Notes under the pieces: model-generated
Databases searched by the model: none
What the model was told of the DNA's origin: nothing
What the model saw: only the letters and a program-made list of their open reading frames with translations
Program-made: the position numbers and the translations under genes
Source: Calcarisporiella thermophila CBS 279.70
Lineage: Eukaryota; Fungi; Calcarisporiellomycota
Reading direction: 5' to 3'
DNA length: 64,000 nucleotides
NCBI RefSeq assembly: GCF_041956535.1
Contig: NW_027192200.1
Span: forward strand, 577,477 to 641,476
Part shown: positions 1-64,000 of the stretch, piece after piece
Numbering within the stretch: position 1 is the stretch's first letter
How the letters are laid out: the number at the start of each line of letters is the position of its first letter

Positions 1-219
1 ACATTCTTTCTTCTTCACGTATAATTAGAAAACAAAAAAAAAGAGAAAGCAGAAACAAGTTTGTTGGTGTGAAATTGAATCGAGAAAACCAGCAACTCCT
101 AAGAGCTCCGACTGATTCCTCCTATAATGCGTATTAAATTTCTATTAAATTTATTATTTTAATACCGAAACCACAAAATAAATCTAATGATAGAGGTGTT
201 GGAGCTTTTGAGGACGTGT

Positions 220-941
220 CTAGACTGGAAGTGCCCCTTGGGTAAATTCTCCCTCGACTCCAGGCTCTAGTAGGGCGGCGTGTCCAAGAACAATAACACC
301 TGACGCACCTAGATTGTCACAACCAGGGTTAGTTACAAAAGGTCTGCAAAAGGTCCAAAAGCGACTCACCAATTAACCAAAATGCGGCCGATCCGGCACC
401 CCTAATTACAATCAATTCCATGTCAATTACACATATGTCTGTGAAGTAAGGACAACATAAACCTCATGATACGTACGAGATCCATAGAAGTGGAATGCCG
501 AGACCCACCAAGCCGGCATAGAGCTGCTTGTGAGTGACGGGGTAAGTTCCAAGCATGATGGGCTCGTTTGCAGGCCGCGTCGAAACGAAGGCGAACCCCA
601 GCAACAAGAAGATGAGTGTGAACAACAGCCAGAGATTGGTGATTCTAGTCAGGTTCATCAGATTAATCCTGGTCGAGCCTAAATCTGCTCCCGCAGAGGA
701 GCGGGGCGAAGATGACGCCAACTTACATAACATAGATAATGAGCCCAAGCACCAAAAGCAAGTAGTTGGCCTTGAAGTATGGCAGATTTGCGTTCCAGCG
801 CTGCGTGACCTCTTGGAAGTTGTTTGGCTTGCTGATCCGATTCTTGTCAAACATTTCACCCATGGGGCGTAGGTTTACAAAATGCTCATCGCGAATGCGT
901 TGAACAACGGATGGCATCTGTATCTGGCTGATCTGATCCAT
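220..941 (-). CDS. YIP3: PRA1 family (Yip3-like) prenylated Rab acceptor, 4 exons
   Basis: LRPMGEMFD...RWNANLPYFKANY motif, hydrophobic segments and C-terminal VIVLGHAALLEP. Three GT-AG introns join the ORF fragments. TAG at 220-222. Confidence 0.85.
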
Positions 942-1861
942 GCTGGGTAGTAGAGTGAACGGATGGAGATGAATCGGAAAGATATTTTTCTACCTCCTCC
1001 TCCCCCCCTTAATTTGATTCAAAAATATATCAGGAAAGGTGCCGCAGTAGGCCTTCGAAAATAGAAAGGGATCTTGGGAGCCAAGAAATGCCACGACGCA
1101 GGACTATTTTAAGCATCTTGCCACTTGTCGGAGAAATAGTGGTTAAGCTAGAATTACGGATGGCCGGCGCAATTCGATGACTAAAATGAATATATTTTCC
1201 AAAGATCCCCTAAAAGTAACAAGTCTGAGTACTGAGCAAAAACTACCCAAATGAGAAAAAGGAGTGTACAGGAAATGGCAACTAAGGAAAGGCAAGTTGG
1301 AATAAAAGTAAACCAAACTCGAGAGAAGGGAAGGAGAGGCATTTACACAATTTCATCCAAAAGAATAGAAATATAAAAAGCGGCGCAAAATATCGACAGA
1401 GAGGAATAAGAAAAAGGAATGAAGCAACCGAATGCAAACGAGAAAACTAGGAGGAATAAGCGCTAATAAAAAAAAAAGAGTAAATAGCATATGAGATAAT
1501 AAATATACCACAGGAAGTTTTTTCCTTAAGAAAAATAAAAGAATATTCATGAATGAAAAAATATTAAAATCCTTCAATGAAATATATAAACTGTTGATAG
1601 CAAAGGGAAAAAGAAAAACAAAGCAAAAGGGAAATAATGTGATGTGATGAGACTGATTTCAGATGTATAAAAGAAGAAAGAGAAAGAGAAAGAGAAAGAG
1701 AATAAAAAAAAATGTATATATAAACCATCAAAGGGGGGAGGGGGCCAAGGGGCCCCTTTGGTAAAAGCAAAAAAAAAAAAAAAAGGAATGACCACAAGAT
1801 CCTTAAGAGGTGAATGAAGCATCATTTTTATACCGATATAGTTCTTTTGTAGCGCCCACAA

Positions 1862-2988
1862 TTAATCCCAAGGGCGCCAGGGTCCAGCATTCTTTTCGAG
1901 CCCCTCCTCGCCGACGGGCGACACGGACGAGCCCAGCCGGCCACTTTGATCTAGAAGCGCACTGCAGCTGCGTGGCCTGCCCTTCACGCGGATCTCCTTG
2001 ATAAGACTGCTGCTGGGGCGGACTGCGTCGCTCTTTCGTCGCATGGATTTGCTAGAGGGGGCAGGCTCCTGCTGCCTGACATCCTCCTCGCATTGAACTA
2101 GCTGCGCTGCACTTGCCAGCAGGTCCATGGCGCTTGTCGTTGAGGAGGGCGTGTAATGCAGCGGGTGCTCAGGAGGGGATGGGGGGACCCCACTTTTGGC
2201 ATAGGGGTGGACGCCTTTATACGGAGAGCAATGCGGGGAGTACTGAGCACCGGCGGCATTTTGCGCAAACGTGGGCGTGGTGGGGGTGACTGGGGAAACG
2301 GGCGCTGAAGCGCACTGCTGGCAGCTGTGGCCATAGTAGTGGGTTGGGTGATAAGGGGTTGGTTGGATCTTGAGTGGGTAGGGGGCGATGACTCTTCCCG
2401 AGAGAGCAGACGAGGGTGGCGGCTGTTGCAAACCAGAGGGGCGGCGTTCATTGGAATAAGCCCTTGGTCTTCCCGTCGGGGGGATGGGGGCAATCTGATA
2501 GGGATGGGGCGAAAATGCAAAGGTGCCAGGAGGCCCCGCGTGATAAGAGCGCTGCGCGTGAATTTGAGCGAGGCTCGCTTGAAGGGCACGAATACGGTTC
2601 ACCTTGGCCCGGCGGTTTTGGAACCATATCTGAAGGAAAAAGTAAAAGCGAGACAAACGGGTCAGCATGCATCATCGAGCAAGAAAGATGAAAGCATCCA
2701 GATGCTTGCCTGAACCTCGCGGTTCGTCATTCCTAGTCTTTTGCCTACTGACTCGCGGATGTCGAAGCTCGGCGTGTCCGTCACTTCAAAAAGCGACTCC
2801 AGCTCCGCCAGCTGCTCAGGAGTGATGCGCCTACGCTTTGGCTTTGTGGAGGGGTCGGATTTATTCTTGTTGGCGCCAGCGTCGGTGTTGGGGGATGCAG
2901 CAGCATTGAGGGTGGGCATCTCAGCAACAGGATTGAGAAGCGAGGCAATACTTCTAGCAGGTGTGGAATGATCCGTTTCCGCCGCCAT
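1862..2988 (-). CDS. Homeodomain transcription factor, 2 exons
   Basis: KPKRRRITPEQLAELESLF...RESVGKRLGMTNREVQ|IWFQNRRAK after removing intron 2630-2709. Pro/Ser-rich tail ends in WRPWD. Confidence 0.9.
2630..2709 (-). other. GC-AG intron in homeobox helix 3
   Basis: Donor CAG|GCAAGC and acceptor ttttccttcag|ATATGG. Removal restores VQIWFQNRR. Confidence 0.8.
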
Positions 2989-3832
2989 TGGAGAGCGTAT
3001 TGTTAAGTGATGAAGACTATTGCAAGCAAACATAAGGAGTGAGCCCAAAATTAAAAGCATCCATGATGTAAATGGAGGGAGATTTCATCCCTATGTCTGC
3101 CAAAGATTGGTGTAAAAAGAAAAAAAACACAAATACCAACCTTTTTTGTTGGAAAAAAAAAACTACACAAGCCTAATCGCTCGTGAGATTGGTAGAGGGC
3201 AGATTAGAGAATAGGAGGTTCAAGTGGGAACAGAGAGAAGGATAAGGGAGGATGGCACAGATAATGATTCGATCACTTCATGAATCTGGCTAATTGAGAA
3301 GAGGAAGAAGAAGAGTGTGGCTCCGCCTGCTAGCGAAAGAAAAAAAAATTAAAATGAGAAAGGGGGAGGCTGCTGAGAAAATCAAATAATTCGAATATGG
3401 CCACAGCCAATCGCGATTGCACAGAGCGATTTGAGGTTAATTGCGGTCACCACCTTCACCCTGTTTACCATTTGCTAATCCACTTTCCTCCCCTGTGGAT
3501 GGCGCGAATGCGCTGGCAAACCGGGCGGCGCAGGCGCCCACGATGCAGCTTAGATTCCCCCCCGGCGCAGCAGGCTTGTCGCGTCGCGTGCCTCTACCCG
3601 TCCCCTCCTCCTCTGCCTCCCCGCCGGCCCCAAGCTCCAAGTTCATGAAATCAACTTAATCCGGTCGGGAAAATATCAATGATGCTAACCTAACCTAGTT
3701 TATCCTCTGGCCCCGGCCGATTGGCTTTCAGTTCTGAATTTTTTTCAATTTTACTCTTTCTTCTCCCTTCCCCCTTTTGCTTTTCATCATCCTGCTTAAA
3801 AAAATTGGGAACGAAGCAGAAAATCAGGAACC

Positions 3833-4524
<692 letters not shown>

Positions 4525-5452
4525 AAGCAAAACATAAAGGCACATGAGGTTATTTGGCTCTTTCCTGCAATACTCTGTTATTAACGAAAGAAAATTTTAA
4601 GCTAGAAAAATTATAATTTTCTTTATTTTCTCATAACTTTTTCTTTTCTCTCTTGGATATTATTATTATTTTGCTCTTCTCTTGGAGTGAATGGTGCTCT
4701 TTCTTCCACAGGATGAATTTTCTTCTTTTAATTCATTTATTCTTTTTTTAAGTGGTATCTATGTGTCTTTATATGTGTTCTTTTGAGGGATTTATTAGAA
4801 TAAAATAGATATTGTTCTTACCCTCAAGCCAACGAAGTTGGGTTTGGGAAGCTATGAAGTCGGAGGGGGGAGGATGGGGCTATGCCATGCACTCTCATTC
4901 CACTATGAAAGGCGGTCTTCCTATTTTCACTTAAAGCCCTCTCCTCATATCCGAGCATGGCTCGTTTTTTTTAGCAGCCCACCCTTGTCCCCTATTGGCC
5001 TATAAGCATCTAGTTCCAGGCCAAGCTAGTGTGCATTTTCCAGACTTGTGCTTGTTTTTCCTCCCCTCTTGCACATAGGCCAAAGGCCCTGATCCCCCAT
5101 AGGGTGACCTGGCCTAAGTAGAATCACATGGGGGGGGGGGGGGCTGGACATCCTATCACTGGCTGTGTATCCCTCCTTCGGGATCCATGCCTACTGCCAT
5201 GGGGGTGACGTCTACCCACCACTTTCCACTGGTTTCGCCCGAGTAAATATCTATAAAATATATTCATTCTGTTTTTTCCTGTCTAATAGAAAATTATAAA
5301 AACATACAATCAAACTCCAAGACACAAAGCCCCCGATACCCGCCGAAAATAAGACAAATAAAAATAGAATAAAAAGGATGAAATATATTTTTCAAGTGTT
5401 ACTTTATTCCTCCGGCAAGCTTCGACCAGGAATGGTCCACACTCCCCCTTTC

Positions 5453-7182
5453 CTAGTTATCGCCATTTTGCTTCTTCTCCTCTCCCTCCCCCTCTGCCGC
5501 CTTGGCCGCGACATTTCCATTCTCGGTGGTGGAAGCGGTGGCCATGGCGCTGGTTAGTTTCGCGATCTTCTCCTCAGCCCGGCGCTTGTTCTCCTCGGTC
5601 ACCTTCTGTTGGTTGTCGAGATACCACTGCTTCTTGGCCTTGATCGCCTCAATCGACTTCTCGATGTCGTTCACGCTGACGGGCACGTCCACCTTGATCT
5701 CCCAGAAGCGCTCCATGATCGAGAGCGGGAGCTTGAGCAACGAGGGCTGCTCGGGCTTCTTCTCCTTCTGCTGCGTGTTGCGGCCGCCCTTCTTTCCGCG
5801 CCCTCCGACAAAGTAGTCGTCGTCGCGCTCCGACTTCTTCTTCAGTGCAACTCCCTCGGGAAGATTGCCCTCCTCCGGCTTGCGCAAACTGGATGAGGTG
5901 GCAGCGGCAGCCGCGGAAGGCGCCTTGCTATTGGCACCGTCCAATGTATACGTCTGCAGGAACTGGAGGAGGCTGTCGCATGCAATGATCTCCTCCGAGA
6001 AGGCGGGGATCTCGGCCAGCTCACGCTCCTTTTCGGCAGCGGCAGCGCGCTTCTCCTCCTCGATCTGTCTTTGGCGCTCGCGTGCCTGTTCGCGGCGGCG
6101 CTCGCGCTCCTCCCGGACATGGTTGAAGTACGCGTCCAGAGCCCGCTTATGCTCGTCTTGCAGGGCACGCCGCTTGTCGAATTCAGCGTTGATCTCCGCC
6201 TTGATCTTGTCGCGCTCATCAAACAACTCGCGGCGCTTGCTCCATTCGGCATTTTGCTCCTTGTCAATGGCCTCGAGCTGGGCCTTGATCTCGTTATACT
6301 CGGCGTTCAGGGCCCGCGATTGGTTGTCGTCCATCGTGCGGCGGAGCTCATCAATGGCCTTCTTATCGGCGTCAATGGCCTCCTGCTGCGATTGGAAGGT
6401 CTCGAAGGTCTTCCGAGACTTCTTGAGGGAAGAAATCTCAGACACATATTTCTTCTCCTCAATCAACTTAAGCTGACCGCTCGTAACCTTGCCCTCAAGC
6501 TCGCTGTAGCAGGGAAACAAAATGCCGTGTCAATATGGAAGATAAAATGGGGGGAGGGGAGGAGAGCTCTATATATATGGCACCTGATTCTGGCATCAAT
6601 TTCCTTGAGTGATTTGAAGGGCAATTTGTCTTTGGATGCTTTCATCTCGTTGATCTACACGAGATATAAATAAGTTCAGCGTCAGACGACACTTCTATTC
6701 CTCCACACAAATAAAAAAAACCCCGTCAAGTGCGGTTTTGGTCATTACCTTTTTTTGCATCGACGAGGTGAGAGTTCGAATCTGCTCCAATATAGATTCC
6801 TTACCCTTTTTAATACCGGCCTGCTTGTCGCGCAGTTCAGCAAGCTTATTGCGGAGCTCGGTACGCTTTTCATTCACATTGTTGCGGCCACCCGAGGTTC
6901 CGACCTTGTCCTTGATATCATCCTACGATGAACAAGAAAATTCCAGAATAATTAGAAAGATGATAAGAGCCATTCTCACCAATCCATCACGGTCAGCAAT
7001 CCATCCAAGATGGATTGGCCTTTTATTGTCATCTGTTTGCAACTTACCAATCTTTTCCTAAGCTTAGCGATCGTGTTGTTAATCTCCTCAAGCGACTTTT
7101 TGTAAGCGTCATCATCGGGCTTTTGAGGGGCTTTGACACGAGCGATTTTCTCGGAGGCTTGTGCGGACTTTGTTTCTGCCAT
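5453..7182 (-). CDS. BFR1: Bfr1-like coiled-coil nuclear segregation/mRNP protein, 4 exons
   Basis: KDKLPFKSLKEIDARI, GQLKLIEEKKYVSEISSL, AEIPAFSEEIIACDSL and KKK..DDDYFVGG blocks typical of fungal Bfr1. Confidence 0.8.
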
Positions 7183-7766
7183 CGCTTTTTTCACAGTAGT
7201 TTAAACAACAAAGGATTGCTCTTCCTCTCCGAGTAGCGTGATGAAGAAAGAACAAGGCGGAAAGGTTTAAATTTTATTTGGGGTGAAGATTTAACATCCG
7301 ATAATAAGCCACGCCCCGGCAATAGAATAGGGGCGCGCTTATTGCATTTTTGATTTCCTCCTCCTGAAAATCAAACCAAGTGACCTCCGCGCCTTATCAG
7401 GGGGACAAAATGCGGGCGCGAAACGCCTGGGCGAGCCCGAGTCGGTTGCCCGGCAGGACGGTGGCGAGGGGCCCACGGCCACAGTCGGCCCATTGGGGGT
7501 GCGTGGGCTTCGAACACACAGAGCCGTGCTTGCTTTTCATGCTCGCTTGATCAGGCATCAGCTATCCGGCCCAATCCATTACAGCCCGACCGTATCACGC
7601 CCTCTCACACCATGCAAAATGTTGAGGATTGATCCAATGGGCAGGGAGAGATAGTCTCATTTTTATTTTAGAGATTTGTCAATACTTCCTTTTCTTCCTC
7701 CCCCCCCCCCCCCTTCCTATCTTGTTTTTATTTTCTCCCCATATTTCCATCCCCTCAACAGCCAAG

Positions 7767-9250
7767 ATGCTCTCCCTGCTGGAAACAAACTACAAGGACC
7801 ATGCTCCGGAGTCCGCTCAACCCCTCCCGGAATCCATCCTTAAAGAAATCCCCTTCGTCGAGTTGACGGTTCGTTCAGAGGCACCCCACCTGTTCGAGGA
7901 TTCGGCTAAAGTCGTGCTCGCTTTTTTCCCTTCGTGGCGGCCGGAAGAGCTAGACTTCTACCAATGCAAAGACGGCATCACCAATAAATGTAAGGACTTT
8001 TATATTAGTGGAGGAGAACTGCTTTGCGATGGAGGAGGAAGGCGAGAGAAATCCGGGCCAACTGACAACCCCCTATTTTTAACAGTGGTTAAAGTGACAA
8101 GAAAGGAAACAGGAGAATGCGTGCTAGTGCGAGCATATGGAAGAAATTCAGAGATTATTATTGATCGCGGTCAAGAAATCATGGTAATACCTTTGTAATC
8201 GCGTCCTGCCTTCTGAATGAAAATTTACTGATGACACCCCCCCCCCCTCCTCTCCTCTCTAGAACATCGTTTGTCTCTCCAATCTCGAACTCGCCCCACC
8301 CCTGTTCGGCCGTTTTAAGAATGGGCTTGTCTACGGATATATCCCGGGGAGGATCTTCTCAGTCGATGATATGGCTGAAGCACAGAAGTCGGCCCTTGTC
8401 GCCCGCCGTTTGGCACAGTGGCATAAGGTCAAATTGCCCATTGAACGTCAGTCGCGGTTGTTTAGCACTCTGTACAAGTGGTTGAAAGAGGTTCCTACGG
8501 AGTTTGCGGATGGGAAGCGAGACGCGATCTTGAAAAAGCACTTCACCCCTAACCGGCTAATTGAAGAGGTAGGATGAGATTGGGAGAGTTTTCGTCCAAC
8601 CCTCTACTCACTGTCTTCACCACAAAAGGTTAAGTTTTTGGAGCAAGCGTTGGCAAAGTTCAACTCCCCGGTTGTCTTCTGCCACAACGATTTACTACAC
8701 GCCAACATCATCTACACGGAATCCGATGGTATATTTATTTCGATTTTTATTATAGAGTTTATTTTTTTTCTAGATACATCCTTTTAATATCGGATATCTT
8801 CTTGACAGATGTTGCATTCATCGATATGGAATACGCCTCCTATTCCTTTCGAGGCTTTGACATTGGTAACCATTTCAATGAATACGCAGGTAAGATTTTT
8901 TTATCGGCCCCGTACTTTTTATTACGTGATATCAGTATACGATTCTAACACTATAATCACCTTCTTCTAACAAAGGCTTTGACTGTGATTATTCTCGATA
9001 CCCATCTAAAGAGACACAGCTTCTCTGGCTCAGCCAGTATCTCTCCGCCTACCACCCCGACCAAGCGGTGGACATGAAGGAGCTGGAAGAGCTCTATGCC
9101 GAGGTCGACGCCTTCTCCCTTGCCAGCCACCTCTATTGGTGCCTATGGGCCCTTGCCCAGGCAAAGATTTCAGACATTGATTTCGATTATTTAGGATACG
9201 CTGTGCTACGCTTCAACGAATACTTAAGGCGTAAGGCCGAAGTATTCTGA
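7767..9250 (+). CDS. Ethanolamine/choline kinase
   Basis: DGITNK, LVRAYG, Brenner motif CHNDLLHANII, FIDMEYA, FDIGNHFNEYAG and ASHLYWCLWAL across about 7 exons. Confidence 0.93.
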
Positions 9251-9461
9251 CACCCCCTGCCGCATTCCCCCAACCCCACCCCCACCCTGAACGCTTATTC
9301 TTATTCATGATTCTATTTTAAACCCCACTTATGTAATTATTGGAACCTTTCTATCTATCGATACACTCGAGCCCTTTGAACAAGGTTTTGCCTCCGTTAA
9401 TATTACCATATATGTTGAAATAAAGACGTTTTTATTTGGTATCAGGCGTGGCATGCAATAT

Positions 9462-11176
9462 TTACAAGGAGTGACCTTGGCCAGGCGGCAAGGTGGGAGA
9501 CTGGGGAATATACACCGGCGAATCTTGTTTCGTGGCAGAAGGGGGCGCCAACCCATCCCTAGTGCCGTGCTCCAAACGCGCGCAATGGGCCTCATCCTCC
9601 CTCCGATGCGACGAGAACGCGTGCTCTGGAGATCGGTCAGGAATTAAAAAAACCATCGCATCATATTGAGGCCGGAGAACACCAATTTTAATTCTTACCA
9701 TCTTTGTCGCCCGGAGCAAAGCCTTCTCTTCTTAGGAGATGGAAAGAGGAAGGGGTAGGATAAGGGTGAAGAAAGTTGCACTCGTCTCCTCTCAAACACT
9801 CGCCCTTCTCGTAGTCGGCTAAAGGCTCCAAAAGATTAATATAAAAGTCATATCGCATCCATACTCGCTAATGGAGACCCACCGCATAGGGCTAAATGCC
9901 ATTTCGTAACGGGCACAAATTGGCACTGTAGGCGCTTTCCTGCATAGAACCGGCCATGCATGATCTTGAAAGCGGCAGAGGCATCGGCCTCCCTAGCATA
10001 TTGCACATACACATTGCCTCGGAGATGCGATGCGTTATTTCTCGCCACCTATTTTTTTTTTGTTTGCAGAACTCGGCATTGAATCCAGGATATGCAAGCC
10101 ATCTCTAGGAAATGCTTTTATTACCTTAAATTCAATCACCCTGCCGAAGTGATTAAATTCAGCGTAAACATCGTCGAACCACTCCGCAAAATGTTCAGCA
10201 ATCTCCTCGTCGCTATACTAAAATGGAGAAAGAGCAGAGTTAAGGGTGTACTCATCAGCTATCCACGGGGGATCCTTTAGAAAAGAAATACAACAGCAAT
10301 TGCACTGATCTAAAAGCTAGCCAAATATAGCTTTTGTACCTCAAGCATAATATCAGTATCTTCATCCGACAATATTTTGCGGATGCCATCATACATATTC
10401 TTCACCATTATGGTGGAGCTATGGTAAGGATACGGATGAAGTTTCGTGCAGTGCTTGCCATTTGGGCACACGCCGGTCCTGAGATAGAGAAAGCAGTAGT
10501 TGGGATCCTAGGTTAAAAAAAAAAAGGAGAAAAAAATGCATCAGTTAATATATAATGATGATATGATGAGAAACACCAACTACTTTTTCGGAAACAGTCT
10601 CGGGGTCTGGAAGAGCGGAATACATCACCGGTGTACGAGCCTCCATCGTAGAATGTGGGTGCAAGTAGGCTGTAGTCCAATCCGTCTATATAAAAATGAT
10701 ATGGATAAGATACTGGTAAAGCTCGAGGGAATTTATAATGACTACCACGTGCTTTTCCTGCTCTTTACTCTTATTTAACATGTCTTCCTCAAGCTTCGGT
10801 TTTAGCTCTTCCTCGATTTTCTTTCTGACTTCCTCCGCCCTTAAACGTACTCTGTTCTCGGCAATGATCTTTTGCTCCGAAAGCTCCCATTTTCGCTTGG
10901 CTTCCTCATATTCTTTGATCTCCTTCTCGTTATTGTCTTAATCATTGCAGGCAGATTAGTCGAAGACATAAGCATGACCATGCAAATCAGCAGCTAAATA
11001 CCATTACTCGGAATGTCTCTCTTGGCTCGCATGGAAGCGAGCGCTCGTCGAATTTCTTTCCGGCGCTTTTTCTTCTGACGTCTTCGGAATTCAACGCGCG
11101 GTATGCGTTCATTCTGAGGCAATGCGCTACTCCCACCATGTCCTTTTGTAGGAATGGCTTCGCTTTCGTCTGACAT
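9462..11176 (-). CDS. ZRSR2: ZRSR2/Urp-like U2AF35-related splicing factor (CCCH-UHM-CCCH)
   Basis: Basic coiled-coil N-terminus (RRRQKKKRRKEIRRALA) and CCCH1 (CFLYLRTGVCPNGKHCTKLH). UHM reads LEYSDEEIAEHFAEWFDDVYAEF...HLRGNVYVQY...GRFYAGKRL. CCCH2 is CADYEKGECLRGDECNFLH. The N-terminal extension distinguishes it from U2AF1. Last exon less certain. Confidence 0.85.
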
Positions 11177-12436
11177 TCTACGAACGACTTTGTTAGTTGA
11201 AAACTCGTTTAAAATCGAGAAGTGGCTTTGTGGACGGAATCTTGTACCAGAAATTCTTAAACTTGTCTCTTTTTACACTCAACTAGACGTTTTGCCCGGC
11301 ATAGTAGAACCTTAGTACAATCTTAATCCATGCGTCGATTCTAGAAGATATATGCTCCTTGCATGTTTCTTTGAAGGATGTTGATACTATCACCCATGTC
11401 TGTATCCGGTCCGCCGCCTATAGGGAAATGCCGAGTACTAGGCTCGGATGAAGAGCTATTCATGGTTCAATGATGCATGGGAGATACTACCAGGTGCTTT
11501 TATGTGAATATCTGCTTAGGAGACGAGAGAAAATTGAACACACAAGTGTGAGAAGCCGAGATAGCCGAGATTCAAAAGTCTTAGGGCCATGAAGGTTCTG
11601 TTCTGAAGATGGGTGTATAAGCTCCTGAAACCGTAAATTGAAAAAGACCCATCGTGGGTCATCACATAGAGTGGGGGGGGGGGGGTTGACCTCGAAGACT
11701 CAGCCGACTTGACCCAACCTTTAATAACAAGTCTGACTTGACGCTCTATGCGGATTTGGGCTCTTGCCCATTATGTGCAAACTTTTTTACGCGCTAACCT
11801 AGGTAATAAGATCGCCTATGGGGAATATACCGCGCAGAGAAGAGGGCGTTAAGAAGGAATTAAGCTAAGCCGGCATAGGGTTAAATTTATTGCTGATTAC
11901 CGCTGCTTACCAGATGCAAGATAGCCTATTGTGTAATCCAACCTGCTCACGCTCACGTGGGCTATCAAGAGCATTAGAGTTGGTATTTGGGTGGCTCTAG
12001 AGACCTGACGGCCGCGGAGAAGGGCTTAGCCGGCTCTTGGGAGGGGGGACCACCATGATCATGACCAGAGTTGTGTCACCTTTGGACAATCTGGGGCATA
12101 TGCCGTTTAAAAGAGGAGCCTCCATAAACGTACTTAGCAATGCTTTCGCAGCCAGGAAAACGCCTGCTATTTGTAGTCACCCAACCTCTATATTCATCTA
12201 TAGCCCCTCTCCGCGAATCACATGACGAGCTGGCTCAATTCCGGAATGCGTGGAATTTATAGGGACAGCTCGAAGTCACAAATGATCTCAGCTTGTGTCC
12301 TCAATCGAAATAGACTTCGAACTCTCTGCTAGACCGCAGGAAAGATAATTTATCAGTCCAGGCCCCACAATAACTCTCCTCCTCTACCCGCTCATCCTTA
12401 GCAAACCCTAATACTTCGAAGTTTGCTTCGCAACTC

Positions 12437-14595
12437 ATGTCAAGCGAAGATTCCTCCGTGCGCCAAGCTGTTACCTCTCAGGAATACATTTCCATACCAG
12501 TGTCCAAGCGGCTCTCGACCATGACGGGCGAGGAGAAGTCGCAATCATGGACTTCCAAATTAAAAGACAATTTCGGCACAGCTGAAGGATGGTTTGGCAA
12601 CTATGACTACGGATTCTTGTGTATGCCACGAATTCCCTGGCTTACGCGCAGGCGTCATGTAAGCCCGTTCTTCGCTTTGAATACTAAATTGCCCATTGTT
12701 CTTGCCCTGGTGATGGGTTTCCAACACTCCCTTGGTATATTCGAACTGAGTCATTAGCTCATGAATAGCACTAACCCATGTCCCCATTATCTAGCAATGA
12801 TATCTGGCATCGTTACCCCGCCCTTGATTATTTCTGGCTCAGGAGACGGACATTTGAATCTTCCTGACGAAGGTACCCTCAGAATCATATATACCTTTTC
12901 TTTTCGGGCTAACTAACTCGGATGCTCTAAGATCGCCAATACCTCATCAGTGCCTCGTTACTTTGCTCGGGGTTTCTCTCCATTCTCCAAATCAGTCGGT
13001 TTAGACTTTTCAAAACTCGGTATTATGTTGGAGCTGGCCTTATCAGCGTCGTCGGCACGACTTTCACCATCATTCCTCTTGCGGAAGCTGTCATAAAGGA
13101 CATGTACAAAAGTAATGGCGGCTTTTTTTTTTCTTGGTTCTTTATTTTGAGAGAAACTAAAGGCTTCTTGCCGCCCATCCAGCCGGATTTTGTCCGTCGA
13201 CCGTAGGACCGGACGGAATCTTGACCAATCAACCTTGCCCGCAAGCATGGGGTGCCATTATCGGCACTGCGTTGGTGACATCCGTCATCCAGATGGCTTT
13301 ATCTTTCCTCCCACCTCGATTCCTTAGCCGCCTCTTCCCTCCCATCGTCACGGGTACCACGGTCACCCTCATGGGGACCGCGTTAATAGCAGCGGGTCTG
13401 AAATCGTGGGGAGGGGGCGCCGGCCCTTGTATCTCTCGGCCCCAAACCGGATTCTTTTCTCTCTGCCCCAATACATCGGTGCCCAATGCTTTAGCCTGGG
13501 GAGATTCGCACTGGATCGGACTCGGATTCTCGGTTTTCGCCACCATTCTCCTGATTGAATTTTTTGGATCCCCTTTCATGAAGAATGCATCGGTACATGT
13601 TTGTTTTGTTCCCCCCCCCCCCCATTCCACTCCTTATGCTAATGGCAGCGGCTACTTTGTCAGGTCATCATCGGCTTGATCGTGGGCACGATTATTGCGG
13701 CGGCGACCGGGCACGTCAATACCCAGACGATCAATTCTGCTCCCGTGATTACTTTTCTATGGGTGAAGGGCAGCTATTTCGGGTTTTCCGTCTACCCGCC
13801 TGCCATTCTCCCTCTGGTCATCGTGTACCTTGTGTCAGTAATAGAGTGTATCGGGGACGTAACGGCCAGCTGTGATGTGAGTAATGTGGCCGTGGAGGGG
13901 CCCGAGTTTGAGACCCGTATCCAGGGCAGCGTGCTTGCCAACGGTATCTCGTCGGCACTGTCGTCCATCATGACCAATTCGCCCATGGTCACCTTCGCCC
14001 AGAACAACGGTATCATTGCACTCACCCGATGCGCCAACCTAGGCGCCGGATACGCCTGCTGCTTCTTCCTCATCCTTATGGGCGTATTTGCAAAAATTGC
14101 TGCCTTTTTCTTGGCCATCCCGGATGCGAGTGAGTATTCTGACACACACCCACCGCTCCTATTCCCACTAACCAACGGACTCTTCTATCTATCCTAATCC
14201 CACCAGCCCTCGGCGGAATGACCACGTTTCTTTTCGCCACCGTCACGGGGTCGGGCATCCGCATTCTTGCCTATCTCGACTGGACCCGCCGCGATCGCTT
14301 CATTGTGGCATCCGCGCTATCCATCGGTATGGGCGTGAACATGGTTCCGGGCTGGTTTGAGCATGTTATTGTGTACAATGGCGACAGCGGTGCGATCAGG
14401 GGGCTTGTCAGCTCGGTGAATGTGTTCGTGGGCACCGGCTTCTGTATCGGAGGCTTTATCGCCATCATTCTCAACCTGATCCTACCAAAGGAGGAGGCCG
14501 AGTTTTGGGAGGAGGACGTAGAGGCTGCCTCTGGTAACTCATTAGGGCATGGTAAACAGGCCACGGAGACCGAGGATGTATCTAAAGAGAATTGA
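12437..14595 (+). CDS. NAT/NCS2 xanthine-uric acid permease (UapA/UapC-like)
   Basis: GFQHSL in TM1, NAT signature QNNGIIALTRCAN, many TM segments, about 6 exons. Confidence 0.93.
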
Positions 14596-14680
14596 CGCGT
14601 ATTTAATTTATTGTATACGAAACATCCGTGCCGATTTCCTTATTTCATGTATTTGTGACCTTGTTGTATTAATTTATTGA

Positions 14681-17019
14681 ATGAATAACCCCAATGCTTT
14701 CGACTCCCTCAGACCTGACATGATGGACGAATTGGACGAAGAAGCACAAATTCAGCGCGCCATTGCTTTATCACTAGGCCTTGTGGAGGAGGAGCCCACT
14801 CGCCAAATAATTGCAGAGCATTCGCGGATTCCTCTCGAGGATACGAATCCCGTGCCAACATCGAAACAAGAACCGTCCCGGGATTCTGCGCCCTCTTCAT
14901 CCTCGAACTTCATCATGTCTCGTGCACAGATGGAGCGCGAACGCCTTGAGCGTGTCGCGAAACGAAAAAGAGAGGAAAATACGGGGAATAATGGCGTGAA
15001 AATTCCAAAAACATCTCATGGAAGCCTCCTCGATCAAGATTCGGATCACGGCGCACTCCATACCAAAGCGGCCCAAAGTCAAAAGGCTGCGCTTGCTGCA
15101 GATTCTAATCGTGAGTTGAAATCAAAGATGAGTGGGAGCAGAGTGAACGAGGAATTCAAGGAAGGGAAGTTGGCACTGACCTATGTCGAAGGACATCCGC
15201 TTCATGATAAACTGCGTTTCGAGGATATAGTGGACAAGGTGCTTCTCTAATAGGAAGTGTCTCGTAAGTCATGGCCTCATTTAACTGCTTTTCGATATGA
15301 TGTTAGACCAATCTGAGAAGGGCTCTCTTCTCCGCGTTTCAGCTGGACGCGGTTTGGCTGAAAGCCTACCTGCCTCCTGATATCCCCGTGTGTTTGGTGG
15401 TGCACCCGGAGCAAAAGGTGAAGCAGACGAATCCCCTTTGCATTTGTCGATTGACCATTTTATTTACCTACGCACGATATAGTCCGACAAGGGCACGGTA
15501 AAAGTCCAAGGTCGAATCACTTTAGTAGAACCCCCCATGCAAAAGTACGGCTACGGTACGATGCATGCAAAACTCATTGCACTTCAATACCCGACCTTCT
15601 TGAGAATTGCAATCTGCTCGGGCAATCTAGTCAGCTACGATTGGAACCTGCTGGAAAATGTAAGCATGTAAATCTGTAGCCCTTAGGATGGGGAAAAGCG
15701 CAGGCCTAACGATGTGTGTTCCCCCCTTGGACCACAGGTTGTCTATGTTCAAGATTTCCCCTCCTTCCCAGTGCCTGGCGGTGTCGACTCCTCCGAGTTT
15801 TCCCGTGACCTCTTGGACTTTGTTACTGCCATGTGTGTGCCCTCCACTTTCTTAGCCATGTTTTCGGATTACGATTTTTCAAAAGCGAGGGTGAGTTGGC
15901 CTTTCACATCGGTTTCACCCATCACTCCATCTTAATTGAGGATGTCTTCGTCGAAATAGGTGCAGCTTGTGTGCTCGAAACCGGGAACCCATAGCGGCGC
16001 TGATCTGGAGAAGTATGGCCACACACGGCTTGCTCACCTGGTCCGTAAGTGCGGGGCACAATGCGATTTAGAGGATGGCCTTGCCGTTGAGTGTCAAGTA
16101 AACTTTTCTCTATCCACTCTATTTTTTTTTTCGCCCATTTTATTCGTCATTCATTGCGTAGACCTCATCGCTAGGGTCTCTTAACCGAAGCTACCTGCTG
16201 GAGCTCTACCGGTCTTTTTGCGGGCAGCCACTTTCGGAATCACGCACCCACAAACTAGAGTCTCCAGAGCTTCCCCCTGTAGCTATCATATACCCCACCC
16301 TGCAGACGGTGGAGACCAGCTCTCTAGGGCCACAGGTAAAGCCCATGAGGGTTTTTATCCTCCCACTTGCACTCGCTGAGCTGTCGTTCTCTCCCTCATG
16401 ATGTATAGAATGCTGGCACGATTTGCTTTCGCAACGAGTACTACCAGAACCCTCAGTTCCCCCGGGGATGTCTGTATGACTGCAAAAGCCGGCGGAAAGG
16501 CTGCCTCATGCATACCAAGGTAGGTTAGGTGTTTTGCCAGTTTTCTGGCGGCTTTGAGTCGCGATCAATGCGTGCTCATGTTGGAGCCTAGTTCATCCTA
16601 GCCGGATTTCTGGAGGAAAAGCGGATCAGCGACCATCGCAGGCTGGGCGGATGGTTTTATTGCGGGTGAGTTCATGCGATGCTTCCCTGCACATTCCTAT
16701 AAAAGGCGATGGACTGAGATCTCTCCTATAGAAGCCATAATTTTTCCAAATCGGCATGGTATGTAGGAAGGATGGTTTATTAGGCGTGTTGGCACTCACC
16801 GCGCCATGTCTGTTTAGGGGGGTCCAATCTCGATCACGTAATAGGCAACTGCAGCTTCGCATCAACAACTGGGAACTGGGCTGTTTTGTCCCACTCTACT
16901 CCACCTGCAAAACCGGTGGCGGCCAAGATTGGTTCGTGCAACATGGCGTTCCTGTTCCCTACGTCCGACCACCTGATGCATACGGCTCTGGTGACAAGCC
17001 TTGGCTGCAAACCTCCTGA
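14681..17019 (+). CDS. TDP1: Tyrosyl-DNA phosphodiesterase 1 with N-terminal UIM-like motif
   Basis: Two HxK catalytic motifs (GTMHAKL, LMHTK), GSHNFSKSAWG, INNWELG and PVPYVRPPDAYGSGDKPW. EEAQIQRAIALSL is UIM-like. Confidence 0.9.
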
Positions 17020-18426
17020 TGCCTCCTCCTTTTAGCTCCCCTCGTTGCATGGATCTTGCGCCCTCCGCCGTAGTGGCCCATCAAAAGGATCTCAGACTGC
17101 CCAAACGGTCCATCTGCCGACATGGCCCTGATGCCGGCAGAAACTTCCAGCAACGGCACAAATTAATAAAGACAAGCTTTCGTTCTGCTGGACCACCCTG
17201 CGTGCTCAATGTGATGACAAGTTGCGCAAAACAAACGTAAACGCAAATGATGCTGTCACTTTCAAGGGAGAGTCCGTCAGTCAAATGTCAATCCACGAAA
17301 TGAGGTGTCAGAATTGGCACCGAGGGCTGGCGCCAGCCCTGCTGGGAGAGAAGTCGGCGCACGCTCCAAGGAATTGGACGCGTCTCCTTTTCTTCAGTAA
17401 GGGCGATGGCCGGGCAGACGCACAGCGTGTCTCTGCCGTAAAACCTCCCCGGGGATCGTTTCCTTCTTCGAAGGCTCCATTTTGGATAAGGAGGACGGGA
17501 CTTGCTCGCATGGTAAGGAGCATTTGATTAGGAAATCCCCAAAACTCCACTAGTCATGACAAACTATAAAGAAATGGCGAATCCAATTTTAACCATCCGG
17601 CCTGCTCAACCCCGAGCAACCTTACGCGGCCGTCGCAAGCCCGGCTCTGGCTTCAGGTTTTCACGGCGCTCCGTTGGAGTCCCCTCATCTGACTCCAGGG
17701 GTGGGCCGCTCCTATTTGTTTGCGGAAGAAAGATCGGACTCCATGGTTGCACTCTACCCATCACATGCGACGTCCTCTTTATTCTATTTTATTTTTTTTT
17801 TGTTTGCTGAGCTGGCTCCCCGCACTTGAGCGCCAGCCTCCGCGATTTCTGCTCCGACCCGTCTTTTCTTTTGGCTGTGTTGTTGGTGCAGACCGGTTTC
17901 CTCCAGTTCCCGGGAGGCCCACGTCGCTGCAGCGTCGCCTACGCGACGTCCCAAGAATGTAAAGGGAAAACAGGGGACCCAGCTCCACGCAGCCTTATCG
18001 CCGGGGCCGGGGGCTTGAGGAGGGGCTGGCGGGGGAGATGGGCTACGGGCAGCCGCCCACATGCTGCAGGCTCGCTTTTAGCTTGGTGCGGCCGAGCTAA
18101 TGGCTTCTGATACTTTTCTTGAGCCCGGAGGCCTCGCTTGCGTCGCGACGGGGTTCCTGAGAAAACAGGTCAGGCCAAATGAAACCTTAGATTCGGATGG
18201 TCCCATTGGCGTCATCCGGCAAGTCACCTCGACTCTGCCCCCTCCGAAGCTTTTTTTTTCCCCTCCCTTGGCCGGCAAAATTAGGTTGCATCCGTGCTGG
18301 AACCTCCGCGTGAGGAGAGCTGCCGAGGCCCTCGCGTTATATAAACGATTGTGCCCCCTGGCGCCTCGCCCGAGGCCTCTTTCCATTTGCCTCGCCCCCG
18401 TGCTTCCGCCGATTCTGGATCTGGAA

Positions 18427-19302
18427 ATGGAAAAACAATCAAGCACCGCACAAGGCTATAGCAACACCATGTCCATATCGCGCCTCCTGGCCGACTCGCT
18501 CCCGCCCGCCGCCCCCGCGCTACTCTCGCCCCCATCCCCTTGGCCCCACGTGGCTCTATCGCGCAACAAGCCAGCAACGGCAAAGCATCCCAGAGAGCCA
18601 TCGCCCATTGTGAATGCGGCCGAGCATTACTACCATGAATTAGCTCTCCATTCCAAATCATCCAATTCGCCCCCGCCCGATGAATTCCCATCATCGCCAT
18701 CCACCCGCTCCCCCTCTACTTCCTTTCAGCCGCGGCCATCAAAGCCCTCCCCAAAAGCAAGCAAAAGCGCGCGTCGCACCCCAAGGAAGGATGCGCCAAT
18801 CCACGTCGACCCCTCCCTCTCGGATTGGGAGCGTCGCGAGCGTAATAAGCTTGCCTCTGCCAAATACCGCTCCAAGAAGAACGATGAAAACCGAAAGGTC
18901 CGCATGCAACTCCAGGCCTTAACGGAGATAAGCCGCTTGATGCGCGTGCAGCTTGCGGATTCGCGCCGCGAGATCGCCCGGCTACGATTGGAAGCCGACG
19001 AGTTGCGAGCGAAACTGGCCGCCGGCCAGTATCTTGCCCAATTCGGCCTTGCGGTGCATCCTGCCGCTTTGTCCAAAGAGGCTGGCACGCCCAGGACCTC
19101 CGAGCACATATCCTGCCCAACCTCGCCTTCGGCCGAGTGGGCCCCCTCCCGGGCTGGATCAGTAGGAATGGCGCCATCGCGATCCTTGCCCTCGTCGGAC
19201 AGGGGATATTTCCCCCTCCCTACTCCTGCGCACAATTCGCTCTGGCTTCGGCAGAGCCCGTGCTCCGTAGTAGGCCACGCTGGTCTCCACTGCTCGTCAT
19301 GA
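18427..19302 (+). CDS. Intronless bZIP transcription factor
   Basis: Basic region RRERNKLASAKYRSKK followed by Leu heptads. A TATATAAA at about 18338-18345 favours the ATG at 18427 (or 18469) over the ORF start at 18100. Confidence 0.8.
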   Translation: MEKQSSTAQGYSNTMSISRLLADSLPPAAPALLSPPSPWPHVALSRNKPATAKHPREPSPIVNAAEHYYHELALHSKSSNSPPPDEFPSSPSTRSPSTSFQPRPSKPSPKASKSARRTPRKDAPIHVDPSLSDWERRERNKLASAKYRSKKNDENRKVRMQLQALTEISRLMRVQLADSRREIARLRLEADELRAKLAAGQYLAQFGLAVHPAALSKEAGTPRTSEHISCPTSPSAEWAPSRAGSVGMAPSRSLPSSDRGYFPLPTPAHNSLWLRQSPCSVVGHAGLHCSS

Positions 19303-19937
19303 AGCAGTGCAGAAGGCACGCCCCCATGTCGGGGGGTGGAAAAGCCCCACCAAAAGCAAATAGGCTACCCTATCGCCAGCTCCTTTCCTCCCCGATTCAA
19401 CCAGCCCTCGACTGTGCGGTTTCTATTATAAATGTACCTCTTATAAATATCTAGAGCATGCTCTTCTAGGTAACGCGCTAATCTGTAATTTCCCCCCCCC
19501 CCCTCTCTTTCCCATTCTACCACACTCTGCACAAAGCCTTCCGCGTATTGTTTGTAAAGTTGTATACTTCTCCCTTGAGCAAAGCCTATCCATACCATTC
19601 GTACTTGACTTTCTTAGGTTCATTGATTCTTCTTCGTGTATTTAACACATAACTGCCTCAACTATATCCCATTAAAGACTGTGTCGATATTTTTCATTTT
19701 ATTTCTTATCCTACAGTTGACGAGTATAAGCAATCGTTTTACTACAGACATACAAATAATGTGTGTGATGGTCACTGCGAAAAAAAAAATCAATAAAAAC
19801 TAGGCCATCACAGAAAGTAAACCAAACTAAACATAAGTGATTTACGCAATTGTCAAAAATAGAACCTAAAAGCGTGCCTATTCACCGCCTTTTTTTTTAC
19901 AAAGCAACTCATACTGGTTCTCTGGGGGAAAGATCGT

Positions 19938-20583
<646 letters not shown>

Positions 20584-20774
20584 ACTTATAATGTAATGGT
20601 TCAAGCGATACAACTGAAGAAGAAAGGAGAGTGAAAGAAGAAATTGGATCTTTTTTTTAACAAAAAATGGGTGACGTAACATTTCCATTTCTTGTTTTCT
20701 ACTTCGCTTGCAACCCCCCCCCCTGGAAATCAAACAAAATCACTTTTGTTAGAATACTTGTTTCTCGTAGAATA

Positions 20775-21123
20775 ATGGGCGGGTACTACGTTATCGCAGG
20801 GCAGAAAGTCGCCAATCACTGGGTACGTTATCGATCGCTATGCCCTGCTACGTTCAGGATAAACCTTGGCGATTTGCTCGGCTTTCACACCCTCAGATCC
20901 TAACATTGCATCTTTTTCTTTGGTCGTTATGTATAAATAGCTCTCCATCGGCACTATTGGTCTGTTCACTCTTGGCATTTTCGCCGCTACTGGCGGAAAC
21001 AAGGATGCTAAACCCAGAGCTGGTGCATTGCCCCCCATCAACGCAGCCTCAAAAGAGGAGGAGGAGTTCATCCGAAATTTCGTGATGCAGGCCGAGAAGG
21101 AGGAGAAAGAGGCGAAGCATTAA
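20775..21123 (+). CDS. ATP19: Mitochondrial ATP synthase subunit k
   Basis: MGGYYVIAGQKVANHW|LSIGTIGLF...PPINAASKEEEEFIRNFV with intron 20823-20940. Confidence 0.85.
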
Positions 21124-21632
21124 AGTGCATATCTAATGTTTTATTCTTTCTGCCTTGTTTTGTTATCGACATAGAGTTTCTTTCTTTTTTTTTCATGCCC
21201 TCTCAAAATGCTTCCCAATGTTGGATAAACGCTTGTTTCTATTTACCTGAAATGGGTCCGACTAAACTTTCGGCCGTCTGGCTCCAGTATTCGCTTCCCC
21301 TGAAGTATTCGCTTCAAAATGAACGGTTAAATAGCTTCGTTTTCAGCCGATTTTCTCTCCCCACATTTATTCCCATGCCTCATACAAGAGGATGTCGCAC
21401 TCTACAGTGGGTGGACTCAATGTGGTATTGACAAACCGAAATCAGTTTGCCGCAGATCCGTAATTAAAGGCCACTTTACATTATTATTGGGGGGCTACTG
21501 TTTAAAGATAATAGTATTGCAAAAAGTCCTAGATTCATTTCCAGCGTTTATTACAGATTCACGGAGGATGATTTGAGGATATATGGTTCGATGGTTCTTA
21601 AATTTATCTATCCCCTTGGATAGACCTGCCTC

Positions 21633-22776
21633 TTAAATATGGATGACACCCTCAATCACGGTAACCGACTTTCCGGCTAAAATAGCTACCTCCTTGCCAT
21701 CTTTCTCAGCCAGAGTAACCTCCATTTCGCCCGTGCGAGGAGAGCATTGCCGTGCTGATAAGGTGGTTTTCCCGAGAATATTTCCCCAGTAGGGTCCCAA
21801 GAGAGTGTGCGCCGCACCTATTGCATCGGGTGAAAATCATAGTAACAAGAAGGAGATATAAATACAACGGTGCAATTGAGGAGAATGGAAAATCATCTCA
21901 CCGGTGACCGGGTCTTCGTCTATGCCAAACCAAGGCCCAAACAAACGTGAGCACATGTCCAGGTTTTCTTCATCCGCTTTCACCGTCACTATGATTGCGC
22001 CTAATTCAAGATCAACCTTTTTGGAAACTTCGAGCATTTGCTTGAAATCTGGCTTAATGACTCGTAAATCTGTCTCTGTACCCTCCATATGAATCAGCAA
22101 GAACTTGAGAAAGCGGTTGTATTGGAGAGCAACAATTTTCGGTAGATTCTCGCCATATAGGGTGTGAAGTAGATCAGTAAGCTCCGGGGTCTGCTCCAAT
22201 TCAGCCGAAGGATTCTGAGGCAGAGTGATATTGATCAGGTTGGTTTTGGGATCTTTGTTGCCGACTAATGTGCCGGACAGAGTGGCAAAAGAGACAGAGC
22301 TAGCAGGATTCTTAATATTGTTCAAAATGACATGAGTGGTTGCCAGCGTTGCCTATAGGCAGGACCCATTAGATTTGATGATCAATATAAAGCATTCTCT
22401 CCGATGCAGTCATAAGTTGTTGGCTTACATGACCACACAAAACCACCTCAACAGTGGGTGTAAACCACCGAAGCGAAAAATGCGTCGCAGTTTCGAATGT
22501 CTCGCCATCAAGCGGGGTAACAAATGCAGTCTCTGCTAAATTCACCTCGGCTATGTATAGGTAAACGAGCCGTTAGCTTCACGCAGCAATGAATGATTCG
22601 CATTCTTGCGACGCGCAGGCTAACCTACCGGCGATAGACTGAAGCGTGGCATCGGGCAGATGAACATCTTTGGGGATTAAAGCCACACCAGCCGGATTGC
22701 CGGAAAAAACGCCTTTGGAGGAGGCGAAGGCATCTACTGTGAAGAACTGCAAGGATTTGGGAGAAGGGGAAGCCAT
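21633..22776 (-). CDS. PhzF/PhzC-family isomerase-like protein, 4 exons
   Basis: VDAF..GNPAGV, AEVNLAETAFV, WFTPTVEVVLCGHATLA, EDPVTG and final LAGKSVTVIEG motifs. Confidence 0.9.
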
Positions 22777-23849
22777 ACCTAATGAATTTGTCGGGCTTCG
22801 AAGAGATCGCAACTGCCTTTTAAATTCTCGCACGGTCATTATCCATCGTTCGTTCATTGGCGGAAAATTTGGGTTGATCGCTTGACTCAGGGGGGGGTGA
22901 ATTCAGTTGAGCTGTATACATTTTTTGTCAGAACCGCGCCTCGAATGTGCAAATAATGAACGAATCTTCGGGAAGCTGGGCGAGAAAGGGGTTGACAACG
23001 GCCTAGGATGGCCCTCTTTATTAGTCATCAAATTGTTCATAGTGCGCAGTAAATTTAGCGCTTTTACAACCCTTTGTCGACCTAAAGCGGCCGGGGCTAA
23101 CCATGGAAATGGAGAGCTATTTTGTCTGAAATCTAGAAACCCAGGGATATGGTCGAGTGCATTTATCCGTGGATGGAGTTGTATTTTGGGCTTGTTGCAG
23201 ACCATTGAAACTCGAACTCTCTCTATCTCTAATGACCTTTTATTCCCGGCATTTCAACGAGTTTCCTCTACATACAGAGGCGGTGTTGTCTGCTAACTTG
23301 AGCTTGGCATTACAACATTTCGGACTTCAACCACAATCGTGAAGGTTGCAGCTCAATGTCATCGGAGGATACCCTAGGGGACTTGCAATATCTTCTAATT
23401 GTTTAGTAACGCATTGTTCAACAGCCCATCCAACGGTGCGATTTACTTTAGTTTCTGTACTCTGTTCAGTGCAAATGATACCTCTGCTTTTCTTACATCT
23501 TGGCTTACCAAGATTTCAGGGCCTTTTCTGGATCCGTTACACCTGCCAAAGATTGAATTTGTGAAAATTATTTGGTTACTCTAATTGGTAATCATTTAGT
23601 TTAACTGAGAAACGTGCTCTTCCTCGCAGGTTGACATGCAAGAAAGTCTTTAATACCCTCGCACAGTATCTCTGCATGGCCTGGCGGGAATCATTTTTTG
23701 GTCTTACAAACATTTACTATAAATATTTTTCGTTCTGTATAAAAACCGAGGCAACAGTGTACAGCTACGCTAATCTCGATAAAATCCTCCTCTCACTACT
23801 TCCTCTTCAAATTATCCTCCCATCCCATTCTTTTTTATCATTCTTTACC

Positions 23850-24845
23850 ATGTTAAAAAACCTCCTTTTCGTTGCAGTTACCCTGACTGCATTGGCGAGC
23901 TCCTTTGCTGCACCTGCCACTGAGAAGCCATTGACCACATTTTTCGTGGCCAGTGACACCCATAGAGACTATGACGATCTGGCACGAGCGCTCCAAGACA
24001 TGTCAGCCCTAGACCCCAAGTACCAGGCTCTCGTGATCAACGGAGATCTCACCGACTCCGGGTCAGAGCAAGAATACGCCGCCACCATTGCAACCATCAA
24101 TAAGAATCCACATCCCGATAGGATATTCTATAACATCGGCAACCATGAACTGTGCTCTGACGGAACTGAGGAGGAGAAGTTTGCACGCTATAAAAGACTG
24201 ACCAAGGAGCCAAAGATTTATTATGAGCGCAATGTCGACGGCTTCCCTTTTCTCTTTTTGGGCACTGAGACGTACGTATTCCTCACGCGCCTGTTAATTT
24301 GAATGATGAGAGCGGCCGTTTAATATATTCTTATTCCAAATAGGTTCAAAAATAAATGCTATGGCGTTTGGTTTAGCCCCGAGCAGTTAGCTTGGCTTAA
24401 AGAACGGCTTCGATCTCACGGTGACACCGGAAAACCTATTTTCGTTTATTCGCACTTCCCTATTCATGGTACGACTTCGGGCAGCCAAGGGTACGAAACT
24501 ACCTACGCGCAAGGAAAGGAGCTCTTGGATCTCTTGGGCCAATATCCCCAGGTCATTTTGTTTACCGGTCATACTCACTATAAGCTTTATCTCGATGATT
24601 GGCAGGCGCGCAAAGTGGTTGAGGGAGGAAATCCTAAAGGTTTCCAGTTGATTAACACCGGGTTTATCCAGACGGAATGGGCAAGGGATGCCAAAGGCAA
24701 CGAGTACGTTCCACGTAATGGCTGGTTAGAGAATCAATCGCTTTACGTTCAAGTCTATCGCGACCGTGTGGTCGTCACTGGCCGTGATCATTTCCAGAAA
24801 AAATGGATCCAAAAGCTCGAAATCCCTTATCGCGTCCAACCTTAA
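23850..24845 (+). CDS. Secreted calcineurin-like metallophosphoesterase, 2 exons
   Basis: Signal peptide plus motifs SDTH, GDLTD, GNHE, HFP and TGHTH. Intron 24272-24342. Confidence 0.88.
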
Positions 24846-25238
24846 TTAGCTTATATCTATTATCCAATTTTTTATCGTAGGTGCAAACAATGTTAATTAA
24901 TTCCTTCTGGGTAATGAGTGAGTGCTTTAGACTTAATAAAATTTAATCGGAAGAGTAAAATCAGAGACATAGCATGGAAACAGGTGGGCTGAATAACGCT
25001 CATCCTTTATTATGAAATTTAAAGTTATGGTTAATTAGTCCGAATTAGAGCATACGTGTCTAAACCTTTTCACATTCATGTTGTAACTCCTACATATGAA
25101 AACGTACTGTTTTTCGTAGAGGGAGCTCCAGTAGTTTGAAAGATCCGTTCGATATTCAAAGGAAAGAAAAAAAGATCGTCTCGTTGTTGGGGTACACAAT
25201 TAGAACTTACAAAAAATAAATGCAGGTAACATATAGTT

Positions 25239-26494
25239 TCATTTATAAGCTGACCCAGCTCTCGAGTAATTGGGGTGAGTGCCCAAGCTCCCACCGGCAG
25301 ACACATAATTTCCATTCGAAGCGCCATCGAACGGATAGAGATCCAGCTCATTACTTCTCAAGCCATTACTTGTGCCCTGATGGGATGAGGGACGGGGACG
25401 CTGCTGTTGTTTCTCACGCAACTTCTGGATGACTGCAGTTCGTTGACTGTGTGCACGGGTAAGAAGTTTTCTTGTATCGCTCAGACGCATAAGATACTCG
25501 TTACTGCAGTTGATATTTTCCTGTTTCAAATCATGGTTATGTCGAGGAGCAAGACAAAGATCCCATTATATTTCCTACCATGACAAGTTCTCTAACGCGT
25601 GCCATTAATTCTCGTGGATCTCCGTATATATCGTTATCGATGTCATTCATAGCTTGATCATCATCTGCATTGAGTTCGGACATCTGTGCATCACTGCCAT
25701 TAAGCAAATCTTCGTAAGAGATGTCTTGATACTGTGGGTCATCTCCTTGGATAATGGCTGCAAATCGACTAAGAACTTTGTTGAGTGATTTTTCATTTTC
25801 GATCATTTCCATAGCTGTAGCCGCAAGTGATTCTAAGTGTTTGGATTGTAGGATTTTTCGCAACGGCCGTCGTTCTAGAAGATCTTCAGCCTTCTCTAAA
25901 GGGCCAAGTATTTCTGCAGAGTATTATACATAAACGTAAGATACAGCTTAAAACACTATATATACAAACTGCTGTTTCTGACTATACCTTCAATATTTAT
26001 GTCTCCGTAAGGATCTTCGTCTGAGCTATAATATCCGGCATTAGACTTATTCATAATTGTGGCCCTCTTCTTCCCGAATTTAGCGGCCTAATTATATGTC
26101 ATTCGTTTTTTTTAAAAAAAAGAATTTAAGTACTCAGTTGTAAAATAAGGCGTTGCAGACTTGATTCTCTACATTAAAGTCATCTTCGAATCCGATTGCC
26201 GCTCGTAATCTCCTTCCATTGCCGACGTAAGTTGCTCCAATCTTCAGTATTAGCCAAAATCAAACGAAAAGAGTTAAAAATAATATGCTCATAAAGAGGG
26301 AAGGAAATGAGCGTGTTTCGATGGAATAAAAAAAAGGATATGTTTATTGCCACGATTGTGGGGCACGAGACCAATGTCCTCAGGTTCGCTGGTGTCTGAT
26401 GCCGTATCAAGAGAGAGTTAGTAAATTGGTGAGATATACACCACCACTGTATAATGAATCGCGAAAAATTGAATAGCCTGATCCTACCTCCCAT
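25239..26494 (-). CDS. RXT2: RXT2-like subunit of the Rpd3L/Sin3 histone deacetylase complex
   Basis: NRGNKLK (restored across an AT-AC intron), DPYGDINIEEILGPL and AMEMIENEK match the RXT2 N-terminal domain. The start exon ATGGGAG|gtagga is a best guess. Confidence 0.75.
26247..26341 (-). other. U12-type AT-AC intron (95 nt) in RXT2
   Basis: 5'SS ATATCCTTTT, TTTTTAAC branch-like motif at 26280-26273 and terminal AC. Splicing gives AAT AAA C|TG AAG = NRGNKLK. Confidence 0.88.
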
Positions 26495-26634
26495 TGTGTT
26501 CTTAGGGGAGTATCCTACTACGAAGAAGTAAGAGAGGAAGTTATGACTGCTTGTTAACAATTGAACAAAATTTCAGAGTTTTAAGATAATTTGATTTTAT
26601 GTAGACGGGGTTGATATTTCGCGTACTTGAAAAC

Positions 26635-28522
26635 ATGAGCAACATTTACGTCCAAGAGCCGCACACAAGGTAATTGCATTGTATAGGAGCTGATAGTATT
26701 CACAAGCTTTACTCATCTTCGACTGTTTTAGTGGGAAAGTCGTTCTCCATACTACTTACGGGGATATAGATATTGAATTGTGGTCGAAGGAGACACCGAA
26801 AACATGTCGTAATTTTCTTCAACTGTGTCTTGAAGGATATTATAATGACACTATATTTCATCGGATCGTGCCTGAATTCATCATTCAGGGTGGCGATCCA
26901 ACCGGCACAGGATCAGGCATGTCGCTTTTTGTGGATTTTTATATATATATATTTCTGACGACATTTTGTCAAATAGGTGGAGAATCAATATATGGGAAGC
27001 CGTTCGCAGATGAGTTCCATTCTCGTCTACGTTTCATTCGACGTGGTTTAGTGGCTATGGCCAATGCAGGACCAAATGATAATGGGAGCCAATTCTTTAT
27101 TACTCTAGCGCGAACGGATGAGCTGCAAAACAAGCACACCATCTTTGGAAAGGTATTTTTTTGGGTGGGTGACGCTGTTTTTATGATTTCGCTCTAACTT
27201 ATTTTTATTATAGGTAGTTGGGGACACTATTTTTAATGTGATTCGCATGGGCCAACTAGATATTGATAGTAACGAGCGGCCGCTCTATCCACCAAAGATA
27301 ATTACTACTGAAGTGCTTAACAACCCCTTCGATGATATCATCCCCCGTATGACGCCTGCTGAAAAAGCGGCACTAGAAAAAGCAGAAGAGCTAGAGAAAC
27401 AAAAGGCGAAAAAAAAGAAAGAGAAAAAGTATCTACGCTTTTTTTCTATTGACGCCATCCTTTGTTACTAATTTATCTGCTTTAGAAACTCAAATCTGCT
27501 CTCTTTTGAAGAGGAAGGCGATGCTGAAGCAGTCAGGGTAAAAATCAAAAGTAGCCATGACCTTCTGAAAGATGATCCGAGACTGAGAAAAGCGGAAGCA
27601 GTGGAAAGTCAGAAAGCCGCTATGAAAGAGGGGGAAAAAGCAAAAGTGCGTGAGCTAGAACAGAGGGTTAAAGTGGCGTCTTCGGATGTAACAAACGCCG
27701 ACGATAAAGACGATGAATCAGCGGCGGAATTCGATCGACGGATGCGAGAGTCTGTAAAAGAGAGAATGGCCGGAAAACAAGAGAAGAAATTGGATCAAAG
27801 GTATTATTTTTTCGCTTGCTAAGAAGTGAATTGTAAAGAAATTTAGTCCTCTCTTATTTACAGGGAAGTTGTGCGGAATGAGATTGATAAAGTGAAGCAA
27901 GAGATACAGGCGCTTAACAAGAGAAAAAGTGAAATGCAGGAAAGGGAAAAAGAATCCAAAAAACCGAAAGTATCCATGTTAGAGCTTGAGCGCCAAAAGT
28001 ATCTCAATGGGAAACAACGTGCGACCTCAAGAAAGGATAGCAGTCGAGAAAATGAAGTAGGATCATTTCATATCCTTTTTTTATACAATCTATTTGCTAA
28101 TATTTCTTTTCATTTATTCTGAATAGCTCATGAAGCGATTCAACTCTTTTACAAAAAAACTCTCCCAGGCTGTCAAAGAGAATAAATCTGATGATACAGA
28201 GCTCCCCAGACAACGCCCCGAGCCCTCCGGAAAATCCTGTGAACTACATGGAGTACCAGGCTGCGAATCGTGTGGAAATGCAGAGAATGCCAATGAAACT
28301 GAAGAAACAGACGAAGGCTGGATAACTCACGTTATGATAGCAGAGAAAGACAGAAAAGGCAAGGATCTTATGCAGCGTCAGGAGAGCGTCCATGACTATG
28401 TAGTCATAGATCCTCGGGAGAGAAAAGAGCAGGCTCTGCGAAATGAGAGAGAAAAACGGAGAGGAAAGAGCTCGAGGGATAGGGCGAGTTCGAAAGAGCG
28501 CTCATATGAAAGGAGATCTTGA
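26635..28522 (+). CDS. CWC27: Spliceosomal cyclophilin CWC27
   Basis: MSNIYVQEPHT, IELWSKETPKTCRNFLQLCLEGYY, DEFHSRLRF, NNPFDDIIPR and DYVVIDPR. Confidence 0.95.
26917..26976 (+). other. GC-AG intron (60 nt, in frame, stop-free) in CWC27
   Basis: TCAG|GCATGT ... aaatag|GTGGA. Removal restores GGDPTGTGSGGESIYG. Confidence 0.82.
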
Positions 28523-28652
28523 AATTTTGCTTATTATTCATGAATTGCTCACCACATTAATCGAACTTTTATAAGAGTAAATATATACACGTGCATTTGG
28601 CAAATGTTTATTTATTTAGGTTTTTTTTTTCTACATTTTTAATTAACCGTAA

Positions 28653-31452
28653 TTACGAAATCTTCATCATGTCATCAACTTGGGAATCAAACGTCACACT
28701 CTCCTCTCTCTCCAAAGTCGTATTCGCTTCAGACGAAACATCTTGCTTGTCCAAGATGGCTCGATATCTTTTTTCGAAACTGTCTCGATCCGCTACCAGA
28801 TTGATAGCGCGCCAGTATAATTCTAATGATTTCTGTACCTGTTGGGTCGAATTGAGGAAGTTGATATACTCCAGCCAGATATCTGAATCATCGAAAAATA
28901 TAGCGTTACTGGATGAGAATACTTAGGGCATGAAACTATGAAACTCACCTTCAGAATCCTCTTTTGCCCTTAGGGCCATATCATAGATCCACTCAACCCG
29001 ATCTTTAACAAACTTATTTAGAGATGGAGTGGGATGCTGACCGTTGCACTCTGAATCGAGCTCGAGTTTAACACAGTGTTGGAAAAATGAAAGCGGGGGC
29101 GTGTTTTTGATAAGCCTAGGTGAATAGCGAACCAAATTCAATCTTTCCAAAAACGACCAAGCACCGATGTTTGCTACTTACTTTTCGTAGACCTCTCTTC
29201 CCTTTTGAATACCGCCTTTTTCGACGGCCCATTCAGCATAGCGATTAAATACTAGCTCCTTGATCGAAGTGACTTCCGCGGCAATTTTGCATTTGGTGTA
29301 TAGACGATTTAGATCTGAGACAGCGTTCTGAAATCAACGTGAGCGCCGTTAGTACCAAAATATAAGAAACAGCAAAGATAGATGTATGCGAAGAATAAAT
29401 ACCGTAAAATATTTTTCAATGTCTGGGACTCCCAGTTGATTGTTTCGGGACAGAAGGAAGATCCAATCAAAATAAGAGCTCCATATAGCGAAAGATGAGG
29501 GATTATGCGTCAGGGCTTTTGAATATAAATCTAAAGCGGAATCTACAAAACAAACGTGGTGAATATCTTAAAAAGTGGATGGGAAGAGAATTATTGTTAC
29601 CATCCGTAATGCTTATCAATGTCAACCAAAGGGTTGGTTCTTCTGGATGTGCCTCCGTGCCTCGTGTGGCAGTAATGCGAGCTGTTGAAATAAACATGAG
29701 ATGCATGAATTGTATACTTTGACACGAGCAACCTACTAACCATTATTAATATCATCTTCTCTAAGGTATTGTTGCACAACAGCCGAATATACTTCTTGGG
29801 ATGCATATCCCTGCTTCTGTGCCGATTTGAAGACCGATGATATTGATTTGGAAAGATACAATCGCTAATTGAAAGGATAAATAGATGTTAGAGACGGTTT
29901 GAATGAAAGATCAGGCAAATTATATACCAGATTGGGTTCCGACACTTTTGAGTACCATTGACTCAAAAACTGAATATAGAGAAGACACATTTCGCTTGTG
30001 GGAATTTCCTATTGAAGTAAGTTTAGGATTAGCAGATACACATGAAGCAGAGAGCATTGAAATACCTTTAATGATTTATTGAATTCTTCAATAGATTTGC
30101 GGATTTCGGGGATGAGTAGTGGGCTTTCGGTATCTAGGGTTGGCACGTTAACGTGGCGGGCTGCGAGAAATGCTCTGGCCCTCGGGTCTTCAGGAAAATC
30201 GCGCTCAATGCTGTAAAAACAAATACTTAAATATCACTTATTATAAAGGAGAAAATACAATATACCCACCTTGCAAAAATTTCATTTTGACCCTCTTCAG
30301 TATCTGAAAATTGACGGTAAATGTCCACAAATTTCTCTCTAAACGAGAGGCTATTCGGATTAGCTAGAGGAAATACTTGCAGTTATTTACGAGATAGCCG
30401 AGAAAAATATATGTATATATATACATACCATCAATTGCGTTTTTGTAAACAATCTTTGCGAGCGCACCGGATAAAATAGGGTTTTGCTCATTTTTAAGTG
30501 CGCTAGTAATATCTTCGGATAATTCGTTTGCGGTTTTCTAAGGTTGAGGGGGAAGAGTTAAATTAAACATTTTCATATAGAAATATAGAAATATATTTCT
30601 ACTTTTATCTTTTCCACATAGGCTAGCTCGAGTCTAAAATATTCGTGCCATAATTGCTCTTTCTCAGGATTAAGCCGCAGCCCTCTTTGCATCAGAGCTA
30701 GGATATGGGAATTGCGATCAGTCTCGTGGTTTAGCTATAAATATAAAATTCATACTTCTAGCCGCGACAATGTTAGCATTTTCTTCAAACTCCCATGATG
30801 CAGCGAGGATCCATAGTGAAGTTTTCGAAGGGTGCAGCTGAATTGCTCTGTTTAAAAATTAGCAAACCAGTTAAGCATATGCAGCTATAACGCTATAACG
30901 CTATAACGCTAATACGCACTTTGCAAACAACTTGCCGAGAGTTTTACTTGCACCAGAGCTTTTAGCAAAGTCAATGTATTGAAGCCAAAGGCTCACGTCT
31001 CCACCGAATTTACGGAGCGCTCGTTCGAAAATAAAATTAATCCTTCTTACGCCGGCGTAATCTGAAATCGACGTTTTGGATTTTATATCTTAAAATTTGG
31101 AAAAATAATAGGAGTTAAACCGGAATTCGTTCTATGCTAATGTACATAGAAGTATAATCTATTACCAAGCCGAGACTTCCTTTTCTTCCTTAACGCTTCA
31201 AGATTCATTTCATATTCAACATAGCGTAAGTAATCAATTTTTTTGGAAATCCTACGCTTCAGAGCGTATTCAAATTTTGTGCGTCTCTTAACGATCGACT
31301 TGACTTCGGCCTAAGGAATTAAATAGTAATTGTAGTGGAGACAAGATTCAAGAGTAAAATGAGCGACCCACCTTCGAAAAGATCCCCTTGTTCTCGAGAT
31401 CCTCGAGTTCGGGGACCATTTGCTCGAGATAGTATTGAACTGTATCCGCCAT
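28653..31452 (-). CDS. UTP6: U3 snoRNA-associated protein 6 (HAT repeats), many exons
   Basis: MADTVQYYLEQMVPELEDL, IVKRRTKFEYALKRR, WILAASWEFEENANIVAAR and LMQRGLRLNP. Confidence 0.92.
30884..30911. repeat. Short tandem repeat (GCTATAAC)x3.5 in a UTP6 intron
   Basis: gctataacgctataacgctataacgcta seen directly. Confidence 0.8.
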
Positions 31453-31619
31453 GTTGTAATAATATACGCCACGATCGGTAGTGGAGGAAATGCAATAACT
31501 TCAAAGAGTAGGCTTCAATAAACACAAAAATAGTGACTATTTTTGTGACTTTCAACTCAATCTAATATGACTTTAGTGGAATTCGATGCGAAACGACCTA
31601 TACTTTTAGGAAGTCGAGT

Positions 31620-34580
<2,961 letters not shown>

Positions 34581-35020
34581 AGTATTTCAGTTGATTCTGA
34601 CAAATCAGCTCAAATACTTGACGCTAAGGGAGGTTCCTCCTCATGCTCTGTACTATAATAAATACTTCTGCTTGAAAGGCAGCTGTGAGCCTATAGGCTA
34701 TAGTTTTATAATCAATTTATATACCAAGCTTTTCTAAATACTGCAAAGGAGGTCCTCCATTAATTCCATTAATTTGCGGGTGTAATCAACCCTTTGACTG
34801 TTGGCTTTGACATTGGCATTTTTGGGTCTACCCAATCAGGTATATAAATAAGGCATTGAAACATTGCTCAAAGCCGATCGTACCTAACCACTAGTAAATG
34901 CATTCCAACGCCAAACCTGGAATTTTTCCGTCGGAAATTATCAGAAATATAAAATGGATATCCCCCTTAGTCCCCATACTTTTTTTGTTTTGAACTGTTT
35001 TGTTTGCAACTATTCAAAGT

Positions 35021-35572
35021 ATGTTTTGGCGTGTTTTTTTCCTGCTCTTTCTCTGTCTGCCCGTCGTGCTAGCTAACAATTCCGCTTTTCACGAGCTTCT
35101 TCGTCGGCAACAGCAGTGCGACTACAGCAAGTGCAATGGTAACTTGGCAAATTTTGGAGGTGTATTGTGTTCAACTAGGTCGTTTAACCTTTATCTTCTT
35201 CTTTGCACTCTAGGCGTTTATGATTCAATAAAGAACTGTCAGCAGAGTACCAACTTTACTAACCCGAATGATCAGACCGCAGTTACGAATTTTGCAAAGG
35301 TATGGACCCTTTTCTTCCCTACTTTGAAGTCGAATATTAAATAGACGTTATACTTTTAGTGCCTTTGCAACACATCTAACTTCGGAAGCATGTACAGCTC
35401 TTGTATTCAGGCGTGCGGAACCGCCGCTAATACTGGGGTCACCGCTGAACAACTGAATACCCAGTGTCAGCAAATTAACAACGGCCAGCCATTAGGAACC
35501 AAGTCGGATGCAGCAGCTCTTAAGCCTGTTGCGGCCTTTGCACTTGTGCTTGCTTCATTTTTCATTCTTTAG
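35021..35572 (+). CDS. Small secreted 8-Cys, probably GPI-anchored, CFEM-like protein, 3 exons
   Basis: Signal peptide, RR site, 8 Cys including CLC and CIQAC, and hydrophobic C-terminus after SDA. Introns 35139-35213 and 35300-35359. Confidence 0.75.
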
Positions 35573-35829
35573 ATCGTTTTTTCTAGATTTATTTCCCTAA
35601 TTCTTCAGCGCTTTGACAACAATCTTGTAAAAATTCCCCATCTTCTTTCTCCGCGCATTTAATTAAATGAGTTGAAATAGCATCGGAACCTTATATGATA
35701 TCTATATCTGTACCTTGTACAGTTCAAAAAATTATTTATTTCAAAATGCAGAAGAAAAAGAGCCAAAAACTGAAAAGAAAAATTAAATATTTTTCACTTT
35801 TGCCATGAACGTAGAGTAGAGAATATTAA

Positions 35830-37677
35830 TTACATAACAGAGCAGTTGTCATTATCAGGTTTGCCTGTGCGTGTGTGCTCCCTTCGAGCAGGGCGAGCTC
35901 CCATATTTTTGAGCTCGGCCAAGCGAGAAATAGCCCGCTTGTTACCTTGTCCAGCTGCACGCAAGTACCATCGCCGGGCTTCTTCCAAATCTTGCTTCAC
36001 GCCAATGCCCACCTCAGAGTAGTAGCCAACTGCATACTCAGCTTTGGATAGGCCTTTATCTGCTGCACGTCTTGCCCACAAATATGCCTCTGTATCGGAT
36101 TGTTTAAGAACACCTTCTGAACCTGTAAGATACCAACCAGAGAGCGCCAGCTCGGCTTCTGGATCACCTTGTTCGGCTGCTCTGGAGTACCAAGCTATTG
36201 ACCTGCGCGGGTCCACGGGGCAAGTTATCAACCCATACTCGTAGCAGCACCCCAATTTGAACTGGGAAGGGGCATATCCAAGTTGGGCTGCCTGTGTGAA
36301 TAATTCCCTTGCGTAAGCTTCGTCTGGAATAACAGAAGGCACACCAGATTTTTCATAGCAAAGTCCAAGCTCGTGCAGAGCATGAGGGTTATCCTCATCT
36401 GCCTGGGCTGCCGCCCGCTTGAGCCATGTCACCGCTTCGCGTGGGTTTTTCTGTTGTGAGAGTAAACCATTAAGTAAGATCATTCCGAGTTTATACATGG
36501 CAGCTGTCTCGCCCAGTGCTGCAGCTTTCCTGAAAAACTGAACAGCTCGGTGGGGGTCGCGTTTTGTTCCAGCTCCTACTTCATAGCACACAGCTGCTCT
36601 GTAAGTAGATGATGCATGGTTTTGCTTCGACGCCTGCAGATATAAGCTAAATGCCTTGTCGTGATCTACCGCAAGGCCATATGCTCCGGTACCATAGCAA
36701 TTGGCGAGGAAAAATGCAGCCTCAGGATACGCTGGTTTCCCTAGTCCACTTTGTGATCCTAACCGTTTGACAATTTTCATCGCCTCTTGGGCCATACCAT
36801 CACGAACTCGCCGTGCCCGCTTTGCATCTTGTGTTTGGTCAGCAAAATAAGGTGCAGAATGCAACAAGAATTTGGCATAACGGAGTTGGATTTTTGGATC
36901 ATTATTCGTTCGTGCCTCCTCGCGATATTTTTCTAGTAATTCTCGAGTTGGGGCTGGGAATTCCTCCTCTTTCTTTTTTGCAGGCTGTTCGGCAGCGCTC
37001 AACTCGCTATGTATTGTATTCGAGCGGGCAATGGGGTAGGGTTCACTCGAATACTCAGCGTTAGAATATTGTTCGGGAGCGTATTGATCACCATAATAGT
37101 AATAATCTTGAGCATAGCCCTGAGCATAGGCATCTTCAGATCCATGTGGGTAAGGTTGCGGTGGATAACCTGGTTGCTGCTGGTAGTATTCGTTCGAATA
37201 ATACTGCTCGTTATAATCTGCAGAAGGATTGACACTGTTAGGAGGATACTCATAATTGTGGTTGTTTGCAGAATGGTATCCGTCAGGTTGCTCATAATTT
37301 TGATGAGGAATATAGCCTTCGTTTGCGTAGGCCCCTTGTTCTGGATACTGATGGTGTCCATATTGATCGTAGTGAGCGTATGAATTCTGCGGGTGCCCAT
37401 ATTGCTGATCGAAATGAGCTACATCATGCCTAGTTTCCTGATATTGTTCCTGGTAACCGCTATATGCTGCTTCATCATATCCTTCATAGTTAGTATGAGC
37501 GGGAGCAGCAGAAGATATTTGATGATGAGGCGGTGATTGGTGAGGAGGGTACTGACTCGACGATGAAGGAGCGGGTGAACGCGATCGAGAATCATGGCCA
37601 TCACTGATTTTCAGTTTTTCTAGACCCAGTTGTTCGGGAGTAGGCGAGTTCGATCGGATGGGTGGAGCATTGCTCAT
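35830..37677 (-). CDS. CHS4: Chitin synthase activator Chs4/Skt5 (Sel1 repeats, CAAX)
   Basis: Tandem Sel1-like repeats, ELALSGWYLTGSEGVL, C-terminal CSVM prenylation motif and a Y/Q/P-rich N-terminus. Confidence 0.92.
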   Translation of the reverse strand: MSNAPPIRSNSPTPEQLGLEKLKISDGHDSRSRSPAPSSSSQYPPHQSPPHHQISSAAPAHTNYEGYDEAAYSGYQEQYQETRHDVAHFDQQYGHPQNSYAHYDQYGHHQYPEQGAYANEGYIPHQNYEQPDGYHSANNHNYEYPPNSVNPSADYNEQYYSNEYYQQQPGYPPQPYPHGSEDAYAQGYAQDYYYYGDQYAPEQYSNAEYSSEPYPIARSNTIHSELSAAEQPAKKKEEEFPAPTRELLEKYREEARTNNDPKIQLRYAKFLLHSAPYFADQTQDAKRARRVRDGMAQEAMKIVKRLGSQSGLGKPAYPEAAFFLANCYGTGAYGLAVDHDKAFSLYLQASKQNHASSTYRAAVCYEVGAGTKRDPHRAVQFFRKAAALGETAAMYKLGMILLNGLLSQQKNPREAVTWLKRAAAQADEDNPHALHELGLCYEKSGVPSVIPDEAYARELFTQAAQLGYAPSQFKLGCCYEYGLITCPVDPRRSIAWYSRAAEQGDPEAELALSGWYLTGSEGVLKQSDTEAYLWARRAADKGLSKAEYAVGYYSEVGIGVKQDLEEARRWYLRAAGQGNKRAISRLAELKNMGARPARREHTRTGKPDNDNCSVM

Positions 37678-37975
37678 TTTTATCGTGTGCTCTCAAAAAT
37701 ATTGGCTCTAAAATTGTTTGTAAAAATTAATACTTAGGAATTCTACCAGTAAGTACTTGAGTTTATATATACATCTATTTTGAATTATTGTTTTCTACAC
37801 ACTCTCGGTATTTATTGAAGTTATAGGTTGTAAGCTGCAAAGAAATTATAGTATTGTGATGAACCTGAAATATGTTCCCTCTGTTTTGTCTGGATGAAGC
37901 AAGAAACACATCTGCGCCACCCAACCCGTAAAGATTATTCTTCACTCGTTAGTTCTACATGTGCATTACAAAAAT

Positions 37976-40900
37976 ATGCGAGGTCAAGATCGCTATAATC
38001 GCGCCTGGATACCACCTTTTTCTCGCACTTCCTCTTATAACCATGGGCGGCCCACTTACCAGCAAGGAAAAGGTGGTATAGCTTGTTTCTCACTTGGATC
38101 CTGAGATTTTGAATTAATATATATAATTTCCAGAGACATATTCTAGAGTTCGTCAGCTTATTACAAAAGCATGCCAGGATAATGGAGATTCAAACTATGC
38201 GCGTCGTGGCAATGCGATTGGACAGTTAACAAGTCTCTTATACGATCGAGATATCGCACCTGATCTTCGCTTTGCAATCGATGAATGCTTTAAAGAAAAT
38301 CAAGAGACACACGACTTATTTCTCCTCTTTGAAGACTCCAAGTAAATATTCATTTTTATCTGATTCAATTTAGATATATTTTTTTTTACATTACATTCTT
38401 AGAGCCCCGCCTGCGTTCAAAAAATCCTTAGTCGAATGCATTGTCCAAATTGCTTTCATTTATCGTGATGATATTGATTATTTTGTACGGATAATATGGT
38501 CGCACTTAAACCTTAGCGCAGAATCCGTACGAAATAAAGACAAAGATAGGAATATTTGGCTTCTCACGGTGCTGCTTGAAGTAAGTATTTACTTCTCAGT
38601 ATTGTTTGGCAATATTTCATTTAGGATTTGAAATAGATTGTCAACCAAATTTCGAAGTTTGAACGAAATGCAGCTGTTAGCTCTTCTGCTATACTGAAAT
38701 GTTCTTCAGCTATTCTCTCTGGTGCGGAAACATTTCTAGATGCGATAGAGTCTCAGGAATTATTAGTACCAACCATCAACTTGATAGTAGCGATTTCAAA
38801 AATTTGTCCCTCAGCATTTGATAACGAATTTCAGGTGCAACTTAGCTCTAATCTTTCTGTACTGAGAGCATACTTATGTATTTGCATTTTAGGAAATAAT
38901 AAACCTGATGACTGGGTGGCAAATCGACAATTCTCTTACACTATCTAGGCAGCTCGTAATTGCTGGTTAGTATAATTTTTCAATATTACAAATGTAGTTA
39001 TGTTTTTGACATAAATGTTGCTCTATGTAGACGCATTTTGCCAATTTCGGCCATTATGGAAGAGCCACTATAGCTTTGCAAGTGATCTATTAAATAGTCT
39101 TCTTCGCAGAATCCAATTTTCAGTCGACTTTCGTCTATACACCCGTAATGACAAAAAGTTTGTAGCAAAATCTCATGGATATATTAGAGAATTGTCAGCA
39201 TTAGCAAGGTATTTTTAGTTAAATATTCCTATAGAGAATAGCTCTTCTTAATACTTTTTATTTAGCTGTTTTGCTGGATTGCTTAAGGCAATTATCCCGG
39301 TGCTTCCTGAAAATCTCGAGACTTTCGAGGATTTTCGTACTTATTCTTTGCACTCCATATTCCATATGGTCAATCAAAATCCACAACTGTACCAAATATG
39401 TTTGTATTTTCTGACTTTGCTTAACTATGACTGCATTATTCTAATGTCTAATTGTCTATTTAGTCAATGGTGCCGTATTTCAACTCAGTGTATGCAGAGT
39501 TGATAAAATTGTGAATCTACAACCTAAGATATTCAATTACTACGCTTCACAAGTGGAAATTGCAGAAAACAGCTCAGATTTAATATCAGGCGATTTTTTG
39601 GATATATTTTCCAAAATAATTCACGAATGGTTGCCTATGCTTCATCCGACAATTCCTTTCTGTATACTCGCCATGTCAAAATCATCTTTCATAATGAGGT
39701 TAAGAAATATTTCCCAGGCTACGGCAACTTATGCAATCAACCTCTGTCGAGCAGTTATCCCAAAACACTCTGATAGGGTTCATCAAAATTGCGTGCTTCG
39801 GTATCTTGTACAAGAAATTGTACACATAATCCGATACAAAGCTGAAGAAAACCACAGTGCTACCACCATCCAATGCGCAAGAGAGGAATCTGATAAAGCA
39901 TTAGAACTGGTTGATAATGAAGCATGGGAAGAAGTAAACGAGTGGTTTCGCACTCCCAATGAGAGCTTTATTGAGATAGAGTGTTTGGAATCGCCTCTCT
40001 CTGCATTCACTTTCAACATGTTGTTTTTAATTGAAGCTGGCCGAACATGGGGCGCTTGGTCAACTGTGATTTCCATTTCATTTGCGCGCATACTTTCAGA
40101 ATCTATTAATGGGAATTTGCCAACCTCCTTAGTCGGGATATTCTTAGATGAGTGGCGCAAATTGTCGTTAAGGTAGATATAACCACTGTGCAGTCATTCC
40201 GTCCATTGGCCTAACCAATAATATTTTTTACAAGTCAACTTCAAAAATATACAAATCAAAATATCTCGACCGAGGCTGTCGATACTAATTCGACACTTGA
40301 ATCAGCGTTGATTTATATGCGTGGAGTGTTCCGCACTTCAAATGCTGCTCCTTTACTTATCAAGAAAGTTTCAGCAAGCTGGTTTTGCGAGTTAGTCGAT
40401 ATCCTAAAAAATTCAACATTTATTAAGCGAAAATTAGAGACATACCTCTACGATATTTTGATATGCTTGATAAATGCTGCAGGTATGAATTCCAATCTCA
40501 TAGTTGAGATTATGAGCAAACCAGAGGTCTTCAGCTTTTTAACTTTTACGTTAACAATATCAGAAAATGAACCGAACCGTGAATTGCGCTTTTCCTTTAC
40601 TAATGCAATCACCAAGTGCTTTGATGTGATGAATCACTGTAAATTACCGACATATGTATTTAGTAAAATTGCACAGAGGTAAATCTGCTAAAATACTTAT
40701 TTCTTAGTTTGTTCTAATTATTCTAATGTTATTTTTTTCATTATCCTGACAGGACGAACGACATCGATGAAGAAATTGCAGAACTCAATTTCAAAATTCT
40801 ATGTCGAGTCAACCCTTTACTAGTTCTCAATGATATAGGCCTAAAGGAGAGCCCATTCATGAGAGAATTCAAAGTAATTATCAAATCTTTTGTAGACTAT

Positions 40901-43900
40901 ATTGTAGTAGCTGAGAGTCTTTATTGTGTTTAAATTTTTTTAATAGGAAGCTCTGTTCAGATCTTCGAATACAGGGGTTTTCCGTGCAAACCATTTTCGT
41001 ATTGTAATGACTCATCTTGGAATGAAGGACTTTTTTTTGCAAGCCGAAAACGAAAATGAATCATTTCGGATAGGAGACCGTGGAAACGACTGGCTATCGA
41101 GGCAATTTTATTCGTGCATGACTATGAATGAACTTAAAAAAGCTGGTTTATCCAACGATGATGGTAAGAAATGTGTGCCAATATTTTCACCCTTACAAAT
41201 TACGATTTTTATGTTCTAATATGATTGCTTTATCTAGTAAAACAGTCTTCCAATATGGCACAGATTGAAGTTTCACAAAATCTGCTAAACATGTGGGGTG
41301 TTTGGGAGTCAGTTCGATATTGTATTCTTTCTCGACTCAAGACGCCATTTGGAGGGCCGAAACAAGTATTTATATATGCATTTTGAATTGTTGGTATAAA
41401 TAAGGATATCTATTAACATTATCCTTCTTATTAGACGTTTGAGGCTCTAGAGACGAAGTTACGCCAACTTGTAACGGAACTATCCAATTTGGAAAGTGAC
41501 ATTCGTGATAAATGGTATGTATTTTCAGATAAAATTTAATATTTCATTAATATTAGCTTGTAATCAATAATCAGCTTAGTTCTGACTTCTGTATATTTCT
41601 ATGCTAATTTAGCCTAAGGCAGCTTCGTGATCTCTTATTTTTTATTGAAAGACTTGAAGTTTCAATTCAACACGCAATTACTAGCAGCTCTGTTTCTTGC
41701 TTTCCCCCACCTTCTAAAGCAAGTACCGTGTTTTTCCGTGCAAATCGCAGAGTATGCGAAGATTGGTTTAGTCGTATCCGCGGTTTAATCATTAAGGGTG
41801 CAAAAATTATTGGAGACGACGATATGACTATTCAATGTGGTTTTCAGGTAAAACCTCAATTTTTAATCATATTTCATCAATCTCTAAATAGGTCAATCTT
41901 TAGGCTCTTAGAGACTCTATTTCCTCTGCAAAGAACAATCAATCAAAAAACTTCCAAACATGGTTAAGTGATTATCAAGAAACTCTTGCAGACACCGGTA
42001 AAATGCCTTACCTCAGTTATAGCTTCTAATTTGTATGTAACCATTTGAAATTATTTTAGTTAACGCATTGCGAAGAGTTGGAAATTCAGATGCGATATAT
42101 GGATTATGGACATGGTCCAATAATAGTTTGCAAAATACTCAACATTTTTCAAAATCTCATTTTAAATGGTTAGAATCTAGCGCTCTCATGACAGAGGTAT
42201 ATTATTTAGAACTATAATAATGCTCAGTTGGATTAGGATAACTTCTTTCAAACTTGCAATTAGGAGCATTATGAAGATGCAATTCGTCTGATCCATAAGC
42301 AACTGCAAGATGAAACGAGCTTAAAAAATGGAAGCAGTATCCGCTATCTACAAAACAATGTACGATTTATTTAACAACATGCTCTTATTTTAAGACTTAT
42401 TTGACACGATTCTCAATAATTTTGTAGCTATTGGCATGCTATGGTGCGATAGGTGATCTTGAGGCCTATGCTACTTGGGAAAGGGCATTTGAATCATCCG
42501 AGATTTCTTTGAATAATATGGCATCAGTCCAGCAAGATTTAATTGAATCATTTGACCAGAGTGTGCTGCATGATGCCAGCTTAAGTGCAATGTCTTACTC
42601 TTCACCCGCCAAAACCAGTAACAGCACCCCAATTTCTTCAACGCCCGTCTACCGAGTTCATTTATTATTGGAATCCCCGAAGCTCGATATGAAATTATCT
42701 ACTGATAAGCTCTTAGCTGAACTTGATCGTCAATCGCTACTACGCATCCAATCCTTTGACGACCGTGGATTAATCTTGGCATTCCTTCGAAATGATGCAG
42801 TGATGAACAACCAATCACTCGCTCCGTTTCTCAAAGATTTCGCACTCTCTTTTGGAGAATATGGTCCTAGCTTGGACACACTAGAGCTAGCGAGATTCAC
42901 CCAGAGAATTCAGCTGTGGAACTCTCTCATGACTCAGATCTTTAAGTCCCCCAAAAAATCTAGATATGAAAACTCAAGTGCTGACTTTCTCCGCTATCTC
43001 TATATACGTTTTGCAAGGAAAAAGAGATGCTACGATCTGGCAAAATTCTTTTCCTCATCCACCAAATCAGATATTCCGCAGCTCCGTTTCGAGGTTGCGA
43101 AAACAATCTATTGCCACGGTCATATTAAGCCAGCTGTCGAAGAAATGTTTTCGCTTATCAACGATATATACCTCCCTTCTGCCAATATAAACAACCGCGA
43201 TTCTGAACTTTTAGGAAAGATCAATCTTAAGCTTGCCGATTGGAGCAGGGAATTGTCGGAAACGCCTACACAAATCTCGATCTTCAATCAAATGCGTCAA
43301 TATGTATGTCAAAATCCAGCCGATTATGAGTGCGATGTCCCAAGTTTATTTTTAGAGCGTGCTGTAAAAACAGCTCCTGGATACGGAAGAGCCTGGTTCA
43401 AATTTGCAACACATGCTTATAACTCAGGCTGGCAAATGTTCGAGAAAACTAGTGACATTGCATCCAAGAACACGAGAGAAAATATAGCTCATATATTTTT
43501 TTCCGATGGTCGCAGAATGAGGAACTTGACTCTCGATGAGATTCGTGACTCTGTTAATGTAAGCACCTAATATAGGTCACTTCAAAACCTTATTCAACAT
43601 GTTCTTCTCCATAGGAACTACTCAGCAAATACGCACATTCGCCTGACTCAACTTCTTGTATGTCTGCACTCCTACAGCAATCATTTCCGTGGGCCTCGGA
43701 GTATTCCTTGGAATCCGCACGGCACATTCTTTTTGACATAGAGAAAGAAGCTTTACAGCACTTTAAATTGGCCACATCATCTTATTTTAAAGCACTTCAT
43801 TTAATTGAAGTGGTGAAAATGACTTCAGAAGAGGTAACAGATAGTAATGAGAATTTAATATATAATTTATTGAAAGTATATATAAACAGGTTTCCCAGAA

Positions 43901-46900
43901 ATTGCTCACTGAGAAATCTACTAGTTCTGAGGCAGATTCCATCACAATCGTATTGCGACTTTTCAGATTATTAATGAAATACGGTGATGCTTTAGAGGCA
44001 CATTTCATGGCAGGATTTGCAAAAGAAGTCCGATCATGGGAAGCAATTATACCTCAATTATTTGCTCGGCTTGATCATCCGATTCCGTTTGTGCGGCAGC
44101 AGCTCTGTAAATTACTAGGAGATATAGCACATCGTTCACCAAAGCTTCTCATCTACGACACAATTGTTGGCCTGGAGTCGAGTAATACGAATATGATTAC
44201 CAAAGAGTCCCTCGCAGCTATTTACCAGTTACTTAAAGATGCCGATGGAATTCTAATTTCGGAGACGCACCGAATGATTGAGGAAACTCGCAAATTTACA
44301 ACTCTATGGGAAGAGGAATGGCTAAACACGATCGCAACGCTACAATTAGATGCCGTAAAAAGACTACAGCGAGTTGGAAAAGAGTTCAATCGTCTTAATA
44401 TCAACCCCAATTTAACCGAAAATCAGCGTCAAAAATTCATGCGAGAAAGCTATGATGCCATAATGAAACCAGTAATAACTACGATTTGTCAACTTCAAAC
44501 ATCCCTAAATGCAAATAGACAGTTAACTGAACATGAGAGTTGGTTCCTGGAAACCTTTGGTACATTGATTGAAAAAGCGTGTGCTGAACTACGGTTTCCA
44601 ACAAACATTTCATTTTACAGGCGGGGATGGGAGAGCTTCCAAAAGGTATATGCTTTATGCTCATAATTAATTTTGCATTATCTAACGGACGTTTTTTGAT
44701 GGATAGCTTCACCGCTGTCTTGCAAAAGAAGTTCACAAGGTGCGATCTCTGAAGTTCCGGAGTGTCAGCCCTTATCTATCTTCAATAAGTGGATCACAGG
44801 TGCCAATGCCAGGATTATATTCAGATGAGACTGTCACCGTGCAATCTTTCTCCATCGAAGTAACTGTTCTTCCTAGCAAGACTAAACCAAAGCGTCTTAT
44901 ACTTTACGGTTCAGATGGACGTGAATATCCTTTTCTTTTTAAAGGACTTGAAGACCTTCATCTAGATCAGAGAATCATGCAGTTCTTGCGTATCACCAAT
45001 GAACTCTTGAAACGAGATAAAAAAGCTGCAATGCGATCTCTTAGCGCACGTCATTATGCAGTTATCCCACTATCGGACCATACCGGAATGCTTCAGTGGG
45101 TCGATAATGCCCTTCCAATGTTTCATATATATAAACAATGGCAACAACGAGATCATGCAGCCAACCTTTTGCAGGGCAATAACGTTAAAACAGAATCCCC
45201 ACGTCGGCCAACGGAATTGTTCTTCGAAAAGGTCTCTGCTGCTCTCCAGAGGGAGGGAATGCCAGTCACAACACCAAGACGTAACTGGCCTCACCATCTT
45301 ATCCGTACAGTCTACGAAGAATTGATGGAAGAAACTCCTAGTGATATACTGGAGCGCGAATTCTGGATATCTAGCCGCAATCCTTCAGAGTGGCGGTTAA
45401 AGTCCGAATCTTTCTCTCGATCCATTGCTGTCATGTCGATTATTGGCTACATCATTGGATTGGGAGATCGACATATGGATAACATATTAATTGACTTCGA
45501 TAACGGAGAAGTTGTTCACATAGATTACAATATATGTTTTGAAAAAGGCCGTAAACTGCGTGTTCCTGAATTAGTGCCATTTCGATTAACTCGCAATCTC
45601 GAAACTGCATTGGGTGTAACAGGGATTGAGGGTAATTTTCGATCAGCATGTGAGCATGTATTGAGGACGATGCGGAATAATCAAGAAGTACTCGTTACTC
45701 TTTTGGAAGCTTTCGTGTACGATCCACTAGTCGATTGGAGCAGAAATGTAGATCAAGTACGAGAATCGCAACTTACTGAACTGCAAGTTAACATTGATTT
45801 GCTCTCTTCTCGAATTGGTAATATATTCATTTAAATTACATTATATTTTTATTTATGTATTCACTTTTTATTTGGATTTTAGCCGAGATGAAAAACCCAT
45901 TGCAAGAAAAATATTCGAAGATTCTTGACACCGCAAAACTTGCAAACGAATGTATGGAGAAACTAGTTTTAGGCACTGACTATGGTGATCAGATTTCTAC
46001 AAACGGAAATGATATCAAAACCTTTATTGGTAATCGGATTGATGACTTTGCGACTTGGCGTGCAAGGAATTGCCAACTCTTTGAAATTCTCGAGGTATAT
46101 GTCAAAAATAAGCATTTTGATGAAAATGATATAAATATAATGGAAATCCTAATTAAAATTATTATGTCTGAACAATAGGGATCGTTAATCGAAACCACAT
46201 TCTCAGAATTGTTTTTAGCTGGCAATCAAGTTCAATCACCTTTCTTTGCACAACCATCAACCCTCACCAATTTAGATAAGCATTATCAATCTCAGGGGGA
46301 AGTCTATGACCAAAAGCTAGCCAATTGGTTGTCTGAAAGAGATATCGTTTTGAAATCTATATTCGAGCATCTTAGATTCTATAAAACTATATGTCTCCCC
46401 ATTCGAGATCACCTTTTGGAAGATGACCCGGCTCTAATATGGAGAGCTTCAGCTGAAACCTTTCTTAAGACTAGCGATAGCGAAACATTGCAAAATATCT
46501 CTACTCTTGCGGTCTCCAAGGAATTAGACGCAAATATTTTAGCTTGGATGAATCAGGGCATTCAGTTCGCTATATCTGAAGCTAATGAACATTTTTCCGG
46601 GATCACTGAGATTCTGCAACTTCTTGCACCTTCATATTCAACGCAACCGAAAGAGGACTTCTTGAATAACCTTCAACATCAATACAATTTGGAAAATGGA
46701 CCACCTCTGATTCACTCCTGTATTATTTCATCGCTTCGATTGATATCCCTAAAGACTCTTAAGTACACTAGCTTGCCTCTCCACTTATCCTCAAGCTCCT
46801 CTATTCCTGATGATGATCGCTTGCCCAGCATTATCGAAAAAGCTTTTGGAAGTTCTAGTATTCGACCACTTGAATTCTCTGGCTTTTTCTCGATAATAAC

Positions 46901-49847
46901 ACAGCTCTCCGAGCTGTTGAGAATAGCTCTTTGTAAGTATCAAGAAGTTTTATCTTCGAGATTCTGTCGCTTACCGGTTTTTCCATTCATTAGATGCCAG
47001 TTCTGGGAGAATTCGAGTAACGCATTTATTGGAAATTACGAATGAGCTGACTACGTTCATGCAAATTCTTTTCTCTTTGGAATACAAAATCAACAACGGT
47101 GTACTTTTGCATATATTTGACTGGTTACGAATTAATCCACGCGGAACTAGCGATATCATCGAAGAACTATATCATATTTTTGAAATTATTAATTTGCCTC
47201 ACGATATTCATGGTCTAACAACAACTCATAGCTATGCTAAAGTGGTAAGGCTCATAATATTCCATTTTATTACTTATCACTTCTAACTAGCCATATCATA
47301 TTTTAGCATGAAAATTTCCAAGCATTTATTAACCGTCGAAAAAATAGCGGTGAAATCCACTTGATTCTACTTTTCGAGGACCTCTTTGGAAGTGTGGAAA
47401 CAGCAATAAGAAAATTACAAGTATATACTAATTGTTTAACAGCAAAAACTGTAGCTATTGGTAATTTATTGTTTTTTCACAGGACATTGCTACTTTGATG
47501 AGCCAGGCAGGAATTTGGACATTTGTACTCAGCGAAAATACCTTACCGACCCTACATCTCTATAAATATTTGGTAAATACTCTATTTGAATTAATTTAAT
47601 AATATACATGATGCTAAATTGCTACTTTAGTATATACGAGCAGTTTGCTGGAGCTGCTTGGAATTTTATACGAATCAGATCATCAAGAATGGGAATGAAA
47701 AGTATATATCTAATCTTGGTGTTACTACTCAATATCGTATGAAGAACAACACCGCTGCCGAAACATTGCGAGAGTTTTTAACTTGGAACGCTCAAAAGAC
47801 CTTATCTCCATTCCTGACAAATATACTATCTACTATTCAAATTTCGTTTGCTCAATTACTCCCAGGACGGCGAGATACAATCGATATTGATAATATTATA
47901 TCGACGATGGTTGAGGAGAAGATTATTTCTTACTCTTCATTCATATCGCTAAGCACTGATTTAGAAACTTATATGAATTTCAGCTCGATGCGGACCATTC
48001 TCAATATTGTAAGTCATTATCATTCCCATTTCAAGAGAATATAATTTTTATCATCATGCTTTCTTAGGTCAATATGCGCAAAGGTCAAGTGGAGACGGAG
48101 TTTCAACAGAAACAGTTTGAATTACTTCGTCTACAATGGATTAGTCTCTCCCATTCACGGGATTCGCATGTGCGACAACAGGTGATATTTTTGTGGCTAC
48201 TTGCATATTTAGCATGGTAGCTTATATATCTTAATATAGTTTTTGGCGAATCTCAGTACTGACCTGCAGCGATTATTGACTCTACAAGTCAATCTTCGAA
48301 GTCTAGCTGAAGGCCTACAGCCATTTGAAAATAGTTCTTTTGATCAGAGTAGAATAGCACAAACTGGCTTGTCCTCGTCGATGGCTGCTTTATCCACCGA
48401 GCAATTCTATGATACTATAAACTCTCAGCGAACCAAGCTAATGTTTAATTTTGAAAAGGTATTTTGAACTTTTTGAATCATTTTCACTCCATTAATTCTC
48501 ACCTCGTAACACTTCTAGATTAATTTTCTCACTGAAATATGTGAGCTTATATTAAATTTTGAAAACTTGCGCAGTCCAAGAGAGCGTACACAAATCTTAG
48601 GAGAAAATCTGGCTCGGTTATTAGAGAGTAGTAGGGATAGGCAAGTTCTTTAACTATTAGATTTTATAGTATATATATTGATTTATTTAAATTATATAGT
48701 GAACCAGCGGATCAAGTAAATACAGTATAATACTACAAATCTATTTGACTAATATCATCGTTGATGACAATTTTTTGGTAGTCAAATATAGAGGCCCAAC
48801 CCAATATGGATACCATAACCATAGTAGACACGCTGACCGATTTACGAGAGAATTGTGATGATATGCGTGCTCTAGTGACTGATATTACATCACTTCTTGA
48901 GCCGATATCTACCATTGAGACGGATGTTGATTTTGATGAAGAATTACGCGTAGCCAAGGAAAAATCTGAGGTATGCGATTATTTGAAGTCTTATTATACT
49001 CTATTATACTATTTTCACTTCGCTTTTAGGGAATATTTTCGGAATGGTCGAATTTTGAAGCCGCTTGTGACGGCCTGGACAAAATTTTGGGACAATACGA
49101 TACAACAACTGTCTCTGAGACTGATTCGGTGGATTCCAATCAAATTTTGAGAGGTTCAAATGAACTTTCTAAAGAAGCGGTAAGTCTACTTCTACATTAA
49201 TTTATATGAATCAATTCATCGATATCTGACTATGTTATACAAGCCTCATGTCGTCAGTGACCTAACGGAAAGTTTAAAGCAGTTTTTCGAAATGCTTAAG
49301 GCTTTTGAAGGCTCATTTATATCGCCCATTTCTCCTGATCAATTAACGCCGATAAAACAAAGCTTTGAGGAACGATATCAAAGCTCACATGAACTTGGTT
49401 ACGAGAAGCCATCAGCCATGACCCTCTCCATCTCTATAAATAATCGCCACGAATCAGATGGCATGTCTCAGCTATCATATTCTGGAGTTATCTCAGATGC
49501 TGATGCAGATGCACCAAATAGAAAGAAAAATCAAGGCAAAATAGGTAATTTTTGAGAATAATAGATATAATACTTCGAAGATGAATATTAATCATGGCTA
49601 CTGGTTTAGAGCAACGCAATGAATACGCTGTTAGTGTACTGAGACGAGTTAGAGAAAAATTAGAAGGGATTGATTTTGAAAATAAGATACAAGCAGTTTC
49701 AGAACAAGTAATGGCTTTCCTATTATCCCCTTAGTCCGCTTTTTTATTAATGTAGCTCTGATAAACCAGGTCTCGAATGCAATCAATGAAGCGATGAGTA
49801 TAGATAATCTATGCGCGATGTATGAAGGCTGGACACCCTGGATATAA
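37976..49847 (+). CDS. SMG1: SMG1 PIKK kinase (nonsense-mediated decay), about 30 introns
   Basis: FLFKGLEDLHLDQRIMQFL, GLGDRHMDN, HIDYNICFEKGRKLRVPELVPFRLT, long insertion between kinase and FATC, and FATC DNLCAMYEGWTPWI*. Start codon inferred from exon phase. Confidence 0.92.
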
Positions 49848-49992
49848 TCCCCCTTATCCTTTAGTTTCCATCCACCAAAAGGTATTTTTGATTTTCTTCT
49901 AACAGCAAGATAAAATTCTTGGGTATGCAAGTGAATTCAAAGATCTTGGTGGAATGTCATTATATAATACAAAAAATATTGAAAGTATTAAA

Positions 49993-50810
49993 CTATATAG
50001 AAATTTGACTGGCAAATAAGAATAGTAAGAAAATTACAAATATACCTAAAAGTTCTAATAAATTATTCAAATGAAAACAACAAAGAACGAATATAAAAAC
50101 GAGAAAACAAGGAAAATATCCCTTCATTACAGATATATATTCAACTTGGACACCAGCGTCTGTCTCATCCAACACAATTTTTGAGCTAGCTTGGAGTTGG
50201 CTTAAGATCCAATTGTTTTCTCGAATAATGGAGAGAGTCTTGTTTAATTTCACGAGACGCTCTTCCGCTAAGGCATTATCGTGGGTTATATCGTTATATG
50301 TATTTGACATTATATTATCTAATTCCAGCGCATTAGACGTGTTTAATGGCTAAATATATAAATTATTGTTAAAAGTTGGAAGAAACGCTATAATAGGTGA
50401 AGCTTCACCTCGACGCCTAATGGAAGTGAATTTCGCTCGATATAATCACTTTTATCCCCTCTACCAGAAGCCGAGGGTGAGCGCATATCTGAACGAATAT
50501 ATCGGTGGGCGGAATGCATCGTCCGTTTGATTTTTGAAAATTCATGACTAGTGCCAATATATTTGGGAAAAAGAGGAGTCCAAACTCTGGTTCCAGGCAT
50601 CGCAGGTGTCTTAGGTGTATTAGTAGCTATATGTCGGTTCATTTTTCTACTATCGCTCTCCTTGCGATTATCACTAACATCGTCGCTTTGAGGTATTTTC
50701 AACTTGTTTTGATTTTTTGATTTAATCGCCTGATTGAGTTTCTGAGGATAGGGTGTCCATGCAGTAGTACCCGGCATCTCTCCTGCTGGAGGAACTAATG
50801 TCCAACTCAT
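49993..50810 (-). CDS. Hypothetical protein with C-terminal hydrophobic segments, 2 exons
   Basis: ORFs 50388-50810 and 49993-50310 join in frame via a GT-AG intron (about 50350-50408). Internal repeat MPGTxxWTP. Confidence 0.55.
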
Positions 50811-51594
50811 CTCAAATTTGTGTAAAGAAGAATCGCAGACAAAAGCTATTTAAAAATTATAGTTTTAAATATTTCATACAATTAGAAATAATATTCTTAA
50901 TTACGCGAATATTTTAAAGCTATTGCGGCAGGCGATAAGCCACATTCGACTCTATTGTTACATTCTGGACTCCCTTGTGAAAATATTTTTGGCTTTAACA
51001 ATAACGGTCAAAAATCTATAAACGATATATAAACGATATATAAATTACTGCGATAAATATGAGGAAAAATTTATTGAGTGATTTGAATACTCTTTAGAGC
51101 TTTTATCCAAGTTAACTTTAAAGATTACGGTACTCAAAAATAAGGCGCCTTATATACTACGCAAAATACTTAATGTACAGTATATTATCTCAGTAACCGC
51201 AGAAAGTTGAATCAGATAAAACACATAGTATTTTAGTAACTCAGATATACGAGATAAATACTATACTTAGTCGCTTGAATAGATACTCATACGTATCCAT
51301 TTATATCACACCTGATTCCATCTATTAATAAAGCGCTGCCTAACCAAATAAACGCAAAAAGCCCGCTATAATTGAACGTAGCTAGAAAAGAAGCCAAAAT
51401 AAATAGCTTTATCTTGTACGCATTTGCTTCGTAAGTGAGAAAGTTGAAATTGAAATTGTGAAATAAAATACATAATTATGCCTTGAACTACTCATGACAA
51501 AAGCTGACGTGCCAATTTGACAATAGAGTCAATTGACACGTCAAACTTGTGCTTGAGTATAAATACGCAATTTTTAGGATGATTCAAGTCAACA

Positions 51595-52308
51595 ATGGCG
51601 AACGATACATTAGTCTATATTTCAGAAAATTCTAATGAGCAAAATTTCCCTATTAAATTCTCCTGTGTATCTGGTGAGATTGTATGGGGACAACTGCATA
51701 CTCTCTTAGAAGGCGTGTCTACCAAGCATCACGATAATGCAAGGCCACCGCAAAACTGCCCTGTCGGCGGTACAATTGTCCAACATGAATTTCGCTTTAG
51801 GGCAGCTGCAAGAAAAGGGATATGGTTAGCAAAGAAATTATTTTTAGGTGGAGACCACATCGGTTTTATTGTGCATCATGAGGATATTGTTGCCGAAGAT
51901 TTAATTCAGCAAGCCCATGATGTTGGCCTTTCTCTACATAATGAACATAGTAATCAAAATATTATATATATAAATCGATATGATTGGGGTTGGCATCATT
52001 ACCCGAAAGATGCGCCGAGGGGTCCAGATCCGAATTTGAAATATATCCAAAAAAGCTTTCCATATGCGCAAGAAGACCTACTAGCAGCACGTTTTATGTT
52101 TGCTGATGCGTTGCATGCTTTTGAGAGTAAATGTAATGAATATGGAGTTCATCTTACTGTCTCCGGCACAGAATATGAACAAGGGTGGCTATTCTTTAGC
52201 GGTAAAAAGTCTGAAAGCTATCCTAATTCAGATGAGCTGATAGCAATGTTTTATGACGGTGCCTACACTGATCTTGGAAAATACTCTGGCATCCTACCAA
52301 CCCTCTAG
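51595..52308 (+). CDS. Intronless hypothetical protein (237 aa)
   Basis: Clean ORF with acaATGG context, TATAAATA at 51558-51565 and globular composition. Confidence 0.8.
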   Translation: MANDTLVYISENSNEQNFPIKFSCVSGEIVWGQLHTLLEGVSTKHHDNARPPQNCPVGGTIVQHEFRFRAAARKGIWLAKKLFLGGDHIGFIVHHEDIVAEDLIQQAHDVGLSLHNEHSNQNIIYINRYDWGWHHYPKDAPRGPDPNLKYIQKSFPYAQEDLLAARFMFADALHAFESKCNEYGVHLTVSGTEYEQGWLFFSGKKSESYPNSDELIAMFYDGAYTDLGKYSGILPTL

Positions 52309-52666
52309 TGATGTGATAGTTCTGGATTCCTATAAAAGATTTGAATTTAATTTTTTATTGTCGAATAAAGAAATACGTTATCATTGGTTTATTAATAATC
52401 ATTCTAGTAATGATTAAATAATAATGATAACGGTCAATTAATATTATTTCTTTCTTGGTTAGTCCATAATAATTAATTTACCTCGCGGTAGTTGATATGA
52501 ACGATCATAACGACATTTCCATTAGTTTAAAAAAACAAAAGTTTGAACATGCCAAAAAAAAGCTAATCATGGTTGAGCTTCCTAACTCAATAATTTTGTG
52601 AATATATATGACATAAAATAGCTCAAGATAAATACAACAAAAAAAGAGTAAAAAAGTGGAATAAGA

Positions 52667-53338
52667 CTAAGAATCTACTACTTCCATTGTGCTAACTCCA
52701 CCCTGTTTTCCTTTATCTGTAGTTAGCCCAACAGCTGCTTCTGCCTCTTTTTGAGTATAAGGTTCTTCCTGGAGCAATTTTAACCTTTACAAAATAAACA
52801 CGTTTCAAAAAACTTGTCCATTAGAAAAATATATTAATAGTAATCCATACCTCTTTTTATGCAATTTATTTTGCCTGTGTTCATCAAGGGCGGTTTGGGA
52901 TTGAAAATGCCGACTAATAACAAAAGCCATTTTGTAAAAATATTACCAAAATATACTAGAAAGTTAAATACTCACGCGCAAGCTATGCAATAAAATTGAC
53001 CCAGCCCCGGAAGATCAGGATCAATTGGAATTTCGTTGAATTTCTTTTGGTTTTCAGGTTTTAGATCCTCATGTATCTGGTCTAAGTGTAGAAAGAATTA
53101 AGAAATTACAAAGTTAAAGATACTATGCTAAACTTTTGAATAAAGAAAAGGACGATTTAAATAAATAAATAAATAAAACGAAAAGGATATCTTTAGTATA
53201 GCGGCGGGTCCGGAATTTTCTTGAGTTGTCCCTAATGCTTTTATGAGTTCTTGATCTCCTGATTCTGTTTATATAATATTGTCAATTTTATCACAATTAT
53301 TAATAATAATAAACTAATGAGAGCTCTTACCTTCCCAT
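52667..53338 (-). CDS. BUD20: C2H2 zinc-finger ribosome biogenesis factor Bud20/ZNF593, 5 exons
   Basis: [45 protein letters not shown] and [23 protein letters not shown]. Absent from the ORF track because the exons are short. Confidence 0.93.
53088..53190 (-). other. U12-type AT-AC intron (103 nt) in BUD20
   Basis: 5'SS ATATCCTTTT, TCTTTAAC (53120-53113) and TTCTTAAT motifs, terminal AC. Splicing gives AAA G|AC TTA GAC CAG = KDLDQ. Confidence 0.92.
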
Positions 53339-53421
53339 GGTAATAATTGTTAAGAAACAAAAGGTAGTAAACACCTATTTGTTTTCAATAACAATGCAGT
53401 CACTCTCATTGTGGCTTTTAA

Positions 53422-53427
53422 ACGCGT
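53422..53427. promoter_or_regulatory. MCB-like element ACGCGT in the BUD20/ASF1 bidirectional promoter
   Basis: ACGCGT 56 bp upstream of the ASF1 ATG in an AT-rich 144-bp spacer. Confidence 0.4.
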
Positions 53428-53482
53428 CCTAAAAGGCAGAAATTTAGCGTGAAAGTAATTTTTACCCTTAAGATTTTGAAGT

Positions 53483-54250
53483 ATGTCAATAGTTAATATT
53501 ACCAACGTTCAGATCCTCGACAATCCGACACCATTTCTTAATCCGTATCAGTTTGAAATTACATTTGAATGTATTTCACCTTTAAAAGAAGGTAATTTGT
53601 TATATCTTACTCATTCTTTATCTGTATAACGCTGGATTGCTCACCTCAACACAGATCTTGAATGGAAAATTATCTATGTTGGTTCGGCTGAAAATGAGGA
53701 GCTTGATCAAGTTTTGGATTCAATTATGGTAGGACCTGTCCCAGTGGGAGTAAGCAAGTTTCTTTTTACGGTAAAAAAAATTTTTGTACGTAATATTTTT
53801 CTCTAGTTAAATATGAGGTTGTAAATAGGCTGATCCACCCAATATCAAACTACTCCCGAAAGATGACATTTTGGGGGTGACCGTAATCTTAGTTACATGT
53901 TCCTATAAAGATCAGGAATTCGTCCGCGTTGGTTATTATGTCAATAATGAATATATCGATGAGGAATTGCGTGAAAATCCGCCTGCTGAAATCCAATTAG
54001 ACAAGCTTTACCGGAATATCCTCGCTGAAAAACCTAGAGTAACGCGATTACCAATTAAATGGTAATAGTTTTTGTGTTTAGTTTGGATTATACAATTATT
54101 TACTGAATTTTTTATTATCCATCCCTAACCTCTAGGGACTCTCCGGACGCGGGAGAAGATAATGAGGGACAGGTAACAGTCGATTCTGAAGCTAATGACA
54201 CGATAAAATCAGCAGAGCAATCAGAAAGTAGTCAGGCTATATCATCATAG
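53483..54250 (+). CDS. ASF1: Histone H3/H4 chaperone Asf1, 4 exons
   Basis: [37 protein letters not shown] and [14 protein letters not shown]. Confidence 0.97.
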
Positions 54251-54384
54251 TCCTATTTTCACTCAAATCTAATTTAATATTTTGAATAGCTTATGTTCTT
54301 ATTTTCATTATTCCCTTTTTACTCTGTTTCCTAAATTTCTATTAATAAATATTAAAATAATTGCAGAAAAGCCATTTAATCTAT

Positions 54385-55796
54385 TCATAAATTATAATAT
54401 GCAAACGCACGAAGAGACATCTCATATGTAACAAACGTCGCAGCAGCAGCGGGGATCCTATTATACAAAAAAAACAATATACTTTATCGAAAAATTATAA
54501 GTCCGAATAACCACAAGTATTACGCTCTGAGAACTGAGATAATTGAAGTGTATACATATATAAATACAGTGAAGTTAGCAAGCATTGAATTCGAAAGAAA
54601 AAAAAGGAAATTACTTGTAGGGGAAAGACCACGTATAAATGCTCTAGCACCCTCTTGATGATATATCGATCGAATGGTATCTACAATATATAGCGCCCCA
54701 CGAGGGGTATCTTTGGCGTGTTGGACCTAAATATTAAAAATCAGGCTTAATTGTCATATGTGATGAATTTTTTTATGAAAGAATTACCCGTGATTTCACA
54801 ACATCAAGTGGATAGCAACACAACCAATAACTTATTCCCCCACATGCACCAGCAATCATTAAACGAGATGGTTCTAACTGCGAAGGATCTTCTCCTGGAG
54901 GTGTGAGTTTTCGTTTCATAAACTCGAATCCAGTATAAAACCCAGCATATCTAAAGGGATAAATTGATTAGTTTACTCTACACAATATAATATTACTATT
55001 GATTGACTTGGAAAAAAGAAAATTACGCTGGAGTTTCGCGTGCAACTGTAGCCCAAAATCCACGAAACAAACCTCTTCGTATACCTGCTTCAGCTATTAA
55101 TTTTTTGGCGCAATCAATTGGACCGCTGTATACTTTCCTTCCTCCGTATTGGCCTTGCAATTTTACTTTGAGCAATTCAACAGGAGATGCCAAAATACTA
55201 TTTATCGCACCTATTCAAAAAGTTTTGAATAAATATATTGCGCTCAACTTCACTATTATGGAGTACCTGCACCCGCACCAGCAATGGCAATTTGCCAAAG
55301 CCCGAGTACCTGATTTGGCTGTGCCTGTTGTATAGCTTTTAGCCTCGAATTGGCCGCAAAAAGCAACGCGTTAACAGCACCAATGCCCACCAGTGGACTC
55401 GCCATTCCTTTTTTTTTGGAACGAGGTCATTTTAAGTTATCATGCAAAAGAAAGAAATTATCCACCTTTATATAAACCACGCACACCCTCATATTTGAGA
55501 GTCTTCATGAAACAATCCAAAGGCCCCTTAAAGTGCCCTCCTTTGCCTTGAATTTGTAATCGCGTCTTCACAGTATCCAAAGGTTGACCTATTAGGCATT
55601 TATAAAACATTAAATTCATTCAAGTCAACTATATCGGGACTGATTAGCATATCTCATACCAACAATAACCTGTGCCATTCCAGCAAAACTTTATTAAATA
55701 ATTCAATAGCAAATTAGTTTAATTATAACGACTTAATAAATTATTATAATATCCTTACTTGCCGGCAGCAAAATCTTTGACCACTTCGAGGGACAT
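54385..55796 (-). CDS. Mitochondrial carrier (carnitine/ornithine/YMC-like subgroup)
   Basis: Three PxDxxKxR-type signatures ([31 protein letters not shown]) plus GMASPLVG and ARETPA. Confidence 0.9.
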
Positions 55797-56402
55797 GTTG
55801 GTGTAGTGGTCAATCACTAAAATGCGCCTAGTTGTAACTGAAAATATTCATAATAGTTAAAATTGCGCAATAAAATGTGGGGATGACAAAATTGTGCAAA
55901 ATATCACGTCACATATATAAAAGGTATATGATGAAATCCAACAATCGATTGACAGAGAGGATATACTGTTTATTCCTATGTTAATTTTTATTGAACTTTC
56001 TAGTTATAACGAAAATGGAGTATCAATGCACAATAGATAATGAATGATTTAGTAATATATGCATATTTGTTAATAATAAATCTAAGGAGAGTCAAATAGA
56101 GTTATTTTAGTTATGGATGAAAAGTTTTGAAATTTCAAGGAAATTCAATCAATCTAATTCGATAGAAAAAAATAGTAAAATGGAAAATAATTTTTTTTAT
56201 AAATTTTTTATTAATTTTTTTATTTTTAAAAATTTTTTCTTATTTTTCGACTAATCGCATTCCATTTATTCGAATATTTTATACAATGGGCAAAATGATT
56301 TTTGAATATTCCTAATCCGCTTATAGCATACGATTTATTGTGCTTTCAGGAATTCTTAGTAAACTTATTTATAATTTTATTTTACGAAAAAGACCATTCT
56401 AT

Positions 56403-57349
56403 TTATTTGATGAGAGCGTTGATACCAGTAGGAACAGTACAAGTACCTAGATGAGTCCGAATGAGATGTATTTGGCCATTTTCAGGGTCTATCCACGCAG
56501 CTTCACGTTGCTCTGTTGTCTTTAAACCAGGCTGAATAGTTTCCCATATCTTCTTCTTAGGGTTGAGCACAGCTTCAGGGGTACCTTCTTATAAAATCAT
56601 CAAAATAATTGTTGAGTTGAGACTTTACAATAAATTGATTACTTGCAATCGATAGTATACCTTCAAAACCCTCAAAGTACACCCGATCCCCAGGTTTAGA
56701 ACCTTTAGGTGGATCAACTAGCTCAACCTTCCCCTCTGCCGTTGTTGCAGCTAGCACCATGGCAAATGATTTCACGCCTCGCATGCTTTTACATTGATTT
56801 TACAATTTAGCTTTGAGATTGAAAAAATATATATAATTGAAACGTACTTAACCGGCTTGAGATTACACACTAAAACCACATCTCTCTTTTGCATCTCATC
56901 TAGTGGGATATGATTCACTAATCCACTGACAACCGTGCGTGGCTCTTCTTCTCCACAGTCGATCTGCTCAACATACAGAGAATCGGCTTGAGCATGTTTT
57001 TCAGCTTGAATAATATGACCAACTCGTAAATCGATCATCGAAGGGACAATTTTAGCTGCTGCAATAATTGAAAAAAAATTAAATATTATATTAAATAGTC
57101 GATCAGAAAATAATGCAAATGCACCTGCTGATTTCTGATCATTTTTGTTAGCTACTTTGTTCTCGGCCTTTTTTGCTGCTTTCTCAGCCTTTTTGTTGGC
57201 TCGTATCGTATTAGAATCCTCTACCTTAACGGTTTCAACATTAACCTGAGTTTCGGGGACAGGGTTAACCTAGCAACATCAATTAATTTTCTGTACTTGT
57301 CTTGTACATTTCTCTATGATTGCCTTACTTCTAGGTTTTGATTCTCCAT
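56403..57349 (-). CDS. Stand-alone ARC1/EMAP-II-type tRNA-binding OB-fold protein
   Basis: [55 protein letters not shown] and [13 protein letters not shown]. The short Lys-rich N-terminus and the start codon are uncertain. Confidence 0.85.
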
Positions 57350-57898
57350 GTTTCTAGGCTTCTATATTGCGTTTGTTGACAAGTAAAGGTCACTTTAACC
57401 CGAGTATTTTAGTTTGTGGCTTAAATGATTCTGAACTGAATCAATACTTATAAATTTTATTGTTGGTTCAGTTACATGAATTGTTGCATATGGGTACAAG
57501 GCTATGAGAGTCTTGGCGGCCTACTTGACAGGAAACTTACTAAGTGTTTATAATATATATATTATGTGCGAAAAATAACCCTACAAAGATACTAATTCAA
57601 ATGCAAAAATATATCCTTTTGTTTATAATATAAGAGTGCTAATCATGCTTTATGTATTGTGCTAACTAGACTTATCAAGAGAAGATATATTGATTCCTCT
57701 TGTCCCCAAGGTCTTGTGGGCACAATTTTCTCGCCGCATTCATAGGAGAATGATAAATTTATTGACTAGCTAAACTTATTCACAAAGAGAAACATAGTAA
57801 TAGAGTTAAACCACAACCAAACTTTGGATTTAAATATATATAGTAAATTGACGCATGAATGAAATAATTCTGTCATTCTAATGAACAGCACATTTGAT

Positions 57899-58051
57899 TT
57901 ATTTGGATTGACAACAGGAACACGAGCAGCTTCCCTTAACGCATCTGTATCAGCAAATCATTATTGGAGATGTGCTAAATTCCAAGAATAGTGTCATTTC
58001 TTTGACTTACTGGCAAGCTCCAGAGGTGGTACAAGGGCAGGTATTTTGCAT
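57899..58051 (-). CDS. Metallothionein, 28 aa, 2 exons: MQNTCPCTTSGACQCVKGSCSCSCCQSK
   Basis: accATG context, exon 58051-58011, GTAAGT...GCTGAT...CAG intron 58010-57945, exon 57944-57899. Has 8 Cys in CxC/CC motifs and no aromatic residues. Confidence 0.85.
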
Positions 58052-58258
58052 GGTGTTTATGTTAAACTTCTTATAGAGTGGTAAAAGAAAGGTTGATGAG
58101 AATTGTTTGAAGAATCTCGTGAATTATAACGGGTAGCCTTTTATGCTCTCAACCTCTGGTCACGTTCAATTTTTTTTTGTAATTCCTGAAGAATTCAAAC
58201 TGCGTGCACTTATTAATATGTTAATAATTTATATTAGTTTATGATTTTTAACATCGCC

Positions 58259-59851
58259 ATGTTTTTAGAAGATGTTGAGAGATTAAAAACTTATAGGCAG
58301 AATTTCATTAGCACTCTGAGAAATCGTCAGCTTCATCGTGCCTCAAAAATCAAAGGATTATCGTCGCCTAGAACCATCCAAAAGTACAAATCTATCGACC
58401 AAATTTCTAGCTTACTCTCTGAAGAAGCTGTCAGTACAATACTTGATGGGATTCTTTTTTCTTTGGCACTGATGACTCTTAATAACGTATGTTAGCAAAT
58501 ACCCAACTACCAGTCTACACGCAACGATTATGAGCAAAATTTTGTCGATTCTGGTGCAAGACCTCATAATTTTATTCGCGATACAGATTTACACGATCGA
58601 TTCGATGAATATCCAAAGCTTAAGGAACTTACTCGACTCAAGAACGAACTTGTAGAAGCTCGAGCAACACCTCCTACATATCTCAAAGCCGATCTACGAA
58701 ATTTTGACTTTAAACGGCTTGGTTGTAAATTTGATGTAATATTAATTGACCCTCCACTTGAAGAGTAAGTATATATTTCACCTCTATTGTAATGTATCAT
58801 ACGCTAAAATGTATAACCCTGTAGATATTGTCGCCGCTCAGCTACAGTGGCTGGAAAGGCAAAAGAATATTGGACATTCGACGAAATCATATCTTTTTTT
58901 TCCTCTTTTTATATTGGATTTTCTTTGATATATTCAATTAACTACCTATTCTTAACAAATTGTTTTTTATTACGGAGCCCTGCGAATAGAAGAAATTGCG
59001 GCAAACCCATCCTTTATTTTTATCTGGGTAGCAGATAACGAAGGACTTGATCGTGGTAGAGAATTATTATTGCGATGGGGTTATAGACGATGTGAGGATA
59101 TTGTATGGGTGAAAACGAACAGATCATGGGAAGGTAGCCACCTAATGGAATCCCGCTCCGTACTTCAGCACACCAAAGAGCATTGTCTGATGGGCATCCG
59201 TGGAACGGTTAGGCGAAGTACAGATGGACACTTTATCCACTGCAATGTCGACACTGACGTTATCATATCTGAAGAGCCATATTTTGGCAGTAAGATTTTA
59301 TTACTTATACCAATTATGAAAAAATTTCTTTATCTCTATCAATAGGCACTCGAAAGCCAGAGGAACTATACCATATTATTGAACATTTCTGCCTAGGACG
59401 CAGACGTTTAGAATTATTTGGTGAGGTGAGTTAAAAACATATAACCGTACATTTTGATACGATCTATCTATTACTCCTTTGGTTATTATAATATAGGATT
59501 ACAATATCCGCCGAGGTTGGTTGACTATCGGAAAAGATATATCCATCTCTAATTTTGATTCCAAGACGTACTCTTCCTATTTTCTCAATGATGGACATCT
59601 ACTGGGTTCTACCCAAGGTATGTTACTCGCATTCTATTTATCATTGCCGCACTAATTTACATATATTAGATATCGAACTTCTGCGACCAAAATCGCCAAC
59701 TCGAGACCCAAATCAAAAGGCAGGAAGCAAAAAGAAAGCTAACCAGGCTCTAGTTAGGGGACCACTTCATCCCGGTTTAATTGCATTGCAACCTCCTAAT
59801 GTATCTGGTCTGAACTCTCCTTTTAAAATGCATATTCCACCTAGATGGTAG
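58259..59851 (+). CDS. METTL14: m6A methyltransferase subunit METTL14/Kar4 (MT-A70 family)
   Basis: [85 protein letters not shown] and [13 protein letters not shown]. Confidence 0.95.
58889..58973 (+). other. U12-type AT-AC intron (85 nt) in METTL14
   Basis: 5'SS ATATCTTTTT, branch TTCTTAAC at 58949-58956, terminal AC. Splicing gives WTFDEI|[19 protein letters not shown] in frame with the next ORF. Confidence 0.9.
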
Positions 59852-60899
59852 TAAATATTTTTCTATTTATTTCAATACTATGCGTTATCTTTGCATGTAA
59901 GGTGCAATACAGTACTTTTAAAATTGAGTGCTTTATAAAAGTAGTATGTGCCTTTTAATCCCTGGGCCTGATTAAAGTTTCTAAAAGTATGATTTCTATT
60001 TTGATATGACTGATACATGGAATTAGGACGAATTTGTAAGAAAACAGTAGTAGAATTACGAAAGTTTGCTATGAATTATTTTGTTTTGCGTTATTGACAC
60101 AATATTCTGAAATGGCATATAGGCTATATAAATAATATTTCGACACATACCATCACCGGATATATGGGTATAGTGATACACAGGCGAGGGGAAATTGTCC
60201 TTGAATAAGTTCACTTCTTCTCCATGCAAACGAGAAATCGTCTCTTTTCGTTATTACCCTTATTTTTTTAAGACCTCTTTCATTGCACTAGACCAACTAA
60301 ATATAACAAATTGGAGAGGTTGGCTCTAAAAGAAGACATTTCATCCAGGGGGAAAACCCCTTGGACACGATACCGCATCGTCTTTGGCTCCGGTCGTGAA
60401 GGGACGTTGCCCTTTTTTTAGACTACTACTTGCGCCCGTTTTAGATCAGTTTTCCAACGCCAAATTGTGTAATGGAAAGAATGGCTTTTGGGTTTATATA
60501 AATAGCCCTAGTTTTTTGTACAGATCCATGGAATTGAACTCTCCTTCATTTGCACTTTTCCTATTGACTCTCTTCATAATACTTCACTTTGATTACTCAG
60601 CCAAGAGGGCGACAACCCTTCTACTTATAATTTACCGATCTTTATGAAGTGAATATAGAGTGGCCCGAACTTTAATATTTATTTCAAATTAGTAAATATA
60701 TGTTTAAATATTAAGAGCAATGAAGAGCATGGTTAAAATGAGACATTGGGTTCCCCGTTGTCTAGCACTCTGCGTCTACACCTGGCTTCAGTTGATTCAC
60801 TCGCAAACAGTAGAATAAGAAATAGAAAAGCACGCATGCTAATATGCATAAGTATACACTATAACACAGTCTATCAATAAACGAAGCTGGCGCTTGTGG

Positions 60900-63800
60900 C
60901 TATACCGCTGCAAAATCGGGGCCCGGCCGGTTTTCGAGAGGCTTCAGGGTCTTGCGTTTAATGAATTTGTAGAATTCACCAAACGCAATAAAGAAGATGT
61001 CAAGGCCAAGGGCCATCCCCCATTCCCAGGAGATACTTAGCATATGGAAGCCTTTAATGGCCACCTCGGGTACATACAAGAGAACGAGGATAGAGACCAC
61101 GTCGAAACAGAACGTGCCAATCACCACGCGCGATCGCAGCGTTTTAGAAATGCCTGCCAAGTCCCACTCCATTTGACGGTAACTCCGGCAGTGGATCATG
61201 ATAATGAGCAATCCAAACAAAAGGGTGACGAGCAATGAACTACGTGCGCGGTAGATCGAGTCGCAGGGGCCTTGTTCATAGACAGCGTCGCAGTCGACAC
61301 CAGCCACTCCGTGACCGACGGCGTAGAGTGGAACAAAGTAGGCAATGGCGCTGAGGAATGTCATGCCGAATGTATAGACCAGGGTATCAAGCAATATTTC
61401 GCGATTGAAGAGGCTTTCAGTGGGGGGCCGTGGTGGCTCCTGCATGACAGTCTTAGAGGCGGGTTGGACACTGAGGGCACCGGCGGGCGGGGTGATGGCA
61501 ATGTATAGGTAAACCATCTGCAGGGTGGACAATGGGGCAATGACCTTGTTTTCCGGGTCGCGCGCTGCCAGTCCTAGAAGCACCATCGCGGCGATAGTAG
61601 CCAAGCAGATCCAGTAGTAGAGAAGAAATCTCTGGATGTTCTGATAAATTCGGCGGCCCTCGGCGATGGCCCGTAAGATCGTCGCAAAGTTGTCGTCGCT
61701 CAGAATGATATCAGAGGCTTGTTTCGCAACGTCGCTGCCGTTTTTACCCATGGCGATGCCCACATCGGCAATACGGAGAGAAGGAGAGTCGTTGACTCCG
61801 TCGCCCGTCATGGCAGAAATGTTGTGGCGGCGCGCGGATGCCTGGATCATCTTGACTTTGGTTTCGGGCGAGCAGCGCGCAATGACGAGCGGGAGTCGCT
61901 CTAGCCTGTCAATGTCCTCGTTCGACATGGCGTCGAATTGCGCCCCAGTCATAACAAGTCTTCTGATTTGCTCAGCCGACATTGTTCTCTCGTTAAGGAT
62001 GTTGATCTCCTTGGCGATGGCCACGGCTGTGGTTTCGTGATCCCCCGTCAACATGTGGACCGAGATGCCGGCACGATGCGCCTCCTCGATGGCCGGGCGG
62101 GATTCGGGGCGGGGGGGATCATAGATGCCGGTGAGGCCAAGGAATTCGAGACCATATTCCATGTCATCCCGAGACAGCTTCTTTAGGTGATCGTGTACCT
62201 CGTTCACAGGCAGATCCACCTTGCGACATGCCATGGCCATGACACGCAGTCCTTTGGAAGCCAGCTTCTCGACCGTATCGAATACATCCAGCTTCGCCTC
62301 CTCGTCCAAGTTGGTGCAGAGCGGCAAAATGCGTTCCGTTGCCCCCTTTGTAAACAGCATTAGCCGGCTGTTCGACCGGTCTAGGTAGAGGGTCGACATG
62401 CGCTTGATGGTTGAGTCGAATTGGTACTCAACCAAGAGCTCCCAGCCCCTCTTTGTCAGCTCGGGTTTTCCCATGTTAAACTTGTGAGCAAACACTTGAA
62501 GGGCGACCTCGGTAGGCGCACCATTGGAGATCCAATCGTCTGAACTCGTACTCGAGGACACTTTATCGTCTTTCTCCTCTGCCATGTCGCTCCCACTACT
62601 CGAATCCCTTCGATGAATGCTTGACATGTTACAGAGCGCTGCGCAGAGAACCATTTGCTCGAGATCGGGTGATATGGCTACCTTATCGACTAACTCGCCG
62701 TTGGATGAGTCGACTACCTTGTCCGAGAGATCATGCGTGCGATAGATGTCGCCCTCCGGAGCGAGGCCATTCGGGGTCGCGTAGAAGTAGCCCCCTTTGG
62801 GGGTCCAGAATCGGGTCACCACCATTTTTGCGAGAGTGAGGGTCCCCGTTTTGTCGGAGAAGATGTGGGTGACGGAACCGAGCGTTTCCAAGACTTTTAA
62901 CTTACGGACGATGGCCTTTTGCTTCGTCATCTTCTGACCCCCGACCACGAGGGTAACGGTCAGCACGGTGGTCAACCCACCCGGAAGCACGGACAACGCC
63001 GCAGATAGGGCGTACATGGTCACGTCATAGCTGGTGCTGAACTTGACGGAGGCGAACACGATGAAGAGAAAGAGCAGCGACGCGATGAGCAAGACGATGT
63101 ACATTTTGTTGAGGCTTTTTTGAATACGTGTGCGGTCATTGTCGCTGGTCTCGCTGAGTTTAGTCGCAACTTTGCCAATTTCCGTATGCATGCCGGTGGC
63201 GGTCACGATCGCTCTGCCGCGGCCCTTGGCAACAATGGAAGAGCTGTAGACCATATTGACGCGATCTCCAAGAGGCTCGTCTGACATAGGGCAGTATTCA
63301 GAGTTAGCACATGCTCTGCTCCCTTACCCTCCTCCCCCCCCCCCCCTTAACTGCATGTATAATAGGCTTGGCACATACCTTTTTGTTTCAGCGTGATCAA
63401 TTGTTTCTGGACGGGTATAGATTCGCCCGTCAGCAGTGCCTCGTCAAGTTCAAGGTTGGAGATGTAGAGGAGTCGCGCGTCTGCAGCCACGGAGTCACCC
63501 TCCTTGACTAGAAGGATATCTCCGGGGACGATGTCCCGGCTGGCCACGGTCTGCTCTTTGCCATCCCGCACGACGTCGGCCACTGGGGACGATAGATTTC
63601 GGAGGGCGGCGAGGGTTTGCTCGGCGGCATATTCCTGAGAGAAAGTGAGGGCGAGATTGAGGAGGGCGATGAAGATGAGGACGGATCCGGCTGCAAAATC
63701 CATGATGACGTAGCAAGCGACACCGATCGCAATGAAGAGCCAATTCATGACATCCAGGAGCTGGCGGAGCAACACCTTGACCCAAGTAGGGCCTTCATTT

Positions 63801-63949
63801 GAGCTCAACTCGTTGGCGCCATATTTAGCTAGGCGAGCGGACACCTCAGCCGAGGAGAGCCCCTCGCTAAGCGATGTGTGAAGAGTGGTGGCGACCTCGT
63901 CAACTGACAGAGTGTGCCAATCACGGCTGTCCTCTGCATCGCGGGACAT
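60900..63949 (-). CDS. P-type ATPase, ENA (P2D)-like, 2 exons
   Basis: TGES, DKTGTLT, KGATE, DPPRPES, TGD and TGDGVNDSPSL. Intron 63281-63378. Confidence 0.88.
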
Positions 63950-64000
63950 TTTCTTAAGGGTTTATAAAAGAGGAGAGTTAGGAAAAATAAAAAAAGAAAG

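Follow-up and report, generated by a model that had tools for sequence, protein, structure and literature searches.

A local cluster of three probable U12-type AT-AC introns in Calcarisporiella thermophila, a genome with an apparently ordinary number of minor introns

Results

AT-AC introns in RXT2, BUD20 and METTL14

The window, i.e., the whole stretch of 64,000 nucleotides that was analyzed, contains three AT-AC introns within 33 kb, which lie in an RXT2-like gene, in BUD20/ZNF593 and in METTL14 (Table 1). When spliced gene models were compared exon by exon, each AT-AC junction was the sole one that preserved both the frame and a conserved motif, and the AT-AC termini restored the reading frame at all three introns, as judged by homology across each junction. 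The initial annotation had claimed that each of these genes needs an AT-AC intron; its coordinates proved correct, and the junction motifs match those of homologues.

Table 1. Coordinates of genes, exons, introns and donor-like sites
Feature	Position	Strand	Description
RXT2-like gene	25239..26494	-	Rpd3L histone deacetylase complex subunit; six exons
RXT2 AT-AC intron	26247..26341	-	95 nt, phase 1, donor ATATCCTTTTTTTT; starts 26341, AC end 26247
BUD20 gene, 5' part	52976..53338	-	exons 1-3 with U2-type, then AT-AC intron
BUD20 exon 1	53331-53338	-	ATGGGAAG; U2-type intron next
BUD20 exon 2	53191-53264	-	adjoins AT-AC intron
BUD20/ZNF593 AT-AC intron	53088..53190	-	103 nt, phase 1, donor ATATCCTTTTCG
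BUD20 exon 3	52976-53087	-	downstream of AT-AC intron
METTL14 flanking exons	58825-58888 and 58974-59289 (span 58825..59289)	+	
METTL14 AT-AC intron	58889..58973	+	85 nt, phase 0, donor ATATCTTTTTTTT
Further ATATCCTT site of the window	57611		
SPX gene GT-AG U12 intron	L010:4585-4702		

In RXT2, the exons of the window agree with public model P0001 (VTP21DRAFT_991) at 100% identity exon by exon (tblastn). This model reads HNRGNK|LKIGATYVG across the junction, and its record carries the RXT2 name and PF08595; all distant Rxt2 proteins have HNRGxKLK at the junction. The RXT2_N match was weak and fell on one RXT2 exon; PDB and Pfam searches gave nothing for the RXT2 exons or for the short upstream ones. 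The likely branch site, TATTATTTTTAAC, is located 27 nt upstream of the 3' AC, with a weaker TTTGAT at 13 nt; the duplex with U12 was computed at -10.4 kcal/mol for the distal and -4.6 kcal/mol for the proximal site. An intron occurs at the identical codon and phase in Gongronella, Umbelopsis, Absidia and Jimgerdemannia, in all four cases with ATATCCTT and TCCTTRAC, while Mortierella has no intron at this position. This comparison of orthologues shows that the intron dates back to the ancestor of Mucoromycotina and disappeared from Mortierella. Public protein models splice the RXT2 AT-AC intron correctly in five species, so the expectation that standard gene callers mis-annotate such introns was not borne out at this gene.

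The downstream exon of BUD20 begins LDQIHEDL and aligns to residue 19 of Chaetomium Bud20, to residue 18 of yeast Bud20 and to ZNF593. An alternative AG at 53082 was rejected, since the conserved LD would be lost. The branch site, TTTCTTAAT, is 10 nt upstream of the AC, and a second candidate, TCTTTAAC, is found at 26 nt. In METTL14, the upstream exon ends WTFDEI at the junction, and the third residue of the exon that follows lines up with L219 of human METTL14 and with position 33 of the MT-A70 profile. The donor, ATATCTTTTTTTT, has T in place of C6, the branch site TATTCTTAAC lies 18 nt upstream of the AC, and no GT donor was found nearby.

All three donors follow the rule /RTATCCTT, in which one C at +5/+6 may be T: those of RXT2 and BUD20 are ATATCCTTT, and that of METTL14 is ATATCTTTT. 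The branch sites, TTTTTAAC (RXT2, 27 nt from the 3' AC), TTCTTAAT (BUD20, 10 nt) and TTCTTAAC (METTL14, 18 nt), are TCCTTAAC-like, close to the 3' end and complementary to GUAAGGA of U12, if degenerate; computed duplexes with C. thermophila U12 ranged from -5 to -10 kcal/mol for the three introns.

The window holds 10 copies of the AT-type donor motif ATATCCTT, compared with 4.1 expected. Several of these sites are decoys: 28070 falls inside a U2-type GTAGGA...AG intron, 44925 in SMG1 coding sequence and 59540 (minus strand) antisense to METTL14, while 41409 (minus strand) and 55749 lie either on the antisense strand of coding sequence or at the end of a gene. The sole copy of GTATCCTT in the window, at 10433 (minus strand), is coding (HPYPY) and not a GT-AG minor intron. 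Three other candidates were also discarded, one as the open reading frame continues straight through it (L009:7559) and two without coding flanks (L020:1398 and L021:5009). A loose donor-plus-branch scan of 264 kb (the window plus 200 kb) gave 27 matches, the same number as in reversed sequence, and a crude regular-expression count of U2-type introns gave more matches in the control than in the signal.

Genome-wide number and composition of minor introns

From these three introns, the initial annotation had extrapolated a U12-rich genome with ~2% minor introns. At the density of the window, the ATATCCTTT class alone would need ~880 sites. Genome-wide, there are 686, compared with 415 in the reversed control, which caps the AT-AC class well under the level needed for 1-2%. 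The other patterns gave 347 matches vs. 297 in the control for GTATCCTTT, 62 vs. 62 for GTATCCTT..TYYTTAAY and 184 vs. 178 for ATATCTTT..TYYTTAAY. For ATATCCTT..TYYTTAAY, 123 matches were obtained vs. 72 in the reversed and 115 in the swapped-order control, and ATATCCTT..TTTTAAC..AC was not enriched (27 matches vs. 47 in the control). A census of C1:1-1.139 Mb yielded 24 perfect 9-mer sites and a single certain U12 intron, which is of the GT-AG type and belongs to an SPX gene; no clear AT-AC intron was found in these 1.14 Mb. The Poisson probability of one or fewer in this census at window density is 1e-14.

Strict donor-plus-branch motifs suggest ~15-30 AT-AC and ~14 GT-AG introns genome-wide, an estimate with noisy controls and with a pattern sensitivity taken from four verified introns, 3/4 of which were caught. 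Altogether, the genome perhaps holds ~50-100 minor introns, or perhaps ~0.1-0.2% of all introns when a total of ~60,000 is assumed. Motif counts, census and Poisson arithmetic thus contradict the ~2% figure, and C. thermophila does not rank among minor-intron-enriched genomes (a fraction near or above 1%). Physarum is such an enriched genome, with well above 0.5% of its introns minor.

We also analyzed the balance between the two terminal classes. Short-distance ..TTAAC-type matches numbered ~23-25 with AT donors, compared with 8-9 in the swapped-order control, and ~18 with GT donors, while a length-excess analysis gave 29 (AT-AC) vs. 14 (GT-AG). These values place AT-AC:GT-AG between ~1:1 and 2:1, i.e., AT-AC introns make up about half of the minor introns or slightly more (~50-65%). 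This proportion is similar to that of Phycomyces and exceeds the ~26% of human minor introns. The AT-AC skew proposed initially is thus supported in part, and GT-AG minor introns clearly exist, the intron of the SPX gene among them.

Distribution of the AT-AC introns

Since the genome by this estimate holds only about 50-100 minor introns, the group of three is a local cluster. If 40-100 AT-AC introns are spread over the genome by a uniform Poisson process, only 0.06-0.8 windows of 64 kb are expected to contain three of them; this is improbable enough that the cluster is maybe not pure chance. We therefore considered whether minor introns, ordinary in total number, are concentrated in an AT-rich, intron-dense compartment of old housekeeping and RNA-processing genes. 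Positions 24-60 kb of the window would then be such a compartment, and their high local density would have a biological reason. This part of the window has 34-42% GC, compared with 45-54% in the flanks, and carries SMG1, METTL14, a CWC27-like gene, RXT2 and BUD20. Further strict-pattern matches occur on contig C10, at 262010 and 448603, and minor introns reside mostly in ancient genes (PMC10639083). However, with ~500 windows scanned, one such window could arise by chance given 80-100 AT-AC introns, and we regard concentration in a compartment as a tentative explanation of rather low probability.

Minor spliceosome snRNAs

The initial annotation had proposed a search for the minor snRNAs. U11, U12, U4atac and U6atac are all encoded in the C. 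thermophila genome. The scores of U11 (53 bits) and U6atac (47.6 bits) exceed the Rfam gathering threshold, while U12 (44 bits, E 2e-6) and U4atac (43 bits, E 6e-5) fall short of it, with their functional boxes intact and Sm sites present. The compensatory pairing of U4atac and U6atac was computed at -34 to -38 kcal/mol. The 5'-splice-site box of the single U6atac gene is divergent, with GUCGA at the position of the AAGGA box, and a genome search for a further U6atac gene carrying the canonical box found none. To our knowledge, the AAGGA box, which pairs with the 5' splice site UCCUU, is present in all well-studied U6atac RNAs.

Following the established U12 pathway, U11 would pair through its 5' end (AAAAAGGGC) with the ATATCCTTT donor, and the GUAAGGA box of U12 would pair with a TTYTTAAY branch site that precedes the 3' AC by 10-27 nt. 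After this recognition by U11 and U12, U4atac and U6atac would take over. The introns retain ATATCCTTT despite the GUCGA box. It is conceivable, if rather unlikely, that the 5' splice site is activated with much weaker U6atac pairing than in the textbook scheme, provided that GUCGA is real and lineage-wide. Acceptance of degenerate and remote branch sites could then be part of this relaxed system as well.

In animals, the major (U2-type) spliceosome splices out a few AT-AC introns, and the degenerate branch sites together with the divergent U6atac box would fit such removal in RXT2, BUD20 and METTL14. We nevertheless find this very improbable, because the donors match the 5' end of U11 and do not resemble those of U2-type AT-AC introns, which are ATAAGT-like, because full TCCTTRAC branch sites occur in the orthologous RXT2 introns, and because all four minor snRNAs are retained. 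Donors, branch sites and snRNAs agree with the minor-class (U12-type) assignment made initially. On the strength of homology and public models, the three junctions are predicted to be spliced, with indirect support from the public protein models that use the RXT2 junction, and splicing would depend on the minor spliceosome. Together, these results make it likely that the three introns are ancestrally retained U12-type introns of housekeeping genes in a genome with an ordinary overall number.

Discussion

That the whole genome is unusually minor-intron-rich (~1-2% or more), strongly AT-AC skewed and systematically mis-annotated is hardly credible: the three AT-AC introns within 33 kb and the excess of ATATCCTTT over its reversed control speak for it, but ATATCCTTT sites are fewer than window density requires, the census lacks a clear AT-AC intron, the donor-plus-branch pattern barely exceeds its swapped-order control, GT-AG minor introns are similarly numerous, and the RXT2 models are right in five species.

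The preferred reading, of U12-type introns in ordinary number, resembles what is known from the Mucoromycota Phycomyces blakesleeanus and Rhizopus (Bartschat & Samuelsson 2010, PMC2846911), which have RTATCCTT donors, TCCTTAAC-like branch sites, all minor snRNAs, tens of introns per genome and roughly equal numbers of AT-AC and GT-AG introns (8 AT-AC vs. 8-10 GT-AG in Phycomyces). C. thermophila differs as another species, sister to other Mucoromycotina, in agreement with the early-diverging fungal lineage deduced initially. Its branch sites in the window are also more degenerate, and in two of the introns the branch lies as far as 26-27 nt from the 3' end.

The highest minor-intron fractions known from fungi are 0.27-0.55%, represented by Rhizophagus irregularis (0.272%, n = 205) and Basidiobolus meristosporus (0.554%, n = 249) (Larue & Roy 2023, PMC10639083); C. 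thermophila has no entry in the supplement text of that study. Like C. thermophila, both species diverged early among fungi, possess the whole minor spliceosome and have minor introns at conserved positions, but the estimate for C. thermophila is lower and not enriched. In Blastocystis, 77% of minor introns are AT-AC (PMC10639083). C. thermophila shares with it an AT-AC proportion above the human value, although this is just ~50-65%, and its introns measure 60-120 nt rather than ~40 nt, with no sign of a transformed system.

A fraction of 2% would, if true, be a fungal record and make a useful model; the evidence opposes it, and the main outcome is the correction of an extrapolation from three local introns. 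The small catalogue for early-diverging fungi gains three verified minor introns, and annotation of C. thermophila must permit AT-AC junctions, as at least some public models do. A complete minor spliceosome is confirmed in the sister group of the remaining Mucoromycotina.

Conserved Coding Sequence Brackets Three AT-AC Introns

The window corresponds to positions 577477-641476 of contig C10 in the genome assembly (G000; 28.16 Mb, 116 contigs). Calcarisporiella thermophila, whose published assembly is JAZGQU000000000 (PMC11393059), is sister to the remaining Mucoromycotina (PMC10079182). The initial annotation had proposed that RXT2, BUD20, and METTL14 each require an AT-AC intron. When the three junctions were checked exon by exon, unjoined, conserved motifs and alignments across them confirmed this requirement.

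Minor introns and minor spliceosomal RNAs. Unprefixed positions are those of the window; L010 is a stretch read outside it, and C1, C2, C6, and C11 are contigs.
Feature	Position	Strand	Length or score	Detail
RXT2 AT-AC intron	26341 to 26247	-	95 nt	donor ATATCCTTT; phase 1
BUD20 AT-AC intron	53190 to 53088	-	103 nt	phase 1
METTL14 AT-AC intron	58889-58973	+	85 nt	donor ATATCTTTT; phase 0
SPX-gene GT-AG minor intron	L010:4585-4702 (G000:C1:253584-253701)	+		N-terminal SPX domain; joins MKFSHALKINSVPDWSEHYV to AYSNLKKIIYQLEKD
U11	C6:999547		53.1 bits	above Rfam gathering score
U6atac	C2:193832		47.6 bits	above Rfam gathering score
U12	C1:926673		44.4 bits	below Rfam gathering score (53)
U4atac	C11:412021		42.9 bits	below Rfam gathering score (53)

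The RXT2 gene (283 codons, five introns) carries PF08595, of which a single exon alone gives a weak RXT2_N match. Its tabulated donor/AC pairing is the sole one connecting ...VPHNRGNK with LKIGATYVGNGRRL, and the public protein model VTP21DRAFT_991, which matches exon by exon at 100% identity (25242-26396), is identical to this predicted join. The motif (V)PHNRGxKLK spans the junction point in all distant Rxt2 proteins compared. The distal branch site, 27 nt from the 3' end, forms a U12 duplex of -10.4 kcal/mol, vs. -4.6 for the proximal TTTGAT. In BUD20, the exon 3' of the intron aligns from its first residue with Chaetomium Bud20 residue 19, yeast Bud20 residue 18, and human ZNF593; no GT lies close to the donor, and an alternative acceptor AG at 53082 was rejected since the conserved LD would be lost. 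The METTL14 upstream exon reads ...EYWTFDEI up to the junction; in the exon after the intron, residue 3 aligns with human METTL14 L219 and MT-A70 profile position 33. The ends of the preceding exons preserve the spacing seen in the human protein to within two residues.

We also read the RXT2 loci of five other fungi at the HNRGxK codon. An intron of the same position and phase was present in four (Gongronella butleri, Umbelopsis sp., Absidia repens, and Jimgerdemannia flammicorona), each starting ATATCCTT, with a branch motif TCCTTGAC or TCCTTAAC 12-21 nt from the end and an AC terminus. Because position and phase are shared with these relatives, the RXT2 intron is an ancestral Mucoromycotina minor intron. 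The Mortierella alpina locus (L028:1427-1460) has no intron at this codon, its coding sequence being unbroken; this precise absence of an intron common to Calcarisporiella, Mucorales, Umbelopsis, and Endogonales is a case in which a minor intron was lost cleanly. Gene callers had been expected to misannotate such introns, but for RXT2 the public models of Calcarisporiella and the four intron-bearing relatives splice it correctly.

Minor Spliceosomal RNAs

A search of the genome with Rfam models found one copy each of U11, U12, U4atac, and U6atac. The U11 5' end is AAAAAGGGC, while U12 has an intact AUGAGUAAGGA and an Sm site. U4atac/U6atac pairing is extensive (-34 to -38 kcal/mol), with a compensatory change in stem I (UGCCGAC of U4atac pairs with GUUGGCA of U6atac).

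The sole U6atac gene (L003:1501-1633 = G000:C2:193832-193964) has GAGUCGAGAGA in place of the family consensus GAAAGGAGAGA. The altered box is the one pairing with UCCUU of the 5' splice site, yet the introns retain ATATCCTTT; the U4atac pairing of this RNA is intact and in part compensatory.

The window also holds a U2AF35/ZRSR2-like gene (10200-10480, minus strand) with a CCCH finger ...TGVCPNGKHCTKLHPYPYHSSTIMVKNMY... followed by YSDEEIAEHFAEWFDDVYAEFNHFGRVIEFKV; in animals, ZRSR2 serves the minor spliceosome as a 3'-splice-site factor. The gene's true intron belongs to the U2 type (GTACAA...AG) and carries CCCTTAAC by chance close to its end. The window's only GTATCCTT, which is in-frame coding sequence of this gene, was rejected as a minor donor.

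Minor Introns Are Few Genome-Wide

The window contains five ATATCCTTT sites, whereas the genome averages 1.6 per 64 kb. Extrapolating window density to the genome would need ~880 sites of this class; 686 were found (415 for the reversed control). We then took a census of all ATATCCTTT (n = 16) and GTATCCTTT (n = 8) sites in C1:1-1,139,059. Sequence read beyond the window came to 200 kb. At window density ~36 minor introns were expected; only 1 of the 24 sites is certain (P ~1e-14). This intron, in an SPX gene, is of GT-AG type (donor GTATCCTTTC, branch ATCCTTAAC, 26 nt to AG), and no other in these 1.14 Mb is certain. One site is ambiguous: at L017:6914 (G000:C1:824413, plus strand), a consensus ATATCCTTT donor directly follows ...FGFCEYYDPETAASAVRN, part of the RRM in an RNA15/CstF-64 gene, and fails to yield the frame leading to ...YDVGGRQLRVD. 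The remaining sites are coding, antisense, or noncoding.

Two further window sites were considered. The perfect ATATCCTTT at 28070 was rejected as a minor donor; it sits within a U2-type intron (28055-28126, plus strand; GTAGGATC ... CTAAT ... AATAG) connecting ...SSRENE with LMKRFNSFTKK in a CWC27-like cyclophilin gene, and is a decoy for pattern-based calls. The sequence ATATCCTTTTGT...GTGCTAACTAGAC at 57611-57671 (plus strand), in an AT-rich stretch upstream of METTL14 near a small metallothionein-like ORF, lacks a coding frame on either flank and may be a UTR intron or a chance match.

Donors followed by N{25,200} TYYTTAAY gave 123 genome matches for ATATCCTT (72 reversed, 115 swapped-order control), 62 for GTATCCTT (62 reversed), and 184 for ATATCTTT (178 reversed). 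Among these was a clear subpopulation with a branch motif 45-85 nt past the donor ending ..TTAAC, comprising ~23-25 AT donors, vs. 8-9 in the swapped-order control, and ~18 GT donors. A length-excess calculation gave 29 AT, a figure that the swapped-order control shows to be somewhat inflated, 14 GT, and none for ATATCTTT. By this rough, motif-based estimate, strict-pattern minor introns number 15-30 AT-AC and ~14 GT-AG. Of the four introns verified in this analysis, the strict pattern recovers three, which suggests a genome total, equally rough, of perhaps 50-100. Against an assumed ~60,000 introns (from the initial annotation's unverified 130-150 per window and RXT2's five per 283 codons), this would be perhaps 0.1-0.2%. 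Among fungi, the highest reported densities belong to Basidiobolus (0.554%, n = 249) and Rhizophagus (0.272%, n = 205) (PMC10639083). Site total, census, pattern counts, and intron denominator thus concur in refuting a U12-rich genome.

The proposed AT-AC bias appears mild. The AT-AC share is about one-half to two-thirds, above the ~26% of human minor introns (Blastocystis, ~77%; PMC10639083); Phycomyces has 8 AT-AC vs. 8-10 GT-AG (PMC2846911), and the share is thus like that of other zygomycetes. GT-AG minor introns do exist, for example in the SPX gene; that the initial annotation noted none in the window reflects its small sample. AT-AC introns are also more conspicuous by eye.

Clustering of the Three Introns

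If 40-100 AT-AC introns were uniformly distributed, three would be expected in 0.06-0.8 of ~500 64-kb windows. The cluster is thus unusual but not impossible as a chance event. Alternatively, it may reflect a concentration of such introns in this part of the window, which is AT-rich (34-42% GC), dense in introns, and occupied by old genes for RNA processing and housekeeping. On the sequence comparisons made here, the three introns are unremarkable representatives of a known class, and their lineage is known to retain the minor spliceosome.
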